From a virus (lineage: Duplodnaviria; Caudoviricetes): a stretch of 64,000 nt of DNA. The position numbers were made by a program, and so were the translations under genes. Positions within the stretch are counted from its first letter, which is position 1; every line of letters starts with the position of its first letter. Of the stretch, positions 1-64,000 are shown piece after piece. A model generated the notes under the pieces. That model made no database searches, was not told the DNA's origin, and saw only the letters and a list, made by a program, of their open reading frames with translations. The stretch lies in IMG/VR virus record IMGVR_UViG_3300017963_000189; one strand, 5' to 3'.

Positions 1-1369
1 GTTTCGTCTCATACCAATTTATAGAATCATCCTCAACTTTTTCGTAAGCCGGAACATCAGATAATGGCAAATAAACTACTTGTCTAACTTTATCAGGTAA
101 CTCAGTTAAAACATCCCTTTTCATACGACGAATCATACAAGATTTTCTCAACTCAACTTGTAGTTCTTCCTCGTTCGCCGAACCATATGTCGTACCAAAC
201 CCATTCCATTGTGGCGGAGCGTAGCGGTTTATAAATTTCCTCTTTCCACCAAAATGTGTGTCCAAAATTCCTAACAAATCAAGCTGTGGTGCTAATTCAA
301 CAGTTCGATTTAGTATCGGTGTACCGGTCGTCAAAATCTTGAATGGAACATTCTTGAAATTTTTGAGTATGTAATCCGTTCGAGCAGCTTTTGGATTTTT
401 CAAATAGTGACTTTCGTCACATACAATGACTTTTGGTTTTCTTACCACAAAACGATTTGATACCTTTGACGCCATTGAATAACTTACAATGTATAAATCA
501 CCAGGTGGAATGATTTTGTTCTTATCAACCGCAACCACACTTTTATGAGGCAACCACGTCTTTATTTCTCGCGCCCAATTTTTCTTCAGCATCGCTGGTA
601 CAACAATCAATGCTGGATATAGTTGATGGTACTCTATAATCGCTAACGCTTGTATTGTCTTTCCTAATCCCATTTCGTCAGCGATAAGGATTGACCTTTT
701 ATGTTTTGAGTATTCCACCGATACTTTTTGGAATGGATATAGTTTCTCAAACATACCCTTGAATTCTTCCGTTTCTTCCATTTCAGCGGTTACGGATAAC
801 TCAAATAACTTCTTTTGTTTCTCAATCTCTTTCTTTAGTCTCTGTTTCGCCTTTTTTACTTTTTCTTCGTCAATGTCATATCCTATTACTTTAACTAATG
901 GATGATTTGTTAGTTCATCAAATACATTTTCATCACGAATAATTGAAAACCAAACTCCATCTTGATTTTGGCGAAATTCAAATTGAAAATCTAAATCCTT
1001 CTTAAAAAATCCTATTAATATGTCAAACTTGTCTTTCGGTAACCAGGGTAACCTGACCTCTATTACATTATTATCACCTACTATTTTAATGTTTATTTTA
1101 TCGTATACCGGTCGTTCCTTGTTAACTTCATCATTTTTTGAACTTAATGTTTCATAATCAATTTCATACTTGTCTAATACACTCTTGTTCTTTACTAAAC
1201 ATTCATCTATAAGTTTTACTTTACCATAATCCGTTATCTTTCCTCTCAACAAGTGTTCCAATAATATTCTATCAGCGCCAGAAAATCCCTGTATCTTTCC
1301 TTGTTTAACAAAATCAAGAAATAGTTTAGCGAATTTTACGGTATAATGTTCATTATAGTTGTTACTCAC
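1..1369 (-). CDS. SNF2/SWI2-family helicase (3'-truncated at window edge)
   Basis: Not in ORF track; read manually from GTG at 1369 (GGAGAG SD, overlaps ATGTGA of upstream gene). Motifs LYPFQ, ILIADEMGLGKT, VCDESH, TTGTPILN, MIRRMK. Confidence 0.9.
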   Translation of the reverse strand, partial: MSNNYNEHYTVKFAKLFLDFVKQGKIQGFSGADRILLEHLLRGKITDYGKVKLIDECLVKNKSVLDKYEIDYETLSSKNDEVNKERPVYDKINIKIVGDNNVIEVRLPWLPKDKFDILIGFFKKDLDFQFEFRQNQDGVWFSIIRDENVFDELTNHPLVKVIGYDIDEEKVKKAKQRLKKEIEKQKKLFELSVTAEMEETEEFKGMFEKLYPFQKVSVEYSKHKRSILIADEMGLGKTIQALAIIEYHQLYPALIVVPAMLKKNWAREIKTWLPHKSVVAVDKNKIIPPGDLYIVSYSMASKVSNRFVVRKPKVIVCDESHYLKNPKAARTDYILKNFKNVPFKILTTGTPILNRTVELAPQLDLLGILDTHFGGKRKFINRYAPPQWNGFGTTYGSANEEELQVELRKSCMIRRMKRDVLTELPDKVRQVVYLPLSDVPAYEKVEDDSINWYETK

Positions 1370-1743
1370 ATACTCTCTCCGATTTGGATTACTCTACCAT
1401 AAACGTTCTTTGTCCAACCGTTTATCCGTCCATGATTATTTCCAATCAATAGTCCACGTTTATCATTTTTTCCTTTTACTAAATGTGTATAAAGATTTCC
1501 CTTGACCTTACAATAAACTATGTCGCCTACATTACATTCTTCCCACGTCACCGGTTCCAGTGTAACCGGTTGACGAGATTTGATTAACGGCATCATAGAG
1601 TTGCCAGGTTCTTTGGAAATTATTGTCTCTCCATTCAATAACTTTTCAACTTTCCAATTCAAATACTTTCTCCAAAATGGGCTCAAATCGTCTAAAGATA
1701 CGCCAACGGGCTTCCTCTTTGTCGATAAATCCTGCCCAATCAA
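1366..1743 (-). CDS. S24/S26 peptidase-like small protein
   Basis: GNSMMPLI motif and GDIV..K pattern of S24/S26 fold; real start probably the TTG near 1659 overlapping the Nudix stop. Confidence 0.6.
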   Translation of the reverse strand: MIGQDLSTKRKPVGVSLDDLSPFWRKYLNWKVEKLLNGETIISKEPGNSMMPLIKSRQPVTLEPVTWEECNVGDIVYCKVKGNLYTHLVKGKNDKRGLLIGNNHGRINGWTKNVYGRVIQIGESM

Positions 1744-2089
1744 TCTCTCTTATTTGTAGTAAATCCTTTGGTATTGTTGGATAAATGTGTTTTATAAAAT
1801 GTTTGTCCTTTATCCTAACAACAAACCAAAATACTTTCTTGTATGTCTTACCTTGTTTATTCTTATAGTTTATTACTTTTGGTTCACCACTTTCTACCAT
1901 GTCGGGCGAAAACTCAACCCCGAATTCCTCTCTCGTTTCTCTTATCGCTGCGTCTAACTCACTCTCTCCAATCTCTATCTTTCCCTTTGGAATGCTGTAT
2001 GAGCCTTTCCACGGTGCTCCGGTGGGATGTCCTAATAAAATACTATCTTCGTAGATAATAACTAAACCGGCCGATTTCTCTATTCCCAT
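1646..2089 (-). CDS. Nudix hydrolase
   Basis: Nudix box GKIEIGESELDAAIRETREEFG. Confidence 0.9.
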   Translation of the reverse strand: MGIEKSAGLVIIYEDSILLGHPTGAPWKGSYSIPKGKIEIGESELDAAIRETREEFGVEFSPDMVESGEPKVINYKNKQGKTYKKVFWFVVRIKDKHFIKHIYPTIPKDLLQIREIDWAGFIDKEEARWRIFRRFEPILEKVFELES

Positions 2090-2116
2090 TTCTCACCTAT
2101 ATATAAATATATAACT

Positions 2117-2494
2117 TTAGTATTTCCAACCATTTTTCTCAACATATATCCATTCACGTAATTCACCACCATATGAATTGTAATCATACATAACTTTTAT
2201 CGTGTCGCCAACTTCAATGTGTCGAATAATAGCTGGGTCGGTAATAACCTTGTTACCAATGTTCGGAACAACCAACACTATACTATTTTCATTCTTCTCA
2301 ATAAAACTACCATCAGGTACAATGATTTCCGTTTCAACCGGTAATGCTAATCCTACAAAAAGAAAACCAAAAATTATTGTAAAAAAAGCTAAAAAGAACC
2401 CGAACCCCATCATTCCATCAAGATCAATCATCACTCCAAGAAAGAATATAATAATACCAACTGCTAAAAGTATTCCACTAATTATCAAAACCAT
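2117..2494 (-). CDS. Hypothetical membrane protein
   Basis: Two hydrophobic N-terminal segments. Confidence 0.65.
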   Translation of the reverse strand: MVLIISGILLAVGIIIFFLGVMIDLDGMMGFGFFLAFFTIIFGFLFVGLALPVETEIIVPDGSFIEKNENSIVLVVPNIGNKVITDPAIIRHIEVGDTIKVMYDYNSYGGELREWIYVEKNGWKY

Positions 2495-2497
2495 AAC

Positions 2498-3268
2498 TTA
2501 ATCTCCTATATTTCTACTTGTTATCCATTTTTCAATTATATATCTTTTATCCTTTACAAAATATGGTATTCTTGTATCGGCGACCCAGCGTGACCTTTCC
2601 ACCATTCCATCACCAACTACCACATCGTAACTTTCTTTATATACGACAAATCCCCACTTTTGTAAAGGTGTAAGATTATCCCACAAAATACCCTTTTTAT
2701 AACACATATCAACCATTTCTTGTTGATTCTTTCCATTACATTCACTGTGACTATATAATGAACGAGCAAGAGCTTGAATGGAATTTCTCTTGGCATCTTG
2801 TTGTCTCCAAATGAAAACATTTTCTATTTCGCCGACAGTTGGCACATTGAAAACTCGGGCATCAAATAATGCTGATGTCCATTGATCAAAATGACCCACT
2901 CCCTTTAGATTGAAATGTGCGGTGAACGCGGAAGCCATAATGGATGTGATCTTTTGTATCTTTCCACCAAAATACATTTGTGAATCAGGATTCGCCCATC
3001 CATTCAATAAAAATGTGACTTCATCAGATTGCCCGTAAGCCATAAGTATTTGTCCTACATCACGACATAAATCAATAGTCGCTTGTTGAAACAATAATGA
3101 CAAACGATAATCAAATGGTTTCTCGATGTTCATTCGTTTTACCCATGTGTGAAACGCCTTACCATCAAGGCGAACAAACGTAGGCATATTTTGATTTACA
3201 TATCCTAACTCCGGAGAATAAAATTCCTTCTCATACATTTTCATCCGGTCGCCTAATGAATCACTCAT
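2498..3268 (-). CDS. thg1: tRNA(His) guanylyltransferase Thg1-like protein (3'-5' polymerase)
   Basis: VRLDGKAFH, YGQSDEVTFL, FDARVF, WRQQDAKRNSI motifs; start taken at MSDSLG (GGAGG SD). Confidence 0.93.
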   Translation of the reverse strand: MSDSLGDRMKMYEKEFYSPELGYVNQNMPTFVRLDGKAFHTWVKRMNIEKPFDYRLSLLFQQATIDLCRDVGQILMAYGQSDEVTFLLNGWANPDSQMYFGGKIQKITSIMASAFTAHFNLKGVGHFDQWTSALFDARVFNVPTVGEIENVFIWRQQDAKRNSIQALARSLYSHSECNGKNQQEMVDMCYKKGILWDNLTPLQKWGFVVYKESYDVVVGDGMVERSRWVADTRIPYFVKDKRYIIEKWITSRNIGD

Positions 3269-3567
3269 AATTCCTCCGTCCATTGACAATGTTCATACGC
3301 ATCGTTTGAGCCTTCTTCATACTTTAGTTGCATAACTTCATCTATTTCATCTAAAAGTTCTTTGCTCAATTTTATACCAAATTCCACACAAGATTCTAAC
3401 TTAGCCATCAATACATTGTAACGATAATTTACTTCAGATAAAGTAACGTGTTGTATAAACTTTCCATCAATCCATAACTCCGCATCATAATATGGATATG
3501 AACCATCAATCTTTTTTACGTTACGATATTCTTTATCACGATACTTTTTTCCCATCTTTCTTTCCAT
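3265..3567 (-). CDS. Hypothetical protein
   Basis: Co-oriented ORF, overlaps neighbours. Confidence 0.6.
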   Translation of the reverse strand: MERKMGKKYRDKEYRNVKKIDGSYPYYDAELWIDGKFIQHVTLSEVNYRYNVLMAKLESCVEFGIKLSKELLDEIDEVMQLKYEEGSNDAYEHCQWTEEL

Positions 3568-3742
3568 AATTTATTTTACTTACATCATACTCACTTATTA
3601 TTTTTGACATTTCATTACATTTTTGGAGCCACAAAGCATCGTCCTTGAGTGTCGTTTTACCATCTTTCTTCTTTTCACGGTACTTCCTACTATACTCAAC
3701 AAACGACCTTATGACTTCCATTGTCTCTTTGTGTGTCGCCAT
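3536..3742 (-). CDS. Hypothetical protein
   Basis: Co-oriented ORF with GGAG SD. Confidence 0.6.
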   Translation of the reverse strand: MATHKETMEVIRSFVEYSRKYREKKKDGKTTLKDDALWLQKCNEMSKIISEYDVSKINYGKKDGKKVS

Positions 3743-3743
3743 T

Positions 3744-3923
3744 TTACTCCTTTACTTTGACTACATTATGTTTTACATGAACATATAAAAGAATGGCCAT
3801 TACCCCAATCAAATATACACCCGCCCAATCAATAGGTACATTGAATATAGAATACTTTACCATTATTACAAATACCGGTATAGCCATTAACGCAATTATT
3901 ATGTTTCTCATACGTTCTTTCAT
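3744..3923 (-). CDS. Small membrane protein
   Basis: Start at MKERMRN downstream of promoter; two hydrophobic helices. Confidence 0.6.
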   Translation of the reverse strand: MKERMRNIIIALMAIPVFVIMVKYSIFNVPIDWAGVYLIGVMAILLYVHVKHNVVKVKE

Positions 3924-3951
3924 GACACTTCCTTTCATTATAAGTTGATAT

Positions 3952-3980
3952 AATATAATAAATAAAAATGGATTTGTCAA
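3952..3980 (-). promoter_or_regulatory. sigma70-type promoter (CAG-TTGACA-N17-TATATT)
   Basis: Exact hexamers and 17-nt spacer; one of 13 copies. Confidence 0.8.
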
Positions 3981-3992
3981 CTGTTTTTTTAG

Positions 3993-4018
3993 AAAAAAAG
4001 GGCGATTCCTCGCCCTTT
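3993..4018 (-). terminator. Intrinsic terminator
   Basis: GGGCGA-GGAA-TCGCCC hairpin followed by T7. Confidence 0.8.
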
Positions 4019-4050
4019 CGATGTAACCTTATACTTATTATACTAATAAC

Positions 4051-4920
4051 TTAAAACTTTGTTCCACATTTCGGGCAGAATGCAAAATTCTTCTTTCTTC
4101 GTTTACCACACTGAGTACAATATTCTCGTGTCGCTTCTTGAATGTTTACTCGTTTTTTGGATAATGGAAAGATTTGAAATTCTTCAATGTGAGAAACCCA
4201 ACTTTCAAAATCAATATTCGTTTTATGGAATTTTTGTTTTGACTTTTTACCTTTCTCAATACGTCCAGTTTCTTCAGTTGGAACAGGTAAACTACATTGC
4301 ATTTCATCCCCAAGAGACACTTCCTTACAAGGATTTACATTACTTGTTGTAAATGAAATGTTATTATCACTACTATTTGAAATCGTTATCGTTCCACTTA
4401 AATTCGGATCAGCAGTATCTCCACCCGTATTACAATACCAATATGGTTCATATGGTGGGCAAGGCGTAATGTCTCGTTTATGGTAATGATGATGGTAAAT
4501 ATGAGTAGATACCGGTTGAATCAACCAATTAGGAAATTGTCTTTCCTTATAAAACTCGATCTTGACTTTACCATTTTCGGCGACCAAATGACCACGACCT
4601 TGTTCAATCTCATACGTCTCAAACTTGAACTTGTGTTTCTTCTTTCCACTCGCTGTTATATCAGGTGTGTCCAAAAATACGTGTTCACCAGGTTTCAAAA
4701 CTAATCCACTTTCGGATGTCTTTTCGCCGTTTAAACTGATCATGGCGAGCCATGTGTAGGGCGTACAGTTGTCCAACTCAATTTGGAATTCCGTTCCGTC
4801 AGCCATAAAGACCTGATTGTAAGGATAAGTTTTGATTCTGGATTTGTTAATTGTGATGTGCGCTGATGGATAATCCATAACAGCGACGGATGATGTGCTA
4901 ACGCGTCTGTGTTGTTTCAT
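4051..4920 (-). CDS. Hypothetical protein with C-terminal zinc ribbon
   Basis: CTQCG...FCPKCG at C-terminus; AGGAG SD. Confidence 0.75.
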   Translation of the reverse strand: MKQHRRVSTSSVAVMDYPSAHITINKSRIKTYPYNQVFMADGTEFQIELDNCTPYTWLAMISLNGEKTSESGLVLKPGEHVFLDTPDITASGKKKHKFKFETYEIEQGRGHLVAENGKVKIEFYKERQFPNWLIQPVSTHIYHHHYHKRDITPCPPYEPYWYCNTGGDTADPNLSGTITISNSSDNNISFTTSNVNPCKEVSLGDEMQCSLPVPTEETGRIEKGKKSKQKFHKTNIDFESWVSHIEEFQIFPLSKKRVNIQEATREYCTQCGKRRKKNFAFCPKCGTKF

Positions 4921-5052
4921 AGCAATTCTCCTTATTTATTTGATAAATACCTGCAAACCAATTCATGTCCCGTTGGAACATTCTAAAGTCACCATTAACT
5001 CTTGGCTAACAGATTGATGAATTACATATATAAATATATAAAAATTTATTTT

Positions 5053-5685
5053 TTACTTATGTAACACTTTTGATTCTTCTAATTCTTTTGTATAAAAACA
5101 ATAATGTAACATTGGATATTCTGCAATATATCTTACAGGTTCCCTATCTCCAGGTAAAGTAGGTTTCGCACAATATTTATATGGTTTATATCCTATACCT
5201 TCTACCCATTTATACGCTTTACAATGTCTTGGATTTGGATATTTCATTACGTGTCGCCCATCGTCCGTAATCATTTTATACGAAAACATCATTATATCAT
5301 CACTCGATACCATAAACTTTTTTAAGTCAATAAGAAAATCCTCGTGAAATGTTTCATCTTCGTCTGGCGACAAAATGATGTCAGGTTTTTCGTCGTCTAA
5401 CTCTCGTAATAATTCCTCTCTCCAATTCCACCGATTCCACTTTATATCACTCGTAAATGTAATGAGCTTTGTTCCACTGGCTGCTTCTATACACTGGAGC
5501 CAAATGTCGGTGTCGCCATTTACCTCGTCAAATCTCAAAACTAATATGTCTACTAACTTTTTTAGTTCGCGGATCATCCGGGGCGCCATAGGGAAATCAT
5601 TTATCGCTACGATTCCTGCTACCTTTTTCTCTATCTCGTTGATTGTAAAACCTTCGTCACTAAAACCTTTTATTTTATATTTCAC
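5053..5685 (-). CDS. GT-A fold (GT2-like) glycosyltransferase
   Basis: PDIILSPDEDE resembles the GT2 DxD motif. Confidence 0.55.
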   Translation of the reverse strand: MKYKIKGFSDEGFTINEIEKKVAGIVAINDFPMAPRMIRELKKLVDILVLRFDEVNGDTDIWLQCIEAASGTKLITFTSDIKWNRWNWREELLRELDDEKPDIILSPDEDETFHEDFLIDLKKFMVSSDDIMMFSYKMITDDGRHVMKYPNPRHCKAYKWVEGIGYKPYKYCAKPTLPGDREPVRYIAEYPMLHYCFYTKELEESKVLHK

Positions 5686-5993
5686 TGTAACTTTTCCTCG
5701 TCAAACTCGTCAAATGTTATGATCGCTGGACAATACTGCATCTTACCATTCTTGAAATGTTTGATCCATACATCGGGTGCTTCAGAGCCTTGTCCATACA
5801 ATGTAATTACATAATCTTCATGTTTCTTGGAAAATTCTCTCAAATCCTTTTCATGCTCTAACCAGATTGTCGGATCGCCGCTTAACGCATATTTGGCTTC
5901 CTTATATTCCTCACAAATCGCATCAATAATTTCTTCCGCATATGGCTCTACATCTATCGAATATAAAACAAACTCATTCATCGTCATTCCCAA
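5682..5993 (-). CDS. Hypothetical protein
   Basis: Co-oriented ORF. Confidence 0.65.
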   Translation of the reverse strand: MGMTMNEFVLYSIDVEPYAEEIIDAICEEYKEAKYALSGDPTIWLEHEKDLREFSKKHEDYVITLYGQGSEAPDVWIKHFKNGKMQYCPAIITFDEFDEEKLQ

Positions 5994-6789
5994 AAAGTTT
6001 ATCAGGATCCCATCTGTATAGGTGTCCGTCTTTCTCAGCTCCCTCTATACCCTTTTCCTTGATAATTTCGTCTAACTCGTCGCCAGTCTTTCGTATTTCT
6101 TCGCCCGTTTCGTCACGACGATCAGGATCACCGTAAAAAGAAATGTCGTCCAAAATTCCACCAACTACATCAAATACAGTCATCTTCTTGTGACCTATAA
6201 CACAATACCAATAATCAGGATCGTCAGGAGTTTTATTCGTTTGGTATCTTTCCCAATCCAACATTCTGTATTCAGTATCTATCTTAAAGGGATAGCCTTT
6301 CATCTCATTTATTGGTGTAAATGAAAAAGAGATGCCCATATCATCCATCCAATCACCAGTTTCTTCGTCAAGTGTTTCGCCACGACCACCAAAACCTACC
6401 CATTCCTCAACTTCTCTATATTCACCATTGATACTCTTATCCCACCATTCAGTTGACCAAGCAACTTGTAAATACTTTGTTCGGGTATGACCATCGGGCT
6501 TATCCACAAATGGTTTCTTCCATTCGTCTACCCACTTACCCAAATCAAAATGACCAAGTTGACTGGCGAAAATCACACTAATAATTTCATGGTTGTCCAT
6601 AACATGATTGAAAAAATCCTCAAATGTTATATCGTCCTCTACTCGTATTTCTTCATTGAGATATGGTATAAAACTCTCTACTTTGTTTTCAAGTTGTTCG
6701 CCATCATCCCAATCACGGTAATATATTCCATCCTTTTTGATAAGGATTCCTCTTGTAAATTCACTCATAATAACCTCTCTATTTTTCAT
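5974..6789 (-). CDS. Hypothetical acidic protein
   Basis: 271-aa ORF; start may be MSEFT at 6768. Confidence 0.7.
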   Translation of the reverse strand: MKNREVIMSEFTRGILIKKDGIYYRDWDDGEQLENKVESFIPYLNEEIRVEDDITFEDFFNHVMDNHEIISVIFASQLGHFDLGKWVDEWKKPFVDKPDGHTRTKYLQVAWSTEWWDKSINGEYREVEEWVGFGGRGETLDEETGDWMDDMGISFSFTPINEMKGYPFKIDTEYRMLDWERYQTNKTPDDPDYWYCVIGHKKMTVFDVVGGILDDISFYGDPDRRDETGEEIRKTGDELDEIIKEKGIEGAEKDGHLYRWDPDKLFGNDDE

Positions 6790-8380
6790 TTACAGGATCA
6801 CTTTGTACTGAATAATCAACATCAGGATCATCTTCCATATGACCCACATTTACACTACCACCTGCTTGAAATGGCGACCGTATAATCATTCCTTGACCCT
6901 CTTTCTTTACTTTTCTTACAGCATCCTCAAAATACGCTCGTATCTCGTCATTTGTTACGGGTGATTTCTTTTTTTCCTCTATCTCTTTCTCAAACGCTTC
7001 TTCGTCCTTTTTCTCAGGTTCCGTCCTCATTTTATCAAAAAACTCGTTTTTGTGTTTTACCTTTTCTACCGCATCTATAATCTTTTCTTTTGGTATGTCG
7101 CCCGATTTCGCAGGCTCTTGAACTATTCGTTCTTTTGTTGGTTCATCTTGTCCTACCTTTTTCGTCGTTTCCTCTAATGCCTCAGAAAAATCTTCGTCTA
7201 AATCCTCTTGACTTTCAATGAAATGTTTAAATAACTCAGTTCCTGCTTTTAACTCTTTCTCTACCTCAACTTCATTTTCCATTTCCTCAATTTCGTCGTC
7301 TACCTCTTGAAGAAAATCCTTTTCCTCTTTTATCTTCTTTTCTATGTTGTCAAATGATTCTTCTATCGGTTTCGCAGATTCTATACCCGGTTTATCAAAA
7401 ATAATTTCATCGTCCTCGTCGTCCTCTTGTGGTATATCATAACCACCAAATTCACCTACCTCTAAACCAATGTGTTCTTGTGGTATAGGATCAAATGAAC
7501 TTGTAATAGAAAAATCTCCCGGTAACGCAGGATCAATACCTACACTATATTCTTTCTCTTGTCTACCTTTCATTATCACAGAGTTATAGGCGACAATCAA
7601 AGCAATAGCTAATGGATCAAACACAAATACAATGACCAATGTAAACCATTTCATTACATTGTCCATCGTCGTATTGAATATACGTGCCATATAAACCAAA
7701 GGCCCAACGTCTACACCGGTGTCTATCATTTCAAGTTTTTTGTCCGAAATGTCCTGTTCTACGGTAGATAATCTCACATTCGTTGTATCAAGTTGTTCGG
7801 TGTAACGTGAAATGTTGTCGTCTATTCTCGTTAATTCTTCGTCATATCTCTTGTGTGCTTGACTATTTCTCCACGCTCTATACTTTACAGAATTAGAATC
7901 CGTCGCTGTATTGTTAGCAGCTATCTCACTGTTACGATTCTCAATGGTTGATTGTCTCTCCGCTCTCAGTGTCGCTATATCACTTTTCAATCTTTCTCGT
8001 TCATCCACTAAATTTTGTTTTCGTTGATCCAATACTTGAGCTTGACTATTGATTTTATCTAATCCTATCGTCGCCCCTTGATAACTGTTAGTCAAATAAC
8101 CATAAATACCACCGGACGTTACTAACATCAATACCAATACTGCTATCGATAAATACGTCTTTAATCCCCAACCTGTTGTTTTCCAATACCTATACAAAAA
8201 TGACGCGGTGATGATCTTGGCGAATTCCAAGGCACCCATGGCGATTGCCACGTATAACATTTCCCCTGAGTATAACATGGATAAACCCGTTACAGAAAAG
8301 ATCGCTGCAGCAGCAGCTACCAGTAACGCTGAAAATCCCAATAAGGTTGTGAATATTTTTGAGTTAGTTTTTTCGAGCAT
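6779..8380 (-). CDS. Membrane-anchored coiled-coil protein with acidic tail
   Basis: Three N-terminal TM segments, coiled coil, fourth TM (VFVFDPLAIAL), long D/E/K-rich tail. Confidence 0.75.
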   Translation of the reverse strand: MLEKTNSKIFTTLLGFSALLVAAAAAIFSVTGLSMLYSGEMLYVAIAMGALEFAKIITASFLYRYWKTTGWGLKTYLSIAVLVLMLVTSGGIYGYLTNSYQGATIGLDKINSQAQVLDQRKQNLVDERERLKSDIATLRAERQSTIENRNSEIAANNTATDSNSVKYRAWRNSQAHKRYDEELTRIDDNISRYTEQLDTTNVRLSTVEQDISDKKLEMIDTGVDVGPLVYMARIFNTTMDNVMKWFTLVIVFVFDPLAIALIVAYNSVIMKGRQEKEYSVGIDPALPGDFSITSSFDPIPQEHIGLEVGEFGGYDIPQEDDEDDEIIFDKPGIESAKPIEESFDNIEKKIKEEKDFLQEVDDEIEEMENEVEVEKELKAGTELFKHFIESQEDLDEDFSEALEETTKKVGQDEPTKERIVQEPAKSGDIPKEKIIDAVEKVKHKNEFFDKMRTEPEKKDEEAFEKEIEEKKKSPVTNDEIRAYFEDAVRKVKKEGQGMIIRSPFQAGGSVNVGHMEDDPDVDYSVQSDPVNEK

Positions 8381-8382
8381 TT

Positions 8383-8562
8383 TTAATCTTGATTTTCTCT
8401 ATTGAGTAAAGCCAGGATTTGTCCTAACTCGTGTTGAATTTTACCGTAAGATTCATGAACCTGTTCTTTTGTTAACGCATCCTTTTCAATGGAACGTTTT
8501 AACCCTTCTACGTTGTCGGTTAATCTTTCAATCTTTTCTACTATAATATCTTTAAATCTCAT
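8383..8562 (-). CDS. Small hypothetical protein (59 aa, MRFKDIIVEK...)
   Basis: Read manually, below ORF-track cut-off; AAAGGA SD. Confidence 0.55.
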   Translation of the reverse strand: MRFKDIIVEKIERLTDNVEGLKRSIEKDALTKEQVHESYGKIQHELGQILALLNRENQD

Positions 8563-8607
8563 AACATATCCTTTCCGTTTACGTTTTACACATACTTATA
8601 TAAATAT

Positions 8608-8635
8608 TAAACTATTGAAAAATCAAATAGTTCCA
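8608..8635 (-). promoter_or_regulatory. Putative alternative-sigma promoter TGGAAC-N16-AGT
   Basis: One of five similar elements. Confidence 0.45.
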
Positions 8636-8641
8636 CAAAAT

Positions 8642-8672
8642 AAAAAACCCGCCCTACACAAATGGGGCGGGT
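8642..8672 (-). terminator. Intrinsic terminator downstream of rsr
   Basis: CCCGCCC-N10-GGGCGGG followed by T6. Confidence 0.85.
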
Positions 8673-8726
8673 CTCGGCTAAGTTCATAGCTCTCCCAGAG
8701 TCCTCCAGTCTCCCGGCTGTTCTGGA

Positions 8727-10370
8727 TTAGAATTTATCCATAATAAAGTCACTCATTATAGATGGCGCGTTTGTGTCGAAACCAACAACGTCGAGTGAGC
8801 TTCTATCCTTTGGATCAGCAATAGTGAAACCATTCGATGCCATACCAACTACAACTAACTTGACATCGTGACCCACTTTATGACGATAACGATCCATTGC
8901 TTCGCTTGGTTGGATATTTCCTGCCCAAGTTTCATTATCGGTATATACAAAAATCGCGTCAAAATCCTTGTTCATACCAGCGGCCCACAATGCTGGTAAA
9001 GCACAATCAGTTCCACCAAAATCTAACCTGCTAACGTAATTATCCACATCATTCAAACTCATTCTATCGTGTAACTTCAATTCCGTTACATTAGTTAACG
9101 CTTGACCAGAACCATACCAACCACCACCGGTAAATCCAATAATACCCCAGTTCTTTTCAGCTTTCATCGTTACCATAGCCATTGCGGACGATGCGGAACG
9201 ACAACTGATAAATGGAGCGTTTTGAATACCACTACCCATAGAACCAGATACATCCAAAGCAATCAAGATTCTCTTACCCGTAGACTCAATGTTCTTGAAT
9301 GCTTTGTAAAATCCTGCGTCCAAAGCGGAAACGATTTGTGGTACAACGTTCCAAGTATTAGACCCACGAAAACCACGTCCTGCTTCATAGGTTTTCAAAG
9401 CCATTAATAATTGAATAGGATGTACACGTGCTTTCTTTAACGCTTCATCATTAGTGATCTTGTCAACCACTAAGTTGATTTCGTCAAAGTTACCACTTTC
9501 CAAGATACCAACTTTGGATAAGTTACCTAAATTACGAATTAACGCAGTCATAGGCATTGTTGGTAACAACGCTTCGTATACTTTCTTTCCTAAGAATTGT
9601 GTAGGAATAGCTTCCCGTGGCAAGTTATATTCCTTAATCAAGTTCACAATTTCCTTTTCATTTTCGGCTTTCTTTGCTAACTCAAAACCATAAATCATTG
9701 GAATTTTCCTATACTTCTCAATGTCGCCATTGATTCCTTGAGTAATCCAATGGAATACCTTGTTCATATCTTCATTGACGGCTTGTGCATGAGACTTACG
9801 TAAAATGTCACGGTGACTCCACCCGTCACGAGATTGATACTTGACTACTTGATACGCCAACTTGTTGATGTCCTTGTCGGTGTACCACTTGGCGAATGCC
9901 TTACGTAATCCACGACCCCAACCACGCATCGAGTTTACGAACTCTGTGAAATGGAATAAATGAGTACCAATACGTGCTACTTTACTCAAGTTGTCCAAAG
10001 CGTACTTCTTAGCTTCGTCAGTTCCATAGGAAGCAACCATCGCTAATACGAATAACGCTGGATCATTATTAGGTGCACGACCCTCTAAAGAAATCTCAAC
10101 TACACGATTTACAACTTCAATGCCATCTTCCTTGATTAACTTTTCAATGTTCTTAGCATTCTTCTTAGTTAACTTTTGCGCGGATGCGTAATAAGTTGGT
10201 TGATCGCTACCCAATACTAAGAAACGATTTAACTTATCCCACTTGTCCAACTTAAATGAGACGCCACCGCCATAATTCTTAGCCATATCTTTCTTACGAC
10301 CCTTGATTTTTTGGTTTTGTGGAGTTGCTACCTTAGTAGACTTGTTTAAAGTTTTGGTATAATTTTGCAT
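8727..10370 (-). CDS. rsr: Ro60/Rsr TROVE-domain RNA-binding protein with vWA domain
   Basis: FLVLGS..TYY, SRDGWSHRDIL, PMTALIRNL, IALDVSGSM, GGTDCALP, YTDNETWAG, FTIADP; start MQNYT at 10370 after AGGAGG. Confidence 0.95.
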   Translation of the reverse strand: MQNYTKTLNKSTKVATPQNQKIKGRKKDMAKNYGGGVSFKLDKWDKLNRFLVLGSDQPTYYASAQKLTKKNAKNIEKLIKEDGIEVVNRVVEISLEGRAPNNDPALFVLAMVASYGTDEAKKYALDNLSKVARIGTHLFHFTEFVNSMRGWGRGLRKAFAKWYTDKDINKLAYQVVKYQSRDGWSHRDILRKSHAQAVNEDMNKVFHWITQGINGDIEKYRKIPMIYGFELAKKAENEKEIVNLIKEYNLPREAIPTQFLGKKVYEALLPTMPMTALIRNLGNLSKVGILESGNFDEINLVVDKITNDEALKKARVHPIQLLMALKTYEAGRGFRGSNTWNVVPQIVSALDAGFYKAFKNIESTGKRILIALDVSGSMGSGIQNAPFISCRSASSAMAMVTMKAEKNWGIIGFTGGGWYGSGQALTNVTELKLHDRMSLNDVDNYVSRLDFGGTDCALPALWAAGMNKDFDAIFVYTDNETWAGNIQPSEAMDRYRHKVGHDVKLVVVGMASNGFTIADPKDRSSLDVVGFDTNAPSIMSDFIMDKF

Positions 10371-10410
10371 GATTCGACCCTCCTGTTTAAAGGTAAATGT
10401 TATATAAACT

Positions 10411-10439
10411 AAAAAACCCGACAAGATATTTGTCGGGTT
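10411..10439 (-). terminator. Intrinsic terminator between Y-like RNA and rsr start
   Basis: AACCCGACAA-N5-TTGTCGGGTT followed by T-run. Confidence 0.75.
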
Positions 10440-10459
10440 ACTATTGTAAACAAAATATC

Positions 10460-10523
10460 TTGGATAAAAAGTTGTTGATGTTATTTTTACGTGTGATCGC
10501 GATAATCATCAACTACGACCCAA
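10460..10523 (-). ncRNA. Y RNA-like RNA A (64 nt)
   Basis: TTGGGT-CGT-AGTTGATGA-TTATC ... CATCAAC ... TTTT-ATCCAA; adjacent to rsr. Confidence 0.7.
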
Positions 10524-10594
10524 ATTATGTCTGAGATTGTAGGTTTTACAATCTCGTTACTGTTTGTACACATGGTACATCAGCTAAAATATAA

Positions 10595-10916
10595 AAAATT
10601 GGCGGGATTCGCATCTACCCGCAAGCGTTCATTCAGACTTGAATTATTCGAGCATGTCGGTTAACAACCGTCGTTATTAACCTTATGACAGGAAGAACCT
10701 ATCTATTTATCTTCCAACGTCCACTAGCAGTAGCTCTATTGCCAATTATAATGGGGATTTTAGCAGACGAACCATTGATATGTTTTTTTCAACCCCAAGA
10801 GTTGATCCCACTCCCATATCGACAGTCTCTTATTCTCACTGAACTCGCAACCGACTCCCAGAACTTTTCAGTCTGGGCTATCGTACCTTACTCACCTGCA
10901 TGAGTTATTCAGTCAC
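10595..10916 (-). ncRNA. Unidentified ~320-nt structured RNA
   Basis: Non-coding; multiple hairpins (ACTCA/TGAGT, CCCAGAC/GTTCTGGG, GGAAGA/TCTTCC); 5' GACTGAAT can pair with 3' ATTCAAGTC; preceded by boxA-like site. Confidence 0.55.
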
Positions 10917-10920
10917 AAAA

Positions 10921-10932
10921 TTTTCAAAGATC
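10921..10932 (-). promoter_or_regulatory. boxA-like antitermination element (GATCTTTGAAAA)
   Basis: Resembles rrn boxA; precedes ncRNA. Confidence 0.45.
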
Positions 10933-10941
10933 AAAATAAAA

Positions 10942-11030
10942 TGATGGATAAAGGTGGCTAACGAGATTGACGCGCGTCACGTCCTGCGTTTTTTTCGATT
11001 AAAAGATAACGTTAAACCGACGACCCATCA
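10942..11030 (-). ncRNA. Y RNA-like RNA B (89 nt)
   Basis: TGATGGGT-CGT-CGGTTTAACG-TTATC ... CGTTAGCC-ACCTTT-ATCCATCA. Confidence 0.7.
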
Positions 11031-11058
11031 AGTCCTGTATCAATCAGGACTTGTTTAG

Positions 11059-11132
<74 letters not shown>

Positions 11133-11155
11133 ATACAATATGTTATATATACTTA

Positions 11156-11183
11156 TATACTATTCAACTAAATAAAAGTTCCA
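11156..11183 (-). promoter_or_regulatory. Putative alternative-sigma promoter TGGAAC-N16-AGTATA
   Basis: Directly upstream of tRNA-fMet / Y-like RNA B. Confidence 0.5.
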
Positions 11184-11200
11184 TTTTTCTCAAAAAAAAA

Positions 11201-11440
11201 TTTAGGATAAGGAACGACCAGAGAGAGTTGATTTTTCCGTGAAACTATCACGTCTTTTTAACGTTGTTGTTAAAGACTCTCAACGGGGCTTCTTAAACTT
11301 GCTCCCACACAAGAAACTCTAAGACCGCGAAAACTTTCTTCGGTTAAGATTTTACGACGCGGCTAGCAGATCGAGTTTACAATCTACCTTTCATCCTTTT
11401 AGAATTATCTGTAAGGTAACTCTGCATCAACGACCCTAAA
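11201..11440 (-). ncRNA. Y RNA-like RNA C (240 nt, large internal domain)
   Basis: TTTAGGGT-CGT-TGATGCAGAG-TTACC ... CTCTGGTCG-TTCCTT-ATCCTAAA. Confidence 0.65.
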
Positions 11441-11452
11441 AGTTGAGAAAAA

Positions 11453-11464
11453 TTTTCAAAGAAC
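11453..11464 (-). promoter_or_regulatory. boxA-like element (GTTCTTTGAAAA)
   Basis: 12 nt upstream of Y-like RNA C. Confidence 0.45.
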
Positions 11465-11512
11465 TATTTGTACTACCATATATAAGTATATACAAATTTT
11501 CGAAACGTATCT

Positions 11513-11543
11513 ATTATACTACTTTTTGTGAAAAAAAGTTCCA
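11513..11543 (-). promoter_or_regulatory. Putative promoter TGGAAC-N17-AGTATAAT
   Basis: Heads the Y RNA/rsr unit. Confidence 0.5.
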
Positions 11544-11569
11544 TTTTTTGAAACTTTTTTTATTTTTTA

Positions 11570-11923
11570 TCATCCGTCTCGCCATGCTTCAGAATAAGTA
11601 GAAAATTCAAGATCATCACCGAACTTTTCCTTGAGTTTCTTTTCTACTCTCGCCTTAAATTCGGCTCCAGTTTCATCGTCTTTAACTTGATCCCACGACA
11701 CACCAATATAACAACCATAATCTCCGTCATAAGGCCATAGACATTCCATATCAAGTTCTTTTCCTAATTCATATCCAATTTCCCATACATCAGTATCATC
11801 GTCGTCGTTTTCAACTTCCATATTTAAAGCCTCACGAAATTCATCTTCCGATTCAAAACAAATTCCATAAATCAAGAATGAAGATGTGGAACTATTACTT
11901 ACAAACCCATTTCTTACTTTCAT
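11570..11923 (-). CDS. GFVSNSS-motif protein 8
   Basis: Begins MKVRNGFVSNSSTSSF; acidic body. Confidence 0.8.
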   Translation of the reverse strand: MKVRNGFVSNSSTSSFLIYGICFESEDEFREALNMEVENDDDDTDVWEIGYELGKELDMECLWPYDGDYGCYIGVSWDQVKDDETGAEFKARVEKKLKEKFGDDLEFSTYSEAWRDG

Positions 11924-11936
11924 ATTGTTTTCCTTT

Positions 11937-12314
11937 CTAACAATCTACTTCTACTTCAGCAACATTTTTAGGAAGTTTATCTTTAGCAGAATACCAAAGT
12001 TCACCTGGCCAGATTCCATCTACATTATCATATCCATATTTTTCTTCAAATTCTTCCTCAGACAAATCTTCATCTTCAGGTAATAATGTCACAGAAAAAT
12101 CTTCATAAAAACACCAATTACCTGTCATTCCACTAAAAATAACTACATCAAAATCACCAATTTTTTCTTCCTTTCGTCCTAAATAACTATTATCAATGAC
12201 TTGTTTCTCATAAACATCTAAATTGTCTCGCCATTCTTTTTCTTGTTCAGGTGTCATTACAATAGTAAAACTTGAACTTGAACTGTTTGATACAAAACCA
12301 CTACGTATTTTCAT
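11937..12314 (-). CDS. GFVSNSS-motif protein 7
   Basis: Begins MKIRSGFVSNSSSSSF. Confidence 0.8.
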   Translation of the reverse strand: MKIRSGFVSNSSSSSFTIVMTPEQEKEWRDNLDVYEKQVIDNSYLGRKEEKIGDFDVVIFSGMTGNWCFYEDFSVTLLPEDEDLSEEEFEEKYGYDNVDGIWPGELWYSAKDKLPKNVAEVEVDC

Positions 12315-12328
12315 AACCTTTCCTCCTG

Positions 12329-12928
12329 TTAATGTCTACTTACTTTTATATGATATACCCTACGAAACAATGTACCATGTTCCATAGCAGCAAATAATGA
12401 ACTATCGTTATCACTATATTCAAATGTATAGAATACGGCGTCAGGATTCTTTTCCTTGAATCTCTCTAAAATAGCTTTCGCTCGTTTGTCACTTTCTTCC
12501 TCACGAGCTTTCCAACATTTTTCATATAACTCTCTACCCTTGTCCGTTGTATATCCACCATTTTCTAAGGCTTCCCTTTCCATTTCTTTATATTTTTCGT
12601 CTCGTTTGTCGCCACGATATACATCAACATGACCAGGTAATTCTTCATATCCATCAAACCAACCATCCCTGATACAATCCAACATTTGTTCATCAGTCGT
12701 CTCACCATCTTGTTCTTCAATGTCGGCCCATACGATTTGAGCTACTTGATCAACAGGCCAAAATGTGTCCTTGTCGTCCATTCCATATACAAAAGGATTT
12801 GGATAATCGTTTTGACCAGGTGAAAACAAAATCTCTTTTACATCGTTAATGTTTTTTGGTTTACGCGGAAACGCTACCAAAAATGAACTTGAACTTGAAT
12901 TACTTACAAAACCATTTCTAATCTTCAT
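12329..12928 (-). CDS. GFVSNSS-motif protein 6
   Basis: Begins MKIRNGFVSNSSSSSF. Confidence 0.8.
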   Translation of the reverse strand: MKIRNGFVSNSSSSSFLVAFPRKPKNINDVKEILFSPGQNDYPNPFVYGMDDKDTFWPVDQVAQIVWADIEEQDGETTDEQMLDCIRDGWFDGYEELPGHVDVYRGDKRDEKYKEMEREALENGGYTTDKGRELYEKCWKAREEESDKRAKAILERFKEKNPDAVFYTFEYSDNDSSLFAAMEHGTLFRRVYHIKVSRH

Positions 12929-13403
12929 AACGATAACTACCTCTCTCTAAAAATTTATCAATATTGACTTCCCATGAACCTTTTTGATCCTTTACTTCGG
13001 CTAAATCCTTATACATCATATATTCCATACCAAAATTTCTGGCGATAAAAACATAATCGTTTCCTTTGTCATATTGTATATAATAATGATCGTAATGACA
13101 TAACGCCTTAAATGGAATATGATTTTTCAATAAAAACTCTATTACTTCCCACTCATTACATTCAATCGTATATCCATAAGCAGAAACTAACTCGCCTCTC
13201 AATTCCTCAAATTGATCTTGATAACTTACTTGATCTGGGTAATGAGCCATTGTTTTCCAAAATCCAAATCGTTCTAATTGTTCCATTTTCTTTTTTGATA
13301 TAAAAGTCTTTTCACATTTACCTTGAAAATCAAATTGATCCCTAAAATGAACTATAAAAGAACTTGAACTACTATTTGATACAAAACCATTTCTTACTTT
13401 CAT
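12918..13403 (-). CDS. GFVSNSS-motif protein 5
   Basis: Start re-set to MKVRNGFVSNSSSSSF at 13403. Confidence 0.8.
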   Translation of the reverse strand: MKVRNGFVSNSSSSSFIVHFRDQFDFQGKCEKTFISKKKMEQLERFGFWKTMAHYPDQVSYQDQFEELRGELVSAYGYTIECNEWEVIEFLLKNHIPFKALCHYDHYYIQYDKGNDYVFIARNFGMEYMMYKDLAEVKDQKGSWEVNIDKFLERGSYRYED

Positions 13404-13405
13404 TG

Positions 13406-13678
13406 TTATCTCCACTCAACTTTATTCATGTCAATACCAATATATTCTAAAAACTTATACATATCAAAATTATCCATACTACACCAACCATGAATGTATT
13501 TTTCGCCAACATCTATATCCCATTCATCGTATTTACCAAAATAATCACCAACATTTTTTAATTTACCATACTCCAAATGATTCTTTATTTTGTATAGTTG
13601 TTTATCAGTTACACCGTCTCGTTCTATAATAAATGAACTTGATGAACTATTTGATACAAAACCTTGTCTTATCTTCAT
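13406..13678 (-). CDS. GFVSNSS-motif protein 4
   Basis: Begins MKIRQGFVSNSSSSSF. Confidence 0.8.
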   Translation of the reverse strand: MKIRQGFVSNSSSSSFIIERDGVTDKQLYKIKNHLEYGKLKNVGDYFGKYDEWDIDVGEKYIHGWCSMDNFDMYKFLEYIGIDMNKVEWR

Positions 13679-13679
13679 A

Positions 13680-13997
13680 TTAACACAACCTTACACCAGA
13701 ATAAATCCTTACATCTTTTGAATTAGCACCAAACTCTTTTATAAGTTTTTCAGCCATTTGATTTATGTCCTCTAATGTTAAAACGTCACCACCAAAATCA
13801 GTTTCGTCACCCTCAGCAATCTCTATTCCTATAACAGTTTCATCAACTCCGTCCTCTCCGCCTTCATACAAAATTGTATATACATCTTGTAAATCATCTA
13901 ATTGATTCTCGTCATATTTACTATCGTCAAATGGAATGCCTACAATAACAAATGAACTTGTCGAACTATTACTTACAAACCCTACTCTTTTTTTCAT
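13680..13997 (-). CDS. GFVSNSS-motif protein 3
   Basis: Begins MKKRVGFVSNSSTSSF. Confidence 0.8.
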   Translation of the reverse strand: MKKRVGFVSNSSTSSFVIVGIPFDDSKYDENQLDDLQDVYTILYEGGEDGVDETVIGIEIAEGDETDFGGDVLTLEDINQMAEKLIKEFGANSKDVRIYSGVRLC

Positions 13998-14009
13998 TGT
14001 CGCCTCCTA

Positions 14010-14426
14010 TTAATAATATTCCTCTTTTATGATTATAATTTCATCGGTTTTATAGTCAATACCCATTGGTACTAACATCATTGCTCCCATATCATCATAA
14101 TCTTGATCAGATACAGATCCCTCATACAACTTCCAACCATGATTTTTGACCTTATCATATATCTCAGGATACATATCCTCAAACTCTCCAGGTTCCCAGC
14201 ACCTATCATCTATAAATCCATCAAGAGTATATTCATCCGCATTATCAACAAACGCACCAGTGATTATGAAAATAAACTTCTCAACTAACTCTTTCATTGG
14301 AAAATCTTCAGTGGTTTTTATTCCATCTAATACCGTCTTAAAACTACTCTCCAGATCGCCTTCTTTTACCGCTATAACGAAGCTGGACGAGCTGGAATTA
14401 CTTACGAAACCTGTTCTTACTTTCAT
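14010..14426 (-). CDS. GFVSNSS-motif protein 2
   Basis: Begins MKVRTGFVSNSSSSSF. Confidence 0.8.
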   Translation of the reverse strand: MKVRTGFVSNSSSSSFVIAVKEGDLESSFKTVLDGIKTTEDFPMKELVEKFIFIITGAFVDNADEYTLDGFIDDRCWEPGEFEDMYPEIYDKVKNHGWKLYEGSVSDQDYDDMGAMMLVPMGIDYKTDEIIIIKEEYY

Positions 14427-14438
14427 AATTTCTCCCTA

Positions 14439-14858
14439 TTAATAACTACAATATTCTAACATTTCATCAATGTCACCGATTGTCGTAGGTGAATGTTGAT
14501 CACATTCTCCAAATAATACAACTAACTCACCATCAGGTAAATCACTTTTATTAAGTTTCATATCTCCACCATAATCTGAAGCATATTTAGAAATTTCCAA
14601 AACAGTACCAACTTCTAAACGTTTTTCTCCCTCTACATCATCCGCATTAATCAACTCAAGTAATTTACCATATTCATTTTTGTCAAACCATTTGGTATTC
14701 AAGTGAATATATCCACCATCATAAGAATAACTCGTATCAATGAAATACTCATTTTTATTCAAATCTTCAACAGTCAAATCTTTGACATTTACTTTTTTTC
14801 CAATTACTACAAAACTTGAACTGGAACTGTTAGATACAAAACCATTTCTAATTTTCAT
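14439..14858 (-). CDS. GFVSNSS-motif protein 1
   Basis: Begins MKIRNGFVSNSSSSSF. Confidence 0.8.
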   Translation of the reverse strand: MKIRNGFVSNSSSSSFVVIGKKVNVKDLTVEDLNKNEYFIDTSYSYDGGYIHLNTKWFDKNEYGKLLELINADDVEGEKRLEVGTVLEISKYASDYGGDMKLNKSDLPDGELVVLFGECDQHSPTTIGDIDEMLEYCSY

Positions 14859-14886
14859 AACTTATTCTCCCTACTTTATATTATTT

Positions 14887-15123
14887 TTATTGAGGCCATT
14901 CACTTGGAAATTTATCGAGGGCGACCCACACTGTTCCGCCTTCGTAGGGCTCGCCGTTCTCGTCGGCTAACTGAGCCTGAATTACACCATTTCGCTCTCG
15001 TAAATCGCTGATGTTAATTAAGCCCATTCCAAAAGGTGTGAGCCAAGGTGCTTCAAACGGAAGCTTGTTGATCGTGTCGCCAGTTGGCAGCTTCGCTTTT
15101 CCCAAAAATATGTTTTTTCCCAT
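14887..15123 (-). CDS. Hypothetical protein
   Basis: AGGAG SD; lies between radical SAM and motif array. Confidence 0.6.
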   Translation of the reverse strand: MGKNIFLGKAKLPTGDTINKLPFEAPWLTPFGMGLINISDLRERNGVIQAQLADENGEPYEGGTVWVALDKFPSEWPQ

Positions 15124-15134
15124 ATCATTTTCTC

Positions 15135-16169
15135 CTATATTTCATAATGTACACACGATTGTTTACATTCTCTACATTTAATTACTTTATTCCTAAACTC
15201 AATAACTCGTTCACTATTCCACAAATCATTGAGAAAATTGTCCACTTCATTTAACTTAATTCCCTCTTTCCAATCAGATTCACCTTCCATAAAACTACAA
15301 GGGAAAAACTCACCTTTTACATTGAAGTAACTTGAAAATAAACTTGATTCACATGGTTCAATGTATTGTTCATATTGAGAATCATTACCAACTGCTTTCA
15401 AAAACTTGAACGCACCACAACTATCAAATCCAATGGGAACATTATTTGAAAGGGCGAAATTGACAAGTTCACTAAATTTTTCTTGCGAAAGTTGAGTGTA
15501 ACGAGATTCTGCTCGACCCTTTTTCTTGAGTGACAAAAATACAATCGCGTTCATCTTTGATAAACGTTCGTCGTTATGTCTCTCATATATTAAACTACGC
15601 GCCTTGTCAAAAGTTTCATTTGAAATCATAAAATGTATGTTTACCTGATCCATACCACGATCGGTCAGTTTCTTGATCGTGTTGAATGTCATATCCTTGT
15701 CATAATAAGATACGGCTACCGCTCCACAAGCAGCTGCTAAATGATCTGCTAATTCGTCAGTAATACCAGCTCCGTTTACGGTGACATTTGGAATGACTTT
15801 GTTATCTCGACAATACTTGAAGATTTTCCACATATCAGGATTTGAATCTATATCACCTATACCAAAAGCGATTTGTGTGATTGTGGGCGGGAGTTTGGCG
15901 AAAAGTTCCTTGAATGTCTCTAATGTCATATATTCGCCGTTTGGATTGTTTTTCTTGTAACAAAAGTTACATGGAACACCAACACCTTTACACGATGTCG
16001 CTATCTCAATGTCAGCAATCTCAGGACCAAATGGTGAAAATTGTGGATCATCCTCTTGTGTCTTTCCCCAACGCGCAAAAAACCCACTTTTCCTATCAAA
16101 AATAAAGTTGTAATCTCGGGAGTGCAGATAAGTCTTGTCACCCTTATGGGCGATAATCGCTTTGTTCAT
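15135..16169 (-). CDS. Radical SAM enzyme with SPASM/twitch-like C-terminus
   Basis: CKGVGVPCNFC (CX6CX2C variant), IAFGIGD, VTVNG, PCESSLFSSYFNVKGEFFPCSF, CRECKQSC. Confidence 0.85.
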   Translation of the reverse strand: MNKAIIAHKGDKTYLHSRDYNFIFDRKSGFFARWGKTQEDDPQFSPFGPEIADIEIATSCKGVGVPCNFCYKKNNPNGEYMTLETFKELFAKLPPTITQIAFGIGDIDSNPDMWKIFKYCRDNKVIPNVTVNGAGITDELADHLAAACGAVAVSYYDKDMTFNTIKKLTDRGMDQVNIHFMISNETFDKARSLIYERHNDERLSKMNAIVFLSLKKKGRAESRYTQLSQEKFSELVNFALSNNVPIGFDSCGAFKFLKAVGNDSQYEQYIEPCESSLFSSYFNVKGEFFPCSFMEGESDWKEGIKLNEVDNFLNDLWNSERVIEFRNKVIKCRECKQSCVHYEI

Positions 16170-16185
16170 GAATGTAACCCTTTCT

Positions 16186-16485
16186 TTAGAATGGTTTATT
16201 TATATCCTTTATATAATGTCTTATCAAATCTAAATCATTAGCAATATAATCAACTGCTAACATATCAATACCATGACCCTCTTTGTATTTTTTCTCTATT
16301 CGCCGAAAAGATTCTTGTAGAAAATCAAACTCAATCATGACATCGTAAAAATCGTCGGCGTCACGTTCCTCTAAGAAATCATACTCATTGTCCATAATTT
16401 GGGGCGATAATTCCTCAAATGAACGATTCACATTCATCATGAGATTTGTTATCAGTAACGCTTCATCAAGATTTGTATATTCCAT
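16186..16485 (-). CDS. Hypothetical protein
   Basis: Downstream of sigma70 promoter. Confidence 0.65.
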   Translation of the reverse strand: MEYTNLDEALLITNLMMNVNRSFEELSPQIMDNEYDFLEERDADDFYDVMIEFDFLQESFRRIEKKYKEGHGIDMLAVDYIANDLDLIRHYIKDINKPF

Positions 16486-16512
16486 AAAATTTCCTTTCTT
16501 CCATTTTATATA

Positions 16513-16541
16513 AATATAATAAAAAGAAAGAAGATTGTCAA
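16513..16541 (-). promoter_or_regulatory. sigma70-type promoter (TTGACA-N17-TATATT)
   Basis: Exact match; heads the radical SAM/motif-protein operon. Confidence 0.8.
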
Positions 16542-17041
16542 CTGTTTTCTAATATTATTTCCTTATGTCCAAATGCGAACTCTTTATCCATTATTTCATC
16601 TATCTTGAACCAACCTATTTCTGCAGTTTCATTTTCCTCATTATATTTATTTGTCAATTCTGGAAGTTTATCCACTTGTATAAAAAACCTATATCTCAAC
16701 GTAACATTTTGTTTGTTTTGAGCAACATCAGATGCTACATAATATGGTTGATGTACATTAAGTAGATTGTCGCTGAAATATTGTTTTATATTTAATCCCG
16801 TTTCTTCATATATCTCACGAACAACGGCTTCAACTCCGGATTCATTCCAATCAAGATAACCACATGGTAAATTCCAATAACCTTGATAATCCGGTGCACC
16901 TTGTCCGCGCTGATTAATCAAAACATATGTTTCGCCTTTACAACGAACAAAAACTAATCCCACGACGGCAATAGAACGAGAAATCCAATAGACTTGCCCT
17001 TCATGTTCAATCATTTTATTTTGTACGTTATTAAATTTCAT
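16538..17041 (-). CDS. Nudix hydrolase (ADP-ribose pyrophosphatase-like)
   Basis: LPCGYLDWNESGVEAVVREIYEETGL; start MKFNN after GGAG. Confidence 0.9.
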   Translation of the reverse strand: MKFNNVQNKMIEHEGQVYWISRSIAVVGLVFVRCKGETYVLINQRGQGAPDYQGYWNLPCGYLDWNESGVEAVVREIYEETGLNIKQYFSDNLLNVHQPYYVASDVAQNKQNVTLRYRFFIQVDKLPELTNKYNEENETAEIGWFKIDEIMDKEFAFGHKEIILENS

Positions 17042-17066
17042 AAAATCTCCTATTTTAATTGTTAGT

Positions 17067-17095
17067 AATATACGAAAATAAAAATGATTTGTCAA
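17067..17095 (-). promoter_or_regulatory. sigma70-type promoter (TTGACA-N17-TATATT)
   Basis: Exact match. Confidence 0.8.
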
Positions 17096-17286
17096 CTGTT
17101 TTCTGATATTTCTTCAAATTCTATATCTTGTATTTCCTCAACGAAGTAAAGTAACCCATCTTTCTTTAAAACTAAATCGGCTTGTTTGTACCATCTAAAC
17201 CAATCTAACTTATCTGCCGAAAACCCCGTATCCGGAGTTTTCATTTTTACAACCCATCTTTTGTCTTGAAATGATAAAAATTCCAT
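17092..17286 (-). CDS. Hypothetical protein
   Basis: Co-oriented ORF. Confidence 0.6.
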   Translation of the reverse strand: MEFLSFQDKRWVVKMKTPDTGFSADKLDWFRWYKQADLVLKKDGLLYFVEEIQDIEFEEISENS

Positions 17287-17288
17287 AT

Positions 17289-17528
17289 TTATCTTACCAA
17301 CGCTAATATATTTTCTTCATCTACAATAAAAGAACCATCAGACAATTCTATAGCTTTTCTTTTATCAAATATAACTTTTTTATTTTCACTTATAGCAGTT
17401 TCGCCATTTTTTAGAACAAGTCCAACAACCACCTTTTCATTTTGATCCGTATATTCTATTATACTACTTTTACTTTCTTTTATTTCTTCTATATGTAATC
17501 TCTTACCATAAGTATTTTGTATTTCCAT
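17289..17528 (-). CDS. Hypothetical protein
   Basis: Start re-set to MEIQN after GGGAG. Confidence 0.6.
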   Translation of the reverse strand: MEIQNTYGKRLHIEEIKESKSSIIEYTDQNEKVVVGLVLKNGETAISENKKVIFDKRKAIELSDGSFIVDEENILALVR

Positions 17529-17549
17529 TTCATTTCTCCCATATAACCA

Positions 17550-17574
17550 GGTGGGGCATGGAGAGAGCCCCACC
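17550..17574 (-). terminator. GC-rich hairpin after hsp20 (terminator or stabiliser)
   Basis: GGTGGGGC-N9-GCCCCACC; weak U tail. Confidence 0.45.
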
Positions 17575-17597
17575 GGATTTCAGCCATTACGAAGCGG

Positions 17598-18014
17598 TTA
17601 TTTGATTTCTATTTCTTTTAGTTTTTCTTCCTCTTTTTTGGGAAGCGTAATTGTTAGGACACCATTCTTGAAATTGGCGTCGATGTTTTGTTTATCAAAA
17701 GAATCTCCAAGATAAAACCTACGAGCAAAAGTTTTACTACCTATCTCTCGATAAAGATATTTCTTCTTTTCCTCTTTTTCTTCTTTTACTTCGCCGGACA
17801 CGGTTAAGTAACCTTTTTCATACTCGATTTTGATGTCTTTCTTATCAAATCCTGGCGTTACGGCGACAACCTCTAATTGATCGTCTTTCTCAACAACGTC
17901 AACTTTTACATTGTCGCCATCGAAAAATCCCAGACTTCTCCGATTAAAAAAGAAATCACTATCATCAAAAAGTGACGGAATGTCGCGTGAAAAATATTTA
18001 ATTAAACTATCCAT
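17598..18014 (-). CDS. Small heat shock protein (Hsp20/alpha-crystallin)
   Basis: VDVVE..., PGFDKKDI, F.RRF.L, ANFKNGVLTITLPK. Confidence 0.93.
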   Translation of the reverse strand: MDSLIKYFSRDIPSLFDDSDFFFNRRSLGFFDGDNVKVDVVEKDDQLEVVAVTPGFDKKDIKIEYEKGYLTVSGEVKEEKEEKKKYLYREIGSKTFARRFYLGDSFDKQNIDANFKNGVLTITLPKKEEEKLKEIEIK

Positions 18015-18149
18015 AATTAATTCTCCTTGTGTTTGTTTTACGTTATAGTTTAATCAAATATGTTACAAATATCGTACCAAAAAATCTCAGTCGTTGTTTT
18101 TATTGATTTTATCTTAGTTTAGTAAAATAACCATTATTTTTGTATGTCA

Positions 18150-19352
18150 TTATGTCACACTTAGTATGACATCATTGTTCGTGTCGCCAAAAACGGTGGC
18201 GAAAATCGCTTCCTTCTTGTCAAGGATATAATAATATACATCAACCTGTTCGCTCGTCTTTCTCAATGTTTGATTCTTGTAATGTACATCTTTACCCTCT
18301 TTTATGATCTTATCATAATGTTTCAATCTTTCCAAGTTCTCATTGTTTGTAACTCTAAAATGTTCCTGAGCTCTTGACTTCATTGGTTTATTGATTATAT
18401 CTTGTCGTTTTAAACCGGTCAACTTCTCAAAACTTTCATTCGCATCAAGTATAATGTAATCGACCACTCTATTCTTTTTATCATAAATAAGTTTTTTGTA
18501 GGCTATCGCATTGAAACTACGATGAAAAAGTAACTTGTATTTTCTCTCGTTTTCTTTGGCTTGTTCAGTGAGAAATTTTGTTTTTGTTATGTCTTGAATC
18601 GTTTGTATAAAATATAATGGTTCATCGTTTGATGTTTTTTGTAAAGTGGTTGTAACCAACGCCCAGAAGTAGAAACCATTATATTTCTTGAATCGTTTCT
18701 CTACTTGAACAAAATCTTGACCACCATCTAATAACCTATTACAAATATAATCAACCGATTCCAGATCAGATTTATATGTTATATCTTTTGGAGTAAGATC
18801 AAGTATGTCGCCACGAGTGTAACCCAATAGGTTACAAAATGTGTCGTTTACATCCATGTATTTCATGTCCATGTCTACTATGGCTTGAGCGACACCGGGA
18901 TTGTTGAATAATCCATCGAATTTTTCTTGTTCGATTTTCTCAGTGTTCGCTAACATCCTCTCGTTCGTTACATCACGACCAACTAAAATAAGGTATTCAT
19001 CGTCGTATAAACCATGAGCTGGATCATCTTGTGATGGAGTGTTAGATATACGATGTATATAATACTTACATGATACTAACTTAGTATCACTATTTTTTGT
19101 TTGTATAAAGAATTCCTGTTCACCATTGAATGTTTCATTGAACATTTTTTGTAATACTTTTTCGGTGTTGTCCTTATCATCTTCTATTACTAATGATGAA
19201 AAAGGTTTTTCCTGCATTTCATGATGATTATATCCCAACGCCTTAAAAGTATTGTTATTTACTTCTTGTACTCGTTTGAATTCATCAATGATGAAAATCA
19301 TTGCATCAACTTCATTTAATAAGTTGTATAAAAAATCTTTATCATTTAACAT
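18150..19352 (-). CDS. Multi-PAS domain protein without output domain
   Basis: Three PAS/PAC repeats (VNNNTFKALGY, VNDTFCNLLGYT, ANESFEKLTGL). Confidence 0.85.
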   Translation of the reverse strand: MLNDKDFLYNLLNEVDAMIFIIDEFKRVQEVNNNTFKALGYNHHEMQEKPFSSLVIEDDKDNTEKVLQKMFNETFNGEQEFFIQTKNSDTKLVSCKYYIHRISNTPSQDDPAHGLYDDEYLILVGRDVTNERMLANTEKIEQEKFDGLFNNPGVAQAIVDMDMKYMDVNDTFCNLLGYTRGDILDLTPKDITYKSDLESVDYICNRLLDGGQDFVQVEKRFKKYNGFYFWALVTTTLQKTSNDEPLYFIQTIQDITKTKFLTEQAKENERKYKLLFHRSFNAIAYKKLIYDKKNRVVDYIILDANESFEKLTGLKRQDIINKPMKSRAQEHFRVTNNENLERLKHYDKIIKEGKDVHYKNQTLRKTSEQVDVYYYILDKKEAIFATVFGDTNNDVILSVT

Positions 19353-19636
19353 ATAAATCTCTCAAGTAAGTTAACTATCAAATAAGAACCTGAACAAGAT
19401 GTAAGTGTTTCTAATCGTTGTTCTTTACTTATTGTATTGTCACTAATAACCTTTAACATATCTCGTAAATATGACTTGTCCAAATCAGATGGCGCCACAA
19501 CTTCTATGTCTAAATTAGACAAAATAGATAAATCACGAATTTCACTTACTAACTCTTTTCGTGTTTCATCTTTCGCCTTGTCAATTATTTCTTTCCACTC
19601 TCCCATAATTTTACTCCATGTATAAATAGTGATCAA
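19346..19636 (-). CDS. Hypothetical protein
   Basis: Co-oriented ORF. Confidence 0.6.
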   Translation of the reverse strand: MITIYTWSKIMGEWKEIIDKAKDETRKELVSEIRDLSILSNLDIEVVAPSDLDKSYLRDMLKVISDNTISKEQRLETLTSCSGSYLIVNLLERFIC

Positions 19637-20241
19637 CCATAAAATTTTGATTCACCATATAGTAATTTTACCTCTTTCATGATAAAAGCATACATACGAG
19701 CAACATTATACGCATCGTCCATTCCACGATGGGGCGAGCCTTCAAACTCTAAACCAAGTACCTGAAGCGCGTTGTCCACGTTTCGTTGTACGTTTTGATT
19801 CGTCAAAAGTGAAAACCAATACTTGAAATTACTATGAGTATGTTTGAACGGATATTGTAATCCCTTTCTCTCACATTCTCTTTCTACTTGTTGTCTATCA
19901 AAATCTCCCCAGGACATCCATTCATATTTCGTTGTCTTGAACTCAGTCATCATCCTCGCCAGGGCATAGTCAAGGGCAAGACCATCCTTGATTATCATTT
20001 GTTGAGTGATACCTGTGAGTTTAGTGCAGTAATCTGTTATACCACTTAGACCCATCTCTGTAGGAATTATGAGATAACTTTCTTTCTTTTCGATCTCCAA
20101 TGATCTCGTATCAAGTTGTACTATTCCTATCTCAATCATTTCCATTACGTCACGTTGATTTCGTCCATCAGGAAGTATACCATTTTCCCAACAAGTGCTT
20201 TCCAAATCTACGAAATTTATTTTTTGTACCTTTTTCGCCAT
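19633..20241 (-). CDS. DEDDh 3'-5' exonuclease (ERI1/KapD-like)
   Basis: VDLEST, EIIEIG-like MIEIG, LTGIT, WGDFD, HRGMDDA. Confidence 0.9.
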   Translation of the reverse strand: MAKKVQKINFVDLESTCWENGILPDGRNQRDVMEMIEIGIVQLDTRSLEIEKKESYLIIPTEMGLSGITDYCTKLTGITQQMIIKDGLALDYALARMMTEFKTTKYEWMSWGDFDRQQVERECERKGLQYPFKHTHSNFKYWFSLLTNQNVQRNVDNALQVLGLEFEGSPHRGMDDAYNVARMYAFIMKEVKLLYGESKFYG

Positions 20242-20242
20242 T

Positions 20243-20455
20243 TTATTTTCCTATCAATCTACAATTTTTTATTTCTTCCGGTGTCGCCAATCTATACCTA
20301 TCAAAAAAGATTACTTCCTTACCATGTTGTTTTCTCAACACTTCCTTTTGTTTCTTTACATATGAAAAAACATACACATTTCCGGTTGGAAAGTAAATCT
20401 TAAACGGACATTTGGTATCATCAAATATCACAATATCATCGTCTTTGAAATCCAT
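20243..20455 (-). CDS. Hypothetical protein
   Basis: Co-oriented ORF. Confidence 0.55.
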   Translation of the reverse strand: MDFKDDDIVIFDDTKCPFKIYFPTGNVYVFSYVKKQKEVLRKQHGKEVIFFDRYRLATPEEIKNCRLIGK

Positions 20456-20456
20456 C

Positions 20457-20753
20457 TTACCAATCCTCAGTTGGATCGGGATTAATCCAAGATTCTATCA
20501 ATGCTGATATGTATTCGTCTTTTGACTCCCATATACAATTTTTTAGTGCTCGTTCCTTTTCTTGTTCACTTTCATAATGACCATATTGTTCGGCGAACTC
20601 AAGTACATCAGTCATTTTGTCGTTTGTATCTTCCATTTCAGCACGCCAAACATATTCTGCTGCTCTCCGTAACGCTTCTTTGTACTTTTGTTTACTCTTG
20701 AACTCGTCAAATATAGCGTCAACTAATTCTTCGGTATTTGTCTTTTTACACAT
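20457..20753 (-). CDS. Hypothetical protein
   Basis: Co-oriented ORF. Confidence 0.6.
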   Translation of the reverse strand: MCKKTNTEELVDAIFDEFKSKQKYKEALRRAAEYVWRAEMEDTNDKMTDVLEFAEQYGHYESEQEKERALKNCIWESKDEYISALIESWINPDPTEDW

Positions 20754-20933
20754 TATTTATTCCTTTATTTTATATTTCTTTTTCGCCAATTTAAGATTTT
20801 GTGCGGTCGCTTTATCTTTTTCTTCATCACTTGTACAACCATAACATACATCTTCTGACATACCAAAAATAACTAAATTGATTTCTTCACCACACTTTTT
20901 ACATATCATAATTTATTCCTTTATTTTGTGTAG

Positions 20934-21004
20934 TCCGCCCACCGGGAATCGAACCCGAATAAGTGAGTTTAGAAGTCACTGTTCTACCATTGAACTATGG
21001 GCAG
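20934..21004 (-). tRNA. tRNA with CUA anticodon (amber suppressor)
   Basis: GTGAC-TTCTAAA-CTCAC; standard numbering from the D stem puts CTA at 34-36 (C31:C39 mismatch); normal D and T arms. Confidence 0.75.
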
Positions 21005-21016
21005 ATATAAAAGCGG

Positions 21017-21406
21017 TCAACTTGTGACCGCTTCATTTTCTTTTTGAGCCATTATAGGTAAATCTTTGAACATTCTTCCATTTGTATATACAGCAATCGC
21101 TGTAAGTTGGTTATCTAAATCAGGTTCATGAAAAAGTGAAAAAGGTATTTTCTTTCTATCATCATATTGTTTATCATTGATAGATTGTAACTTGTCTTTC
21201 CACTCATTCAATTCATGACTACTTTCAACAGCGAGAAAAATAAGATAACCATTCTTCCACTCGCTCTTCGGATAGTCCATCATAAACTGAGCAACTACAT
21301 GAGCACCCTGAACTGCTTGATATGATGGATCAAATAATTTAATAAAACTATCCGGTTTCTCCATACATCCTAAATCATTACGAGTTAGAACATATAGCCG
21401 TTTCAT
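21017..21406 (-). CDS. Peptidyl-tRNA hydrolase 2 (PTH2)-like protein
   Basis: LYVLTRNDL, QAVQGAHVVA, F.EPDLDNQLTAIA; start re-set to MKRLYV. Confidence 0.75.
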   Translation of the reverse strand: MKRLYVLTRNDLGCMEKPDSFIKLFDPSYQAVQGAHVVAQFMMDYPKSEWKNGYLIFLAVESSHELNEWKDKLQSINDKQYDDRKKIPFSLFHEPDLDNQLTAIAVYTNGRMFKDLPIMAQKENEAVTS

Positions 21407-21704
21407 TATCCACCTTCTGTATAACGGGATACGCATTAAGAAGTTGTTCAATGTAATCTTGATTTGGCTCATTATCGTCTCTTACCGACCTTTCAATTTG
21501 TTCATAACTTTTACCACGTGCCATACAATAAGCAATATGTTGATGTCTAAATTCATATTTCGCTTGTTGTACTTCGTGTCGTTTTTTATTTGATTCTTTT
21601 CTACTTCGTTCTAATTCCTTAAACTCGATCTTGAGTTGTCTGATTTGTTGTGCTAACCCTTTAAGGTAATATTTTCTCGATTTGATATATTCTTTACGTT
21701 CCAT
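21378..21704 (-). CDS. Hypothetical basic protein, overlaps PTH2-like gene
   Basis: AAGGAG SD; RHQHIAYCMARGKSYEQIE. Confidence 0.7.
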   Translation of the reverse strand: MERKEYIKSRKYYLKGLAQQIRQLKIEFKELERSRKESNKKRHEVQQAKYEFRHQHIAYCMARGKSYEQIERSVRDDNEPNQDYIEQLLNAYPVIQKVDNETAICSNS

Positions 21705-21775
21705 TTTAAATCTCCTTTATATTATTGTTTCATTTTTTATGATACATTACCACTTGTTTCAATAAAAATGAAACA

Positions 21776-21829
21776 TTAAGGAGGCTTAAAACTTTTTATC
21801 TACGTAAAGCCCTACGTCCACTTAATCAT
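21776..21829 (-). promoter_or_regulatory. Leader ORF MIKWT*GFT*IKSFKPP with two in-frame TAG codons
   Basis: AGGAG SD; ATG ATT AAG TGG ACG TAG GGC TTT ACG TAG ATA AAA AGT TTT AAG CCT CCT TAA. Confidence 0.6.
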
Positions 21830-21873
21830 TTTGATACTCCTATAAAATATCCATTGATTGATATACATATACT

Positions 21874-21901
21874 TACACTATTGAAAATGATTTTTGTTCC
21901 A
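21874..21901 (-). promoter_or_regulatory. Putative alternative-sigma promoter TGGAAC-N16-AGT
   Basis: Upstream of amber leader; also lies within a possible 45-aa ORF (21826-21963). Confidence 0.4.
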
Positions 21902-21979
21902 AAATCTTCATCCCAACCGTAAGATATGTGTTGACCTATATATTTTTCGTAATTTAATCTCATAACATATATAAATATA

Positions 21980-22123
21980 CTATTTTTTAATTTCCCCTAA
22001 TCCTTTACACTTTGTACACGCTACTTCCATATATACCGGTTGTCCGTCCAATAGGGAAATCGGGACTAATCGTTGTCCCGATCCCTTACAAGTTGGACAT
22101 ATTTCTTTTTTACTTTTCGCCAT
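21980..22123 (-). CDS. Small DnaJ-type zinc-finger protein (47 aa)
   Basis: Read manually: CPTCKGSG ... CTKCKGLG. Confidence 0.65.
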   Translation of the reverse strand: MAKSKKEICPTCKGSGQRLVPISLLDGQPVYMEVACTKCKGLGEIKK

Positions 22124-23426
22124 CAGTCTTTACCTTTTTTGTACGCGGTTTACGCGGTTTTGGTAAATACTTAATTTCATTTATAGAATGAATATGATAA
22201 CGACCCTCATAATCACTTGGATTTGTGGCGACAAGATTATAACTAATACGAACCTTTTTATAATCCGATTGTTTCGTCCTCAATTTGAACTTTTCAGGAA
22301 ATACATCAGAACCGATATAAATTTTTCGTTTCTCGCCATCTATAAAACCATTATGTGATTCATTTTGGAATCTTAAAACTAATTCGCCAACATCTTCATG
22401 TGTTTCAATAAACTCAATAGGCGGACAATGATTACTCACTGTTGATGTGATCATATGCCATACTACATAACAAATCTCACCAATCTTTTTCAATACCCAC
22501 CAAATAGTAGTGAATACAACTCCAATAACACTAAATATAAAACCAAATACCAACCCCACAGGTTTCAAAATAGCAACAATCGTATTGATCCACTTTTCTG
22601 CGGTTTCTTTTCGACGTTCCTCTTTAGCATCAATTTCTTCCTTGTGAGCCTTGTAATATTCGTCTTGTTGTTTCTTGAATTCGGCTTCTTTTTTACGGCG
22701 TTCCGCAAGACGAGCGAACTTTTTGTCTTGTCGTCGTTCTCGTATATTACAAGATTTCTTAATGAGAAAGTTGAAACATCCACGATTGAATAGAAATACA
22801 CCTATACGATATAATACCCAAAATGTGACCACCATACCTAATAAAATAAGTAATCCCATTCCAACTACATATCCTAACATTCCCCATTCAATGGCAACCA
22901 ACCAACCGGCAAGCATTACAAGTAAATCCCATACTACACTTAAAAACCAAAATACTGCCCATAATACCCAATACACAACAAAATATGGAATGGCGAAAAT
23001 AACATGAATACCATAACCTACCCATGCTACTGCATTGTCAAGGAATAATAAAGATATGAAGAATGTTGTAATGAATGCTAACATAGAAATAATTAATGAA
23101 AACGAAAAAGGATTTTCGTCTTTTAATGCTTCGAAATGTTCAGGTAACGATGGTATAACAAGACCTATCAATTTTGTTAGACCATAAATAATATAGGCGA
23201 AAATAAACAAAGGAAAAGTAACTACCATCAAAAGTGATCCCCAAAACATAAATTGGTAAAACGGACACTTATGAGTAACTAACTTTTCGCCCATACCATA
23301 CCAACTTCTCAACCATTGGTAATAACGATACCTGGCATCTGAGACGCCCATCGTAATGGTATCTTCGACACCAAACAACTTTTCGGAAGCGTCTCTTGCT
23401 TTAGATTTTGCTTCCCATTTACTCAT
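22110..23426 (-). CDS. Multi-pass membrane protein
   Basis: At least 7 hydrophobic segments, charged helical linker. Confidence 0.75.
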   Translation of the reverse strand: MSKWEAKSKARDASEKLFGVEDTITMGVSDARYRYYQWLRSWYGMGEKLVTHKCPFYQFMFWGSLLMVVTFPLFIFAYIIYGLTKLIGLVIPSLPEHFEALKDENPFSFSLIISMLAFITTFFISLLFLDNAVAWVGYGIHVIFAIPYFVVYWVLWAVFWFLSVVWDLLVMLAGWLVAIEWGMLGYVVGMGLLILLGMVVTFWVLYRIGVFLFNRGCFNFLIKKSCNIRERRQDKKFARLAERRKKEAEFKKQQDEYYKAHKEEIDAKEERRKETAEKWINTIVAILKPVGLVFGFIFSVIGVVFTTIWWVLKKIGEICYVVWHMITSTVSNHCPPIEFIETHEDVGELVLRFQNESHNGFIDGEKRKIYIGSDVFPEKFKLRTKQSDYKKVRISYNLVATNPSDYEGRYHIHSINEIKYLPKPRKPRTKKVKTDGEK

Positions 23427-23635
23427 TTGGACACCTCCGTTGAATCAGTTGATGTTGAGTCAGTTAATGTTTCGATAACTTGTAACAAACTATCTCTTTC
23501 TGCTGTTAGAGCGATAACAGCTTCAGAATCTTCGGAAACTCTCGCTTCCTCAAGATGATTCGTTGATTGCCATGAGAATATAAAAACTAAGACAATAACC
23601 AAGATAATAATACCTGCTCTTACATAATCATTCAT
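23423..23635 (-). CDS. Small membrane-anchored protein
   Basis: N-terminal TM; start re-set to MNDYV. Confidence 0.55.
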   Translation of the reverse strand: MNDYVRAGIIILVIVLVFIFSWQSTNHLEEARVSEDSEAVIALTAERDSLLQVIETLTDSTSTDSTEVSK

Positions 23636-23858
23636 AATATAACCCTTTCTTTTTGATGAATGTTTCACCGATTATAGTGTATATCTTCTTTAACTAATAA
23701 TTCGTTATAATGTTCCAACCAGGTTAAAAAAACTTGTCCTTTAGTTGTAAATTCATTTTTATCAATAGGTTTTTCGCCATGTTTCTCACATAACTTCTCA
23801 TATCGTCTATAATCTCGTAGTAAATCCTTGTCCATAATAACCCTTTCATTTTAGATAG

Positions 23859-23930
23859 TAGCGTGTAGCAGATTCGAACTGCTAAGGCAACAGGATATGA
23901 GCCCGTGCTGGACAACCAATCCGACACGCC
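23859..23930 (-). tRNA. tRNA-Met/Ile2(CAT)
   Basis: ACGGG-CTCATAT-CCTGT; atypical D arm. Confidence 0.8.
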
Positions 23931-23939
23931 ATTCAACCG

Positions 23940-24012
23940 TGGGTCTGGTTGGAGTTGAACCAACGATCTTCGCCATGTCACGACGACGACTTAACCTCTT
24001 GTCCACAGACCC
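23940..24012 (-). tRNA. trnV: tRNA-Val(GAC)
   Basis: Cloverleaf, loop GTGACAT. Confidence 0.88.
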
Positions 24013-24024
24013 AATATAACAATT

Positions 24025-24534
24025 TTAAAACCATTTGTCAAGGAAATTCTGGATTGTGTCCTCTTTTCCTCTCTTTATCCACCATTCTTTTCTAAGTAAT
24101 CCCTTAAAAACATATATCTCGTGTGTTAAAAAATTTGTTACTCCAAATAAAATCAACCCACTAAAAAATACCCATGACCATGTTTGTAAAGTCATTGATA
24201 TAACTGCTAATACATATCCACCTAAAATACCTACAAAATATGTCAAGTATTGAAATCCTTGTCTTATTATTTTCGCCCCATGCCATCCATCAAACATGAA
24301 CGCTGGTTTAACAATAAATCCTAACCACTTCTTTCTCGTTCCATCTTCATTATATTTTCGTTCCCACGCACTATCAGGATCAACCATATACCACGACCAC
24401 CAACCACCTTTTGGCAACCAATCAAAAATTGAATCTTCATAATAATATTGTAGACCATCTTCTATATCATTGAATATAATAGAAACTATCCACAACACTA
24501 AGGCGACAAAAAATAATATAATAAATAAAAGCAT
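24025..24534 (-). CDS. Membrane protein
   Basis: Three hydrophobic segments. Confidence 0.7.
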   Translation of the reverse strand: MLLFIILFFVALVLWIVSIIFNDIEDGLQYYYEDSIFDWLPKGGWWSWYMVDPDSAWERKYNEDGTRKKWLGFIVKPAFMFDGWHGAKIIRQGFQYLTYFVGILGGYVLAVISMTLQTWSWVFFSGLILFGVTNFLTHEIYVFKGLLRKEWWIKRGKEDTIQNFLDKWF

Positions 24535-24551
24535 CTTATCTCTCCCATTTA

Positions 24552-24866
24552 TTATAAATAGTGTTCATTCTTTTCTTTCAACCATTCCATTAATAATTTA
24601 TTCTTTTCGCCGACATAAACAGGACACCACTCAAGAAACTCAAGCGGTTTCACTGTTCCATATGGAGCTCCAGTATCCCAGTGATACTCCATATCAAGAA
24701 ACTCCATTGTAAACTTTTGTCGTATTCCTATAAAACCTTGTTTCTTCTGATGATATACTCCAAGAGTAAAGTTACGAGCTAATATCATATATAAACCGGT
24801 ATGCTCACACTTTTCTATTGGTAAATAATCCTCAACATTTGTTGTATATCCCATACAATACTCCAA
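24552..24866 (-). CDS. Hypothetical protein
   Basis: Co-oriented ORF, GGAG SD. Confidence 0.65.
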   Translation of the reverse strand: MEYCMGYTTNVEDYLPIEKCEHTGLYMILARNFTLGVYHQKKQGFIGIRQKFTMEFLDMEYHWDTGAPYGTVKPLEFLEWCPVYVGEKNKLLMEWLKEKNEHYL

Positions 24867-24875
24867 CTTAATTTG

Positions 24876-25001
24876 TGGTATTTGTAGGATTCGAACCTAA
24901 ATTCCGGTGTATCAGACCGACGTGTTACCGTGAGCGGTTATCCAATAAGATTAACCGGTCTCTTATTGGCTTCCCTTTGTGCTCTATTACACTACCATAC
25001 C
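24876..25001 (-). tRNA. tRNA-Ile(GAT) with ~57-nt insertion in the D loop
   Basis: GTGTAA[insert]GGTAACAC, anticodon arm TCGGT-CTGATAC-ACCGG, T loop TTCGAAT. Confidence 0.7.
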
Positions 25002-25010
25002 ATTATACTC

Positions 25011-25109
25011 ACCCCGTCACTGCCAGGTTTTACTCAACTGCGCGGGTCGAACACTCCAAACCTACCGCGAATCGGTTTTGGAGACGGTGGAATTGAACCA
25101 CCACGGGAT
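25011..25109 (-). ncRNA. Circularly permuted tRNA-like RNA
   Basis: Terminal stem ATCCCGT/ACGGGGT, then T arm GGTGG-TTCAATT-CCACC, then internally closed acceptor-like stem CTCCAAA/TTTGGAG. Confidence 0.55.
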
Positions 25110-25112
25110 TAG

Positions 25113-25184
25113 TGGGAGCACCAGGAATCGAACCCGGAACTGGAGGTTAAGAGCCAACTGCGTTCCCAATTACGCCATACTCCC
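25113..25184 (-). tRNA. trnK: tRNA-Lys(CTT)
   Basis: Cloverleaf, loop CTCTTAA. Confidence 0.88.
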
Positions 25185-25189
25185 ATAAC

Positions 25190-25275
25190 TACTTTTCACC
25201 AAACTATATCAAAAATACCTACTTTTCACGATCAGTAACCATTTTTCACCAAATGACCTTGAAAATACCTACTTT
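25190..25275 (-). repeat. Degenerate direct repeats (aaatacctacttt / ttttcacc)
   Basis: 2-3 imperfect copies in tRNA spacer. Confidence 0.45.
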
Positions 25276-25276
25276 G

Positions 25277-25355
25277 TGGGAGCAGTCGGGATCGAACCGA
25301 CGACACCCCGGGCTTCAACCGAGTGCTCTACCATTCTAATCTGAGCTACACTCCC
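25277..25355 (-). tRNA. trnF: tRNA-Phe(GAA), long D loop
   Basis: Cloverleaf, loop TTGAAGC. Confidence 0.88.
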
Positions 25356-25365
25356 ATATATAAAA

Positions 25366-25482
25366 TAAAATCGATCTTCCTCACATCCCTTTACTCTTGG
25401 AAGAATTGATAGAATACGTCTATCTCTTGATAAATGATATATAGGCCAGGGTTTGGCGACCCTTACACCATCAACGATTTTA
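25366..25482 (-). ncRNA. Unidentified structured RNA (~117 nt)
   Basis: Terminal stem TAAAATCG/CGATTTTA, internal hairpins AGGGT/ACCCT and GATAGA/TCTATC. Confidence 0.4.
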
Positions 25483-25486
25483 TAGT

Positions 25487-25604
25487 TGCGCGAGTAGGAT
25501 TCGAACCTACATCCTTCCTTTCCAATAAGATAACGTTTCTCCAGCGGCCCTGTTAGGACAAAAACGAAGCAACGGTTTTAGATGTTACCATTACACCATC
25601 GCGC
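25487..25604 (-). ncRNA. tRNA scaffold carrying a permuted Y-type helix in place of the anticodon loop
   Basis: Acceptor GCGCGA/TCGCGC, D arm GGTGTAATGGTAACATC, T arm GTAGG-TTCGAAT-CCTAC; insert CGTTGCTTCG-TTTT-GTCCT-AAC-AGGGC-CGC-TGGAGAAACG-TTATC. Confidence 0.7.
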
Positions 25605-25613
25605 AAATTAAAA

Positions 25614-25826
25614 CTATTTTTTTACTACCCTATATTGTGTTTTGCGGTAATTCTTCCAATTCTTTTTCTCTCGTTTTGGAAGATACCACCATCCACAACC
25701 ACCATATATACTACCGGTTCTTTGTAAACAAATCATACAAGGTACGTCTCTTACGTGTTTCCATTGTAATTTTTTGTAGACACTACTATTTGTAGTATTC
25801 TTTAGCGTTTCTCTTTTTCTCGTCAT
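25614..25826 (-). CDS. Small basic Cys-containing protein (paralog A)
   Basis: TTNSSVYK...CMIC...NWKNYRKTQY; start re-set to MTRKRE. Confidence 0.65.
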   Translation of the reverse strand: MTRKRETLKNTTNSSVYKKLQWKHVRDVPCMICLQRTGSIYGGCGWWYLPKREKKNWKNYRKTQYRVVKK

Positions 25827-25868
25827 TTTGATTCTCCTTATGTAATGTTTGACCACTACTAAGGAAAA

Positions 25869-26081
25869 TCATTCTCCATATTCATCATACATTATTACCT
25901 TGTATTGTGTTTTTCTGTAATGTTTCCAATTTTTACGATAATACGTTCTTTGGTTTTCATTACGATTATATTTACAACGTGAACATGAAATGATACATTG
26001 TAGTTCACGATAACGTTTTAACGCTAAGTTGTAAATACGACTGTTAGTTGTTGTATCAACTATTCTTTTGTATTTCGCCAT
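25869..26081 (-). CDS. Small basic Cys-containing protein (paralog B)
   Basis: TTNSRIYN...CSRC...NWKHYRKTQY. Confidence 0.65.
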   Translation of the reverse strand: MAKYKRIVDTTTNSRIYNLALKRYRELQCIISCSRCKYNRNENQRTYYRKNWKHYRKTQYKVIMYDEYGE

Positions 26082-26206
26082 TTGGTTTCTCCTTGAGTTA
26101 AAATTTACTTAACTCAAACGAAACCACTCCCTACATAATGTGTAAAATATGTCATATTATCTCCCGTTTTGACACATAATTGGTAATATATGTCACTTTA
26201 TTTTTG

Positions 26207-26289
26207 TGGTAAGGGTAGGATTTGAACCTACGAACCCTTGCGAGACCGGTTTTACAGACCGGCGCCTTTAACCACTCGGCCACCCTACC
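26207..26289 (-). tRNA. trnY: tRNA-Tyr(GTA)
   Basis: Type II cloverleaf, loop CTGTAAA. Confidence 0.93.
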
Positions 26290-26320
26290 AAATCTTATTC
26301 TAAACCAATACTATATCTCA

Positions 26321-26473
26321 TTAGTAATCAACTTTCCCGCGACAAGCTTTACGGGATTGTTCACGTTTTTTGTTTTTGATTTTACGAACACGGTAACGTC
26401 CATCAAAGAAACCATCACGTTTCTGGATTTCTCTCAAAACACCTTTGTTCATATTTATGTTTACATTACTCAT
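26321..26473 (-). CDS. Small basic hypothetical protein
   Basis: Start re-set to MSNVN (overlaps upstream stop). Confidence 0.55.
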   Translation of the reverse strand: MSNVNINMNKGVLREIQKRDGFFDGRYRVRKIKNKKREQSRKACRGKVDY

Positions 26474-26718
26474 TAGACCATCACTACTTTCTTTTGTTTC
26501 AACCAAGTTAGACAATCATCTAACTCTTGTTCATCTATTTCGCCATTCAATAACTGACACTGCCAGTTCAACATATTTGAGATAACTTCTTTCCTTACAA
26601 ACTTCCCTTTTGGGAAATCATCTAAGGCTAATCCTAACAAAGGCGTAGTATCTACACCAGGATAAGTCTTTCCATTTCTCAAATCGTCAACTACTTCTTT
26701 TACGTCAGCTTTTGTCAT
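26473..26718 (-). CDS. Hypothetical protein
   Basis: Downstream of promoter. Confidence 0.65.
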   Translation of the reverse strand: MTKADVKEVVDDLRNGKTYPGVDTTPLLGLALDDFPKGKFVRKEVISNMLNWQCQLLNGEIDEQELDDCLTWLKQKKVVMV

Positions 26719-26748
26719 TTCTCAAATCCTCTCTAAATGTTATACCTA

Positions 26749-26777
26749 AATATACAACATTTTTTTGGATTTGTCAA
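26749..26777 (-). promoter_or_regulatory. sigma70-type promoter (TTGACA-N17-TATATT)
   Basis: Exact match. Confidence 0.8.
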
Positions 26778-26797
26778 CTGTTTTCTGGTTTTTTTTG

Positions 26798-26871
26798 TAC
26801 CGCGAGTTGGATTTGAACCAACGACTTCCTGCTTGTAAGGCAGACACTCTAAACCCCTGAGTTACCGCGGC
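26798..26871 (-). tRNA. trnV: tRNA-Val(TAC)
   Basis: Cloverleaf, loop CTTACAA. Confidence 0.93.
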
Positions 26872-26885
26872 ATATAATGTTCCTT

Positions 26886-26961
26886 TGGTACGAGAGGCAA
26901 GACTTCATCCTTGCGCTTATGTATTGTAACCTATATGATCAACCTATAAGCCATACATCGT
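26886..26961 (-). pseudogene. Degenerate tRNA-like sequence ending in CCA
   Basis: T-like arm GCAAG/CTTGC, partial acceptor ACGA/TCGT, ACCA end; other arms do not pair. Confidence 0.35.
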
Positions 26962-27036
26962 ATGGAAGCGAATCAAACATACAGCGCTGACTTTGTTTGA
27001 CTTTTTCTCTACCTCTCTCGCCAGAGAAACATTGTG

Positions 27037-27110
27037 CTCCACCGGTAGGATTCGAACCTACGACAAGTCGGTTAACAGCCGACCGCTCTACCTGACTGAG
27101 CTACAGTGGA
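27037..27110 (-). tRNA. trnN: tRNA-Asn(GTT)
   Basis: Cloverleaf, G73. Confidence 0.95.
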
Positions 27111-27113
27111 ATT

Positions 27114-27188
27114 TGGCTGGCCCGCCTGGACTTGAACCAGGAATGCTTGAGTCAAAGTCAAGTGTGTTGCCAATTACACCACGAGCCA
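27114..27188 (-). tRNA. trnQ: tRNA-Gln(TTG)
   Basis: Cloverleaf, U1:A72, encoded CCA. Confidence 0.95.
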
Positions 27189-27196
27189 ATTTCTTG

Positions 27197-27269
27197 TGGA
27201 GGCCCTGAGAATCGAACTCAGCTCTTCACGGGCTTCAACCGAACGCTTCACCAGGATAGCTTGACCTCC
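27197..27269 (-). tRNA. trnF: tRNA-Phe(GAA)
   Basis: Cloverleaf, loop TTGAAGC. Confidence 0.85.
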
Positions 27270-27276
27270 AAAAAAA

Positions 27277-27391
27277 ATGGGTAAGTGTCGAATAAGATAA
27301 ATCTCCCAAAGGGAGTTGTGGGGCTTGATCCCACGGCGATCCAGATTCGTAAATCCGACCGCCAACCAGGTAACCTTATCCATCGACCCAC
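27277..27391 (-). ncRNA. Y RNA-like RNA with tRNA-like internal domain
   Basis: GTGGGT-CGA-TGGATAAGG-TTACC ... TCTTATTC-GACACTT-ACCCAT; internal arms CGGTCGGA/TCTGGATCG, GTGGG/CCCAC, CTCCC/GGGAG. Confidence 0.7.
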
Positions 27392-27395
27392 TTAG

Positions 27396-27588
27396 TTCTC
27401 AGAGTTGGAATCGAACCAACTTCCGTACAAGGTTTATTGTAGTTACTTACTATTCACACATTGTTTATTTTTCAGGCCTCAATGTGTGGGCTTCACTACA
27501 ATCTCACTTGATTCTACTTAGATTCGGCTGATCGCGATCAGCAGGAACGATCTAAGTCAACGTGTCTTACCGCATAAACGATCCAAGA
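27396..27588 (-). ncRNA. tRNA scaffold (193 nt) with two inserted hairpins, one a permuted Y-type helix
   Basis: Acceptor TCTTGGA/TCTGAGA, T arm GTTGG-TTCGATT-CCAAC; insert ACTTAGAT-CGTTCCT-GCTGATC-GC-GATCAGC-CGA-ATCTAAGT. Confidence 0.65.
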
Positions 27589-27589
27589 G

Positions 27590-27664
27590 CGGAACCGACG
27601 GGACTTGAACCCGCAAGCCTTCGCCTTGACAGGGCGATGTGCTAACCAATTACACCACGGCTCC
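27590..27664 (-). tRNA. trnD: tRNA-Asp(GTC)
   Basis: Cloverleaf, G73. Confidence 0.93.
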
Positions 27665-27703
27665 AAATAAGAACAGTTTCACATCTTGTTCAGGATGTAA
27701 AAA

Positions 27704-28123
27704 TTACTGCAACAACGTCAGGTTCAGGAATGGGAAATGTCTTTTCAACTCAACTTCGTGTTTCAATAATACCTTAGCTTCCGGTTCCGCTTTCAATAAG
27801 ACATCTAAAGAATCGTAGTAAGTAACATCGTTGACTTCCGCTTCCCAGCCGTAGCAAGAACAGTGTCCGTCATACAATACTGCCCATCTACCATCTTTAG
27901 TTATTCCTATTTCAGTAGCGCCTTCTTCGTAATCATCCAAGTAAAACCCATCATACATTATCAACCACACTACTTCAACACCTTTCAACGCAAATTGTAA
28001 ACGATCAATGTTATCAACTCCAGATTCAATAGCATATTCCCCGTAGAATCCGTTGTCATAACTTTCCTGCAACGCTTTTTGTTGATAGTTGTACGCTTTT
28101 CTCCAAGTTTGTAAAGTTTTCAT
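27704..28123 (-). CDS. Hypothetical protein in tRNA array
   Basis: AGGAG SD; GHCSCYG motif. Confidence 0.7.
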   Translation of the reverse strand: MKTLQTWRKAYNYQQKALQESYDNGFYGEYAIESGVDNIDRLQFALKGVEVVWLIMYDGFYLDDYEEGATEIGITKDGRWAVLYDGHCSCYGWEAEVNDVTYYDSLDVLLKAEPEAKVLLKHEVELKRHFPFLNLTLLQ

Positions 28124-28219
28124 GGCAATTCTCCTTATGTTAGTTTATGGTTTCTAAGTAGTTAAGAATTGCTTAACTTTACCATACCTATCATTTGGAT
28201 TGTCGCCTAAAAAATTTAC

Positions 28220-28231
28220 TTCTCAAAGATC
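28220..28231 (-). promoter_or_regulatory. boxA-like element (GATCTTTGAGAA)
   Basis: Variant of elements at 10921, 11453 and 32083. Confidence 0.35.
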
Positions 28232-28238
28232 AAACTTG

Positions 28239-28311
28239 TGCCCCCACTTGGATTCGAACCAAGAACTCACCGCTTAAAAGGCGGGTGCGTTACCATTGAC
28301 GCCATGGAGGC
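28239..28311 (-). tRNA. trnK: tRNA-Lys(TTT)
   Basis: Cloverleaf, loop CTTTTAA. Confidence 0.92.
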
Positions 28312-28313
28312 AA

Positions 28314-28553
28314 TTACATACTATTTTTTATCGCACTTACTATTTGGTAAAAATTCATTATCGTCCAATTCTTGTATACCATCACTTCACCATCAGAATA
28401 ATGAACTACCATTTTTATTTTTCCATAAAATTTACATATTTTGTCGCCGTTCTCGTTGATAAATGTGACCTTGTTATTCTCTACAATAAAATCACACTCA
28501 ACTTCAATGGCGACCCACTTGTAAAAATCGTAAAAAACTCTATCATTGTCCAT
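28314..28553 (-). CDS. Hypothetical protein
   Basis: Downstream of promoter, AAGGA SD. Confidence 0.6.
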   Translation of the reverse strand: MDNDRVFYDFYKWVAIEVECDFIVENNKVTFINENGDKICKFYGKIKMVVHYSDGEVMVYKNWTIMNFYQIVSAIKNSM

Positions 28554-28578
28554 CGTTTATTCCTTTAACGTATATATA

Positions 28579-28607
28579 AATATACGAAAAAAATGTAAAC
28601 TTGTCAA
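28579..28607 (-). promoter_or_regulatory. sigma70-type promoter (TTGACA-N17-TATATT)
   Basis: Exact match. Confidence 0.8.
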
Positions 28608-28627
28608 CTGTTTTTTCAGATTTTTTG

Positions 28628-28699
28628 TAGGCCTGCAAGGTAACGATCCTTGTTCTCCCGCTTAAAAGGCGGGTGCTTCACCATTAAAGCTTCAGACCC
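28628..28699 (-). tRNA. trnK: tRNA-Lys(TTT), atypical T loop ATCGTTA
   Basis: Cloverleaf. Confidence 0.85.
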
Positions 28700-28707
28700 A
28701 TAATTTG

Positions 28708-28780
28708 TGGAGCTACTCGGATTCGAACCGAGAACTCAGGCTTGCAAGGCGAGCGTAGTTCCCATTACTACCATAGCCCC
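28708..28780 (-). tRNA. trnA: tRNA-Ala(TGC)
   Basis: G3:U70, loop CTTGCAA. Confidence 0.9.
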
Positions 28781-28790
28781 ATATCATTTG

Positions 28791-28863
28791 TGGAGACGAT
28801 CGGAATCGAACCGACCACAGTCTGCTTGCAAGGCAGTCTCGCCCCCTTGGCACATGCGCCCCC
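28791..28863 (-). tRNA. trnA: tRNA-Ala(TGC)
   Basis: G3:U70, loop CTTGCAA. Confidence 0.88.
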
Positions 28864-28915
28864 ATAAAAGACAATCGTTTTAGGTTATCTCAACTCAAAC
28901 AACCTTTTTTACTTG

Positions 28916-28986
28916 TCCGCACAGAGAGAATCGAACTCCCATTTACTGGATATAAGCCAGGTGCTCTACCGTTGAACTATGCGCGG
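28916..28986 (-). tRNA. trnI: tRNA-Ile(TAT)
   Basis: Cloverleaf, loop CTTATAT. Confidence 0.88.
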
Positions 28987-28990
28987 ATAA

Positions 28991-29067
28991 ATGAACAAGT
29001 ATTGTATTGGAAAGCGGGCATTAGCCCAACTCCATCATGAAAGGATAACCCAATACTTTCGGCTCAT
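28991..29067 (-). ncRNA. Y RNA-like RNA E (77 nt)
   Basis: ATGAGC-CGA-AAGTATTGGG-TTATC ... CCAATAC-AATACTT-GTTCAT. Confidence 0.75.
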
Positions 29068-29070
29068 TAG

Positions 29071-29141
29071 CAAGGGCGACAGGAATCGAACCCGCCACAC
29101 CAGGATTTGGAGTCCCGGTCGTCACCTTGACATACGCCCCT
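29071..29141 (-). tRNA. trnW: tRNA-Trp(CCA)
   Basis: Cloverleaf, loop CTCCAAA, G73. Confidence 0.88.
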
Positions 29142-29149
29142 ATAATTTG

Positions 29150-29232
29150 TACCGACACTCGGATTCGAACCGAGACGGGATTTCTCCCACTCGCTTTTGA
29201 AACGAGCGTGTCTACCATTCCACCATATCGGC
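29150..29232 (-). tRNA. trnL: tRNA-Leu(CAA)
   Basis: Type II cloverleaf. Confidence 0.92.
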
Positions 29233-29235
29233 ATA

Positions 29236-29339
29236 ATGTCAAGGATTTTCACTACACAAAAGTTGACATATCTATGTAGTAAAGGCGTTTTACGTTTGTC
29301 GGTCTAAGTCAACCTCGACCTTTCCCACGACCTTGACGT
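29236..29339 (-). ncRNA. Structured RNA, possible Y-like variant with pseudoknot
   Basis: Terminal stem GTCAAGG/CCTTGAC followed by T-CGT; GTTGAC/GTCAAC crosses ACTACAT/GTGTAGT. Confidence 0.45.
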
Positions 29340-29346
29340 ACCTTAG

Positions 29347-29429
29347 TAGCACTGGAGAGATTCGAACTCTCATGTATGTTTCAACCGCCGGGTTTAAGCC
29401 GACTGCGTATGCCATTCCGCCACAGTGCC
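29347..29429 (-). tRNA. trnL: tRNA-Leu(TAA)
   Basis: Type II cloverleaf. Confidence 0.92.
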
Positions 29430-29439
29430 ATATATTTTG

Positions 29440-29512
29440 TAGCACCACCCGGATTCGAACCGAGATCTGTGGGGCGAAAACCCACTATCCTAAACCATTA
29501 GACGATGATGCC
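29440..29512 (-). tRNA. trnE: tRNA-Glu(TTC)
   Basis: Cloverleaf. Confidence 0.9.
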
Positions 29513-29517
29513 ATATA

Positions 29518-29601
29518 ATGAGCAAATAGTTGTCAAGGAATAACCCCGAAGGGCTATTGGATTCGAACCAATTTAACCGATAACCTTAACATTCGGCTCA
29601 T
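29518..29601 (-). ncRNA. YrlA-like Y RNA F with T arm and UUCG-closed acceptor-like stem
   Basis: ATGAGC-CGA-ATGTTAAGG-TTATC, ATTGG-TTCGAAT-CCAAT, AGCCC-TTCG-GGGTT, CCTTGACA-ACTATTT-GCTCAT. Confidence 0.8.
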
Positions 29602-29604
29602 TTG

Positions 29605-29679
29605 TCGGGATAGACGGATTCGAACCGCCGATCCCATGCTCCCAAAGCATGTGCGTTAGCCAGACTACGCTATATCCCG
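29605..29679 (-). tRNA. trnP: tRNA-Pro(TGG)
   Basis: Cloverleaf. Confidence 0.93.
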
Positions 29680-29686
29680 ATAAAAG

Positions 29687-29758
29687 TCTGAGCGGCTGGG
29701 CTCGAACCAGCGCGTTCCCGGTTCCAAGCCGGGGTTCTTCCAACTGAACTACGCCCAG
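29687..29758 (-). tRNA. trnP: tRNA-Pro(TGG)
   Basis: Cloverleaf, loop CTTGGAA. Confidence 0.85.
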
Positions 29759-29764
29759 ATAATA

Positions 29765-29836
29765 AAACGAACAAGAGTGACCAACGAGTTTTGTTCTTTT
29801 TGACAGGAAAGATAATCGTCAATCTTCGGCTCGTTT
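29765..29836 (-). ncRNA. Y RNA-like RNA G (72 nt)
   Basis: AAACGAGC-CGA-AGATTGACGA-TTATC ... TCGTTGGT-CACTCTT-GTTCGTTT. Confidence 0.75.
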
Positions 29837-29838
29837 AG

Positions 29839-29911
29839 AGTACCATATCGGATTCGAACCGATACCACCGACTTGGAAGGACGGAATGCTACCGTTAAAC
29901 ACCAATGGTAC
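29839..29911 (-). tRNA. trnG: tRNA-Gly(TCC)
   Basis: Cloverleaf, U73. Confidence 0.9.
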
Positions 29912-29918
29912 ATAAAAG

Positions 29919-29990
29919 TTGCGGGAGTGAGAATTGAACTCACGTGGCTCGGCTTATGAAACCGAGTGGGCGACCAACAGCCTTCCCACA
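29919..29990 (-). tRNA. tRNA-Met/Ile2(CAT)
   Basis: Loop TTCATAA; short D arm. Confidence 0.8.
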
Positions 29991-29997
29991 ATAAAAG

Positions 29998-30156
29998 TGC
30001 TCCGTTAAGGATTCGAACCTCGTTTAGTTATACCATGCTACACCTTGGCCCAGGACTTTGGTATAACCTACTCTTTCATCTTAGTGAACTGACTTGAATC
30101 AGTGTAGTAACTCAAGACTTCATTCTAAAACTATTAGACCATCTTCTAACCGGAAC
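29998..30156 (-). ncRNA. tRNA-like RNA (159 nt) with large central insertion
   Basis: Acceptor GTTCCG/CGGAGC, T loop TTCGAAT; hairpins CTTGAGT/ATTCAAG and GTTATACCA/TGGTATAAC. Confidence 0.55.
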
Positions 30157-30165
30157 ATATAAGGC

Positions 30166-30305
30166 TGCCTGAGGCCGGAATCGAACCGGCTTGAAAACCC
30201 ATTTCGTACTTTGTGGTTTTCTTTAGCGACCCCAGCGATTCTGTCTCAGTTAGTACGAACCAAAACATATTCTTTTCTGGGCGCCCCACTCCAGTGGGCT
30301 CGGGC
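30166..30305 (-). ncRNA. tRNA-like RNA (140 nt) with large central insertion
   Basis: Acceptor GCCCGAG/CTCAGGC, D arm CCCAC/GTGGG, T arm GCCGG-TTCGATT-CCGGC; insert TTCGTACT/AGTACGAA. Confidence 0.55.
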
Positions 30306-30311
30306 GTTTAG

Positions 30312-30393
30312 TACCTTCGGAGAGATTCGAACTCTCATGTCCTTTGGACGCTGGTTTCTAAAACCAGTGTGTATGCCGTTCCACCACGAAGGC
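30312..30393 (-). tRNA. trnL: tRNA-Leu(TAG)
   Basis: Type II cloverleaf. Confidence 0.92.
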
Positions 30394-30399
30394 AAATAG

Positions 30400-30473
30400 T
30401 GCGGGAAGTAGGTTTTGTATCCTACAACTTCGGGCTTACTCACCCGATGTTTTTTCTCTTAAACTATTCCCAC
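30400..30473 (-). tRNA. Non-canonical tRNA with 8-nt anticodon loop and 8-nt T loop
   Basis: GTGGGAA/TTCCCGC, TCGGG-TGAGTAAG-CCCGA, GTAGG-ATACAAAA-CCTAC. Confidence 0.6.
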
Positions 30474-30476
30474 TTG

Positions 30477-30551
30477 TGATGTCGACGGGATTCGAACCCG
30501 CATTTACCAGATTGAAAGTCTGGTGTCCTACTCCATTTAGACGACGACATC
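30477..30551 (-). tRNA. trnE: tRNA-Glu(TTC)
   Basis: Cloverleaf. Confidence 0.92.
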
Positions 30552-30557
30552 AATTTG

Positions 30558-30629
30558 AGCTACCTACAGGAATCGAACCCGTAACTTGGGCTTACAAAAC
30601 CCTTGTTTTCCCAGTTAAACTAAGGCAGC
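30558..30629 (-). tRNA. trnT: tRNA-Thr(TGT)
   Basis: Cloverleaf. Confidence 0.9.
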
Positions 30630-30638
30630 ATTCATTTG

Positions 30639-30711
30639 AGCTCCCGATCGGCATCGAACCGATACCACCAACTTACCAAGCTGGTATTCTATCCAATTAA
30701 ACTACAGGAGC
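30639..30711 (-). tRNA. trnT: tRNA-Thr(GGT)
   Basis: Cloverleaf. Confidence 0.9.
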
Positions 30712-30718
30712 AACTCAG

Positions 30719-30792
30719 GGTGATCGTCGGGATTCGAACCCGAACCAGCCGAGTCACAATCGACTATGCTCACCATTTACACCACGATCACC
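30719..30792 (-). tRNA. trnH: tRNA-His(GTG) with encoded G-1
   Basis: Cloverleaf, G-1:C73. Confidence 0.93.
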
Positions 30793-30799
30793 ATATAAG

Positions 30800-30873
30800 C
30801 GAGACCGAAGGGATTCGAACCCTCAGCTACCGGATAGACAGTCCGGTGTGTTGACCAATTACACCACGGCCCC
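30800..30873 (-). tRNA. trnD: tRNA-Asp(GTC)
   Basis: Cloverleaf, G73. Confidence 0.92.
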
Positions 30874-30937
30874 AAATGAACCAAACTCCATTATCATCCG
30901 CACGGTTAGTCGGCTTGATCAATTTCATTTGGTTTAG

Positions 30938-31009
30938 CTTCTCCAATAGGATTCGAACCTATATCTCCGCCCCGATTGGGCAGTGTCCTTTCCTTTAGAC
31001 GATAGAGAA
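30938..31009 (-). tRNA. Asp-like tRNA with non-canonical loop CAATCGG (ATC, A33)
   Basis: Normal acceptor, D and T arms, G73. Confidence 0.65.
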
Positions 31010-31108
31010 AACGAAACAAAGTGATCAACTTTATATTTCGCCGTGGATAGGAAAGTGATCAGCTCTCCAGCCCCACTATACCATTGGCATATAAAACCAA
31101 TGATGTTG

Positions 31109-31179
31109 CTGACCCACATGGATTCGAACCATGAACTTCTGATTCAAAGTCAGAGATGTTACCATTACACCATGAGCCA
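31109..31179 (-). tRNA. trnQ: tRNA-Gln(TTG)
   Basis: Cloverleaf. Confidence 0.93.
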
Positions 31180-31184
31180 ATATA

Positions 31185-31277
31185 AAAAGAATCTCGATAT
31201 GTTGTGTTAAGTTCCTCATAGGGCAGACGTAACTCCTAAACAACATATCAGCCGTTCTGCTACTCATTGATTCTTTT
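31185..31277 (-). ncRNA. Unidentified structured RNA (93 nt)
   Basis: AAAAGAATC/GATTCTTTT and GATATGTTGT/ACAACATATC helices. Confidence 0.45.
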
Positions 31278-31278
31278 G

Positions 31279-31355
31279 TCCGCGCGGTTGGAATCGAACC
31301 AACGTGTAACCTACTACTCTTTCTACGCCTTATCAGAGCGAGGAGATACGCGCGG
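31279..31355 (-). tRNA. Rearranged tRNA-like RNA, anticodon arm (GAT) before the D-loop-like segment
   Basis: CCGCGCG/CGCGCGG, CGCT-CTGATAA-GGCG only ~8 nt after acceptor, AGTAGGTTA afterwards, T arm GTTGG-TTCGATT-CCAAC. Confidence 0.6.
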
Positions 31356-31366
31356 ATATTTTTTCG

Positions 31367-31439
31367 TACTCTCGGCCGGATTCGAACCGACATTGTTGGT
31401 TTCGTAGACCAAAGTCCTATCCTATTGAACGACGAGAGC
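31367..31439 (-). tRNA. trnR: tRNA-Arg(ACG)
   Basis: Cloverleaf. Confidence 0.92.
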
Positions 31440-31446
31440 ATATTAG

Positions 31447-31630
31447 CTTCACGAGTGAGATTCGAACTCATTGTCTCAGTCGGGCACTTAACCGCATCGA
31501 CAGTTTAACTTGTCCAACTCTTATCCGGAAAAGAGTAGAAACGTTCATGTTTCGCGAGAACATTACTAAGTTTCCAGAGGAACTCACCGAAGAAAGTGAG
31601 CGACGATTCACCACATCGTCCAGTCGTGAA
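31447..31630 (-). ncRNA. tRNA-like RNA (184 nt) with 6-bp D stem and ~115-nt variable region
   Basis: TTCACGA/TCGTGAA, GACGAT/ATCGTC, GCTCAC/GTGAGT, TGAG-TTCGAAT-CTCA. Confidence 0.55.
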
Positions 31631-31740
31631 ATATATTGTCTTAGCAGACAAGGAGCGTTCGGCATCGTCCTACTCTATCCTTTTCCCCTTATTTATGTTA
31701 CCAGCCACTAATGAGTGTCAGGTGGGTAAGTCTACCATTG

Positions 31741-31824
31741 TGAGAGCAATAGGATTCGAACCTATACAGCCGTTAGGCACCGGGTTTACAATCCGGCTCA
31801 GCTCACCGTCTCTGAAGTGCTCCC
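31741..31824 (-). tRNA. trnY: tRNA-Tyr(GTA), extended D stem
   Basis: Type II cloverleaf, loop TTGTAAA. Confidence 0.8.
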
Positions 31825-31916
31825 AAAAATGTGTGTTTCCATTTTGAACTACAACTGTATGACTTATGTCAGTGTTGCAGGATCGAGAACGTGTACACAC
31901 CAAACCAAACTCTTAG

Positions 31917-31991
31917 CTTACCCGCTCAGATTCGAACTGAGGTCTCACGGCTTAACAGGCCGGCGTTTTAGACCGCTAATACTACGGGCAA
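31917..31991 (-). tRNA. trnN: tRNA-Asn(GTT)
   Basis: Cloverleaf, G73. Confidence 0.88.
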
Positions 31992-31994
31992 ATA

Positions 31995-32070
31995 TGGTAT
32001 GGGAAGTAGGATTTTCACCCACAACTCCACCCGACTAAAGGCAGTATTTTGTATTTTAAACTATTCCCAT
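31995..32070 (-). tRNA. Non-canonical tRNA (sibling of 30400), encoded CCA, anticodon ambiguous
   Basis: ATGGGAA/TTCCCAT-ACCA; shares TGGGAATAGTTTAA and CCTACTTCCC with 30400 element. Confidence 0.55.
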
Positions 32071-32082
32071 ATGTAAATTTTA

Positions 32083-32093
32083 TGTCAAAGAAC
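32083..32093 (-). promoter_or_regulatory. boxA-like element (GTTCTTTGACA) at head of tRNA array
   Basis: Between promoter and first tRNA. Confidence 0.5.
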
Positions 32094-32118
32094 TTCTATT
32101 GTTTCACAACAATACTAT

Positions 32119-32147
32119 AATATACTAAATAATTTTTATCTTGTCAA
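32119..32147 (-). promoter_or_regulatory. sigma70-type promoter driving the tRNA/ncRNA array
   Basis: TTGACA-N17-TATATT exact. Confidence 0.8.
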
Positions 32148-32175
32148 CTGTTTTTTTACTTTTTTTTAACTTTTT

Positions 32176-32301
32176 TTATTCACCAAAAATCCAACTAAAT
32201 AAGGCAAAAAATCCAAACACCTTCAATACCGCAAATAACAACCCTAATGTTACTACCAACATAATAACTCCAAGTATTCCAGCTATCCAATCAAAAACCA
32301 T
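32176..32301 (-). CDS. Small membrane protein (41 aa)
   Basis: Start re-set to MVFDWI downstream of promoter. Confidence 0.55.
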   Translation of the reverse strand: MVFDWIAGILGVIMLVVTLGLLFAVLKVFGFFALFSWIFGE

Positions 32302-32331
32302 TACTTTTCCTTTCTCAATTTTGTATACTAC

Positions 32332-32360
32332 AATATACAAAATATTAGCATACTTGTCAA
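32332..32360 (-). promoter_or_regulatory. sigma70-type promoter (TTGACA-N17-TATATT)
   Basis: Exact match. Confidence 0.8.
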
Positions 32361-32380
32361 CTGTTTTCTGGTTTTTTTTC

Positions 32381-32415
32381 AAAAAAAAAACCCGAACTAC
32401 TTTCATAATTCGGGC
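32381..32415 (-). terminator. Intrinsic terminator
   Basis: CCCGAA/TTCGGG hairpin plus T10. Confidence 0.8.
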
Positions 32416-32444
32416 TTTATATATTCTTTATGAAAGTAGTTTTC

Positions 32445-32660
32445 TTATGGCGCTCCTGCTGTTGGTTGTTCATTATTATGATCATCAGCTTTACGGTTGG
32501 CTTTTACCCAATAAATAAAATAGCCAACACCTAAGAGCATAGTAATCCCACCAACGGTACCGGGAGCGGCAAAACCGAGGGCGTTTACCAATAACGCTAA
32601 GGCTAACGGTATAATAAATACCGCTAATAATAATCGTATAATAAGTTGTGATTTTTTCAT
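32445..32660 (-). CDS. Small membrane protein
   Basis: Two TM helices. Confidence 0.65.
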   Translation of the reverse strand: MKKSQLIIRLLLAVFIIPLALALLVNALGFAAPGTVGGITMLLGVGYFIYWVKANRKADDHNNEQPTAGAP

Positions 32661-32726
32661 TGTTCCTACTTTCTTTTGTTATCTAATATAAATATAAACT
32701 AAATTTCATTCCATGTTATATATCTT

Positions 32727-32754
32727 TATACTCGTATATAAATATAAAGTTCCA
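32727..32754 (-). promoter_or_regulatory. Putative alternative-sigma promoter TGGAAC-N16-AGTATA
   Basis: One of five similar elements. Confidence 0.45.
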
Positions 32755-32761
32755 AAATTTT

Positions 32762-32974
32762 TCACTTTTTTTTAAGTTTTTTACATTCACATTCGTATAC
32801 TTCCATACCACTCCAGCCAGCCCATATCTCTCCGGTATCTTTACATCTATCACAATCATATTCTCTTAAAAGTTCCCTTGACTTCTTTACATGATATTTG
32901 GTTAAACACCACATCCCAAATGCCGTTAAAAAACCAATAAGACATACAATTATTACTCCCTCAGGATTTTCCAT
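32762..32974 (-). CDS. Small membrane-anchored zinc-finger protein
   Basis: TM then CDRCKDTG...CEC. Confidence 0.6.
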   Translation of the reverse strand: MENPEGVIIVCLIGFLTAFGMWCLTKYHVKKSRELLREYDCDRCKDTGEIWAGWSGMEVYECECKKLKKK

Positions 32975-33197
32975 TCTCTTGTTCCCTTATAGTATATTCT
33001 TCCACTTCTTTCTCAAATAACGCCAGTTCCTCGGCTTCCATGTCATATACACTCTTTCGTTTTGGAAGATTCGGGCCCGCCATTATCTCTCTCATAAGTT
33101 CTAAATATCTCAACCTACCTATAAAACGATCAGCTTTCGCCATGTCGTTGGCTAAACCGTCACTCATTTTACAATTACATTTTACACATCTACACAT
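32961..33197 (-). CDS. Hypothetical protein
   Basis: AGGAG SD. Confidence 0.55.
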   Translation of the reverse strand: MCRCVKCNCKMSDGLANDMAKADRFIGRLRYLELMREIMAGPNLPKRKSVYDMEAEELALFEKEVEEYTIREQENGKS

Positions 33198-34344
33198 TTT
33201 GTATCTCCTTTATCTTTTCTATTACCATGTCACCGGAAATCCTTTTGGTACACTCAAATTGTCTACCACTGTCTTTGTGATACGGACACCAATTCCAATC
33301 ACCTTTATCAAATTCTACAAATGTGTCCACAAAACATCCCGTACATACCATACCATCATCTTTTTGAACATAATAATTGTTTTCTTTGAACTCAAACCAT
33401 GACTTTGAAAACCCACTAATCATTATCACTTTCTTTTTCAAGGCCCACGCTAACCAAGATAATCCTGATGTCAAACCTATAAAAAATATACAACGATTTA
33501 TTATGTCAATCACGTCTTGTATAGGTTTATCTTTTATCACCGTTACATTATCTAAGTCACATCCCTCTTTTGAAATTGATACCACTTCATAACCTTGATC
33601 TACTAAATAATCTACCACTTGTCGCCAACCATCAGGATTGTTCCAATACTTTGCTTGAGCGGTTGAATGTGTCGCTATACAAACATATGGTTTCTTCGGT
33701 CTTTCCATATTCGAATATGGAATATCTATTTCTGGGCGAATCTCTTTATACTCCAATCCCAACATATCAGTCGCCGTTTGTTGTAAAGGTATGGTTCTCC
33801 AATCCCTTTTATTTTTGAACGGATCATTAGGATTTATTCCGATAACATACATAGCATACAGATCATCCATTTCTACTCCAGGATTTACAAATTTAATTTT
33901 GGGATACTTACTGACGAAAAGTCCATTCCAGAATGTTGAACATATCACTTCGCATTGATGTTTTTTTCTAAATTCCTCTACATAAGGTATCCATGCTATT
34001 GTATCTCCAAGAGCTTTACTGTCAAGTTGAATATACACTCGTCTATTTTTTGCATTATAATCATGTATAAACAATGGTTTCTTATTTTTGAATACTCTTA
34101 TTTGATAATTGATAAACCATTTGAAATCTTCTTTTATCCAATGATTTATTTTTATTGTATCATGTTTTACTATTTCATTGTTTCTATCTTTATCTAATAA
34201 AAGTATATCGTAATCATTGTTATTCTTTTCGCCGAGAATCTCTACAAATGGTTGTCCTACAAAATGAAAATTCATCCTCTCTCTCATTTCATTCGTACCA
34301 CGTCTCTTACTATTCTCGTATATGTCTATAAGTCTCTCTTTCAT
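33190..34344 (-). CDS. Autotransporter O-heptosyltransferase (TibC/Aah)-like glycosyltransferase
   Basis: DSKALGDTIAW, STAQAKYWNN, FIGLTSGLSWLAW, CTGC...WCP...FECTK. Confidence 0.8.
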   Translation of the reverse strand: MKERLIDIYENSKRRGTNEMRERMNFHFVGQPFVEILGEKNNNDYDILLLDKDRNNEIVKHDTIKINHWIKEDFKWFINYQIRVFKNKKPLFIHDYNAKNRRVYIQLDSKALGDTIAWIPYVEEFRKKHQCEVICSTFWNGLFVSKYPKIKFVNPGVEMDDLYAMYVIGINPNDPFKNKRDWRTIPLQQTATDMLGLEYKEIRPEIDIPYSNMERPKKPYVCIATHSTAQAKYWNNPDGWRQVVDYLVDQGYEVVSISKEGCDLDNVTVIKDKPIQDVIDIINRCIFFIGLTSGLSWLAWALKKKVIMISGFSKSWFEFKENNYYVQKDDGMVCTGCFVDTFVEFDKGDWNWCPYHKDSGRQFECTKRISGDMVIEKIKEIQNV

Positions 34345-35286
34345 CCTAATACAACTCGTCTTATATTTATCGCGTCAAATACGGGCTCGCCCGTGAGAAA
34401 ATATACATCGTCATAGTTGGCGAAACGATTATCATAATACTCAAGATTAAATAAAAATAAAGGTTTCTTCCAACTCAAAGCTTCCTTAACAACTAAAGGA
34501 TTACACTCCGCTATATTCGATGGAAATACAACAGCGTCACAGTGTGCGTAGTAATCGTCAACGTTATCTTTTTCGCCATGAATGAAACAATTCAATGGTT
34601 TATCCTCATAAAGGTTTCCAATAATCCTCAAAATTCTTGGCGTAATTTCCAACAAAATCAAATACTATTTTGTCCTTTATATTCTTGTCTAAATAACGCG
34701 CCAGTTCAAACGCATATCCTTGATTCTTATTTGGTGTAAATAACCCTACCACTAAGATATGCTTACAATTTCTCATTATATCTATATAGGGATACGGACG
34801 TTCTTCACCTACTTGTTCTTTTACTTCATATTCCACAATCTCTTTTGGTATATCTATAATGTTATATTGTTTCACTTGATACGGACTTACCATTACAAAT
34901 CTATCAGGATAAAACCTTTTCTTTTGTGGATTAAATTCAACCGTATGTGATGTTTCAAAAATCATAAATCGTCTACTATGATCATAAACGATTTCAGCAA
35001 TTTTATCATCCATAAAAAGTTCAGGTACTTCTTGTAAATGAATAATGTCAGGTTGTATTTGTTCTATATAAGATAATAACACTTCTTTATCATTATCAAG
35101 TGATAAGAAACTATCTCCAAGTAAATCTATTATTTTATTTCGTTGAACCACATAATGATCAGATAACTTTTCATATTCAACAATATAAATATCGTATGTA
35201 TCAACCAAAAGTTCTATTGTTCTCAATAGATATTGAGGCATTCCACCAGTTGAAAGATGTGGAACGATGTACATAACTTTTTTCAT
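34341..35286 (-). pseudogene. GT4-like glycosyltransferase split by a +1 frameshift near 34610
   Basis: N part (PHLSTGGMPQY...PNKNQ...YWKPL*) and C part (KPLNCFIHGE...FPS..ECNPLVVKEALSW) are consecutive halves in different frames. Confidence 0.7.
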
Positions 35287-35609
35287 ACAATCTCTTTCAT
35301 TATTATTTTCGCCCGTTTCGAAGGCTCTTTTGTCATAAATGGAACTGGGCGAGCCGTTGTGTAATCGTACTCGTTACGACCACAAGTTATATCGATTATG
35401 TCACCGGTCTCAGGATTCCTGAGAAACCAATGCGTGCCTTCCTCAATCTCCATACAATAAGGTTTATAACCTTTCTCTTTTCCCTCTAAATGATAATAAA
35501 CTTCACTCGCGGTATAACAATGACCGAATAACGGTCTATCTTTATCCCTATACTTTTTCTTTATAAGTTCAGGATGATTTATAAGTGATTTCTTTATTTC
35601 ATTTATCAA
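35283..35609 (-). CDS. Hypothetical protein
   Basis: GHCYTASE...HWFL motif. Confidence 0.7.
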   Translation of the reverse strand: MINEIKKSLINHPELIKKKYRDKDRPLFGHCYTASEVYYHLEGKEKGYKPYCMEIEEGTHWFLRNPETGDIIDITCGRNEYDYTTARPVPFMTKEPSKRAKIIMKEIV

Positions 35610-35784
35610 CCGTTACTCCATATGGTTTTTCACGATGGTTAGGAGTTTTCCCTACCATTTGTGGAATATAATTTACTTGTTTATACTCTCTACATCCTTG
35701 ACAATCACCAACTTGTTTTGCTGATACCAACAACCAAATCCTATCTATATCATAATGTGGAGCACATTCGTCACATACTAACAT
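35599..35784 (-). CDS. Small zinc-binding hypothetical protein
   Basis: CDEC...CQGC. Confidence 0.55.
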   Translation of the reverse strand: MLVCDECAPHYDIDRIWLLVSAKQVGDCQGCREYKQVNYIPQMVGKTPNHREKPYGVTVDK

Positions 35785-35811
35785 TGTTTTCTCTCGTTTG
35801 GAAATAAATAA

Positions 35812-35892
35812 AAAAGGCTTTACAGGTCAGCCACTCGCATCCCACCGGTTTGTTTCACCCGCCAAAGCCTTGTCCGCTGCGTAAAACCTTTT
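35812..35892 (-). ncRNA. Unidentified structured RNA (81 nt)
   Basis: AAAAGGTTTTAC/GTAAAGCCTTTT terminal helix, GC-rich core, abuts tRNA-Thr. Confidence 0.4.
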
Positions 35893-35894
35893 TG

Positions 35895-35966
35895 AGCTCC
35901 CTATCAGAATCGAACTGATAACTTCTACTTACGAGGCAGATATTTTTCCAATTAAACTAAAGGAGC
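35895..35966 (-). tRNA. trnT: tRNA-Thr(CGT)
   Basis: Cloverleaf. Confidence 0.9.
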
Positions 35967-35968
35967 AT

Positions 35969-36052
35969 AAACGGCAACTAATTTACTTGTCGTGATTTTT
36001 TTCGTATAGGAATTTGCTCACGAAACAAACCCTAAAGAATGAGTTGCCGTTT
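35969..36052 (-). ncRNA. Unidentified structured RNA (84 nt)
   Basis: AAACGGCAACT/AGTTGCCGTTT 11-bp terminal helix. Confidence 0.4.
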
Positions 36053-36116
36053 GAACCTCGCTGTGATAAATCACTAGCGACCGGTCCCGTTATATTTTCG
36101 TTCTTGTCTATAAATA

Positions 36117-36539
36117 TTATACGTCTGAATTTTCAATAAGTTCCGCGGCTCTCTCTAAAAAGAAAATTTTATCTGTTTCAAGATCTGTATATACTCTTGT
36201 CCATGTTGGAGCACGAAATTCACCATCTACATAATCCAAATCAATTTGATCAACCGCATCACTACCAGTTTCCATATCTTCATATGTTTTAGCATATGTT
36301 TCGAACCATAAAATGTTTTCAGGTTTTGTTCCTTTTGGAAATACATCTTCTTGATTAAATAACTTTGTAGCAATCGTTTCACAAGCATTTGTTACACTTG
36401 TTCCGGTATCAGGAACTCCGGGCTCAGTCATTACAACTACACATTTTCCTTTATGTGTATACACTTGAACTATACACCATGAATCATGAATACCATATCC
36501 CTTGTATTCAAATCTAAAGTCTACATAATGTTGTTTCAT
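36117..36539 (-). CDS. Hypothetical protein
   Basis: GTSVTNACETIA motif. Confidence 0.7.
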   Translation of the reverse strand: MKQHYVDFRFEYKGYGIHDSWCIVQVYTHKGKCVVVMTEPGVPDTGTSVTNACETIATKLFNQEDVFPKGTKPENILWFETYAKTYEDMETGSDAVDQIDLDYVDGEFRAPTWTRVYTDLETDKIFFLERAAELIENSDV

Positions 36540-36746
36540 TTACTTACCTTTCCCGGCGACATACCTACCTTTCGCCAATTCCTCTAAATGTTGTTCAATT
36601 TTTATGACCTTTTCCTGAAGCGCGTTTAACTCAACTTGCTTTAGCGCAACAGTTGGTTCAGTTTTTACGGCATTCAATGACCGAATTGCCGATTCAACTA
36701 ATTTTTCAAGATGTGTTTTTGTGTTTATTGGTATTGATGTACTCAT
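36540..36746 (-). CDS. Hypothetical protein
   Basis: Co-oriented ORF. Confidence 0.6.
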   Translation of the reverse strand: MSTSIPINTKTHLEKLVESAIRSLNAVKTEPTVALKQVELNALQEKVIKIEQHLEELAKGRYVAGKGK

Positions 36747-36749
36747 AAC

Positions 36750-36971
36750 TTACTCCTTAAAAATTTCTCTAAGTTCCTTTTTTAAATCTTCTATTTCTTT
36801 TTCTTGTTTCGTCATTCTTTCTATCGCAATTTGTATTGTAGTCATATCCCACGTACCACCATAAACACCATATGTAGTTAAAGTTGTACTCAATTCGTCT
36901 TTCGCCACTCTTAGTTGGCGACGAAGTTCCTTGTAACGTTTACGTCGAGCTAAATAATCAACCAATTTCAC
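36750..36971 (-). CDS. Hypothetical protein
   Basis: Co-oriented ORF. Confidence 0.6.
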   Translation of the reverse strand: MKLVDYLARRKRYKELRRQLRVAKDELSTTLTTYGVYGGTWDMTTIQIAIERMTKQEKEIEDLKKELREIFKE

Positions 36972-37207
36972 TTTTTTCTCCCATCGATTTGTTTTTTGAT
37001 GTCTCTTATTATTTCAATTTCATTTTCAAGAACCTTGATGAACTCATTTAACTCAACTTGAGCCATTGAACGTTCAACTTTACTTCCACCATTCTTTAAT
37101 AAATCTATCAACGTAAGCCCATTGATCTTCCAAAATGATTTCATCTTTGTCGCCCGTAACTTTCGCGCGTCTCGTATCTCATTTCTAATCCAATCAACTC
37201 TCGACAT
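36968..37207 (-). CDS. Hypothetical protein
   Basis: Co-oriented ORF. Confidence 0.6.
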   Translation of the reverse strand: MSRVDWIRNEIRDARKLRATKMKSFWKINGLTLIDLLKNGGSKVERSMAQVELNEFIKVLENEIEIIRDIKKQIDGRKK

Positions 37208-37890
37208 TATAATACCATCGCTTTCTCGTGACCTACTATTATACTTGGATCAACCATTATTTTCATTCCTTTTTCAATTACCGTTCTACAAAATCCCACA
37301 TCCTCACTCGTAAAGTCTGTCATAATAATTCCATTATCTAAAGGTATATCTTCCCATATAGGCTTAAACCAGGGATAACCAACTTTTTCAAATACACCTT
37401 TTCGTACTAACATAAAACCCATACCGGTATAGGCGACTTCAATTAATGTGTCTTTATCATATACTTTTAAATCGTCAACACTCATAAATTTGAATGTACC
37501 ACTTCTTTTAAAAAATTCCAAATCCCAATTTACAACTGTTGCGAAGTGTTTTTGATCTTCCATTCTATATAAACCAGATACTATATCAAGTTGTGGATAA
37601 CCCTCAAGTGTGGCGACTAACTTAAAAAATTGTTCAGGATTCCATACTATATCCGAATCAATCCACATCATGTAATCATAATCTACTTGACCTTGAAAAG
37701 GCTTTTGATCCTTACCTCTTAGATTGTCGCCCCCTAAACACATATTACGGGCATAATAAACAACACTACTATACTTGTTTATAACCTGAAACTCAATGCC
37801 TCGTCTCCATAATTGACCAAGAGTTTCACTCCAAGACATTAAAAACTTGTTCGAATATGTTCTCCCAGGTATTGCTAAAATTATTTTCAT
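37207..37890 (-). CDS. GT-A fold glycosyltransferase
   Basis: DYDYMMWIDSDI, GMGFMLVRKGVFE, SEDVGFC. Confidence 0.85.
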   Translation of the reverse strand: MKIILAIPGRTYSNKFLMSWSETLGQLWRRGIEFQVINKYSSVVYYARNMCLGGDNLRGKDQKPFQGQVDYDYMMWIDSDIVWNPEQFFKLVATLEGYPQLDIVSGLYRMEDQKHFATVVNWDLEFFKRSGTFKFMSVDDLKVYDKDTLIEVAYTGMGFMLVRKGVFEKVGYPWFKPIWEDIPLDNGIIMTDFTSEDVGFCRTVIEKGMKIMVDPSIIVGHEKAMVL

Positions 37891-38153
37891 ACATTCACCG
37901 TTTTGTCCACTGATAAATGATATTCACCTTTGATACGATAACTCGGAAATAGACGAACAAAATCAAGTTTGATTTTTTGTTCAACATTATTTATAACAGA
38001 ATCATCTATATATGTTTTGTTTTCTTCCTTTTGATAATATCTTATCACTACAAACCAAGTATCATCTTGTTCCCAATAATGAATAATATCATGTTCAAAA
38101 TTTCCATACCAACTATCAATGGCTCGTTGTACGTCTACATTTTGTAACTTCAT
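37887..38153 (-). CDS. Hypothetical protein
   Basis: Co-oriented ORF. Confidence 0.6.
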   Translation of the reverse strand: MKLQNVDVQRAIDSWYGNFEHDIIHYWEQDDTWFVVIRYYQKEENKTYIDDSVINNVEQKIKLDFVRLFPSYRIKGEYHLSVDKTVNV

Positions 38154-38401
38154 TTCTCTACCTCTTTTTTATATGTCGCCTGACACACTCGACAACGATA
38201 TACAATAGTATAATCAAGATACTGCCCATCGTCGTCCTCTTTAATCTCCAAACACTTCTCCGTATATAAGTGTTCCTCTTTACAATTATGCTCGCCAACA
38301 TATCGGGGACGCGGAACTACATCCACGTGCCCGATTGTTAACCCCAAATCCCTTAATTTCTTGTACTCTTTACTCAACATAAATAACCTTATTGAACTCA
38401 C
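38150..38401 (-). CDS. Hypothetical protein
   Basis: Co-oriented ORF, CRVC motif. Confidence 0.55.
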   Translation of the reverse strand: MSSIRLFMLSKEYKKLRDLGLTIGHVDVVPRPRYVGEHNCKEEHLYTEKCLEIKEDDDGQYLDYTIVYRCRVCQATYKKEVEK

Positions 38402-39431
38402 TCTTTAAAGATTGTTCACCTTTCTTGAATAATTTATATTGTTTACGGATAATTGATTCCGGTACAACTGATCTATCAACTCCATTTTCTATATCCTTGT
38501 TTACTCGTTCTAATGAAGTTTCTACATCAGATTCAAATACAACGGCTATCTTTTGCGCACCATTGAAATCAGCCATAAACTCAACTCTCAACCATTTATT
38601 TACATTGGTAGCATCCAAATACACTTTACCATATCTACGTAACGCGACTTTCATTCTTATTTTCGCGGTTGGCCAAACTTCAGCATTCATAGATTGATCG
38701 GAAACATCACCGGTCAACTCTCTACGAATATCGTCTGGCGAAACAATGTATTTTGGATCAACATTTTTTAAATAACGAGATTTACCTGAACCAGATATTC
38801 CAACCATTACATATACCTTTTTACTGGAATGTCTTTGTTTGAAATATACCCACTTTTCTTTGATAACGTTTTTCAACCTATCAGACCAATCGGATTCTTT
38901 CAAATATAATTGTTTGGATATAACCTTGTCAGCGGTAATAAAATCATCTAAATCGGGATCATCTTGTAACTTCTTGTGACCCGGATTCAAATCCATATGT
39001 TTATCAATCATACGATAAGTTAAATCATAATGTTTGATTCTATTTTTTATAGATTCTAAATACTTTATAGATTCTTTTGGATGTCCAAAAGCATATATAC
39101 GATCATTACCTACATTAGTCTTAGTTCCCTTACCATAATCATGTAAAAAAGCTGCTTCTAACAAATCAGGACGTTTTAATTTCCATACAGCCATTACTAC
39201 ATAATAAGTGTGATAAAAAGCATCAAACTCAGGGTGATGGTTCAAACCTTGTGGAACGCCCTCTAAAGCGTTTACAACCTTAGCGGTAATATCATATTCA
39301 CGTAACGCTCTTTTCCATTCCTCTATATAAGTAGCATTAGTAACAATTCTACGTTGTGGATATTCACGAACAATCGCCCGTGAACATAACCAAGTTTCAA
39401 CCAATATGTTTTTTAAACTTTGTTGTGCCAT
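38370..39431 (-). CDS. HD-domain phosphohydrolase fused to P-loop polynucleotide kinase (AAA_33)
   Basis: HH...HT...LHDYGK...GH; GISGSGKS, SPDDIRREL, LDATN. Confidence 0.85.
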   Translation of the reverse strand: MAQQSLKNILVETWLCSRAIVREYPQRRIVTNATYIEEWKRALREYDITAKVVNALEGVPQGLNHHPEFDAFYHTYYVVMAVWKLKRPDLLEAAFLHDYGKGTKTNVGNDRIYAFGHPKESIKYLESIKNRIKHYDLTYRMIDKHMDLNPGHKKLQDDPDLDDFITADKVISKQLYLKESDWSDRLKNVIKEKWVYFKQRHSSKKVYVMVGISGSGKSRYLKNVDPKYIVSPDDIRRELTGDVSDQSMNAEVWPTAKIRMKVALRRYGKVYLDATNVNKWLRVEFMADFNGAQKIAVVFESDVETSLERVNKDIENGVDRSVVPESIIRKQYKLFKKGEQSLKSEFNKVIYVE

Positions 39432-39471
39432 AATAACCTCTTTTCTTACCTATAAGTTACAAAACTTTTTA

Positions 39472-40080
39472 CTAAATGTCAAGTGTTTTTTTCAATATTT
39501 TTTCCTTTTCTAATACCTTATGTAACGCTTGTAAAATAAACAACTCATACTCTTTTCCTGCTCTCGCATACATATGAGTAATAACATTCTTTGGATCAAA
39601 ACCCTTTCGATATGGGCGATCCTGCGTCATAGCATCATAAACATCAACTATCGCTAATATCTGGGCGAGCCCGTTGAACTCCGTTCCCTTTAAACCATTT
39701 GGATAACCTGTACCATTCAACTTCTCATGATGTTGCTCAACTATCTCAGCTTCAGCATCCATACCAAGTGACCGTAAAATCGTAGCACTGTCTGATGGAT
39801 GTTGTTTGATACTCTCATATTCTTCGCCAGTTAATTTACCGGGTTTAAATAAAATACCCTTTGGTATCTTGATTTTTCCCACATCATGATAATACGCTGC
39901 ACGTGTTACCAGGTTCGCGGTTTTCAAGTCTAAACCCAACTCTTGGGCGACCATCTTAACAATCCTACCAACCCTTAAAGAATGTTTTTGGGTATAATCA
40001 GAGTCCTCTACGGCTTTCAGAAGACTCATTGTGATTAATACCCTTTGATAGTCTATTTCAAATTTAGTGTCCTTTGCCAT
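39472..40080 (-). CDS. HD-GYP domain phosphodiesterase
   Basis: HSLRV, HDVGKI, HHEKLNGTGYPNGL, DVYDAMT..RPYR. Confidence 0.92.
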   Translation of the reverse strand: MAKDTKFEIDYQRVLITMSLLKAVEDSDYTQKHSLRVGRIVKMVAQELGLDLKTANLVTRAAYYHDVGKIKIPKGILFKPGKLTGEEYESIKQHPSDSATILRSLGMDAEAEIVEQHHEKLNGTGYPNGLKGTEFNGLAQILAIVDVYDAMTQDRPYRKGFDPKNVITHMYARAGKEYELFILQALHKVLEKEKILKKTLDI

Positions 40081-41260
40081 TTATTTTCTCTACCAATAAA
40101 TTTTTTATTCGTTTTAATCCCTTTTGTTCGTACAATCCATGTATTACATCTATCGCCTTTAATTCAGGTTTATCTACCATAGTGAAAATAAATCCAACTC
40201 GATCACGTTTGATTTTATCTTGTATCTCTAACGCTAACTCTTTACGAGACATTTCAGGCGCTCTTTTTCTATAATACTCACCCTCTTTAGATAAATATTC
40301 AATCAATTCAAAATACCTTTTTTTCAACAACTTATATTCTTCTTTTACGGAATCAGGTAACTTGTCCAAATATACTTCAAATTCTTCTTCCTCGTTGTCC
40401 AATAAAACACCTACCAAGTTGTTAGTCACACCCTCGCCAGTAGCTACATGGTGTAAATGAACATACTTTGGCGACTTAACTTTTACTCGACCAACTACTA
40501 AATCATCTTTGAACTGAACAACTATAAATCCCTCAAATCCATTTCCCTTTTCATTCTCTTTATCAGCAATTTCAGATAATTCGGAAACATCCTTAACATC
40601 TTTCAAATCAAACAATCTTGGAAAACGTATAGAATATCCCTTGAACATCTTTTCGTATTTCTTCTTTATGGATTTATGGAATATATTAAAGTCACGTAAT
40701 TCACCATCGTTTTCTTTTAAACCAATGAAAACTAACTCTTTTACGCCTTCATAATCAACTACTATTTGATTTGATGGATGTACCAACTCAAACATATAAG
40801 TCAAATTTGGCGAAAATTCCGCAGTTAACTTTTCAAAATCTTCTTTAGAAACTACATCAAAGAAAATCTTGGAAAAAGAAATTCCATCCATATTAGACGC
40901 ATCATCAGCATCAATAGTTCCATTAGTTGCTACTCTCCATTCACCATCATAAAAATATACTTTTATAATAGAACCATCTACCTTTTCAACTACATAAGAA
41001 TCATCTAATATCAAATTGTAAGCATATATTTCACCGTAGTTGAAAAACTTATCAAATGGATGCGCAACTATATTCCAAGTTCCCTTTTCTAATATGATAC
41101 CACGAGATTCTTTTACAATCTTGTTAGAGAAATCGGAATTAAACTGATTATACTTGAATATAACTAAGTTATCCTTAGCATTAATATGCAAGTTGAACGG
41201 GTCTTTACGTAAATCATCTAAAGACCGTATTTTCAATATTTTTTGTAAGTTCAATTTCAC
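40064..41260 (-). CDS. T4 Rnl1-family RNA ligase
   Basis: ESRGIIL, PFDKFFNYGE, EKVDGSII, FELV, EGFIVV, VKVKS. Confidence 0.88.
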   Translation of the reverse strand: MKLNLQKILKIRSLDDLRKDPFNLHINAKDNLVIFKYNQFNSDFSNKIVKESRGIILEKGTWNIVAHPFDKFFNYGEIYAYNLILDDSYVVEKVDGSIIKVYFYDGEWRVATNGTIDADDASNMDGISFSKIFFDVVSKEDFEKLTAEFSPNLTYMFELVHPSNQIVVDYEGVKELVFIGLKENDGELRDFNIFHKSIKKKYEKMFKGYSIRFPRLFDLKDVKDVSELSEIADKENEKGNGFEGFIVVQFKDDLVVGRVKVKSPKYVHLHHVATGEGVTNNLVGVLLDNEEEEFEVYLDKLPDSVKEEYKLLKKRYFELIEYLSKEGEYYRKRAPEMSRKELALEIQDKIKRDRVGFIFTMVDKPELKAIDVIHGLYEQKGLKRIKNLLVEKINGKGH

Positions 41261-41286
41261 GTTATTTCTCCATTCATTTATACACC

Positions 41287-41315
41287 AATATACAAAATTA
41301 AAGTATAAATGTCAA
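41287..41315 (-). promoter_or_regulatory. sigma70-type promoter upstream of RNA ligase
   Basis: TTGACA-N17-TATATT exact. Confidence 0.8.
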
Positions 41316-41569
41316 CTGTTATTTTTATTATTTACGCCTTGTTTCGGTTTTGATACATATTCTTCAAATAATTTTACAAGATCATCTTCACATCCTAATT
41401 CTTCAGCAAGTTCATCTAATTTTAATCCGCCCATACCACCTACAATACCACATAACATATTACCCCAAATATCGGCTACCTGTTGATCATGTTTCAAATG
41501 AACTTGTCTTTTAATTTCTACCTCTTTTTCATTTTCATCAAGATAGAATTTTTCTCGATCCTCACTCAT
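41312..41569 (-). CDS. Hypothetical protein
   Basis: Co-oriented ORF. Confidence 0.6.
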   Translation of the reverse strand: MSEDREKFYLDENEKEVEIKRQVHLKHDQQVADIWGNMLCGIVGGMGGLKLDELAEELGCEDDLVKLFEEYVSKPKQGVNNKNNS

Positions 41570-41760
41570 TATACCAATGGAAGTTTACCGAATAACAGGA
41601 CGCCGTAATAGTTTAGAGTAACTAAAAGATTTACTACAAAAGCTACCCACATAAAAAATTTTATCAAGTTGTTAGCAACGCCTTTTTTATTCCAAAAATA
41701 CGCTGCTAAAAACAATAAAAATGTGTTTACGATTAAAACAATACCTAATAACATAACCAT
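41569..41760 (-). CDS. Small membrane protein
   Basis: Two TM helices. Confidence 0.6.
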   Translation of the reverse strand: MVMLLGIVLIVNTFLLFLAAYFWNKKGVANNLIKFFMWVAFVVNLLVTLNYYGVLLFGKLPLV

Positions 41761-41767
41761 TCTCCTT

Positions 41768-42070
41768 TTACTTGTTTCGTTTTGCTGCTCTACGAGCTTT
41801 CTTTTTTTCTTTTAACGGGTCTTGACCCTTTTTTACTTTGAATTTTTTCTTACCACTTTTTGAATCTTTTAAAATAGCATCTTCAATCATATCTCTCAAA
41901 TCACCCGCATTATCAATTAATTTTTGAAGTCTTTTCCGTTCTTTCTGAGCCCCTTTACCTTTACCATATTTGAAATCAAGTTGATCTAATTTCTGAGCTG
42001 CGGATATTTTAACTCGTTCTTTTGCTCGTTCTAATGCTTCTTTTTTCTTTTGTTCTTTACTTTTCGCCAT
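41768..42070 (-). CDS. Highly basic hypothetical protein
   Basis: K/R-rich; LD.K.G.GKGAQKERKRL. Confidence 0.65.
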   Translation of the reverse strand: MAKSKEQKKKEALERAKERVKISAAQKLDQLDFKYGKGKGAQKERKRLQKLIDNAGDLRDMIEDAILKDSKSGKKKFKVKKGQDPLKEKKKARRAAKRNK

Positions 42071-42337
42071 TTACATTACACCTTTTCTTTTCTTCTCTCT
42101 TGTAGTCCATATACGATCTAAAATGACCATAATAATTAGTAATACTCCAAATGTCAACCATCCAAATACTGCTGTAAATATATGTCCGATACAGATTGAT
42201 ATAATTATTGTAGCAATAACAAATAATATACATTGTCCATCTTCCATAAATATAACCCTTTCTTTTGTTTAGGTAAGCTGTTCCCTGGCCCCGTTAGTAA
42301 GTTTTACTACGCCCGGCAGAAAAAGTTCCCAACTTTT

Positions 42338-42664
42338 TCAGATTTTTCTATATTTATTTGCAAGTTTCTTTTGTCGTTTTGCTTCAATTTTTGCTTCCTC
42401 GATAACTCTAATATATTCCTTTAATGTTGTCCTATCATCAAGAGTAATCAAATCATATCCACTCAACATATCAATAAAATCACAGGCAGGAACATAACCT
42501 CTTTTCATATATATTTCGTCTACACATTCACGAGCATCAAGAAAATTCATTTGTTTTGACATTATCTTTCCTATCATCGCCAAAGTCGGCGTTACATAAT
42601 CTTGTGGATCATATAATTTACTTACTTCCGCTACATTAACACTAAAATATCTTGTTTTACTCAT
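42338..42664 (-). CDS. Hypothetical protein
   Basis: Start re-set to MSKTRY. Confidence 0.55.
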   Translation of the reverse strand: MSKTRYFSVNVAEVSKLYDPQDYVTPTLAMIGKIMSKQMNFLDARECVDEIYMKRGYVPACDFIDMLSGYDLITLDDRTTLKEYIRVIEEAKIEAKRQKKLANKYRKI

Positions 42665-42693
42665 AATATACGAAATAAAATAACCTTTGTCAA
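42665..42693 (-). promoter_or_regulatory. sigma70-type promoter (TTGACA-N17-TATATT)
   Basis: Exact match. Confidence 0.75.
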
Positions 42694-42703
42694 CTGTTTT
42701 TTG

Positions 42704-42787
42704 TGACCAGAGCGAGACTTGAACTCGCACGAGATTTCTCCCACAACGCCCTCAACGTTGCGCGTCTGCCTATTCCGCCATCTGGCC
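42704..42787 (-). tRNA. trnL: tRNA-Leu(GAG)
   Basis: Type II cloverleaf. Confidence 0.92.
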
Positions 42788-43027
42788 ATTTCCATTATCA
42801 AACAATTCACATTCCTCAACTACTTCGTGACCACATCTATAACCGTGAATACAATCTTTACAACAAGACTTCTTCCACAATTCTTTGAATGTCGCTCCGT
42901 TTTCTTTTATCCAATTCAATACAAACTCAACACCAGGATCAGCATCTATTCTAACACCTTCGCACCATTTTTCGATGTCGATTTTCTTTATTTGTACCAA
43001 CATATATTTTCTAAAGGAATGATCCAT
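42770..43027 (-). CDS. Small Cys-rich hypothetical protein
   Basis: DPG.EF..NWI; CCKDC...C...C. Confidence 0.65.
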   Translation of the reverse strand: MDHSFRKYMLVQIKKIDIEKWCEGVRIDADPGVEFVLNWIKENGATFKELWKKSCCKDCIHGYRCGHEVVEECELFDNGNGQMAE

Positions 43028-43030
43028 AAC

Positions 43031-43396
43031 CTACTCAACTTGTGAAATTTTCTCCAATACGTTTTCTACGTCATTTATCCCAAATCTTTTGTGTAAGAAA
43101 AAAACATAAGGATCATTGGACAATTCTGCAAGTGGAAATCCACTCATAAAAATTACCCTCAAATCATTTGATAATTCTCTTATCTTTTCATATACAACCA
43201 TTCCATTTACATCTGGCATCATCATATCGACAAATACCAAATCCAATTCATCTATATTCTTTTCGACCTTTTCTATTCCCTCAACGCCACCTAAGGCGAC
43301 AATAACCTCAATTCCTAACTCAAGTGATTCTAATATTTCTTGTAAATACTCGACCAATTCTTGTTCGTCGTCAATTATTAACACCAATTTCGCCAT
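43031..43396 (-). CDS. Single-domain response regulator (CheY-like receiver)
   Basis: LIIDDE, DLVFVDMMMPDVNG, IFMSG, LHK; start MAKLV. Confidence 0.9.
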   Translation of the reverse strand: MAKLVLIIDDEQELVEYLQEILESLELGIEVIVALGGVEGIEKVEKNIDELDLVFVDMMMPDVNGMVVYEKIRELSNDLRVIFMSGFPLAELSNDPYVFFLHKRFGINDVENVLEKISQVE

Positions 43397-43533
43397 TCCC
43401 TTTCTCCACATAGTTCATTGTGATTCTCAACTATAAACCTATTCGTATATATACCTATTAATAAATATGAGATATAAAATAAATATAATCTTTATGAGAA
43501 AAAAGTGACGAACTGTTACGCCCGTCACATTTT

Positions 43534-44028
43534 TTATCGGCAATAACGATTTGCAGCATATGTTGCTGCCCAAGCGTATGGTTTACCCTCTACCTTGAAT
43601 CCCAAAGAATTCAAGTAACCAATAGCAGAATCGTAAATCATATTGGATGCGTATTGTTTCTTCACGTTAGCATCAACGTGTGTTCCAATATCATCAATAT
43701 TAATTCCGTTTTCGCTCAAGAACAACGCGGTTTCGACAATACGTTCAACTTCATTCCACAATCTCTTGAAGATGCCACCTTTATCTTCGCCAAGTTTATC
43801 GTCTCGTTCTCTTGTGTGAATAATGTGTACTCCACGTCCAACTCCATCTACCATACGGTGCATTCCAATAACTACAGAATAAATCGTACTTTTACTGTTC
43901 ACTTGAGAATCACATCCAACAAAAATTTCATATTGAATTTGACCATTAGCGTCACTCATGTAATCTTTCATGTATTCCAATACATCTGGAATTTTAGTAC
44001 CATCGTGTTTAACGAATTGTCTGTTCAT
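43534..44028 (-). CDS. Ribonuclease H-like YkuK family protein
   Basis: IFVGCDSQ, RLWNEV, HVDAN, KPYAWAATYAANR. Confidence 0.8.
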   Translation of the reverse strand: MNRQFVKHDGTKIPDVLEYMKDYMSDANGQIQYEIFVGCDSQVNSKSTIYSVVIGMHRMVDGVGRGVHIIHTRERDDKLGEDKGGIFKRLWNEVERIVETALFLSENGINIDDIGTHVDANVKKQYASNMIYDSAIGYLNSLGFKVEGKPYAWAATYAANRYCR

Positions 44029-44039
44029 TTTTTGTTCCT

Positions 44040-44426
44040 TTATTTATTTCCAAAATTACTTCTTACATCCCACTCTTTAAGCATATGTGGGAAAGATTTT
44101 AAATATTTACCATTTTCATCATATGGTTCATATGATTCATTTTCAATAAGTTTGATCGGCTTTCCGAGTACAAACGCAGCTCCCATATCAAAATGACTAC
44201 CAGTTGAAGTTGAATCAAAAAAGATATGAATTTCATCAGCCCATTTTATTGCTTCTACATTTTCATCACAAATACCTATACTCGTATTATCTTGATTTGT
44301 ATGTATGTGGGGCAAATGAACTTCATGACCATCACAAATTAACTTTTTTGTATATGATTCTAACTTTTCTCTTACTTCGTCTGTCGCCTCACGAACACTA
44401 CATATAATATAAATCTTTTTACCCAT
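44040..44426 (-). CDS. Nucleoside 2-deoxyribosyltransferase-like protein
   Basis: IYIICSVR, AIKWADEI, STGSHFDMGAA. Confidence 0.65.
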   Translation of the reverse strand: MGKKIYIICSVREATDEVREKLESYTKKLICDGHEVHLPHIHTNQDNTSIGICDENVEAIKWADEIHIFFDSTSTGSHFDMGAAFVLGKPIKLIENESYEPYDENGKYLKSFPHMLKEWDVRSNFGNK

Positions 44427-44715
44427 CTTCCCCTCTTTCTAAAACCTTTGCGGTCTTTGTATCTTTTTGTATATAATGTTGCCGAAAAAACTTCATTTCA
44501 CCAATTAACTGCGACAACAATAAAATAATCTTGTATAATCCCAAGGCGAAAATACCATAAAGAGCAAACTCAAATGCTCTATATGCTAACCATAGACCAT
44601 TTTCGCCAAATACCTCAAGACCAAGTGTAATCAAAAGTAAAACCGCCATGGCTATAAAACAAGCCGTACTAAAACCTTTGATTACACTATTTTCATCAAT
44701 TCCATACATAAACAC
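44419..44715 (-). CDS. Membrane protein
   Basis: Two TM helices. Confidence 0.6.
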   Translation of the reverse strand: MFMYGIDENSVIKGFSTACFIAMAVLLLITLGLEVFGENGLWLAYRAFEFALYGIFALGLYKIILLLSQLIGEMKFFRQHYIQKDTKTAKVLERGEDG

Positions 44716-44970
44716 CCCTTTTCTTTTTATCTTTTAGTTAATTTCCCTACGGGCTTTTCAACTACTTTACCATCTTCCATTACGATACGAACTTTCATCT
44801 TTTCATTTGTAGTGTCAATACTTTGACATACAATAGCACTTTCCATACGAATCTTACCTTGAATACTTACCTTATCACCACAACTAAAAGACATTCTTTT
44901 CATGTAAATCTCCTTGTTTTTATATGTTTAGTAAATCTACGAAATAAAACCGTATTTGTCAAAGGCTTTT

Positions 44971-45435
44971 TTAAAAAAACTTATTTTTTCTTTCTTCCTC
45001 TACTTTTATTTCCTCTCGCAACTCCATTAAAAGTTTTCCTAACATATTATAGCCCGCTCCATCTTCATTTCTACCCCAAAAATAATCTGTTTTACTGTAC
45101 TCAACTATTTCTGCATTTCCGGTAGACAATAAAAGATTTCTCATACGATCTATCTTTTTGAATTTCGCCACAAGGGCTCGCCTCATAACTAATAACTTTA
45201 CTTCATTCCAATCACTTCTCAAAGGTAAATCGTCTCTACGACCCTCATGTGCAGCACCACCTGGCTTATCTTGATTTCGTATGTATTCTTCCCATTCAGT
45301 GCCTTCATATTTCTTAGATTGATAATAGTGTTCTGTACTTTTATAATCTCGACCATCAATAGTAATCGTTATAGGATAAAAATTACTAAACTCTCCAAAA
45401 GGCTCTTTAAGTTTCCTGAATATTATTTGTTTCAT
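44971..45435 (-). CDS. NADAR (YbiA-family) N-glycosidase
   Basis: FSNFY, STEHYYQSKK, MRRALVAKF, LLSTG..EIVE, YFWG, NMLGKLLMELRE. Confidence 0.92.
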   Translation of the reverse strand: MKQIIFRKLKEPFGEFSNFYPITITIDGRDYKSTEHYYQSKKYEGTEWEEYIRNQDKPGGAAHEGRRDDLPLRSDWNEVKLLVMRRALVAKFKKIDRMRNLLLSTGNAEIVEYSKTDYFWGRNEDGAGYNMLGKLLMELREEIKVEEERKNKFF

Positions 45436-45646
45436 CTGGAAATCTCGTTTTCTCCATTGTGTCTATAAAATCTAAAAGTTGTTTCTTTACATCTTCATTG
45501 TTGTTACTATGTGAAATGTTCCAACGAGCACTTGTTAACAACATCCTTGCTTTAGTGTCGCTGGAACTTCCCACTTGATACGCGAACTTTAACATATAAT
45601 ATGAAATTTTTATAAAATTCATCCATGTTTTTATTTTTTTCACCAT
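45407..45646 (-). CDS. Hypothetical protein
   Basis: Co-oriented ORF. Confidence 0.55.
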   Translation of the reverse strand: MVKKIKTWMNFIKISYYMLKFAYQVGSSSDTKARMLLTSARWNISHSNNNEDVKKQLLDFIDTMEKTRFPDETNNIQET

Positions 45647-46347
45647 CGTAGCGGTTTCCTTTTATTATAGATTTTCCGTATTTGTTCCTTTATCTTTACT
45701 ATGTTCCAATCAATATCATTTCCAATTCCATCTTCAATTTCATAATCTATATGATCAAGTTCATCTAAACAAACGAACTCACATCCCAAAAGGTTGTCCA
45801 CTCTTGACATATGCCAGTGACCATAAAACCAAATTTTAGGTTTATGAATCTCAAACATTTGATTCAATGCTGTAGAAGTTCTATTTCCTGTACCATCGTT
45901 TATGAACTCTTTCTTAAAGATTTGTTCAATTCCGATTCTCGGACATTCGTGTGTCAGCATTATATCGGGCTTGACTCTTTCATAATCCGCAATAGCATCC
46001 ATCAACTCGTTATAGGACAGTTGCTCTTCTTCCCACCAGGAGACGCCAGGGATACGCCAAGACCAATCTATTGACCAGGCTCCCCTGACAAAGAAGAATT
46101 TAAATCCATTGAACTCAACTTCACCATAACCTTTCCCAAAAGTATATTGTTCTCTTAGGCCTTTGTAATCGTCGTGATTACCTGGAATAATTTTATGGTT
46201 ATATGGATTTACCTTATTAGTAACAAGTGAATACCAATGTTTGGCGAAGCCGAAGTCACCTAATTGAATAGAATATTCTGCATCTTTTATTCTTTCCAAA
46301 TAGGCGTGAAATTTTCCATGTACATCGCCTATTAATCTAATTTTCAT
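45640..46347 (-). CDS. Calcineurin-like metallophosphoesterase
   Basis: GDVHG, LGDFG, PGNHD, LTHECP, GHWH. Confidence 0.92.
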   Translation of the reverse strand: MKIRLIGDVHGKFHAYLERIKDAEYSIQLGDFGFAKHWYSLVTNKVNPYNHKIIPGNHDDYKGLREQYTFGKGYGEVEFNGFKFFFVRGAWSIDWSWRIPGVSWWEEEQLSYNELMDAIADYERVKPDIMLTHECPRIGIEQIFKKEFINDGTGNRTSTALNQMFEIHKPKIWFYGHWHMSRVDNLLGCEFVCLDELDHIDYEIEDGIGNDIDWNIVKIKEQIRKIYNKRKPLRW

Positions 46348-46535
46348 AAAGATTTCTCAATTTTCTCGTAAAAATATTTTTCCGTTTCATTTAAAGTTTC
46401 AAGATATTTTTCAAGTAACTTACGTGTTTTCTTTTTCAAGTCTCCACGTCTTAACAAGAAATTTAATCTCGTTTTCGCCATACCCAATTCCATCTTTTTT
46501 AAACTTTCTAAGATTTCATTTTGAATTGTTTCCAT
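46344..46535 (-). CDS. Hypothetical protein
   Basis: Co-oriented ORF. Confidence 0.55.
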   Translation of the reverse strand: METIQNEILESLKKMELGMAKTRLNFLLRRGDLKKKTRKLLEKYLETLNETEKYFYEKIEKSL

Positions 46536-46550
46536 AACCTTTTCCTTTAT

Positions 46551-47219
46551 TTAAGATAATAATTCTAATAATCCATTTATTATTGTTTCTTTATTTTTAC
46601 GATAATCTTTTTCCCAAATAACAATAACGTTAAATCCCATTGATTCTAATAGTTGTTTTTTTTCTTTATCATATTTCCATATTTCTTTTGCTTTAATTTT
46701 CTTTTTGTTTTTTGTTATCAAATGATTTTTATCATATACATTTGGATTAGCATGCCAGTAATCTCCATTATATTCTACAATTATATTTTTGTTAGGTACA
46801 AATATATCTACAAAATACTTTTCAATATGTTTTTGTTTTTCAACTTGTATTTTATTTTTTGTTAATATATTTATTATTTCTATTTCAGCTTTTGATGATC
46901 TTCCTTTTTGCCAACGAACATCTGAATTGTTCCATATCATTGATTTTTTCATTTTATCATAAAAATTTTTATCTTTCCATTTTTCTTTAAGAGTTTTACT
47001 TATAGAGTTTTTGTGTTCTTGACTTAACTTTTTTCCTATCTTTGCATTTGTTATATTTTTTTTGTGAGATTCGGTTTTTGATTTTCCGGATAACGCATTA
47101 GATAGATTCTTTTTATGTTCTTCTGAAAAGGGTTTTTTGTTTTTTTGACTACGTTGCATTTTTTCTCTATATTCCGGATCGGCCCATAACCTTTTCATTT
47201 TTTCAGATCTTGATTCCAT
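46551..47219 (-). mobile_element. Free-standing homing endonuclease-like gene (NUMOD3 repeats plus Vsr/DUF559-type nuclease)
   Basis: SEEHKKNLS/SQEHKNSIS repeats; SKAE, VDIF, VEYNGDYWH, IVIWE; very A-rich. Confidence 0.75.
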
Positions 47220-47280
47220 ATAATTTTCCCCTTTATAATAAATATAAAGGTTTTCATTTTTTTAATAACCTCTTAAAAAA

Positions 47281-47483
47281 GTAATTATTTCCTGTAGCCA
47301 GGATTCTGTCGTTTAAGATAGTCATTTATCTTTATGTGGCCTCAACCTTGCTATTATCGACCCGCTCACCGTCTAAGCTATTTTGAGTTGCATCCTCAGT
47401 GGTACAAACGACTTTCGTCTCCCATCTTAAGCAGCGATGTCCTGAGCTTCCTCTCCGTAGAGCGACTATCCAGAAATAATTAC
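47281..47483 (-). ncRNA. rnpB: Compact RNase P RNA (203 nt)
   Basis: P1 GTAATTATTTC/GAAATAATTAC, P2 GATAGTC/GACTATC, P3 CTCT/AGAG, P4 AGC(T)CAGGA/TCCTGGCT with bulged U, GAGGAA (CR-I), GCAAG (CR-IV), ACAGAA (CR-V). Confidence 0.88.
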
Positions 47484-47992
47484 TCTTTTGGTATTTCTAC
47501 ATTGACCATATCAAAACTATAATACTCTCTATAATATGTGTCAAGGATTAATTTCTTCACATCATAATTATGATGATTTATATCATACAAAGTTTCTACA
47601 TAAACTCCAGGTGTTTTCTTGTCTATATTCAATATCTCCGACAACGCCAGAGCGACAGCAGGCGACCGTGACAAACCTGCCTCACAATGAATCATAAAGT
47701 TTTTGTGTTTTTTATTTTTCAATCCAAACTCAATGATTTTTCGAGCATCACTATCATCAATTTGTTTTGGTTTAACTACCTCATAAAATGATGAAATTGT
47801 ACCGTCTGCCCGTTCATCATGAAATCGAAGATACAAAACATCTTTCATAAGTGGATTTTTCACCACTTCATATTGTGGATGTTCCGGCGACACTATTGAT
47901 ATACAACTAAATGGTACATCAATTTTGCTCATAAAACCTTGATCAGTAGCCATAGCTACATTGACTACAATAAATCTTATATTCATACACAA
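47480..47992 (-). CDS. Protein-tyrosine/dual-specificity phosphatase-like protein
   Basis: IHCEAGLSRS (HCX5R P-loop). Confidence 0.85.
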   Translation of the reverse strand: MCMNIRFIVVNVAMATDQGFMSKIDVPFSCISIVSPEHPQYEVVKNPLMKDVLYLRFHDERADGTISSFYEVVKPKQIDDSDARKIIEFGLKNKKHKNFMIHCEAGLSRSPAVALALSEILNIDKKTPGVYVETLYDINHHNYDVKKLILDTYYREYYSFDMVNVEIPKE

Positions 47993-48158
47993 CCTTTTAT
48001 TTATGTTTTAATCTATAATCTATATCTTTTAAAATAAAATATGTCACACTCTTTTTAACTACGTGATGTAACGCGACTAAAAATCCTACAAGTGCTAATC
48101 CAACAAGAATTGTTCCAAACATTGCTAATAATCCTTTCGTTCATTTATGTGTTTCTAT

Positions 48159-48187
48159 AATATACTAAAATATTTCCTATTTGTCAA
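48159..48187 (-). promoter_or_regulatory. sigma70-type promoter (TTGACA-N17-TATATT)
   Basis: Exact match; upstream of PTP and RNase P RNA. Confidence 0.8.
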
Positions 48188-48195
48188 CTGTTTTT

Positions 48196-48645
48196 TTAAA
48201 TTTCTATATCCAATGGTTTCATTTCATAACCAACAATGTCACATAATATATTTATCCATGTTTGTTCAGAATAAATACCATCAGCTAAATCAGTACCCCG
48301 TGTCCAATTTTCCCCAACTCGCGGCTTACGAGTAGATGCTTGACAACCAAGATAACCTAAATCTTTTTCACCTTTATTTTTTCTATCTTTACGGCGAGCA
48401 CTAATACTATAAGTATGTGTTTCAGTGAATAGTTTTATCACAACTCTTTTTGTATCTTTGTGATAAAATATTAAAGCGGCTTTTTCGAAACGAGCAATGA
48501 TAGCTTTCAACCATCTTGCTAATTCAGGAAATATATGGGTAAGTTCATCACTTTGAATCAATCGACCACCATAAGTTTCTTCAAGACGATTAATAGTTGA
48601 TTCAAGTTGATCTAACATTTCTACGGCATCTTTTTTCTCATTCAA
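48196..48645 (-). CDS. Hypothetical protein
   Basis: Start re-set to TTG downstream of tRNA-Ser. Confidence 0.65.
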   Translation of the reverse strand: MNEKKDAVEMLDQLESTINRLEETYGGRLIQSDELTHIFPELARWLKAIIARFEKAALIFYHKDTKRVVIKLFTETHTYSISARRKDRKNKGEKDLGYLGCQASTRKPRVGENWTRGTDLADGIYSEQTWINILCDIVGYEMKPLDIEI

Positions 48646-48663
48646 TGTATTTCTCCGGTTTAG

Positions 48664-48747
48664 CGGAAGATAAAGGGATTGAACCTTTGATCCCAAAGGG
48701 AAGCCTCGGTTTTCGAAACCGGCACATTACCACTCTGTCAATCTTCC
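48664..48747 (-). tRNA. trnS: tRNA-Ser(CGA)
   Basis: Type II cloverleaf, G73. Confidence 0.9.
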
Positions 48748-48803
48748 ATATAGTCATTGACTTCTATTCGCCTCATTATCAATGACCTTTTCTCGTTTGA
48801 GTG

Positions 48804-48887
48804 CGGAGAGTATAGGGATTGAACCTATGCAGGGAAACCCCGGCCTCCGCTTTCCAAGCGGGCACATTACCACTCTGTCAACTCTCC
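48804..48887 (-). tRNA. trnS: tRNA-Ser(GGA)
   Basis: Type II cloverleaf, G73. Confidence 0.92.
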
Positions 48888-48893
48888 AATATT

Positions 48894-49202
48894 TTATTTC
48901 AACATCAAACGGTACGGATGTGTTTTTTGGTTTAAAGTGACTACTCTTTTTGTAGTACAAAAATCATTGATCAATGGAATATGAGTATTGATTAAATCCA
49001 ATAAATGATTCGCTTGTGTCATTGTATCAAACATTATTTTGATTTCTTCAAGACCAATTTCATATCCTCTAAATCCCGGCAAATCAGCATGAAAAACTTT
49101 TCTTATTTTTTCATATTGTGTATTATGAGCATCCGTCCATTCTGATATATCGTGTGTAGTCAGCCACGTATCAACACTTATTTTTACTATTACACCTATC
49201 AT
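48894..49202 (-). CDS. Hypothetical protein
   Basis: AGGAG SD. Confidence 0.6.
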   Translation of the reverse strand: MIGVIVKISVDTWLTTHDISEWTDAHNTQYEKIRKVFHADLPGFRGYEIGLEEIKIMFDTMTQANHLLDLINTHIPLINDFCTTKRVVTLNQKTHPYRLMLK

Positions 49203-49333
49203 TTAATTTCTCCTGTATAGGTTTATATTTTATGTGTGACCTTATTCACTTAACATAATATATAACGTTGCCATACCGGAAATTATAAACACTCCAAGAA
49301 TTCCGCCTACCACTAATGATAATATTATTTCCA

Positions 49334-49624
49334 TTAAGCGTGATTTGTTTTCATCCTTTCAATTTCAACTTCCAATGAATTATCATTTCGTAATTCAACA
49401 TCATTTTTAATTTGTGGCATTTTCTCTTTTTTGTCCGAAACTGCTTCTATATAATCACCAATCATTTTATCCATCGCGTCACTATTATCCATAAGTGGAG
49501 TTTCACCTTCAATTTCCACCGTAACAGTTTCATATTTATCTTTTTTACCAAAAGCCTTTTCCCAATTATCCACATATTCATCATATGTAACATTCATCGG
49601 TCTCGGTTTATCACCTTTACTCAT
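49334..49624 (-). CDS. Hypothetical protein
   Basis: Begins MSKGDKPRP. Confidence 0.65.
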   Translation of the reverse strand: MSKGDKPRPMNVTYDEYVDNWEKAFGKKDKYETVTVEIEGETPLMDNSDAMDKMIGDYIEAVSDKKEKMPQIKNDVELRNDNSLEVEIERMKTNHA

Positions 49625-49826
49625 TGTTTAACCTCTTTTCATTCTTATTCATTAACATTGTTGGTTTACTATAATCTGCTGGTTCGGAATATGAATATAC
49701 CATTTCACATTCACAATAACCACAAATCGGAATATCGCTATCTTCGGCGACAACCCTAACATATTTCCTACCATAATTTTTATAATGTTTACAACCTACA
49801 TATTCACATAAAAATATATCACTCAA
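49617..49826 (-). CDS. Small Cys-containing hypothetical protein
   Basis: C..GC, CGYCEC. Confidence 0.55.
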   Translation of the reverse strand: MSDIFLCEYVGCKHYKNYGRKYVRVVAEDSDIPICGYCECEMVYSYSEPADYSKPTMLMNKNEKRLNNE

Positions 49827-49860
49827 TAAACCTCTCCATATTTACATATAAATATATAAG

Positions 49861-50088
49861 TTATTTTGTTTCCTCTTTTTTTCCAAAATACTTTTTCAAT
49901 ATAAGATGAAATACAAATAATGATATCGGAAACGCTAAAATATTACTCAATAAATCGGTATTTATTTTACTCGTATCTCCACCAAGAGCAAAAACTAATA
50001 AACCTATAATAAATCCCGCTCCAAAAGCAAATACAATATATCTCCATACAAACGACCACCAAACTTCCAATGTCTTTCCAAATTCCAT
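49861..50088 (-). CDS. Small membrane protein
   Basis: Two TM helices. Confidence 0.6.
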   Translation of the reverse strand: MEFGKTLEVWWSFVWRYIVFAFGAGFIIGLLVFALGGDTSKINTDLLSNILAFPISLFVFHLILKKYFGKKEETK

Positions 50089-50098
50089 AACTTTCTCC

Positions 50099-50518
50099 TT
50101 AGTTTAAATACCACATATACCAACTAAATACATTTAATAATAAAAAGGCGACCCACAAAATGACTTGTGACCATACTTTCTTTTTTATCGCCCAATAAAT
50201 CCAAAAAAAGTTTGATACTATCCATACTGGCCAACACCATATCACTTTTAATCCACATAATACAATCCCTATAAGTGAAAATGTAGTAGCAATACGACCT
50301 ATAATAGTTAACTTTTTCTTTTCTTTACCTTCCCAATCAAACTCTTTTAGGTTTACATTTCCTATCTTTACAGGATCAACTTTTTTAGTTTTCCCTACAG
50401 CCTTTTCTATTGTTTTTTTCGCTTGTGTTGCTGCGGCTTTATTCTTTTCTTCCTCAATTATTGGATCAAATGTTTTATCAAGTTCTTGTGTAAAATCATC
50501 TAAATTATCATCTGCCAT
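50099..50518 (-). CDS. Membrane protein, PnuC-like C-terminal helices
   Basis: SLIGIVL...IWCWPVWIVSN..W...SQVIL...LNVFSWYMW; start MADDN. Confidence 0.55.
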   Translation of the reverse strand: MADDNLDDFTQELDKTFDPIIEEEKNKAAATQAKKTIEKAVGKTKKVDPVKIGNVNLKEFDWEGKEKKKLTIIGRIATTFSLIGIVLCGLKVIWCWPVWIVSNFFWIYWAIKKKVWSQVILWVAFLLLNVFSWYMWYLN

Positions 50519-50552
50519 ATAACCCCCTTGCGTTGATTTGTACATAACTAAG

Positions 50553-50638
50553 CGGAAGATGTAGGATTCGAACCCACGCTACCAAAGGTAGACCTCGGTT
50601 TTCAAAACCGGTGCATTACCAGACTCTGCCAATCTTCC
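50553..50638 (-). tRNA. trnS: tRNA-Ser(TGA)
   Basis: Type II cloverleaf, G73. Confidence 0.92.
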
Positions 50639-50720
50639 AAAGTGGCGGGAGTTTAAAAACATCAACTCTTGATCACCACCTACTCCCGCTTAGTATGATG
50701 AATAGACCTGATGCTATGAG

Positions 50721-50806
50721 CGGAGAGTACAGGATTCGAACCTGTGTGTCCAAAGGACAACCTCCGGGTAGCAACCGGGTACATTACCTGACTCTGTCAA
50801 CTCTCC
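50721..50806 (-). tRNA. trnS: tRNA-Ser(GCT)
   Basis: Type II cloverleaf, G73. Confidence 0.92.
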
Positions 50807-50811
50807 ATATA

Positions 50812-51186
50812 TTATTTCATTTTCTTTTCTGCTAACTTTATTACTTGTTTTAAATATTTTACATATAATTTAAAATCTTTTTCTAAATTTGATGGTTTAT
50901 ACGGAATTTTTTTCTTAACAACAGGATCATGACTTCCATCTAATACATCAAATAAAAAATTAATTGGCGGATAATCATATCCCGCGGAAGCAATTATTAT
51001 CCAATCATCTTCTGGCGAACCTTTTCTATCACTATGCCAGTATACAAGTCCGTCCCTGGAATCCCATTCAGCTTCCCAACCATCAATTTTTTTGTTATTA
51101 ACTTTTTTACCAATATAATTATCTAAATCAGCAGGATATTCATCTAAATCAATTTTCTCTACTAATTTTTTCATCTTTATCGACAT
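50812..51186 (-). CDS. Hypothetical protein with MSIKMKKLVE leader
   Basis: Leader shared with 51534 and 51862 ORFs. Confidence 0.65.
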   Translation of the reverse strand: MSIKMKKLVEKIDLDEYPADLDNYIGKKVNNKKIDGWEAEWDSRDGLVYWHSDRKGSPEDDWIIIASAGYDYPPINFLFDVLDGSHDPVVKKKIPYKPSNLEKDFKLYVKYLKQVIKLAEKKMK

Positions 51187-51188
51187 TC

Positions 51189-51413
51189 TTATTCTCCATA
51201 TAAGTCATTTAGTTCAACAATCATATCGTCCATATCTTCTAAAATTTCCTTGTCTCTTTCTTCGCCGTTGTCTTTAAAATATTCACTTTTTAATTGATTA
51301 AAGTCACGACGATGTTGAATAATTTTTCGTCTATCATCCCCACTTTGCATGGCGACTCTCCACATATCCATAAAATGATTCATTTTTTTACGTATAATTT
51401 CGCGTTTAGTCAT
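51189..51413 (-). CDS. Hypothetical protein
   Basis: GGAG SD. Confidence 0.6.
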   Translation of the reverse strand: MTKREIIRKKMNHFMDMWRVAMQSGDDRRKIIQHRRDFNQLKSEYFKDNGEERDKEILEDMDDMIVELNDLYGE

Positions 51414-51438
51414 TTACTTTCTCCACATAATAAATTTG

Positions 51439-51528
51439 AGTCGGTGACAGGATTTGAACCTGCGACAGGGTTTCCCCTTTTGCTGGTTTTGCAGACCAGC
51501 CCCTTAGACCAGACTCGGGCACACCGAC
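51439..51528 (-). tRNA. trnC: tRNA-Cys(GCA) with long variable arm
   Basis: Loop CTGCAAA, U73, variable arm AGGG-GAAA-CCCT. Confidence 0.85.
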
Positions 51529-51533
51529 ATTAC

Positions 51534-51860
51534 TTACCACGGTTCTTCTAAAAAACGTAAAGCAGCTCTAATTAAACTACGATTGCCTATTGGATCATAG
51601 CTTTTTGTATGAGCTCTAAAATGATTTCTTTTATACCAAATATCCAATCCTTTAACTTTACTTCTATCAACTACTCTTGAACCGGCTCTACTTGGCGAAT
51701 CATAAGTCATATCTCTAACTTCGGCTTTAACATCTTTCATTTTGTTAATTTCATCTACAAACTTTTTCAAAGATAGCCGTTTTTTATTATCTTCAAACCA
51801 CTTTTCAATATCTTTAAGTGTTGTTTTACCTTCCAATAATGATTTAAGTTTTATAGACAT
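51534..51860 (-). CDS. Hypothetical protein with MSIKLKSLLE leader
   Basis: Leader motif. Confidence 0.65.
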   Translation of the reverse strand: MSIKLKSLLEGKTTLKDIEKWFEDNKKRLSLKKFVDEINKMKDVKAEVRDMTYDSPSRAGSRVVDRSKVKGLDIWYKRNHFRAHTKSYDPIGNRSLIRAALRFLEEPW

Positions 51861-51861
51861 T

Positions 51862-52167
51862 CTATTTCACCAACTTAAATGATACTACTTCCCATTTCGC
51901 CTTTTTTGAAGTCAATAAAATGGGAGTTTTACCTTTCCAACCTACTCTTACATGACGTTTCAACTCAACAATATATCCACCATTCTTACCAATACCCTCT
52001 AATCGAACCGTCCTATTCGTTTGTTTCATTGACTCAACTCGACCAACTTGCTGATATACAGGAAGTCTCGTCAAAAACATTTTAGAAACTAATGGATACA
52101 TTTCTTCAATTACATTTTTTTCTACTAACTTGTCTTTTAGTTTCATTGAATTCTCCATAATTTTCAT
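51862..52167 (-). CDS. Hypothetical protein with MKLKDKLVE leader
   Basis: Likely start at MKLKDKL. Confidence 0.6.
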   Translation of the reverse strand: MKIMENSMKLKDKLVEKNVIEEMYPLVSKMFLTRLPVYQQVGRVESMKQTNRTVRLEGIGKNGGYIVELKRHVRVGWKGKTPILLTSKKAKWEVVSFKLVK

Positions 52168-52172
52168 ATATA

Positions 52173-52201
52173 AATATACGAAAATAAAATAACGTTGTCA
52201 A
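52173..52201 (-). promoter_or_regulatory. sigma70-type promoter (TTGACA-N17-TATATT)
   Basis: Exact match. Confidence 0.75.
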
Positions 52202-52202
52202 G

Positions 52203-52622
52203 TTATTTTTTGGCTTTTTTTACCGTTTTCGTTTTATCATTTGTACGTCTATTATATTTTGCTTGTTTCGCCTTTGCTTGAGCGGGTGTCTCATTTTTCC
52301 TACGATCTGCAATACCCATCTTTTCACGAACTACATAATTTGTATTTTGTTTTACCTGTGTGTCCATATTCTTTTTCTTCTTATATAAAAATATAGGAAT
52401 AAGAATAGGTAAAAGTGTTTTCAACATATCCAATATATCTTTTTGAGCTAAGAACTTCAACAATTCTTTCCCAAACTCAACACTTTCGCCTGCTGCTTCT
52501 TTAGCATCAGCTGCTATCGCTGCAGGCTCCCAGACATTCGTGTACCCTGTATATAAAAACCAACCAACGACTAAAATGATAATCAAGGTATATGTTCTGT
52601 GTTCTAAAATCCATCTAAACAC
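52203..52622 (-). CDS. Membrane protein with basic tail
   Basis: TM segments; LLPILIP motif shared with 52994 ORF. Confidence 0.6.
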   Translation of the reverse strand: MFRWILEHRTYTLIIILVVGWFLYTGYTNVWEPAAIAADAKEAAGESVEFGKELLKFLAQKDILDMLKTLLPILIPIFLYKKKKNMDTQVKQNTNYVVREKMGIADRRKNETPAQAKAKQAKYNRRTNDKTKTVKKAKK

Positions 52623-52634
52623 CTTCTTTCTCCG

Positions 52635-52997
52635 TTAATATTTCTTTTGATAAATCCCCAAATCAAAAACTACTTTATCTAATTCATTAACAACCTTGAT
52701 CAACATCATTCTTTTACCATAAAATTTTTGTAACTCTTTTGGCTTGATTTTTATTTCCTTTCCAAAAGATTCTATCTCATTTCCCTCTTTATCATACATA
52801 TAAACCACTAACCACGCATTATATGGTTTACTCTTTCCTTGTATCTCTACTTCATAAAGAAAATCTACAAATATGGTTTTTCCTTTACGATATTCTATAT
52901 CATATACTCCACTTTTTATTTTAGGAAGGGGCGACTCGCCAGAAAACAATGATCCCACAAATAAAAGTATCAATATGATTATCAATGACTTTTTCAT
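52635..52997 (-). CDS. Secreted/exported hypothetical protein
   Basis: Signal-peptide-like N-terminus MKKSLIIILILLFVG. Confidence 0.65.
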   Translation of the reverse strand: MKKSLIIILILLFVGSLFSGESPLPKIKSGVYDIEYRKGKTIFVDFLYEVEIQGKSKPYNAWLVVYMYDKEGNEIESFGKEIKIKPKELQKFYGKRMMLIKVVNELDKVVFDLGIYQKKY

Positions 52998-53458
52998 TTC
53001 TTTACCTCTTTCTTAAAGACGGTTATTTCCTTATCATGACTCTTTCTTGTAAAATATGGAATTATTACAGGTAACAATGTTGTAACTATTGCTAATATAC
53101 TATCCATCGTTCCCTCTTTATTCGCATTATTTTCCGTATGAGAAGCTTTCAATTCTGCTTCTAACTTCTCGTAATCTTCCTCTAATTCTTGTATTCTATA
53201 TTTCAACAATTCCATTTGTAAATACAATTCAGTATCAAATTCGTCCATATTTTCAGGAACAGATTCCGCTATAGCGGGTTCTTCGACAGATTCCTCAGCT
53301 ACTTCAGGTCTCTCAGCACTTTTTGTATGATGTTCTTTTGTAATGAATTCACCAAAGACAACATTATATGCCTTATCGAGTGTACCTTGACCATAGGCGA
53401 AAAGTAAAAAAAGAGTAATAGACAATCCCCAAACAAGTTTGCCAACTGTAAACTTCAT
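52994..53458 (-). CDS. Membrane-anchored coiled-coil protein
   Basis: N-terminal TM, coiled coil, C-terminal LLPVIIP. Confidence 0.65.
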   Translation of the reverse strand: MKFTVGKLVWGLSITLFLLFAYGQGTLDKAYNVVFGEFITKEHHTKSAERPEVAEESVEEPAIAESVPENMDEFDTELYLQMELLKYRIQELEEDYEKLEAELKASHTENNANKEGTMDSILAIVTTLLPVIIPYFTRKSHDKEITVFKKEVKK

Positions 53459-53502
53459 AAAATTTCTCCTGATATTCTCTATATATAAATATAAGTGAAA
53501 TT

Positions 53503-53703
53503 TTATTTTATCTTGTTTACCGCTTTCTTTATTTCATTTAACGCTTCAAGAATTTCATAATATGTCGCCGATACAACATCAATTTCTTTAGTAATTTTAC
53601 GAATTTTACTTATTTGAAATTGATAGTATACGACAAAACCAACAAAGACTAACATAACCATAAATAAGATTGCGACTACAATCCATAATATCTCTGTTAT
53701 CAT
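53503..53703 (-). CDS. Small membrane protein
   Basis: Single TM. Confidence 0.55.
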   Translation of the reverse strand: MITEILWIVVAILFMVMLVFVGFVVYYQFQISKIRKITKEIDVVSATYYEILEALNEIKKAVNKIK

Positions 53704-54137
53704 TTTTTGACTTCTTTAGTTTCACCAGGACCACCATCAAGCTGATCGGCTTTCTCTTTCCATTCCTTAAATACTTCAAAAAAGTTACTCAACTTCGCAT
53801 GAAGCGCATGACTAAACTCAACTTCCTCATTCATATCCAAACGACTATTCATTTCTTTCGCGACATAATCAACACTAAAATCTTGATATTGTCTAAGAAG
53901 TTTTTCTACTTCACTATGAATTGTTGAATATAATAATCGTTGAAATTGATCCCTGTCTCTCCAACTAATATCAAGGGCTTCGACTATTACCCTTATAATT
54001 TCTCTTGTAAGCCGTTTTTCAATATCATGATTTGGATTACTTATTTCACAATTTCCTTGACGTTGATAAGGATTGAATATTTCATTGTGTCCACTAAAAT
54101 TTCTATAATCCGTCGGACATTTATCATCTTTACTCAT
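53700..54137 (-). CDS. Hypothetical protein
   Basis: AGGAGG SD. Confidence 0.65.
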   Translation of the reverse strand: MSKDDKCPTDYRNFSGHNEIFNPYQRQGNCEISNPNHDIEKRLTREIIRVIVEALDISWRDRDQFQRLLYSTIHSEVEKLLRQYQDFSVDYVAKEMNSRLDMNEEVEFSHALHAKLSNFFEVFKEWKEKADQLDGGPGETKEVKK

Positions 54138-54145
54138 TTCGCCTC

Positions 54146-54616
54146 CTATAAACCAAATCTATCTAATTTAGCTGGTTCAATATCATAAACACTTGAGAAT
54201 TGAGTTTTGAGATTTCCAAACCAATCAATACCGTGTTTTTGAATAATGGTATAAAAATCTTGAACATCATGATCACGAAGTTTGTAATCCCATTCACCGG
54301 TCTTTTCATTCATAACTGGATGAACGTGTAACAATTCATGATACATCAAAATTTCTCGTGTTTCATCGTCAAGTTGATCCCACAAATCACCGGACATTTG
54401 AATAACATAATCACAATTACCAAATACTTTCAATAAGTTATTCGCCCTTGAACAATGACCAGCCGTAAACTTATTGATAAATGGATATACCAACAAATAC
54501 TTTATCCTAACATTTTCGATGCCCATATTTTTGTCGTGCATAACCTTGTCCGCTAATACTTCTAAGTCTTGACTTTTCACATACTCGCGATTCTTAATTT
54601 TTACAGTCTCACTCAT
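54146..54616 (-). CDS. Phage metallopeptidase-like protein
   Basis: ILMYHELLHV (HExxH) and HDVQDF..II..HG. Confidence 0.75.
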   Translation of the reverse strand: MSETVKIKNREYVKSQDLEVLADKVMHDKNMGIENVRIKYLLVYPFINKFTAGHCSRANNLLKVFGNCDYVIQMSGDLWDQLDDETREILMYHELLHVHPVMNEKTGEWDYKLRDHDVQDFYTIIQKHGIDWFGNLKTQFSSVYDIEPAKLDRFGL

Positions 54617-54631
54617 AACATTTTTTCCTTT

Positions 54632-54829
54632 CTATGCTTTTTGTGTTACTCCACAATATTTACATTTCTCATAACTGTGATGTGAATCTCGCCCATCAGG
54701 TTCAAATTCATGTTCACATATTTCCTGAAGCGCTTTAATAGCCTTTTCGATTTTAATAACTTGTTGATTTAAATCAACTCGTTTTTGTTCTAAATCTTCA
54801 ACGGCTACTTGTAATACGGCTTGTTCCAT
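54632..54829 (-). CDS. Small coiled-coil/zinc-finger protein
   Basis: CEHEF...CKYCG; start MEQAV after GGAGG. Confidence 0.6.
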   Translation of the reverse strand: MEQAVLQVAVEDLEQKRVDLNQQVIKIEKAIKALQEICEHEFEPDGRDSHHSYEKCKYCGVTQKA

Positions 54830-54830
54830 A

Positions 54831-55187
54831 TTATACCTCCTGATTTGGAATAAACATTTCGTCTGCCAAATAAACTTCATGGCGACTATGAGATTTGGGA
54901 TGAAGTCTTTTAGCTAACACTTTAATTACTCTACGATCTTTCGGAACTCTAAACATTTTTTGTAGAAATTCGTCACATTGTTCTTTAGTTTTTAGTACAT
55001 GGAAACCTGATTCATAATATGTAGCACAAGAACCATCTTTGACTGTTTTCCTGTCAGCAGATAACCATTTACCAACTTCTAATTTCCTTGAACCACGTTC
55101 ATTTTTACCTTTAATCCCATGAAATAAAGTATGATATTCACCATTAATAACTTCAACTATTCTATAACATTCAATAATTTGATCCAT
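54831..55187 (-). CDS. Hypothetical protein
   Basis: YESGFHV motif. Confidence 0.65.
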   Translation of the reverse strand: MDQIIECYRIVEVINGEYHTLFHGIKGKNERGSRKLEVGKWLSADRKTVKDGSCATYYESGFHVLKTKEQCDEFLQKMFRVPKDRRVIKVLAKRLHPKSHSRHEVYLADEMFIPNQEV

Positions 55188-55233
55188 AACCTTTTCCTTT
55201 CACCTATATAACCTTTATACTACTCAATTTTAA

Positions 55234-57495
55234 TTAAGTTCCATCTAATATTTCTCTTATCTTTCTCGCCAATGATGTCGGCGTCACAGGTTTCTGAATA
55301 AAATTAGTTCCAGGATCTAATACCCCACGATGAACTATTGTGTTATCGGTGTAACCGGACATATACAAAACTTTTAGATTTGGTATAAAATCACTTAACT
55401 GGATCGCAAGTTCTCTACCGTCCATTCTCGGCATCACGACATCAGTCACCAACATATTTATTTTTGTTTGATTATTTTTCATCACTTCTATAGCTTCAAT
55501 ACCATTGGACGCACAAATAACTTTATATCCCATATCTCTTAACGCGTCACAAAGTAATAGACGAACTTCTTTTTCATCTTCTACTAATAACAATGATTCA
55601 TTTCCACTATAATCTAATATCTCTCCATTTATTTGTATTTCGTTTTTTGTCTCTCTATCCACTCTTGGCAAATATACCTTGAACGCCGTTCCTTGTCCAA
55701 TCTCACTATATACCCAAACAAAACCACCACTTTGTTTTATTATTCCATACGCCGTAGACAATCCTAAACCAACTCCCTTACCCATTTCTTTTGTCGTAAA
55801 AAATGGTTCAAAGATTCTTTCTTTTGTCGCCATATCCATTCCAACACCATCATCCGTAACAGAAAACATTATGTAACGACCTTTATCAATCATCTTTTGT
55901 TTTCGTTCAACGTGATCTTCATCAAAATATATATTTTTTGTCTCAAGTCTAATCAATCCTACATCTTGTTCAGGTATAGCATCCCGAGCATTGATTATCA
56001 TATTCATCATAACCAAACTAATTTGATTGACATCAACAAAACAATTACCCAAATCAGGATCAAGATGTTTAGCGATTTCTATATCTTCTCTTATCAGTGT
56101 CGCCAAAACTTTTATTTCATTTTCAAGAATGTTATTTAAGTTAACAACTTCTGGCGTCAAAATTTGTTTTCTACTAAAAGCAAGAAGTTGTTTTGTAAGT
56201 GCCTCGGCTCTATCAGCCGCATTATCTATTTTTTCTAATTTTGTTTGTAAATATATATGTGGTTCTGTTTCAGGACATTTTTGACTTCTCCTAATAAGAA
56301 GTTCAGTGTGACCACGAATAACGGTAAGAATGTTATTGAAATCGTGAGCAACTCCACCCGCTAATAAACCAATAGCTTCCAATTTAGCAGCTTGTCGTAA
56401 TTGTTCTTCAAGATTTAATTTTTCTGATATATCATAAAAAATTACAAGTATAGATTGTTTATTTTTATATATTATTGGTTTAGCAACAACTTCAACATCT
56501 ATGATACTACCATCTTTTTTAAAGAATTTTTCGTCTAACGGTTCATTAGTTTCTCCTGTTTCTATCATATTTTTTATTCTTCCTTTAACAACACTTCTAT
56601 AATCAGGATGAACATAATCCATTACTTTGTCGCCAACCAAATCTTTATAATTGTCAGCTCCAATTAATTGACATGCAGCAGGATTGGCGAAAACAATCTC
56701 CATACTTTTTATATTGTAAACTATGATTGAAGATGGTAAAAGTTCCACTAAATCTTTATATTGTCTTTCAAGAGATTCAAGTTTTAGTTTTTCACTTATA
56801 TCATTGAACAAAACCATACTTGCTTTTTGATTCTTATAAGTTATTAATTTAGAAATCACTTCCATTTCAATAGCTTCTTTTTTATCATGTGATAAAAATT
56901 TCATTCTACTCGCTGGACAATATCCTTTTTCTTGTAATTCCTTTATTCGCCGTTTTCCTTCCTCAATAGAATCAGGATGGACGGATTCAAAAACACTTTC
57001 AGGTTTATCATCGTCCAATGGACGATTTATCATTTTTCTCGCTTGTTTGTTGGAAAATAATTTTTGTTTTGTTTTTAAACTATAAACTGCCATTCCGATT
57101 GGCAAAAGTTCAACTAAATCTTCATAGTATTGTTCTTTTTCTATTTGTTTAGTAATATCTATACCAAAACTTAAAAATGTATTATTTGGAGTTATTTCTG
57201 CAGAAAATAAACCATGACGTGTTTCACCATTTTTATGTAATATGGTAAACTCTCTATTTAATACTTTACCTTTTTCACGTAATTCATTACTAATCGCGAT
57301 CCGTTCTTCCGGATACTTCCACATATTAAATTCAAGAGAAGTTTTACCAATTATTTCTTCTCGTGCATAACCGGTCATTTCACAAAATAAATCATTTACT
57401 TTTATAAACTTTCCAGTGTCCAATTCGCTATATGCTACCGCAATAGGTAACGAACCATATACTTTATCAAATGAAATTGTTATATCGTCGTTCAA
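55234..57495 (-). CDS. Hybrid sensor histidine kinase (3 PAS + HisKA/HATPase + receiver)
   Basis: LAGGVAHDFNNIL, NMIINARDA, FEPFFTTKEMGKGVGLGLS, LLVEDE, VTDVVMPRMDG, FIQKP. Confidence 0.95.
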   Translation of the reverse strand: MNDDITISFDKVYGSLPIAVAYSELDTGKFIKVNDLFCEMTGYAREEIIGKTSLEFNMWKYPEERIAISNELREKGKVLNREFTILHKNGETRHGLFSAEITPNNTFLSFGIDITKQIEKEQYYEDLVELLPIGMAVYSLKTKQKLFSNKQARKMINRPLDDDKPESVFESVHPDSIEEGKRRIKELQEKGYCPASRMKFLSHDKKEAIEMEVISKLITYKNQKASMVLFNDISEKLKLESLERQYKDLVELLPSSIIVYNIKSMEIVFANPAACQLIGADNYKDLVGDKVMDYVHPDYRSVVKGRIKNMIETGETNEPLDEKFFKKDGSIIDVEVVAKPIIYKNKQSILVIFYDISEKLNLEEQLRQAAKLEAIGLLAGGVAHDFNNILTVIRGHTELLIRRSQKCPETEPHIYLQTKLEKIDNAADRAEALTKQLLAFSRKQILTPEVVNLNNILENEIKVLATLIREDIEIAKHLDPDLGNCFVDVNQISLVMMNMIINARDAIPEQDVGLIRLETKNIYFDEDHVERKQKMIDKGRYIMFSVTDDGVGMDMATKERIFEPFFTTKEMGKGVGLGLSTAYGIIKQSGGFVWVYSEIGQGTAFKVYLPRVDRETKNEIQINGEILDYSGNESLLLVEDEKEVRLLLCDALRDMGYKVICASNGIEAIEVMKNNQTKINMLVTDVVMPRMDGRELAIQLSDFIPNLKVLYMSGYTDNTIVHRGVLDPGTNFIQKPVTPTSLARKIREILDGT

Positions 57496-57515
57496 CTATT
57501 CTCTCCGTAAATAAG

Positions 57516-57595
57516 AATCCCCGGTGAGAATCGAACTCACATTCTCAGCTCCGGTTACGGCTACAAGCTTAGGAGGCTTGCCCGGCTACGGGGAC
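57516..57595 (-). tRNA. Rearranged tRNA-like RNA, anticodon arm (CCT, Arg) nested before D-like segment
   Basis: GTCCCCG/CGGGGAT, CAAGC-CTCCTAA-GCTTG only 8 nt after acceptor, T arm GTGAG-TTCGATT-CTCAC. Confidence 0.65.
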
Positions 57596-57598
57596 ATT

Positions 57599-57805
57599 CT
57601 ATTTTTTATCTTTCTCCACTTTCATTCTTTTTACAAAACCATCAGGGTCTTTTTTGTATTCCACAATCATATCAGTAAATGCTTTACTGATACCTTCCTC
57701 AATCGTCATACCCAAACTTTGAATTTTTTCTACAATATCATCTTCTAATTCTACGACAGTAAAAACTTCTCCAGTTTTTTCGTCGATAAGTTCTACTTCA
57801 ACCAT
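57599..57805 (-). CDS. Hypothetical protein
   Basis: AGGAG SD. Confidence 0.6.
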   Translation of the reverse strand: MVEVELIDEKTGEVFTVVELEDDIVEKIQSLGMTIEEGISKAFTDMIVEYKKDPDGFVKRMKVEKDKK

Positions 57806-57848
57806 GTCATTTCTCTCCTACTATATAAATATGTATAGATATAAAAAA

Positions 57849-58526
57849 TCAAACAACACTGCAATTTTCTTTTATATATCTTTCTCTGGCTAAAACCATT
57901 CCTCTAAATTGATCCAATGTATCAACCATCATAAAAGGTATATCATTATTATCTCTACGATACCAACCATTACCACGTTCCCGTTTAAACAGGACACCTA
58001 CACTACCATTTTCACTGGCATGTATAGTTTCTACTGTTTGTGGTTTATCGTCCAACAAATAATTCGGATGATACAACTCTTTTTGACTTGAGAAAATCAA
58101 ATCTTCATACGTTATTTTATTTTCTTCTAACCATTCAATAGTACCCACTTTTGATTCCGGTGTATATTGATGTGTTGATAAAACTATACGACAATTCGGC
58201 AGTTTTTCTTTCAAGATGTTGAAATGTTTATACCATTGTCCTGGCGTCACAAGCGCCGGAGCATGGCGAAACACATCATAAGTCAAATCACCACCAAAAA
58301 ATAACTCAGTCATAAGTTTATCGACTTCCTCACCTTTTTCTTCCGGCCAGTATTCATCTTTGAACCACCAACCACGTATTTCACTCGGATGAACTTTATA
58401 TTGTTCATATTGTGGATAACGTTCAAAGAATAATTTCTCTGAATAGCCATGAAAATCGCGCAATACGCCATCTATATCGTGATGAATCGTAATAATTCTA
58501 TTTGTAATAACTTCTATTTTTCCCAT
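57849..58526 (-). CDS. HAD-family 5'(3')-nucleotidase (NT5C-like)
   Basis: HDIDGVLRD, K..WL, LLDDKP. Confidence 0.82.
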   Translation of the reverse strand: MGKIEVITNRIITIHHDIDGVLRDFHGYSEKLFFERYPQYEQYKVHPSEIRGWWFKDEYWPEEKGEEVDKLMTELFFGGDLTYDVFRHAPALVTPGQWYKHFNILKEKLPNCRIVLSTHQYTPESKVGTIEWLEENKITYEDLIFSSQKELYHPNYLLDDKPQTVETIHASENGSVGVLFKRERGNGWYRRDNNDIPFMMVDTLDQFRGMVLARERYIKENCSVV

Positions 58527-58535
58527 AAGCCCCCT

Positions 58536-58778
58536 TTATACATACGTTTTATACATATCAAACAACTTCTCTAATGTTTCCTTTTCTATTTCCTTATCTT
58601 GATGTATCTTTCCTATTGTCGCCAGAATCGTCTGGGCTCGCCCAGAACGAGACTGGTTTAATGTCTTTTCATTTGGATCATAACCATTAGTCTCAAATGT
58701 CTTTACTAAATACTTCTTTAGTAATACATTTAACTTCTTTATCGTCTCGTCCTTTTTTGAATCAGGTATCATTATCAA
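58536..58778 (-). CDS. Hypothetical protein
   Basis: Co-oriented ORF. Confidence 0.6.
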   Translation of the reverse strand: MIMIPDSKKDETIKKLNVLLKKYLVKTFETNGYDPNEKTLNQSRSGRAQTILATIGKIHQDKEIEKETLEKLFDMYKTYV

Positions 58779-59197
58779 GATACACCACCATTCTCTACAA
58801 TGTCCTCTACAAACTTCTTAGCCTCAATCAATGACATCTTTTCACCACTTGTCGGTATTACATTTTCCCTGGCGTATTTTATCGCTTCCACTTTACCCAT
58901 TGTATGATTAGCGTATATGTCTTTTATCATCCAATCAATAACCTGTTCATATGACATATCTTCACCATTGTTATCGGCTCGCCACTTTTTGATAGTTTGA
59001 TTTTTACGCCAAATAAAATTCATCCGTTTTAACGTTTCCGGTGTTACTTCATTGTCTCGTTTAATTCTTGTTATAGTATCAGTAACTTCAATCCAATCTT
59101 CATGAAAAAGATTATCTGGATTATTATCATGAATTTCATCTAATAATTCAGCTAACTTTTGAAGTTTGTCCAAAACTCTTTGTTTCTTGTCTAACAT
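58775..59197 (-). CDS. Hypothetical protein with C-terminal ribosomal L7/L12-CTD-like motif
   Basis: KVEAIKYARE...MSLIEAKKFVE. Confidence 0.6.
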   Translation of the reverse strand: MLDKKQRVLDKLQKLAELLDEIHDNNPDNLFHEDWIEVTDTITRIKRDNEVTPETLKRMNFIWRKNQTIKKWRADNNGEDMSYEQVIDWMIKDIYANHTMGKVEAIKYARENVIPTSGEKMSLIEAKKFVEDIVENGGVS

Positions 59198-59500
59198 TTA
59201 GAAACCCTTTTTATCTAATCTCCGATCATAAAACTTTAATACTGTTTGATTGTCAACTTCCCAATGATCAACATATTGTTCTTGTAACTCAAAGATCATT
59301 GTTTTCGCCCCTTCCACATCACCATCTATTATACGAAACCAAATACGTCTGAGTTCCAAATATAAAATATTACTGTTAGTATTCGCCATCCATTGACGTA
59401 AATCTCTTTCAAAACTAAATGTGTCGCCTTTATCAAGACAATCTAAATAATGTTCAAAAATCTCCGCTGCGGGTTTTGCATGTTTTCCTACATATCTCAT
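59198..59500 (-). CDS. Hypothetical protein
   Basis: Co-oriented ORF. Confidence 0.6.
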   Translation of the reverse strand: MRYVGKHAKPAAEIFEHYLDCLDKGDTFSFERDLRQWMANTNSNILYLELRRIWFRIIDGDVEGAKTMIFELQEQYVDHWEVDNQTVLKFYDRRLDKKGF

Positions 59501-59784
59501 TCGTCGCCCCTTTCTTCCGTTTTATTTGTATGTTCATCTAAAAATTGTTGTGATCTATTATGTGTAATTTCTCGTATGTCTATATCAGCAACTGCTTTTA
59601 TTATCGCTATTACCGTAATACGAAAAGGTCGGCGTAGTGACCATTTAGTTTCTACACCGACCAAGTTGTAATCCCCAGCCTTCAAGTTAGCTATTATTTT
59701 ACGATAATTAAAAATTGTACCATCAAAAGTAGTTTCGAACGTATAACTTTTTTGTATTAATTTTTGTGGTATTTCATTACGCAT
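59497..59784 (-). CDS. Hypothetical protein
   Basis: Co-oriented ORF. Confidence 0.6.
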   Translation of the reverse strand: MRNEIPQKLIQKSYTFETTFDGTIFNYRKIIANLKAGDYNLVGVETKWSLRRPFRITVIAIIKAVADIDIREITHNRSQQFLDEHTNKTEERGDE

Positions 59785-60130
59785 TCTTTTTCCTCAACCA
59801 ACCTTCATAAATTTTAAATTCTTCACGATATGGAGCAACAATGTCGCCATTAGCAATCTTGGCTAATTGACCAGCATACCGCAACATTTTTTTCTTGACG
59901 TGTTTGAACTGACCTTCTGAAACAAATCCATGTTCCAAAAACCACTTGGCGACTGAAGTCATAAAGTCACCATCAAAACCACTAAACCCAACACCATTAG
60001 CATATTTGGTGTATTCAGCACTTTGTTCATCAGCAGTTTGAAGTTCATAAATACGTATCAAACCCTTGATAACTGCTACGTCATTAGTCTCAAGTAAATT
60101 CTTGATTTCGTCTTTAGTCCACTTTTTCAT
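59777..60130 (-). CDS. Conserved phage-type hypothetical protein
   Basis: QTADEQ...NGVGFSGFDG; AGGAG SD. Confidence 0.7.
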   Translation of the reverse strand: MKKWTKDEIKNLLETNDVAVIKGLIRIYELQTADEQSAEYTKYANGVGFSGFDGDFMTSVAKWFLEHGFVSEGQFKHVKKKMLRYAGQLAKIANGDIVAPYREEFKIYEGWLRKKNA

Positions 60131-60169
60131 TATATACTCCTATTAGTTGTTATCTCAATTAACTACTAT

Positions 60170-60198
60170 AATATACAACATTTCGGAGTATTTGTCAA
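60170..60198 (-). promoter_or_regulatory. sigma70-type promoter (TTGACA-N17-TATATT)
   Basis: Exact match. Confidence 0.8.
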
Positions 60199-60743
60199 CT
60201 GTTTTCTGATTTATTTTTTACTAATTCGTTAGCGAACTTTCTAACTGACTCCCAATACAATAAATAGTCTGTTCTTCGTCTTTCTCTTATAGGATTTCGC
60301 CATCTTTCGTCAGGTCTATTATCTTGTCTCAACCAATGATAAATATCAGCCCACTCGGTTTCTGCATCAAATCCGGCTTTATCGTCCAAGTAAACATCAA
60401 AATATGGTTTATTTGTATAGTCACCATAATCGCCTTCACCTATCTCAGGATTATCATTTACATATTCAAACTCTATATTATGTAACGACAACAAATTAAT
60501 ATAGTGTCTTATTTGATCTTTATGTGAACAAGTATAAAGAATCGTCCTTATATCTGGGCGAGCCGTAAGTAATTGTAATGACGGTTTCGCCCATTCGTAA
60601 AAATCTAACTTGTTTACTAACTTTTCCTTGTGATTCGGACGTATGATCACACCATGCATGTCGATTAACCAATAGGTTTCATACCATTGTTGTCTCATTT
60701 GTTTATCATATTGACGATGTATAACGTCTATAATTGCTCCCAT
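60195..60743 (-). CDS. HAD-like hydrolase
   Basis: LIDMHGVI, ILYTCS, VNDNP, KPYFDVYLDDKAG. Confidence 0.7.
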   Translation of the reverse strand: MGAIIDVIHRQYDKQMRQQWYETYWLIDMHGVIIRPNHKEKLVNKLDFYEWAKPSLQLLTARPDIRTILYTCSHKDQIRHYINLLSLHNIEFEYVNDNPEIGEGDYGDYTNKPYFDVYLDDKAGFDAETEWADIYHWLRQDNRPDERWRNPIRERRRTDYLLYWESVRKFANELVKNKSENS

Positions 60744-61363
60744 TAATATCTTTCCTCAATAACATTTGAAACAATCAACTCAACATCATTTTCCTGCATT
60801 TCTATCAAAGCATCATCCGCTCCATCAAGACCCGCAACACCATCAACAACAACATAAGTTATAAATCCCAAACTTTCAGCATCAAGAGCTGTAAACTTTA
60901 CACAATAGTCTGTCGCCAAACCAACAATATAAACTTCGTCAATCGCTTGATCATCTAAAATGTCACATAAATCTGTTTCAAACAATTTACCATTGTCAAA
61001 AAATCCACTGTAAGAATCTACTTCGGGATTCGTTCCTTTTACAACATATTCATTAATCCATTCTAAATGTAAATCCTTATGTAATTCAGCACCGTTTGTT
61101 CCTTGAACACAGTGATCCGGCCACAAAACTTGTTCTACACCATTTAAATTAATAACATCAAACAACATACTGCCTTCATGACTTGACGCAAATGACTTAT
61201 GACCCTCAGGATGCCAATCTTTCGTGGCGACAATTAAATCCCAATCAACGTTTGCGGTAAGTTTATTTACAACAGGAATGATTTTTCCGGCGTTCGGTAC
61301 TTCCAATGATCCGCCTTCCATAAAATCATTTTGAATGTCTACTAAAATCAAAGCTTTTCTCAT
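60743..61363 (-). CDS. pncA: Nicotinamidase/pyrazinamidase
   Basis: ALILVDIQNDF, DWHP, WPDHCVQ, KG..DSYSGF, GLATDYCV. Confidence 0.95.
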   Translation of the reverse strand: MRKALILVDIQNDFMEGGSLEVPNAGKIIPVVNKLTANVDWDLIVATKDWHPEGHKSFASSHEGSMLFDVINLNGVEQVLWPDHCVQGTNGAELHKDLHLEWINEYVVKGTNPEVDSYSGFFDNGKLFETDLCDILDDQAIDEVYIVGLATDYCVKFTALDAESLGFITYVVVDGVAGLDGADDALIEMQENDVELIVSNVIEERY

Positions 61364-61366
61364 ATC

Positions 61367-62113
61367 TTACCTCCTGTATATCGGTGGATATTTAGTTTTA
61401 TGTTCATTTATCCTAATCATTTTCTTTACTTTTTCAATCTTATCGGCATGATCAATAGGATATTCTTTACCGGTTTCAAGATAATATAGAATAGAATCTA
61501 ATACATCATAACTCATTCCAATATCTTTTTCATCAGTCTGCCCTTCCCAAAGAGCAGCAGTAGGCGTTCTCTCAACCAAATCGTCGGGAATACCTAAGTT
61601 TCTCGCCATCCCTTTTACTTCCCACTTGTAATATTCTGCTATCGGAAGCACATCAACTCCACCATCACCGTATTTAGTAAAATATCCAATCATATCTTCA
61701 CTCTTATTTCCGGTTCCGGCGACCAACATATTATTTTTTCCAGCGACAGCATAAAGGAAAGTCATTCTCAATCTTGCTCTTATATTCGCTTGTTCTAACC
61801 TACCCAACAAAATCGGAGCTTCCTCGACCATCGCGTTATATGTTTCTCTCATATCATAAAAGACAGTTTCAATACCAAGAAGTTTAGCAACTCTATCAGC
61901 GTCAAGTTCATCTTGTTCACCAGAATAAATCGGCATAATAACACCAATAACATTTTCTTTACCAACGGCTTTTACCGCGAGAGCGGCGACAAGAGTAGAA
62001 TCAATACCACCACTCAAACCAACGACATAACCATTAGTTCCAGAAATAGTATTATAATTCTCTAACCAACTTGCAATGTCTTTTATTTCCGGTTCAAAAT
62101 TAAGATTACTCAT
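61367..62113 (-). CDS. nadE: NH3-dependent NAD+ synthetase
   Basis: GLSGGIDS, NIRARLRM, GTGNKSE, GYFTKYGDG, PTAALWEGQTDE. Confidence 0.95.
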   Translation of the reverse strand: MSNLNFEPEIKDIASWLENYNTISGTNGYVVGLSGGIDSTLVAALAVKAVGKENVIGVIMPIYSGEQDELDADRVAKLLGIETVFYDMRETYNAMVEEAPILLGRLEQANIRARLRMTFLYAVAGKNNMLVAGTGNKSEDMIGYFTKYGDGGVDVLPIAEYYKWEVKGMARNLGIPDDLVERTPTAALWEGQTDEKDIGMSYDVLDSILYYLETGKEYPIDHADKIEKVKKMIRINEHKTKYPPIYRR

Positions 62114-62141
62114 TTATATACCTTTCTTTATGTACTTTCTT

Positions 62142-62170
62142 AATATACAAAATTAAGTTCACTTTGTCAA
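62142..62170 (-). promoter_or_regulatory. sigma70-type promoter upstream of nadE-pncA
   Basis: TTGACA-N17-TATATT exact. Confidence 0.8.
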
Positions 62171-63345
62171 CTGTTTTCTATAATTCTTTTCGCTAAATCT
62201 ATCATTTCAGGATCACCGGTGTGTTTTCCCTCAACATCACTCAACTTGATTGTCGGTATCCATTTTTTACCTTGTGGTTTAGCAGAAACCATCTTGATAA
62301 CAATATTCAATGGAGTAACATCAGGAATATCATTAGAAAGATTAGTTCCCATTCCATATGAAATTTTAATTCTACCATGTCCAAAATGACTATTTATTCT
62401 TTCAATTTCCTTTGGATTCAACCCATCGGAGAATACAATCGTTTTAGTTCTTGGATCAATACCAAGTTTCTTGTAATGTTCAATAGCTCTTTTTCCAAAC
62501 TCAATAGGATCACCAGAATCGTGTCTAACACCATCAAATAATTTAGCATACATTGTGTCAAACGATCCAAAAAAATTCTTTGTGGTGAAAGTGTCCGTGA
62601 GTGCTATACCCAACTCTCCATTATAAACATCGACCCAACGACCAAGAGCAACAGCGTTTGCTTGATGAAAACCATATTTCGCAGCGTGAAACATAAACCA
62701 TTCATGAGCTTGTGTTCCAATAGGTTTTATTCCATACTTACGAGCTAAGTGGACATTACTTGTACCAACAAAATGATTTGATTTACTAAATGTTCTAACC
62801 ATTCTACTTTGACTCTTGTAAGAATGTCGCCGTCTTGTTCCAAAATCGGCTAAACTTATAGTAGGTACTAAATCAAATAAGAAATCTCTTTTTGATTCAT
62901 TATGATTTTCTATATCTCCCCAATGTACATTACCAATACCTTTACCGGTATGAATGAAATAAAGTTCTGAAATCAAAGCCATAAGCGGAACTTCCCATAA
63001 GATTGTTCTATACCATAATCCCTCAATCTCTACTGAAAGTTCACCATCATTCCAAAAAATCTTTATTTCATCAGCGTTATAGCGATAACCTTTCAGGAAA
63101 TCTATATAAACAGGATCAAAGAAATAAAGGTTTTCTCTCAAATAATCTTCCTCACCATCGGTAAGAAAAAGTTTTTCCATATCCCAAACCATGTCGCCCA
63201 AATCCTTAGCAACTGCTTCAGGAATGTAAGTTTTCCCACGATTGAAAAACTTATACTTTACTTCGGCACGCGGGTACAACTTCGTAACTGCGTTCTGCAT
63301 TGTAAACTTATATAAATCATTGTCTAAAATAGATTTGATTAACAT
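62167..63345 (-). CDS. pncB: Nicotinate phosphoribosyltransferase
   Basis: LDNDLYKFTM, ADFGTRRR, GTQAHEW, LTDTF, GVRHDSGDP, VFSDGL, KLSD..GK. Confidence 0.95.
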   Translation of the reverse strand: MLIKSILDNDLYKFTMQNAVTKLYPRAEVKYKFFNRGKTYIPEAVAKDLGDMVWDMEKLFLTDGEEDYLRENLYFFDPVYIDFLKGYRYNADEIKIFWNDGELSVEIEGLWYRTILWEVPLMALISELYFIHTGKGIGNVHWGDIENHNESKRDFLFDLVPTISLADFGTRRRHSYKSQSRMVRTFSKSNHFVGTSNVHLARKYGIKPIGTQAHEWFMFHAAKYGFHQANAVALGRWVDVYNGELGIALTDTFTTKNFFGSFDTMYAKLFDGVRHDSGDPIEFGKRAIEHYKKLGIDPRTKTIVFSDGLNPKEIERINSHFGHGRIKISYGMGTNLSNDIPDVTPLNIVIKMVSAKPQGKKWIPTIKLSDVEGKHTGDPEMIDLAKRIIENS

Positions 63346-63354
63346 TATAACCTC

Positions 63355-64000
63355 TTAAAATATTAGTGAACCTTTATCATCCCATTTGGTATAAATCTTA
63401 CCATCTTCTCGGATGATCATATATTTCAAAACATTTTTCATTTCTTTACTCATACAATCATCGTCCACCACCGTAGAAATTCCCTCAACCGAATACTTCA
63501 TAGCTCCAAAGGGTAATCTTTCCAACTCGTGACCATGATATTTAATATAATTAATAATCGTTTTCAACGTTTCCTTTTTAGCAGCATTTTCCACAATCCA
63601 TTTGTCTTGTTTTGTATCTTCATCACTTGTATACAACTTTCTAAAAGTAACTTGATCAACTTCCATTTCAATTAATCTATTGAAGATTCTTTTTACATAA
63701 ACATCGTCATATATATCAGTAAGATTGATAGACAACCTTACATTAAAATTCATTTTCTTTAAATTATCAACAACATAACTAATATCAACTTGTCGATCTA
63801 TAGGCATAACCATTATATCAGCATTATTGTTAGAATCAAAAATATCTACTACACTCAAACTAATAGTGGAAATATCCTCAAACCAATCGGCATAAAGTTC
63901 AATTACTTCCAACAAACCAACACTACTTGCAATACCACTTGTTTGTAACTCAATCCACTTAAAAGGGCTACTCAAATTACGATTTATACTAAGAATATCA
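63355..64000 (-). CDS. Radical SAM-like protein, C-terminal part (5'-truncated by window)
   Basis: Frame stays open to window end; IELQTSG, STVVDDDCM, IIREDGKIYTKWD resemble radical SAM barrel end; CxxxCxxC not visible. Confidence 0.5.
   Translation of the reverse strand, partial: DILSINRNLSSPFKWIELQTSGIASSVGLLEVIELYADWFEDISTISLSVVDIFDSNNNADIMVMPIDRQVDISYVVDNLKKMNFNVRLSINLTDIYDDVYVKRIFNRLIEMEVDQVTFRKLYTSDEDTKQDKWIVENAAKKETLKTIINYIKYHGHELERLPFGAMKYSVEGISTVVDDDCMSKEMKNVLKYMIIREDGKIYTKWDDKGSLIF

Follow-up and report, generated by a model that had tools for sequence, protein, structure and literature searches.

A tRNA-shaped RNA with a Y-RNA-like module in the tRNA array of a Ro60-encoding phage

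What is a 193-nt RNA with the acceptor, D and T arms of a tRNA, and two long hairpins between them, doing in the tRNA array of a phage that also encodes Ro60? The original prediction had described it as a tRNA-Y RNA chimera. We analysed it within a 64-kb stretch of phage DNA (the window), which is AT-rich (~34% GC), has all its genes on the minus strand and contains 42 tRNA genes called by ARAGORN, an amber-reading one (cta, 20933-21004) among them. A Ro60 protein identical to the one in the window is recorded on a 309-kb contig, and the window is therefore part of a jumbo phage. The phage is marine, and the window sequence matches a sediment/seawater metagenome data set, in which the DNA reads over 27222-27750 gave one identical contig with no variants or joints (two runs, apparently one data set filed twice). 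The features of the window on which the analysis draws are the following.

8727-10424, minus strand: phage Ro60/Rsr gene (TROVE PF05731, 2.5e-39; Ro60 vWA PF25045, 2.7e-56)
25486-25605, minus strand: first tRNA-shaped Y-like RNA of the phage, with the permuted module GUCC-UAACA-GGGC-CGC (25.4 bits with model R1, see below)
27277-27391, minus strand: YrlA-like RNA Y4, with GGGUCGA, a T-like arm GUGGG-AUCAAGC-CCCAC and a closed acceptor-like stem
27396-27588, minus strand: the whole tRNA-shaped RNA, 193 nt (RNA position n = 27589 - n)
38370-39431: HD + AAA_33 protein, kinase-like
40064-41260: T4 Rnl1-type RNA ligase

The gene for the 193-nt RNA lies in the densest stretch of the tRNA array, with a tRNA-Asp gene (27589-27664) 1 nt upstream and Y4, which probably shares its transcript, 2 nt downstream. 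The Ro60 gene is in the same window at a distance of 16-17 kb, and the two are thus not adjacent. A promoter and terminator scan gave no signal particular to the 193-nt RNA, and the ORFs overlapping the region, which are short, mostly antisense and in no case notable, were disregarded. The homolog search that had been suggested as a check returned a single orthologue, at 921-1114 of another phage contig (G001, IMGVR_UViG_3300033153_006492), directly after tRNA-Ile(UAU) and with an upstream spacer of ~1 nt. This contig is syntenic with the window and also carries a Ro60 gene, whose product is about 64-65% identical to that of the window. From the two orthologues we built a covariance model, R1, which scores the window copy at 219 bits and the G001 copy at 223 bits.

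An RNA with tRNA acceptor, D and T arms was indeed found at 27396-27588, on the minus strand, and it is composed of the elements listed here in the order of the RNA.

27582-27588, minus strand: acceptor stem, 5' strand UCUUGGA (RNA 1-7; pairs with 27397-27403)
27564-27579, minus strand: D arm GUUU-AUGCGGUA-AGAC (RNA 10-25; U8 precedes)
27516-27557, minus strand: hairpin H1, a permuted Y-RNA-like module (RNA 32-73)
27523-27528, minus strand: GCCGAA, where helix A meets the internal loop; fits GNCGAA, the core of the Ro60-associated motif known from the literature
27507-27510 with 27428-27431, minus strand: stem P, 4 bp, CAAG/CUUG (RNA 79-82/158-161)
27436-27502, minus strand: hairpin H2, at the position of a giant variable arm (RNA 87-153)
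27404-27420, minus strand: T arm GUUGG-UUCGAUU-CCAAC with a canonical T loop (RNA 169-185)
27396-27403, minus strand: acceptor stem, 3' strand UCUGAGA (RNA 186-192), and discriminator A

The acceptor stem has 7 bp, two of them G.U, and is followed by no encoded CCA. Positions 8-9 are U8 and C9, and the tRNA-like domain is represented by the T arm, the D arm (GUUU/AGAC), U8, A14 and A21. Three linkers join the arms: 6 nt at RNA 26-31, AGAAU at 74-78 and UACGGAA at 162-168. The first hairpin, H1, reads ACUUAGAU-CGUUCCU-GCUGAU-CGCG-AUCAGC-CGA-AUCUAAGU and consists of an 8-bp helix B (ACUUAGAU/AUCUAAGU), a 7x3 internal loop in which the pyrimidine-rich CGUUCCU faces CGA, and a 6-bp helix A (GCUGAU/AUCAGC). 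All of the strings that had been quoted for this hairpin are present; its loop, given before as 'GC', is really a CGCG tetraloop on the 6-bp stem. The second hairpin, H2, whose quoted strands were likewise recovered on the minus strand (AUUGUAGU/ACUACAAU and CACACAUUG/CAAUGUGUG), has an 8-bp base stem, an internal loop, a 9-bp apical stem and a 16-nt loop. It makes up one third of the RNA, and together with stem P forms an extra arm of 83 nt.

The junction between these elements can be drawn in another way, as an alternative pairing of minimum free energy, CAC.UUG/CAAGUG, would extend H1 into an 'anticodon stem'. We prefer stem P because the G001 orthologue keeps it (CAAG/CUUG to UAAG/CUUA) better than it keeps CAC.UUG/CAAGUG, a choice for which two sequences are too few to be decisive. 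At the level of DNA, helix A is a perfect 16-nt palindrome, GCTGATCGCGATCAGC, with two GATC sites (27527-27542); the G001 orthologue is non-palindromic, and the palindrome is therefore probably incidental. In both copies of H2 (27436-27502, minus strand; L003 1006-1075), GUGAA directly follows the 5' base-stem strand and GUGAAUA directly follows the apical stem. These blocks could form a conserved purine-rich internal loop, perhaps with tandem G.A pairs, and so be a site of protein or tertiary contact.

GNCGAA(N0-1)G is the conserved motif of bacterial and phage YrlA/YrlB RNAs and has been related to GGUCCGA, the sequence that Ro60 contacts (Chen et al. 2014, PMC4201824), and the Ro60-binding RNAs of Thermus phage phiLo were found via a CGAA-bearing internal bulge between two stems (PMC12135203). 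The GCCGAA of H1 fits GNCGAA and is kept in G001, with C in place of the trailing G of the motif in the window copy, and it sits in a bulged helix between two stems, formed by helix A, the loop of CGA against 7 nt, and helix B. In three linear Y-like RNAs of the window (28991-29067, 29518-29601 and 29765-29836), a second helix comes after GAGC-CGA(A), which faces the 7-nt pyrimidine-rich strands AAUACUU, ACUAUUU and CACUCUU. The corresponding part of H1 is AGC-CGA followed by helix B, facing CGUUCCU (CGCCUUU in G001), so that the likeness to a GAGC-CGA-A subfamily drawn in the original prediction holds for the 3x7 context. It does not extend to the bases before the motif, which are CA (CAGC) here and GR in the copies typical of Ro60 loci (GRGC). 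In the same way, the CGA facing a pyrimidine strand has the geometry described, but the classical Y helix is the better reading. This helix is exact in G001, with a bulged C (CAG[C]CGAA/UUUG-CUG; C-G, G.U, A-U, A-U), whereas in the window the strand facing CGAA is CCUG and allows two of the four classical pairs (C-G, G.U).

In H1 it is helix A that is capped, by the CGCG tetraloop, and the termini of the RNA lie at the acceptor stem, not at the motif helix. H1 is thus a circularly permuted Y-RNA module. In linear Y RNAs it is the termini that form this helix, the docking site of Ro60; here a loop caps it, and the other end of the module opens into the tRNA body. This is the permutation that had been proposed for the GCCGAA helix, and the RNA at 25486-25605 has it as well. 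The Rfam model of YrlA (RF02553) has no match on 27396-27588 at E<=10, and its sole weak match, of 24.1 bits against a gathering score of 69, falls on tRNA genes at 27085-27143. GCCGAA itself is not enriched in the window (20 found, 13.8 expected); five minus-strand copies, at 27.5-31.7 kb, are within the tRNA array or next to it. With a strict structural descriptor (a loop-closed helix ending in G-C, CGA[AT], a 6-bp outer helix and an opposite strand of 4-8 nt), the site in the 193-nt RNA is the only one in the window (128 kb counting both strands, 0.26 expected from shuffled sequence), and the G001 orthologue is found too. A relaxed descriptor gives two sites in the window, H1 and 25536-25572, both within tRNA scaffolds, a count that alone is not significant since the background is 1.15 per shuffled window.

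All helices are retained in the G001 orthologue, with a total of seven double compensatory changes. Two of these are in the acceptor stem (G.U to C-G; G-C to U.G), one in helix B (A-U to U-A, as aligned by RNAalifold), one in stem P (C-G to U-A) and three in the base stem of H2 (A-U to G-C, U-A to C-G, A-U to C-G). The apical half of H2 cannot be aligned between the two phages, yet forms a hairpin in both. [quoted passage not shown] The longest identical runs are the 13-nt AUCAGCCGAAUCU in H1 and CGGAAGUUGGUUC at the T arm, and the single-stranded blocks ACACG, AAAC and CGGAA are also identical. This covariation comes from two sequences only. The fold energy is modest: -49.4 kcal/mol, with z = -2.3 against shuffled sequences for the window copy and z = -0.8 for the G001 copy. 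It is conservation rather than fold energy that lifts the 193-nt RNA above chance, and the retention of helices through double compensatory changes is the mark of a structure under selection, unlike a decaying tRNA gene.

The RNA has a narrow distribution. Megablast and blastn searches of GenBank phages left it unmatched, and an exact scan of IMG/VR with a 32-mer from H1 returned none. A similar scan with the 14-mer TCAGCCGAATCTAA gave more than 116 chance matches, G001 alone being real, and one with the T-arm block gave eight matches, seven of which are ordinary tRNAs. Two metagenome scans yielded 0 matches and 2 false matches. Model R1 found no match in a 292-kb relative (G002; searched directly over 60 kb, with a large tRNA array), nor in 49 further Ro60 phage records, for which the first-pass filter was possibly lossy. 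The array of G002 also includes an amber-reading tRNA (cta), like the window, and a tRNA called by ARAGORN with a four-base anticodon (caga; L224, G002:C1:65001-85000, 16704-16779, minus strand). Among relatives identified through neighbouring ORFs, the contigs that share the 80-aa ORF (L134, L135) begin just downstream of the expected site of the RNA, and none of those that share the 139-aa ORF (L136-L143) has the RNA. The closest view is given by L136, a close relative in which the 139-aa neighbour ORF is 84% identical. There the order is tRNA-Asp, Y4, tRNA-Phe, with Y4 (3539-3677; 84% identity over 74 nt) directly after tRNA-Asp and no room for the 193-nt RNA, which is thus an insertion/deletion difference between close relatives. 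With two known genomes and this absence from a close relative, we regard the RNA as an accessory variant and not as a general design element.

Such dispensability is what would be expected of a decaying tRNA pseudogene or array filler, at most a structured spacer for the processing of its neighbours. The RNA is missing at the syntenic site of L136 and from G002, occupies a different array position in G001, after tRNA-Ile, and folds with the modest z-scores given above. We nevertheless consider it very unlikely that it is a remnant of this kind. Seven double compensatory changes keep five helices at a divergence where Ro60 is ~64-65% identical, both phages have the exact 7-bp acceptor geometry and the 1-nt spacing, and conservation includes the unpaired ACACG, AAAC and CGGAA.

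Does the RNA then decode? ARAGORN does not call it, also in intron mode (-i), and the Rfam tRNA model (RF00005) does not match it at the gathering score or at E<=10; with all of these missing it, the RNA is not for translation. An anticodon arm with a 7-nt loop and U33 cannot be rebuilt in it, and no parent tRNA of the scaffold was identified. Model R1 aligns genuine tRNAs through their acceptor, D and T arms. An interrupted tRNA gene would escape this argument, if one or two introns or inserts were removed, perhaps via the phage ligase and kinase, to leave a tRNA with, for example, a UUA/UAG anticodon from ACUUAGA. That heptamer does come after a possible 5-nt stem strand, CGUUG, and the phage has the Rnl1-like and HD/AAA_33 proteins. 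As an anticodon loop, however, ACUUAGA was rejected, being the 5' strand of the covarying 8-bp helix B, and CGUUG was rejected as the stem strand, having no conserved 3' partner: the sole candidate, UAACU/UAUCG, sits inside the covarying base stem of H2. ARAGORN -i does call two other scaffolds of the window as intron-bearing tRNAs, 31446-31630 (tRNA-Asp(GUC), with a 95-nt insert) and 25485-25605. No bulge-helix-bulge motif was seen by eye, no Rfam family, group I and II introns included, matches the RNA at E<=10, and the inserts of 42 and 83 nt are far below self-splicing size. We therefore regard removal of the inserts to give a decoding tRNA as a remote prospect, and the 193-nt RNA as very probably a functional, non-decoding RNA in the shape of a tRNA.

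We examined 80 IMG/VR loci centred on phage Ro60 genes, out of 262 such contigs that exist. The top two NNNNCGAA 8-mers on the Ro60 strand of these loci are GGGCCGAA and GAGCCGAA (29 and 26, versus 11 and 7 on the opposite strand), and the CAGC form, CAGCCGAA, is not strand-enriched near Ro60 genes (6 versus 15). In two of the loci (L153 and L155, 1503-1990, plus strand), six GGGCCGAA/GGGTCGAT motifs, spaced by ~70-130 nt, lie just upstream of Ro60 and have the look of short Y-like RNAs arrayed in tandem. Applied to the Ro60 loci, the relaxed descriptor found full tRNA scaffolds, with both D and T arms, in three lineages.

L181 1580-1706, plus strand: tRNA-shaped RNA; Ro60 match from 2001
L203 1594-1726, plus strand: tRNA-shaped RNA, with CCA after the discriminator; Ro60 match from 2001
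L209/L212 1485-1608, plus strand: tRNA-shaped RNA; Ro60 match from 2001

These RNAs have 7-bp acceptor stems (GUGGUCG/CGACCAC, GGCGUGG/CCACGCC and AGAGGGG/CCCCUCU, in the same order) and a loop-closed GRGC-CGA module in place of the anticodon arm. Each is on the Ro60 strand, 280-400 nt upstream of that gene, with linear Y-like RNAs following it. The same design beside Ro60 in three other phage lineages is therefore not accidental, and it is genomic association that ties the tRNA-shaped design to Ro60. The earlier view that the tRNA-Y chimera is a design and not an accident thus stands for the architecture, which recurs beside Ro60 genes, and less so for the 193-nt RNA itself, which is an accessory found in two genomes.

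The scaffold is also used for other cargo. The phage has no fewer than five further tRNA scaffolds, with large inserts that are unrelated, among them 24876-25001, 29998-30157, 30160-30305 (minus strand) and 31446-31630. The 30160-30305 scaffold, with its large insert, is 88% identical over 143 nt to 632-773 of L136 and so is conserved too, as are Y4, Y5, Y6 and Y7 in the same relative. The G001 contig has a further RNA of this kind (L130, G001:C1, 4746-4936, plus strand), a 191-nt tRNA-like RNA with canonical D and T arms, an insert of ~110 nt at the variable-arm position and an anticodon-like arm whose 7-nt loop, GCGAAAG, has CGAA inside and lacks U33; model R1 scores it at 29.9 bits, higher than true tRNAs.

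That the scaffold is not specific to Y modules, as these inserts and the RNA at G001 4746-4936 indicate, leads to another reading, in which the 193-nt RNA is a stable tRNA-scaffolded noncoding RNA whose H1 and H2 serve a partner other than Ro60 (for example an RNA target, or a phage or host protein of tRNA processing, repair or defence) and whose GCCGAA is coincidental or convergent. The departure of the motif from the Ro60-linked GRGYCGAA, the lack of UUAYC and the size of H2, one third of the RNA and without known counterpart, would fit such a partner. Against it, the 13-nt block around GCCGAA is the best-conserved part of the insert, the 3x7 loop and its orientation match the linear Y-like RNAs of the same phage, and the same module stands in the scaffolds beside Ro60 in three other lineages. 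A partner other than Ro60 is accordingly plausible but unlikely. On balance we favour, with moderate confidence, the interpretation of the 193-nt RNA as a non-decoding, tRNA-shaped Y RNA, a tRNA mimic of the YrlA type in an 'un-permuted' topology with Ro60 as its partner.

For an RNA of this type we infer expression, processing by RNase P and CCA addition, binding by Ro60 and a downstream effector, in a scheme that can be outlined as follows. The tRNA body, with its acceptor, U8, D and T arms, would most likely be a processing and stability cassette, from which RNase P and the 3'-end/CCA machinery could excise the RNA precisely out of a polycistronic transcript of the tRNA array and which would guard it against exonucleases. 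The short spacers on either side, of 1-2 nt in both phages, fit processing by RNase P and at the 3' end. The tRNA elbow and acceptor end would then be offered to tRNA-binding factors. Phage Ro60 (8727-10424) would dock on H1 through helix A, GCCGAA, helix B and the facing 7-nt pyrimidine strand, and the tRNA body and H2, placed over or beside the Ro60 ring, might act as a gating, tethering or effector part. During infection, this could connect Ro60 with a partner in tRNA handling or RNA decay. In view of the ligase and kinase that the phage encodes, one may speculate on a link to tRNA repair or to the evasion of tRNA-targeting defences.

A bolder and, in our estimate, rather improbable generalization is that Y RNAs in true tRNA topology form a class of their own in Ro60 phages, their acceptor end being open and CCA-capable and the Ro60 docking helix standing where the anticodon arm would be. 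The 193-nt RNA would then be an enlarged representative, with another partner recruited by its 83-nt variable arm. If this were so, RNAs of this class could undergo processing, CCA tailing and perhaps charging in the manner of tRNAs. They would couple Ro60 to the machinery of tRNA maturation, repair or translation, or be uncleavable decoys for anticodon nucleases, and their existence would suggest that mimics of the YrlA type arose via conversion of the anticodon arm of a tRNA, not from dimeric tRNA transcripts. Whatever their role, these genes illustrate that phage 'tRNA arrays' hold structured non-tRNA genes skipped by standard annotation.

Class II tRNAs (Leu, Ser, Tyr) have an extra arm between the position of the anticodon arm and the T arm, which in natural tRNAs measures 13-21 nt. 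The 193-nt RNA has its extra arm in the same place, but of 83 nt, and lacks an anticodon loop. In engineered 'tRNA scaffolds', a foreign RNA replaces the anticodon arm and the cell processes and protects the product like a tRNA. The RNAs at 25486-25605 and in L181, L203 and L209 have, like the 193-nt RNA, an open 7-bp acceptor and D and T arms. Instead of an anticodon arm, they too have helix B, followed by a pyrimidine strand, helix A closed by a loop and ending in G-C, CG(A/C) and helix B again. They measure 118-135 nt, have GRGC before CG and mostly GGUUAUC after the module. The 193-nt RNA is longer, has CAGC and the extra P/H2 arm, and shares no sequence homology with them beyond the scaffold; UUAYC, an element of the other Y-like RNAs, occurs nowhere within it, in line with the missing TTAYC tail of the original prediction. 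It adds a second, independent sequence of the same design, with a large extra domain, from two genomes only.

Yrl1 and Yrl2 of Thermus phage phiLo bind the Ro60 of that phage (PMC12135203). They resemble the 193-nt RNA in being encoded by a phage together with a phage Ro60 and in the layout of stem, CGAA internal bulge and stem. They are linear and hairpin-type, adjoin the Ro60 gene, have no described tRNA scaffold and were assayed for binding. A literature search returned no description of Y RNAs in tRNA topology, the closest being the account of YrlA as a permuted tRNA, in which the acceptor is closed and the Ro60 module projects from where the anticodon stem would be (PMC4201824; crystal structure, Wang et al. 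2018, bioRxiv 10.1101/312249). In Mycobacterium smegmatis, YrlA with its 7-bp acceptor stem is cleaved by RNase P and receives CCA (PMC4201824), and known Y RNAs tether Ro60 to PNPase (PMC4201824, PMC12135203). With the acceptor stem closed, most known YrlA RNAs cannot be handled as tRNAs, and RNAs that combine real tRNA ends with a Ro60 helix would be a natural experiment on the role of the tRNA-like half of Y RNAs, in which RNase P cleavage, CCA tailing, charging and the recruitment of a tRNA-binding factor to Ro60 can be asked about directly. YrlA (RF02553) and the 193-nt RNA are alike in their tRNA-like L-shaped body, in a Ro60-type module at the position of the anticodon stem, in GNCGAA and in the Ro60 orthologue of the genome. 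Unlike YrlA, the 193-nt RNA has the 83-nt P/H2 arm, is without the trailing G of the motif and UUAYC, and is encoded in a tRNA array 17 kb from Ro60, where YrlA lies beside it. The topologies of the two are the converse of each other: YrlA has its termini at the Ro60 helix and a loop on the acceptor, and the 193-nt RNA has its termini at the acceptor and a loop on the Ro60-type helix.

Follow-up and report, generated by a model that had tools for sequence, protein, structure and literature searches.

Of the 64,000 nucleotides analysed here (the window; IMG/VR record IMGVR_UViG_3300017963_000189), 91 lie between the genes for tRNA-Pro(UGG) and tRNA-Glu(UUC) in an array whose tRNA genes are mostly spaced 5-10 nt apart, and the question this locus raises is what those nucleotides encode. 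ARAGORN found 42 tRNA genes in the window, mostly in the dense array at 25-32 kb, and gave no tRNA in this gap. We find that an 84-nt element nearly fills it and is a real, conserved small-RNA gene of the Ro60/Y-RNA system. More specifically, we read the element as a Y RNA gene that partners the phage's own Ro60 and is a minimal, tRNA-mimicking form of such RNAs, and we give this reading a probability of about 0.7.

The window is AT-rich (~33% G+C), and its minus strand carries all the tRNA genes and all ORFs of at least 150 aa except for one of 180 aa. Megablast of the array against cultured phages returned zero matches. The two best promoter-like sites near the array, both TTGACA-17-TATATT, are the one listed in Table 1 and a second at 28607-28579 on the minus strand. 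Between 32147-32119 and 28607-28579 we found neither a comparably strong minus-strand promoter-like site nor a convincing terminator, and the element is probably co-transcribed on the tRNA polycistron.

Read on the minus strand, positions 29518-29601 give the 84-nt RNA laid out in Table 1. The sequence-only reading of this locus had proposed a Y-RNA 5' strand, a perfect T arm and the hairpin AGCCC-UUCG-GGGUU, without a D arm, in an RNA of about 84 nt; its coordinates and features were confirmed base for base, as was the length. The 5' strand, AUGAGC-C-GAA-U-GUUAAGG, includes GAGCCGAAUG. The 3' strand runs in the order CCUUGAC, AACUA (a 5-nt internal loop), UUU and GCUCAU, and the two ends of the element are paired into a stem in both the minimum free energy (MFE) and centroid structures. 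The helix pairs around a bulged C, like the vertebrate GGUCCGA helix, and the GNCGAAN0-1G motif is matched by GCCGAAUG (element nt 5-12; 29590-29597, minus strand). By analogy, GCCGAAUG with the bulged C is the presumed Ro60 contact site. The 7-nt T loop is the same as in many tRNAs of the window, and the closed stem abuts the T stem with a spacer of 0 nt. No D arm is present in the element sequence, as the closed hairpin and the 3' strand of the Y stem are separated by 3 nt (AUU); the whole tail 3' of the closed stem is 24 nt, too little space for a D arm.

Table 1. Features of the element and its surroundings in the window.
Feature	Position	Strand	Evidence
Whole element, Y RNA with T arm and closed acceptor-like stem	29518..29601	-	sequence, Y-stem scanner, CM R1
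Lower Y stem, 5' strand AUGAGC (partner GCUCAU, 29518-29523)	29596..29601	-	pair probabilities 0.63-1.0
Bulged C (29595), GAA (29592-29594), U	29591..29595	-	GAA pairs with UUU 29524-29526
Upper Y stem, 5' strand GUUAAGG (partner CCUUGAC, 29532-29538)	29584..29590	-	pair probabilities 0.98-0.99
Single-stranded linker UUAUCGGUUAA, 11 nt	29573..29583	-	sequence
T arm AUUGG-UUCGAAU-CCAAU, 17 nt	29556..29572	-	sequence, perfect 5-bp stem
Closed acceptor-like stem AGCCC-UUCG-GGGUU, 5 bp, 14 nt	29542..29555	-	pair probabilities 0.96-0.99
AUU linker (29539-29541), upper-stem 3' strand (29532-29538), internal loop AACUA (29527-29531)	29527..29541	-	sequence
Upstream neighbour tRNA-Pro(UGG), 2 nt before element	29604..29679	-	ARAGORN
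Downstream neighbour tRNA-Glu(UUC), 5 nt (UAUAU) after element	29439..29512	-	ARAGORN
Sister Y RNA, same AUGAGC-C-GAA stem, different loop module	28991..29067	-	scanner; R1 41.4 bits
Sister Y RNA, simple pyrimidine-rich loop	29767..29834 (limits by eye about 29764-29836)	-	by eye; R1 34.6 bits
Sister Y RNA with extra hairpin, T-like arm, closed stem	27277..27391	-	scanner; R1 32.3 bits
Promoter-like site TTGACA-17-TATATT, nearest strong one upstream of element	32119..32147	-	consensus match only
Ro60 gene (TROVE and Ro60 vWA domains)	8727..10424	-	Pfam E 2.5e-39 (TROVE), 2.7e-56 (vWA)

Bacterial YrlA is the known RNA that the element most invites comparison with. In the published account (Chen et al. 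2014, PMC4201824), YrlA is defined by a GNCGAAN0-1G motif near its 5' end and by nearly invariant T and D stem-loops, with a closed acceptor-like stem (AS) between T and D and an optional V stem-loop before T. The motif is likened there to the GGUCCGA contacted by Xenopus Ro60, and YrlA is reported from 254 bacteria and 22 phages, where it lies no more than 4 kb from Ro60 and on its strand. Salmonella Typhimurium, M. smegmatis and mycobacteriophages are among those that have it. In the crystal structure of S. Typhimurium YrlA the T stem-loop spans nt 33-49, the AS spans nt 50-64, and two guanines of the D loop are docked on the T loop (10.1101/312249). Similar to YrlA, the element has the motif near its 5' end, paired ends, the order Y stem, T arm and closed stem, and a Ro60 gene on the same strand, and it too occurs in a phage. 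This is the module order that had been predicted for it, and its T arm (17 nt) and closed stem (14 nt) are similar in size to those of Salmonella YrlA.

The element differs from YrlA in having no D arm, which in YrlA is nearly invariant and forms the elbow with the T loop. It also has neither a variable-arm hairpin nor an analogue of the anticodon stem beyond the Y stem, is 84 nt long compared to about 114 positions in the Rfam YrlA model (RF02553), and lies in a tRNA array 19 kb from Ro60. Unlike in YrlA, both strands of its Ro60-type helix, bulged C included, are recognisable as in metazoan Y RNAs. The cmsearch with the Rfam YrlA model that had been proposed as a check was negative: neither RF02553 nor Y_RNA matched the element even at E <= 10 in searches of 321 nt and 2.7 kb, and RF00005 (tRNA) did not match it at E <= 10 in the 321-nt search. 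Rfam matches to the sister Y RNAs of the window are likewise absent. Thus the element has the GNCGAAN0-1G motif, the end-to-end stem, the T stem-loop and the closed stem 3' of the T arm, and it lacks the D stem-loop, an RF02553 score at the 69-bit gathering score and a Ro60 gene within ~4 kb. Since testing showed that it lacks both the D arm and the Rfam match, we leave it outside YrlA; of the proposed YrlA likeness, the order of modules stands and membership does not.

In the broader sense the element is a Y RNA, with AUGAGC-C-GAA paired with UUU-GCUCAU in a genome that encodes Ro60. It does not qualify as a tRNA, for its acceptor-like stem is sealed by UUCG and the D and anticodon arms are absent. 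Its architecture is that of a reduced YrlA, in concept closest to Mycobacterium smegmatis YrlB, which is described as the second RNA bound by Rsr, with the GNCGAA motif and possibly a T arm (PMC4201824). Compared by that description, the two RNAs combine the GNCGAA motif and a T arm in an incomplete tRNA-like domain, and each is one among several Y RNAs of a single Ro60 system; they differ in that YrlB is described as cut from a precursor shared with YrlA beside rsr, whereas the element lies between tRNA genes. With metazoan Y RNAs and nematode stem-bulge RNAs (RF00019, RF01656) the element shares the bulged C, the G-U and A-U pairs, the asymmetric internal loop and the upper stem, and in metazoan Y RNAs a 5' strand of the GGUCCGA type is the one that Ro60 contacts. 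It differs from them in having no Rfam Y_RNA match and no oligo-U tail, and its loop module is a tRNA fragment rather than a pyrimidine-rich loop. An RNA neighbouring one family member (L201, 426-552) exceeds the RF01656 gathering score.

Phage Ro60 systems have been described before. In the Thermus phage phiLo, the phage Ro60 binds the phage Y-like RNAs Yrl1 and Yrl2 and host PNPase (PMC12135203). These RNAs, like the element, are phage-encoded, carry a CGAA motif in a stem-bulge-stem and occur alongside a phage Ro60; in contrast to the element, they lie just upstream of the Ro60 gene, and tRNA parts are not described for them. Ro60 and Y RNA have also been associated with RNA repair genes in bacteria and jumbo phages (PMC7824862), and the window also codes for an Rnl1-type RNA ligase and an AAA_33 kinase-like protein.

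The window ORF at 8727-10424 encodes a true ortholog of Ro60. Full-length alignments were obtained with human RO60 (9nen, E 5e-115), Deinococcus radiodurans Rsr (2nvo, 9e-115) and Xenopus Ro (1yvp, 3e-106), and the protein is distant from the phiLo Ro60 (E 6e-5). Its nearest homologs in cultured phages, at ~43-44% identity, come from Gordonia, Mycobacterium and Sinorhizobium phages and are annotated as Ro-like RNA-binding proteins. This Ro60 is the presumed protein partner of the element, which is encoded on the same strand ~19 kb away. Two other Y-like RNAs directly adjoin the Ro60 gene in the window and could be its main partners rather than the element. The covariance model R1, described below, gives a weak match at 10460-10523, 36 nt upstream of the Ro60 start.

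We examined whether the element is more than a chance match. A scan of the window for perfect 5-bp stems around UUCRANN loops found six perfect T arms outside called tRNAs on the tRNA strand, the element included. A Y-stem scanner was set to require a lower stem of 6 bp, then the bulged C, a GA that pairs with UU, and an upper stem of 7 bp. It returned exactly 29518-29601 and two further matches within the array, also on the tRNA strand, at 28991-29067 and 27277-27391; for shuffled windows it gave ~1 match each, both strands combined. R1 was built from 12 D-armless members of other contigs, with the window excluded, and models the two Y stems and the T arm. The closed stem is too variable in length for MAFFT and was parsed by our own script, outside the covariance model; a MAFFT alignment of three window paralogs was misaligned at the 3' strands and was set aside. 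The best R1 match in the window was exactly 29518-29601 (59.2 bits, E 3.5e-12, model positions 1-113, full length), followed by the three sister Y RNAs at 41.4, 34.6 and 32.3 bits. Because it holds one of the six stray T arms, is found at exact coordinates by the scanner and matches R1 at 59.2 bits, the element is more than a chance match.

Folding of the element as a single sequence gave z = -2.45. With nearest-neighbour energies the MFE fold reaches -23.3 kcal/mol versus -20.0 for the model with the T arm, and its UUCG hairpin has 8 bp, having recruited AAU of the T stem. Pair probabilities of the T stem are 0.11-0.39 in the element and 0.30-0.67 in its ortholog on contig L110, in which the competing AAU/AUU pairing is also possible. 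Single-sequence thermodynamics, as modelled here, is therefore ambivalent on the T arm of the element. A further, rather doubtful possibility is that the competing pairing, which the ortholog keeps, makes the T arm a switch.

The ortholog at 562-649 of L110 (R1 49.6 bits) lies, like the element, just after a tRNA gene, on the contig with the most similar Ro60 (65% identical in the protein search, 64% by tblastn). L110 and L093 are the same IMG/VR record, and the window Ro60 used as a single-protein query in IMG/VR retrieved only this one close relative. The linker UUAUCGGUUAAA and the T stem AUUGG/CCAAU are identical in the element and the ortholog, the linker is also nearly identical in L171, and the T loop of the ortholog (UUCGAGU) is changed at one variable position. 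The hairpin that the sequence-only reading had called a UUCG-capped acceptor mimic is conserved with compensatory changes: in the ortholog it is AGUCUC-UACG-GAGAUU, one base pair longer and again capped by a UNCG loop. In it the two outermost pairs are unchanged, U-A has replaced C-G at two of the three inner pairs, and one pair is added. The upper Y stem of the ortholog is largely different in sequence yet paired at all eight positions, and its lower stem has a change from U-A to C-G. Discordant with this pattern, the ortholog has CGCU in place of CGAA in the presumed Ro60-contact motif. RNAalifold, applied to the four shortest members (window, L110, L190 and L212), recovered the T arm with the closed stem abutting it, the lower Y stem and part of the upper one; of its 20 pairs, 12 were compensatory.

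We also surveyed how widely such RNAs occur. The IMG/VR pattern GCCGAA..GGTTCGAATCC..TTTGC matched ordinary tRNAs by chance and was rejected. A second IMG/VR pattern was drawn from the window's three GAGCCGAA elements; by our own estimate ~80 chance matches were expected, so only structure-filtered ones were accepted, and many that proved to be coding sequence or unrelated RNA were dropped by the structural filter. Eighty loci around homologs of a neighbouring glycosyltransferase were mostly without tRNA arrays, and only L013 among them was informative. The IMG/VR relatives fall into three groups. The first are simple hairpins of 58-65 nt with GGUUAUC and a pyrimidine-rich loop. Members of the second are full YrlA-like RNAs with T arm, closed stem and D arm (for example L142 3283-3414, L152 9671-9797 and L173 6112-6242). 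The third group has the T arm and closed stem and is D-armless, as is the element, and comes from giant-phage contigs (L094 1225-1336, L143 1985-2097 and L146 4544-4659). Relatives in other phages that do have a D arm align along the entire RF02553 model with scores of 37-44 bits, short of the gathering score of 69 bits. Sub-threshold RF02553 matches also occur in control genomes that lack Ro60, so these scores are a weak link to YrlA.

A more specific pattern matched at least 119 metagenome loci, with many further D-arm-bearing and D-armless tRNA-like forms. D-arm-bearing members with a GG in the linker exist in this set, whose pattern required the GG. Among the 96 metagenome matches listed, selected by sequence pattern alone with the three outer T-stem pairs left free, all three of these pairs formed in 68, versus 6 expected by chance. 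A hairpin of at least 5 bp followed the T stem in 50 of the 96, versus 15 in shuffles.

Covariation was assessed in an alignment of 27 members. This alignment was fitted to the model and leans toward it; its margins are nonetheless large, with 93.8% of cells paired versus 72% in shuffles and 32-46% with slid partners. Both sides have changed in 16 of the 21 pairs. Five of the six lower-stem pairs are compensatory, the C-G beside the bulged C being invariant, and the G-U and A-U pairs after the bulged C are kept in 25 of the 27 members. All eight upper-stem pairs and three of the five T-stem pairs covary. In 20 of the 27 a closed hairpin of 4-8 bp starts 0-2 nt past the T stem, and its loop is often a stable tetraloop (GCAA in nine members, also GAAA, UUCG and UACG). 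Seventeen of these 20 have only 23-27 nt after the closed hairpin, which is a short linker plus the 3' strand of the Y stem and too short for a D arm.

UUAUC in the linker is a family-wide motif and is followed in D-armless members by GG and then an A-rich run. In the small unbiased IMG/VR set, GG follows UUAUC in all four D-armless members but in just 2 of the 77 simple Y RNAs, a contrast that draws on about two independent lineages. The idea that only D-armless forms have this GG is speculative.

Linkage to Ro60 is common in the family. Ro60 (TROVE) genes are present in all four near-complete phage records bearing such RNAs. A Ro60 homolog is encoded in 54 of the 119 metagenome loci listed, which were chosen by RNA pattern alone and many of which are <2 kb. 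Among the loci listed, the retrieved stretch around 10 of 20 D-armless members contains Ro60, on the same strand in every case, and in six of those ten it is 79-420 nt downstream of the RNA, the classical position of YrlA and YrlB. D-armless Y RNAs with a T arm are thus found repeatedly in contigs from giant phages and metagenomes, and frequently a same-strand Ro60 gene follows them directly. The proposed Y-RNA identity of the element is borne out by its GNCGAAN0-1G motif, its bulged-C helix, the Ro60 in its genome and the position of its family beside Ro60 genes in many contigs. It had also been suggested that the element itself anchors the family to known Y RNAs; the link holds, and the real anchors are the motif, the Ro60 linkage and the D-arm-bearing sisters.

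Three other explanations for the element can be weighed against this evidence. A decaying, functionless remnant of a tRNA gene, consisting of a T arm and half an acceptor stem, would suit the site in a tRNA array, the perfect tRNA-type T arm and the several odd tRNA-like genes of the window. Against it, the sequence after the T arm folds on itself and is unpaired with any 5' acceptor strand; the D arm, the anticodon arm and an RF00005 match (E <= 10) are absent, and the outer stem carries the Y-RNA motif. The compensatory conservation in a phage whose Ro60 is only about 64-65% identical, within a family of dozens, is also contrary to decay. The ortholog and the family data already largely refute this explanation, which we consider very improbable. 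Somewhat less remote, though still quite improbable, is a processing or spacer hairpin of the tRNA operon that serves as an entry site for RNase III or RNase E, with the T-arm piece incidental. The element does fill the 91-nt gap almost exactly, with spacers of 2 and 5 nt, and nearby there is neither a promoter-like site of comparable strength nor a convincing terminator. However, most tRNAs of the array manage without such a hairpin at a spacing of 5-10 nt, and the same type of RNA is found immediately upstream of Ro60 genes with no tRNA on the downstream flank. A mere cleavage site would not need the conservation or compensation that the L110 ortholog shows in the linker, the T arm and the closed stem.

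The element could also act independently of Ro60 as a tRNA-mimicking decoy or sponge for a host or phage factor that recognises the T arm or acceptor stem, for example a defence protein directed at tRNAs or an enzyme that modifies or processes them, in which case the long stem would only stabilise it. It presents the module on a stable stem in a phage with at least 42 tRNA genes, an Rnl1-type ligase and a kinase-like gene; it is 19 kb from Ro60 while two other Y-like RNAs lie beside that gene, and its ortholog has lost the CGAA core of the motif. Against a decoy, the stem is not generic, as the bulged C, the G-U and A-U pairs and UUAUC are common to at least 27 relatives, and relatives lie directly upstream of same-strand Ro60 genes. 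A decoy for an anticodon nuclease is impossible because there is no anticodon loop. We regard a Ro60-independent decoy as improbable, if the least so of these three explanations.

If the element is, as we prefer, a Y RNA partner of the phage Ro60, it would be transcribed within a long tRNA polycistron. Its 2-nt and 5-nt spacing to the flanking tRNAs suggests that it would be released as they mature, when the 3' end of tRNA-Pro is processed 2 nt before the element and RNase P cuts 5 nt after it. The bulged-C helix with GCCGAAUG would then bind Ro60 on its outer face, as Y RNA does in the Xenopus Ro complex; Rsr-bound RNAs with this motif are a further analogy. The T arm stacked on the UUCG-sealed 5-bp stem would form a 10-bp acceptor/T 'minihelix' without free ends. 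This minihelix may be the effector end, bringing a tRNA-recognising factor to Ro60 or Ro60 to the tRNA-handling machinery. The effector could be host PNPase (RYPER-type complexes offer a parallel), TruB or another T-loop modifier, or an enzyme of tRNA processing or repair. Precedents are that TruB modifies YrlA and that Y RNAs tether PNPase, as shown for a phage Ro60 (PMC12135203). Wang et al. 2018 (10.1101/312249) proposed that the T/D elbow of YrlA is read by a tRNA-binding protein. The canonical D-loop/T-loop elbow of the YrlA crystal structure cannot form in the element, as the D arm is absent; the GG of the linker is a candidate to stand in for the D loop. On a bolder and rather doubtful proposal, D-armless Y RNAs would form a distinct class of Ro60 partners with a wide distribution, covering giant phages and many uncultured bacteria or phages of these. 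The GG of the UUAUC-GG-A-rich linker would dock on the T loop, and through the resulting single-hairpin elbow the phage Ro60 particle would engage tRNA processing, repair or surveillance machinery in the course of infection.

In the literature consulted we found no description of the D-armless subclass, of its frequent site upstream of Ro60 or of its placement among phage tRNA genes. These three features extend the known Ro60/Y-RNA system rather than founding another.

Y RNAs with tRNA-like domains are known, and their effector end is still a puzzle. Natural minimal forms with a T arm and a sealed acceptor-like stem narrow what an effector must recognise, and with 84 nt the element is of a suitable size for binding and structural studies. 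The comparisons made here delimit a D-armless subclass, which the Rfam YrlA model misses. They also show that in giant phages several Y RNA genes are dispersed through the tRNA genes, so that current genome annotation overlooks them.

The phage encodes at least six Y-type RNAs, counting two that lie beside the Ro60 gene. In both of these the 5' strand is GGGUCGU in place of GAGCCGAA, and both have the UUAUC motif and closing stems.

Coordinates of the RNAs and promoter-like sites (L numbers denote other IMG/VR or metagenome contigs)
Feature	Location	Strand	Remarks
Y-like RNA	10460-10523	-	36 nt upstream of Ro60 start
Y-like RNA	about 10945-11030	-	upstream of Ro60 gene, immediately after tRNA-Met
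Promoter-like sites	32332-32360; 32119-32147; 28579-28607	-	near-consensus TTGACA, 17 nt, TATATT
D-armless Y RNAs with extra hairpin	L094 1225-1336; L143 1985-2097; L146 4544-4659; L208 769-879; L171 1635-1727		other giant phages
Third layout	L181 425-559; L189 1508-1642; L257 6551-6681		Y stem enclosing tRNA-like arms
Y-type 5' strand fused to tRNA gene	L179 1165-1204; L267 12349-12388	-	
Metagenomic RNA	L201 426-552	-	Rfam RF01656, 42.5 bits (gathering score 38)
Conserved RNA-like element distinct from Y RNAs	L097, L103, L104, L109, L112, L115, L120, L122, L139, L151, L158, L169, L174		

Y RNAs with tRNA parts occur in other layouts as well. The D-armless Y RNAs from five contigs of other giant phages have an extra hairpin ahead of the T arm, with an anticodon-like loop of 7 nt and the form CU-NNN-A-A/C (CUUCAAA, CUUAUAA, CUCAUAC, CUAACAC). 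The 84-nt D-armless Y RNA of the window and its ortholog on L110 have no anticodon-like arm ahead of the T arm. At the three loci with the third layout, a closed hairpin is followed inside the Y stem by a D arm, an anticodon-like arm and a T arm, the arm order of a normal tRNA, in contrast to the permuted order of YrlA. At L179 and L267 the 5' strand is of the Y type and carries UUAUCGG; together with a short T arm it continues directly into a normal tRNA gene, and neither locus has a recognisable Y 3' strand. Such an RNA could belong to the Y RNAs in a degenerate or differently closed form.

A two-state fold is possible for the window's 84-nt RNA and its ortholog, as in both the AAU within the T-stem 3' strand can pair with bases 3' of the closed stem: three (AUU) in the former (29539-29558) and AU in the latter (L110 606-627). 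This competing pairing lengthens the closed stem at the cost of the T stem.

The promoter-like sites share an A-rich AACAGTTGACAA context on their upstream side and recur where the tRNA blocks of the window begin.

A separate conserved RNA-like element, reached by an accidental match to the Y-RNA sequence pattern, is found in small IMG/VR contigs of 4-11 kb. It starts with GGCAAGAGCCGAAUAACUCCGUUUAUCUUGCC, continues into a variable long hairpin and ends with UCUUUUGCUCUU.

The metagenomic RNA on L201 matching RF01656, the nematode small-RNA family ceN72-3_ceN74-2, lies next to a D-armless Y RNA, with a Ro60 gene also adjacent. This family belongs to the stem-bulge RNAs, which are regarded as Y RNA homologs.

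Follow-up and report, generated by a model that had tools for sequence, protein, structure and literature searches.

A 64,000-nucleotide stretch of phage DNA, referred to here as the window, carries two tRNA-like genes, c1 for tRNA-Ile(GAU) and c2 for tRNA-Arg(CCU), which are most probably working elongator tRNA genes with a predicted secondary structure other than the cloverleaf. The two genes are real and conserved among phages, and they lie where a preliminary description of the window had placed them, at 31279..31355 and 57516..57595, on the minus strand. Each belongs to a large phage family, the Ile type (c1) or the Arg type (c2), and homologues were recovered from hundreds of viral contigs as well as from cultured phages. 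As judged from the aligned sequences, both families have an ordinary acceptor stem, T arm and anticodon arm. The sequence comparison further shows that the strand that follows U8-A9 forms no D hairpin and pairs instead with bases 3-5 nt past the anticodon arm, in a helix that we call alpha. The anticodon arm is accordingly nested within the equivalent of the D stem, and the D-loop motif and the position-20 base follow it; in the Arg type a further helix of two pairs, gamma, which matches canonical G10-C25 and C11-G24 in sequence, closes the whole unit.

The c1 gene (31279..31355, minus strand, as are all features described here) is 77 nt long without an encoded CCA, and its spacing in the tRNA array is like that of the neighbouring genes. 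The 5′ strand of its acceptor stem (nt 1-7, 31349..31355) forms seven Watson-Crick pairs out of seven with 31280-31286, next to discriminator A73 at 31279. The anticodon arm (nt 15-31, 31325..31341) begins at nt 15, 7-8 nt past the acceptor strand; its loop is CUGAUAA, with the anticodon GAU at 31332-31334, and its stem consists of four Watson-Crick or GU pairs and a conserved U.U at the stem base. Helix alpha encloses this arm through the pairs C11-G39, U12-A38 and C13-G37 (31343..31345 with 31317-31319). After the anticodon arm comes a 21-nt segment with UAGUAGG, which includes the D-loop-like segment UAGUAGGU (31309..31316), carrying counterparts of A14, R15, G18G19 and U20. Its R, G42 of UAGUAGG, forms a 15-48-like pair with C52. 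The T arm (GUUGG UUCGAUU CCAAC, 31287..31303) has a perfect 5-bp stem.

The c2 gene (57516..57595) is 80 nt long, again without an encoded CCA, and occupies a 103-nt gap between two minus-strand ORFs, fitting the intergenic gap exactly. Its 7-bp acceptor stem opens with a G.U pair and its discriminator is U73. The acceptor and T arms had been described as perfect in both genes, which holds for the c1 acceptor and both T arms, including that of c2 (GUGAG UUCGAUU CUCAC, 57524..57540), but is slightly generous for the c2 acceptor. In helix gamma, G10 and C11 (57585..57586) pair with C48 and G47 (57548-57549) to close an enlarged D arm; directly atop these pairs lies helix alpha, formed by C12-G38, G13-C37 and G14-C36 (57582..57584 with 57558-57560). 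The nested anticodon arm (nt 16-32, 57564..57580) begins at nt 16 and has a perfect 5-bp stem and the loop CUCCUAA, with the anticodon CCU at 57571-57573. It is followed by a 23-nt segment with UAACCGG, where the D-loop-like segment UAACCGGA (57550..57557) provides A14-, R15-, G18G19- and A20-like bases, and where the R, A41 of UAACCGG, forms a 15-48-like pair with U55. Both genes have U33 and a purine at 37 in a 7-nt anticodon loop, and a T loop that begins with UUC. In the Arg type the D-loop branches off two pairs short of the top of the helix and comes back via one base, so that its contact with the T loop is less certain.

Standard gene finders overlook both genes. ARAGORN reported 42 other tRNAs in the window and neither c1 nor c2, and its lowered-threshold, intron and mitochondrial modes gave no sensible cloverleaf for either; the mitochondrial D-replacement modes, suggested earlier as a check, still missed both. 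A standard whole-window search with the Rfam tRNA model (RF00005) likewise left c1 and c2 unreported. With lax filters, applied to a small region only, the same model gave 29.7 bits to c1 and 34.0 bits to c2 (gathering threshold 29), in alignments that delete the D arm, reducing 15 model positions to 4-5 nt, and insert 18-20 nt in the variable region. A standard cloverleaf, which by outscoring the proposed fold would have spoken for ordinary tRNAs, does not do better for c1 or c2 in any ARAGORN mode or under Rfam. When each sequence is folded by itself, the energy minimum is not the conserved structure (-27.5 vs -21.9 and -25.4 vs -21.2 kcal/mol). The CCGG/CCGG pairing that the energy fold proposes for c2 was set aside, as it differs from the conserved pairing.

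All the standard tRNA sequence motifs are present, and the genes could on that ground be ordinary cloverleaves with an odd D arm, or be rearranged at the RNA level in the manner of circularly permuted tRNA genes. We give this next to no probability. A D hairpin (stem 10-13/22-25) ahead of the anticodon arm is absent from both genes and cannot be drawn, because only 7-8 nt are available there. In the red alga Cyanidioschyzon merolae, permuted tRNA genes carry the 3′ half first, and processing by way of a circular RNA yields a normal tRNA. The phage genes resemble these in that their segment order departs from the textbook, but differ in having normal termini and an altered internal order. Circular permutation is ruled against because both ends of the acceptor stem coincide with the gene ends, and restoring the normal order would take two cut-and-join events, for which no signal was seen. 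With normal termini and a changed internal order, the mature RNA itself is therefore expected to be non-cloverleaf.

The pairing of the non-cloverleaf structure was examined in 154 Ile-type and 95 Arg-type genes, all distinct, collected by pattern searches in which the tested positions were unconstrained; earlier sets agree. Within these sets of mutually related sequences, the Ile-type alpha pairs are never broken (0/154 unpaired at each) and change repeatedly on both sides: 11-39 is CG in 137 genes, AU in 15 and UA in 2; 12-38 is CG in 77, UA in 52, GC in 17, AU in 7 and UG in 1; 13-37 is CG in 135, GC in 18 and UA in 1. Seven of seven acceptor pairs covary in the same family, as do pairs of the anticodon stem. 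In the Arg type, gamma pair 10-48 is GC in 56 genes, AU in 33, UA in 3, CG in 2 and GU in 1 (unpaired 0/95), and 11-47 is CG in 65, UA in 15, AU in 9, UG in 2 and GC in 1, with UU in 3 (unpaired 3/95). Arg-type alpha comprises an invariant CG at 12-38 (95/95), a covarying 13-37 (GC73, AU13, CG6, UA2, GU1; unpaired 0/95) and a looser 14-36, paired in only 60/95. All five anticodon-stem pairs and the acceptor pairs covary too. Compensatory changes occur in every helix of both families. The nesting of the CCU arm in an enlarged D arm, drawn earlier as a possibility, is supported by the covariation of its closing pairs G10-C48 and C11-G47.

The same alignments bear on another reading, in which the genes encode mitochondrial-type tRNAs lacking a D arm, whose variable region is long or contains a small hairpin, with no cross-arm pairing. 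The Rfam alignments, with a deleted D arm and an 18-20-nt variable-region insertion, fit such a description, and hairpins can be drawn around the GG (GUAG/UUAC in c1, CCG/CGG in c2). These hairpins show no double changes, however, nor do rival pairings in either family, and their central pairs fail in 42/75 Ile-type and ~20/57 Arg-type genes, whereas covariation in alpha and gamma, which span the anticodon arm, is almost perfect. We regard a D-armless structure as very unlikely. D-armless mitochondrial tRNAs also have no D hairpin after the acceptor stem and defeat the cloverleaf models of Rfam and ARAGORN, but in them a short, flexible linker takes the place of the D arm, G18G19 is lost and the T arm is often reduced. 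The genes described here belong to bacterial phages; they have kept the D-loop motif along with a complete T arm, conserve the GG and the T-loop sequence, and replace the D stem by covarying pairs.

The bases of the tertiary core are retained with the non-cloverleaf pairing. The D-loop motif U-A-R-N-N-G-G follows helix alpha with canonical spacing in both types, and in the Ile type the UA, the GG and the U of the D-loop-like segment are invariant or nearly so. U8-A9 is invariant in 58/58 Arg-type genes unconstrained at those positions. In both families the R changes in concert with the nucleotide that precedes the T stem (Ile type: AU100, GC47, AC5, GU2 in 154 genes; Arg type: AU49, GC8, other 1), resembling the 15-48 pair of ordinary tRNAs. 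This spacing and covariation bear out the earlier proposal that the anticodon arm has moved ahead of a D-loop-like segment. Identity bases are kept as well. The Ile scaffold carries an NAU anticodon in 153/154 genes, A73 in 154/154 and U after the GG in at least 90%; the Arg scaffold carries an Arg anticodon in 58/58 genes of one set and 94/95 of another, with C35 invariant and A after the GG in 57/58. These bases match the bacterial Ile and Arg identity sets listed in PMC9976931.

Rejection by standard finders could also be the mark of decaying tRNA pseudogenes or assembly artefacts, which we consider hardly credible in view of hundreds of distinct full-length copies with compensatory changes in every helix. 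The relatives are conserved in length and come from unrelated phages and sample types, and the identical architecture is found in finished genomes of cultured phages. The region itself is present in sequencing runs of two studies, either sample of which may be the source of this DNA; none of the runs that contain it is an RNA run. The nearest relatives are 87% identical to c1 and 76% identical to c2. The Ile-family model R1 gives c1 97 bits and the next best site in the window 23, and the Arg-family model R2 gives c2 89.6 bits against at most 27.8 for the ordinary tRNAs of the window, each gene being part of the training alignment of its model. A search of 0.81 Mb of unrelated viral DNA with a family model returned no match at E<=1e-3, and the recurrence of these elements goes well beyond what chance would give.

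The two genes had been presented as a real structural class, which the two large conserved families and their abundant compensatory changes substantiate, and as unrelated sequences, which is true only in part: they fall into two families, but share one architecture, and the Arg model R2 ranks c1 (33.3 bits) above every ordinary tRNA in the window. Rewired genes of either type are almost never annotated in GenBank phage records. Our literature search found no published description of a rewired, non-cloverleaf class of phage tRNAs, and none in which it is catalogued as ordinary tRNA variants.

Rewired genes tend to stand in for ordinary tRNAs of the same anticodon. Among phage loci with 8 or more ordinary tRNAs, a sample of truncated and non-independent contigs, ordinary Ile-GAU occurs in 3/39 arrays with rewired Ile-GAU vs 43/82 without (p=8e-7), ordinary Arg-ACG in 0/14 arrays with its rewired counterpart vs 42/107 without (p=0.002), and ordinary Arg-UCU in 7/29 vs 44/92 (p=0.03). 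The window conforms to this pattern, as ARAGORN and Rfam found no ordinary Ile-GAU or Arg-YCU in it. The only Arg tRNA that they detected besides c2 is Arg-ACG, and c2 remains the only AGR decoder seen in the window, as first proposed. The genes of the window use ATT and ATC 412 times and AGG 42 times in 9349 codons; tRNA-Ile(GAU) would read AUU and AUC, and tRNA-Arg(CCU) would read AGG.

We also considered tRNA-shaped RNAs without a decoding role, which would only resemble Ile and Arg tRNAs while acting as decoys for host defence nucleases that cut tRNA, as regulators, as primers or as recombination sites. According to PMC11555353, phage tRNAs counter tRNA-targeting defences, and an odd core could help an RNA to escape or attract a nuclease. 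A decoy, however, needs no synthetase identity bases beyond the anticodon, and both types keep them (the A20-like base in Arg, A73 and the U20-like base in Ile). Nor does it explain why the ordinary isoacceptor of the same anticodon is missing where a rewired gene is present, or why ordinary Ile-GAU and AGR decoders are absent from the window. We judge a non-decoding role unlikely.

Compared with canonical class I tRNA-Ile(GAU) and tRNA-Arg(CCU/UCU) of bacteria and phages (RF00005), the putative elongator genes are alike in the 7-bp acceptor stem with its discriminator, the 5-bp T stem with a UUCRAUY loop, the 5-bp anticodon stem with a 7-nt loop (U33, A37), and U8, A14, R15-Y48 and G18G19. 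They share the identity bases (A20 and C35 for Arg; A73, U20 and NAU for Ile), a length of 77-80 nt and a place inside phage tRNA arrays. They are unlike in that nt 10-25 contain no D hairpin; the strands of the D-stem equivalent stand on the two sides of the anticodon arm and the D-loop comes after that arm on the 3′ side, so that no four-arm cloverleaf results. Natural non-standard tRNAs, largely mined from metagenomes, also include tRNASec, selC* tRNACys and allo-tRNAs (PMC7609411; PMC5389517). These are still cloverleaves with the usual order of arms and changed stem lengths (8/5, 9/4, 8/4, 9/3), whereas in the rewired genes the acceptor, T and anticodon stems have standard lengths and the order of parts is changed. 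In tRNASec, a 6-bp D stem replaces part of the tertiary core (PMC7609411; PMC5389517); by analogy, the alpha and gamma helix of the Arg type (5-7 layers) may do the same.

The Ile-type layout would amount to a swap of canonical segments 10-21 and 22-45. Helix alpha, with gamma in the Arg type, would stack on the anticodon stem to give ~10-11 layers, equal to the normal stack of D stem and anticodon stem, and U8, the A14-like A, the R15-Y48-like pair and G18G19 would rebuild the core and elbow, leaving the RNA L-shaped. We suppose that c1 is transcribed with the tRNA array and c2 from within an operon, that RNase P and 3′ trimming excise the RNA, and that CCA is then added. Charging by IleRS or ArgRS would rely on the retained identity bases, and the charged tRNAs would serve a phage of 35% G+C whose window has no ordinary genes for these anticodons.

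The class looks phage-borne so far. Some Ile(UAU) genes sit on Arg-like scaffolds; together with a layout common to two class Ia families, this hints at one origin, and at a later change of anticodon from UCU to UAU at position 35. We think it probable that widespread, working non-cloverleaf Ile and Arg elongators, L-shaped and charged by ordinary IleRS and ArgRS, take part in bacterial translation. If this is true, they are a natural exception, outside organelles, to the universal order of tRNA arms.

The two tRNA-like loci of the preliminary description lie on the minus strand and have the layout it gave. The rewired tRNA-Ile(GAU) gene, c1, spans 77 nt at 31279-31355 (-), and the rewired tRNA-Arg(CCU) gene, c2, spans 80 nt at 57516-57595 (-). 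Each has a 7-bp acceptor stem, with G.U as pair 1 of c2, followed by U8-A9 and just 5-6 bases; next comes a textbook anticodon arm, whose loop is CUGAUAA (c1) or CUCCUAA (c2). The segment after the anticodon arm measures 21 nt in c1 and includes UAGUAGG; that of c2 measures 23 nt and includes UAACCGG. The T arm is perfect in both genes, with the loop UUCGAUU. The discriminator base is A in c1 and U in c2, and CCA is not encoded in either. The window has 35% G+C, belongs to an uncultured large phage and carries a dense tRNA array on the minus strand. Both positions fit those of genes: c1 lies inside this array, 10 nt from tRNA-Arg(ACG), and c2 takes up the space from the stop codon that ends a 68-aa ORF to the ribosome-binding site that serves a 753-aa ORF. 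The gene directly downstream of c2 (55234-57495, minus strand) encodes a 753-aa hybrid sensor kinase with PAS domains, HisKA, HATPase_c and a receiver domain, which is odd for a phage.

ARAGORN counts 42 tRNAs in the window and Rfam counts 40; c1 and c2 are missed both by ARAGORN and by the default whole-window Rfam tRNA search. When the search is confined to small regions, the Rfam tRNA model scores c1 at 29.7 bits and c2 at 34.0 bits, where 29 is the threshold, and aligns them with the entire D arm deleted and 18-20 nt inserted in the variable region. With lowered thresholds, intron mode and three mitochondrial/D-replacement modes, ARAGORN returned nothing for c1 and only implausible calls for c2 (a four-base anticodon, an 'intron' and a 48-nt mitochondrial fragment). 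The D-replacement option, proposed earlier as a check, yielded nothing usable for either gene. The alternative that a standard cloverleaf would score better finds no support, as neither ARAGORN nor Rfam fits one to c1 or c2.

Several other tRNA-like elements were noted in the window. A 91-nt tRNA at 51438-51528 (-), near four tRNA-Ser genes, has the anticodon GCA (Cys) and discriminator U; its body is of class II, and its variable arm is long, with a 4-bp hairpin. Such an arm is unusual in a tRNA-Cys. The ARAGORN call at 30937-31009 (-) is a tRNA-Asp whose anticodon, AUC, has A at position 34; next to it are two tRNA-Asp(GUC) genes of the ordinary kind. The element at 31998-32070 (-) scores 37.3 bits with Rfam and is called by ARAGORN only with a four-base anticodon at a lowered threshold, and that at 30166-30236 (-) has an acceptor stem and T arm with an indistinct core. 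Two Rfam tRNA matches are missed by ARAGORN: one of 120 nt at 25486-25605 (-), and one of 79 nt at 25277-25355 (-) with the loop UUGAAGC (Phe-like GAA anticodon).

Searches with blastn against GenBank phages recovered unannotated look-alikes of c1 and c2 in finished genomes. In Microbacterium phage Magritte (L001 1405-1571) adjoining rewired genes, Arg-UCU and then Ile-GAU, lie unannotated between annotated tRNA-Cys and tRNA-Ala genes, and Pseudomonas phages vB_PaeM_Ty and HHBS10_2 each carry a rewired gene of the UCU type. An Alcaligenes phage match to c1 was merely the T arm of an ordinary tRNA-Pro, and another Arg-type gene, L299, had no blastn match among GenBank phages. Pattern scans of IMG/VR recovered at least 92 distinct Ile-type genes (alignment A1) and 58 distinct Arg-type genes (alignment A2). 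Second scans, in which the tested positions were left unconstrained, recovered at least 154 and at least 95, respectively. A first loose pattern, CTGATAA-N12-14-TAGTAGG, had been discarded, since 116 of its 118 matches arose by chance; these loci then served as a negative control. The covariance model of the Ile-type family, R1, gives c1, a member of its training set, 97 bits, with the next match in the window at 23. The Arg-type model, R2, gives 89.6 bits to c2, which is in its training set, 33.3 to c1 and at most 27.8 to ordinary tRNAs. The models thus set the class clearly apart in the window, which contains exactly one member of each type. In unrelated viral contigs totalling 0.81 Mb, R2 found zero matches at E<=1e-3.

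Further rewired sub-types and outliers occur at L262 926-1007, L280 1802-1883, L184 5210-5290, L267 11003-11080 and L194 6590-6680. The sub-types are Ile(UAU) genes whose scaffold is Arg-like, a single gene with CUCUUAA (Lys-like CUU) as its loop, and an Arg type of 91 nt whose connector holds an additional insert. On the Ile scaffold the single anticodon outliers are UAC or ACG; on the Arg scaffold, UGU.

The acceptor, anticodon and T stems show the expected covariation in both families. The strand right after U8-A9 pairs with a strand 3-5 nt past the anticodon stem, forming a new helix, alpha, that encloses the anticodon arm. Among the matches listed, none of 154 Ile-type genes is unpaired at any of its three positions: 11-39 is CG in 137, AU in 15 and UA in 2; 12-38 is CG in 77, UA in 52, GC in 17, AU in 7 and UG in 1; and 13-37 is CG in 135, GC in 18 and UA in 1. 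Among the 95 Arg-type genes in the matches listed, 12-38 is always CG, and 13-37 is always paired (GC73, AU13, CG6, UA2, GU1); 14-36 is paired in 60 and unpaired in 35, with A.C and A.A mismatches. In the Arg type, nucleotides 10-11 additionally pair with the two bases following the GGA motif; this second helix, gamma, closes an enlarged D arm. In the same 95 listed matches, 10-48 is paired throughout (GC56, AU33, UA3, CG2, GU1), 11-47 is unpaired only in three UU cases (CG65, UA15, AU9, UG2, GC1), and 9-49 (A-U) and 8-50 (U.G) are invariant, with none unpaired.

From its 5' end, c1 thus reads acceptor, U8 A9 U10, alpha (C11 U12 C13), C14, anticodon arm, AGAAA, the 3' strand of alpha (G37 A38 G39), UAGUAGGU, UACAC and T arm. 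The corresponding order in c2 is acceptor, U8 A9, gamma (G10 C11), alpha (C12 G13 G14), G15, anticodon arm, UAG, the 3' strand of alpha (C36 C37 G38), the D-loop-like UAACCGGA, the 3' strand of gamma (G47 C48), UGAGAAU and T arm. Judged by covariation, the secondary structure of the rewired class is almost certainly right and can be considered well established. The same family covariation supports the earlier interpretation of the two genes as a real structural class.

Competing pairings fared poorly. Hairpins after the anticodon arm and around GG (GUAG/UUAC in c1, CCG/CGG in c2) show no double changes and many broken pairs. The minimum-energy pairing of c2, CCGG/CCGG, is not conserved, its inner pairs being unpaired in 14/57 and 36/54 relatives. 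The conserved structures lie 4-6 kcal/mol above the single-sequence energy minimum; such a gap is common for tRNAs, whose folds rely on tertiary contacts. A gamma-like helix in the Ile type, with U10-R49 possible in 147 of 154 genes among the matches listed, is not established, because U10 is invariant and the adjacent pair is broken in 71 of these 154.

Elements of the canonical tRNA core are retained. U8 and A9 are invariant in all 58 Arg-type genes at positions that the pattern left unconstrained. The segment following alpha keeps the canonical D-loop spacing A14-R15-N-N-G18-G19, and its R changes in concert with the base immediately 5' of the T stem, just as in the 15-48 Levitt pair: AU100 and GC47 versus AC5 and GU2 in the Ile type (154 among the matches listed), and AU49 and GC8 versus one other in the Arg type. 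The base following GG is A in 57 of 58 Arg-type genes and U in at least 90% of the Ile-type genes among the matches listed. A20 is the main determinant for ArgRS, and bacterial Ile determinants include U20 (PMC9976931). C35 is invariant in the Arg type (alignment A2), and A73 is present in 154/154 Ile-type genes among the matches listed.

Because the 5' strand of alpha runs directly into the anticodon stem, alpha is expected to stack on that stem. The Ile type would then have 5 layers from the anticodon stem, 1 from the internal loop, 3 from alpha and a U10.U40 layer, and the Arg type 5 + 1 + 3 + 2 (gamma), so that the stack of either type would be about as tall as the normal anticodon-stem/26-44/D-stem stack, which has 10 layers. 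The predicted Ile-type layout is what results when segments 10-21 and 22-45 of the canonical chain trade places. Its three new joints would run from 9 to 22, 45 to 10 and 21 to 46, each linking what we take to be neighbours in the canonical triples 9-12-23, 45-10-25, 46-13-22 and 21-8-14 of yeast tRNA-Phe. The Arg-type D-loop is predicted to branch off the composite helix with two pairs still above the exit point and to re-enter via one base; in this type U8 and A9 may form pairs with U49 and G50 or, alternatively, play the tertiary roles they have in ordinary tRNAs.

Although the patterns put no constraint on the anticodon, each scaffold has almost exclusively anticodons of its own family. 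The anticodons on the Arg scaffold are UCU, ACG, UCG, CCU or CCG in 58/58 genes, and in 94/95 among the matches listed; on the Ile scaffold, 153/154 among the matches listed have UAU, GAU or CAU. Ordinary genes are replaced by rewired genes in phage arrays. In 121 phage loci with at least 8 ordinary tRNAs, ordinary Ile-GAU occurs at 3/39 loci where its rewired counterpart is present versus 43/82 where it is absent (Fisher p=8e-7), ordinary Arg-ACG at 0/14 versus 42/107 (p=0.002) and ordinary Arg-UCU at 7/29 versus 44/92 (p=0.03), these p-values being rough because the contigs are related and incomplete. In L332, an array of 21 tRNAs with a rewired Ile gene, ARAGORN calls no tRNA-Ile. The window itself has ordinary Ile-UAU and Arg-ACG, and neither ARAGORN nor Rfam finds an ordinary Ile-GAU or Arg-YCU within it; in the 9349 codons of its 35 long ORFs, ATT+ATC account for 412, AGA for 178 and AGG for 42. 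On these indirect grounds, genes of the c1/c2 class are probably working tRNAs.

Ile-type genes were found in 45 Streptomyces phage records, Rhodococcus phage Peregrin and a crAss-like phage, and in nearly all of these the matching stretch is free of annotated features. Among the siblings of EGole, about 40 Streptomyces phage genomes have no annotation for the rewired Ile(GAU) gene, a CDS overlies the match in two Coruscant records, and EGole gene 108 (L510 399-475) is labelled tRNA-Leu (UUA) despite its loop CUGAUAA. In the Streptomyces phages (EGole; Jay2Jay, L511) the gene directly follows a nucleotidyltransferase gene and precedes an FtsK-like gene. Phage-encoded tmRNA genes at L065 1457-1816 and L122 5895-6253 are immediate neighbours of a rewired Ile(GAU) gene, and on L122 there are, in addition, an ordinary tRNA-Ile(GAU) and a tRNA that reads amber. 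Among 185,579 prokaryote species (one genome each), the Ile pattern gave 12 matches, ten of them true members, all on metagenome-assembled contigs, one of which equals an IMG/VR viral contig in length, and several in phage-like tRNA arrays; none was found in the isolate genomes of this set.

To our knowledge, the cloverleaf is regarded as universal among tRNAs used by bacterial ribosomes. A 2020 review of natural non-canonical tRNAs treats tRNASec, selC* tRNACys, allo-tRNA, tRNAPyl and mitochondrial tRNAs, and the exceptions in its catalogue are confined to tRNAs with altered stem lengths and to reduced forms in mitochondria (PMC7609411). A published description of the rewired layout was found neither there nor in the full-text literature, the coverage of which is incomplete, so that this is absence of evidence only. 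If the reading is true, the L-shaped core can be built with a different strand connectivity, and natural new scaffolds would be available for tRNA engineering. Phage tRNA sets would also be systematically under-counted, and codon-usage and host-dependence analyses therefore distorted; the window's sole AUY and AGG decoders would be c1 and c2, hidden from ARAGORN and default Rfam. The finding would raise the question of why phages use the rewired design, and why for Ile and Arg specifically; one possibility is that it provides an escape from host enzymes recognising the normal D arm.
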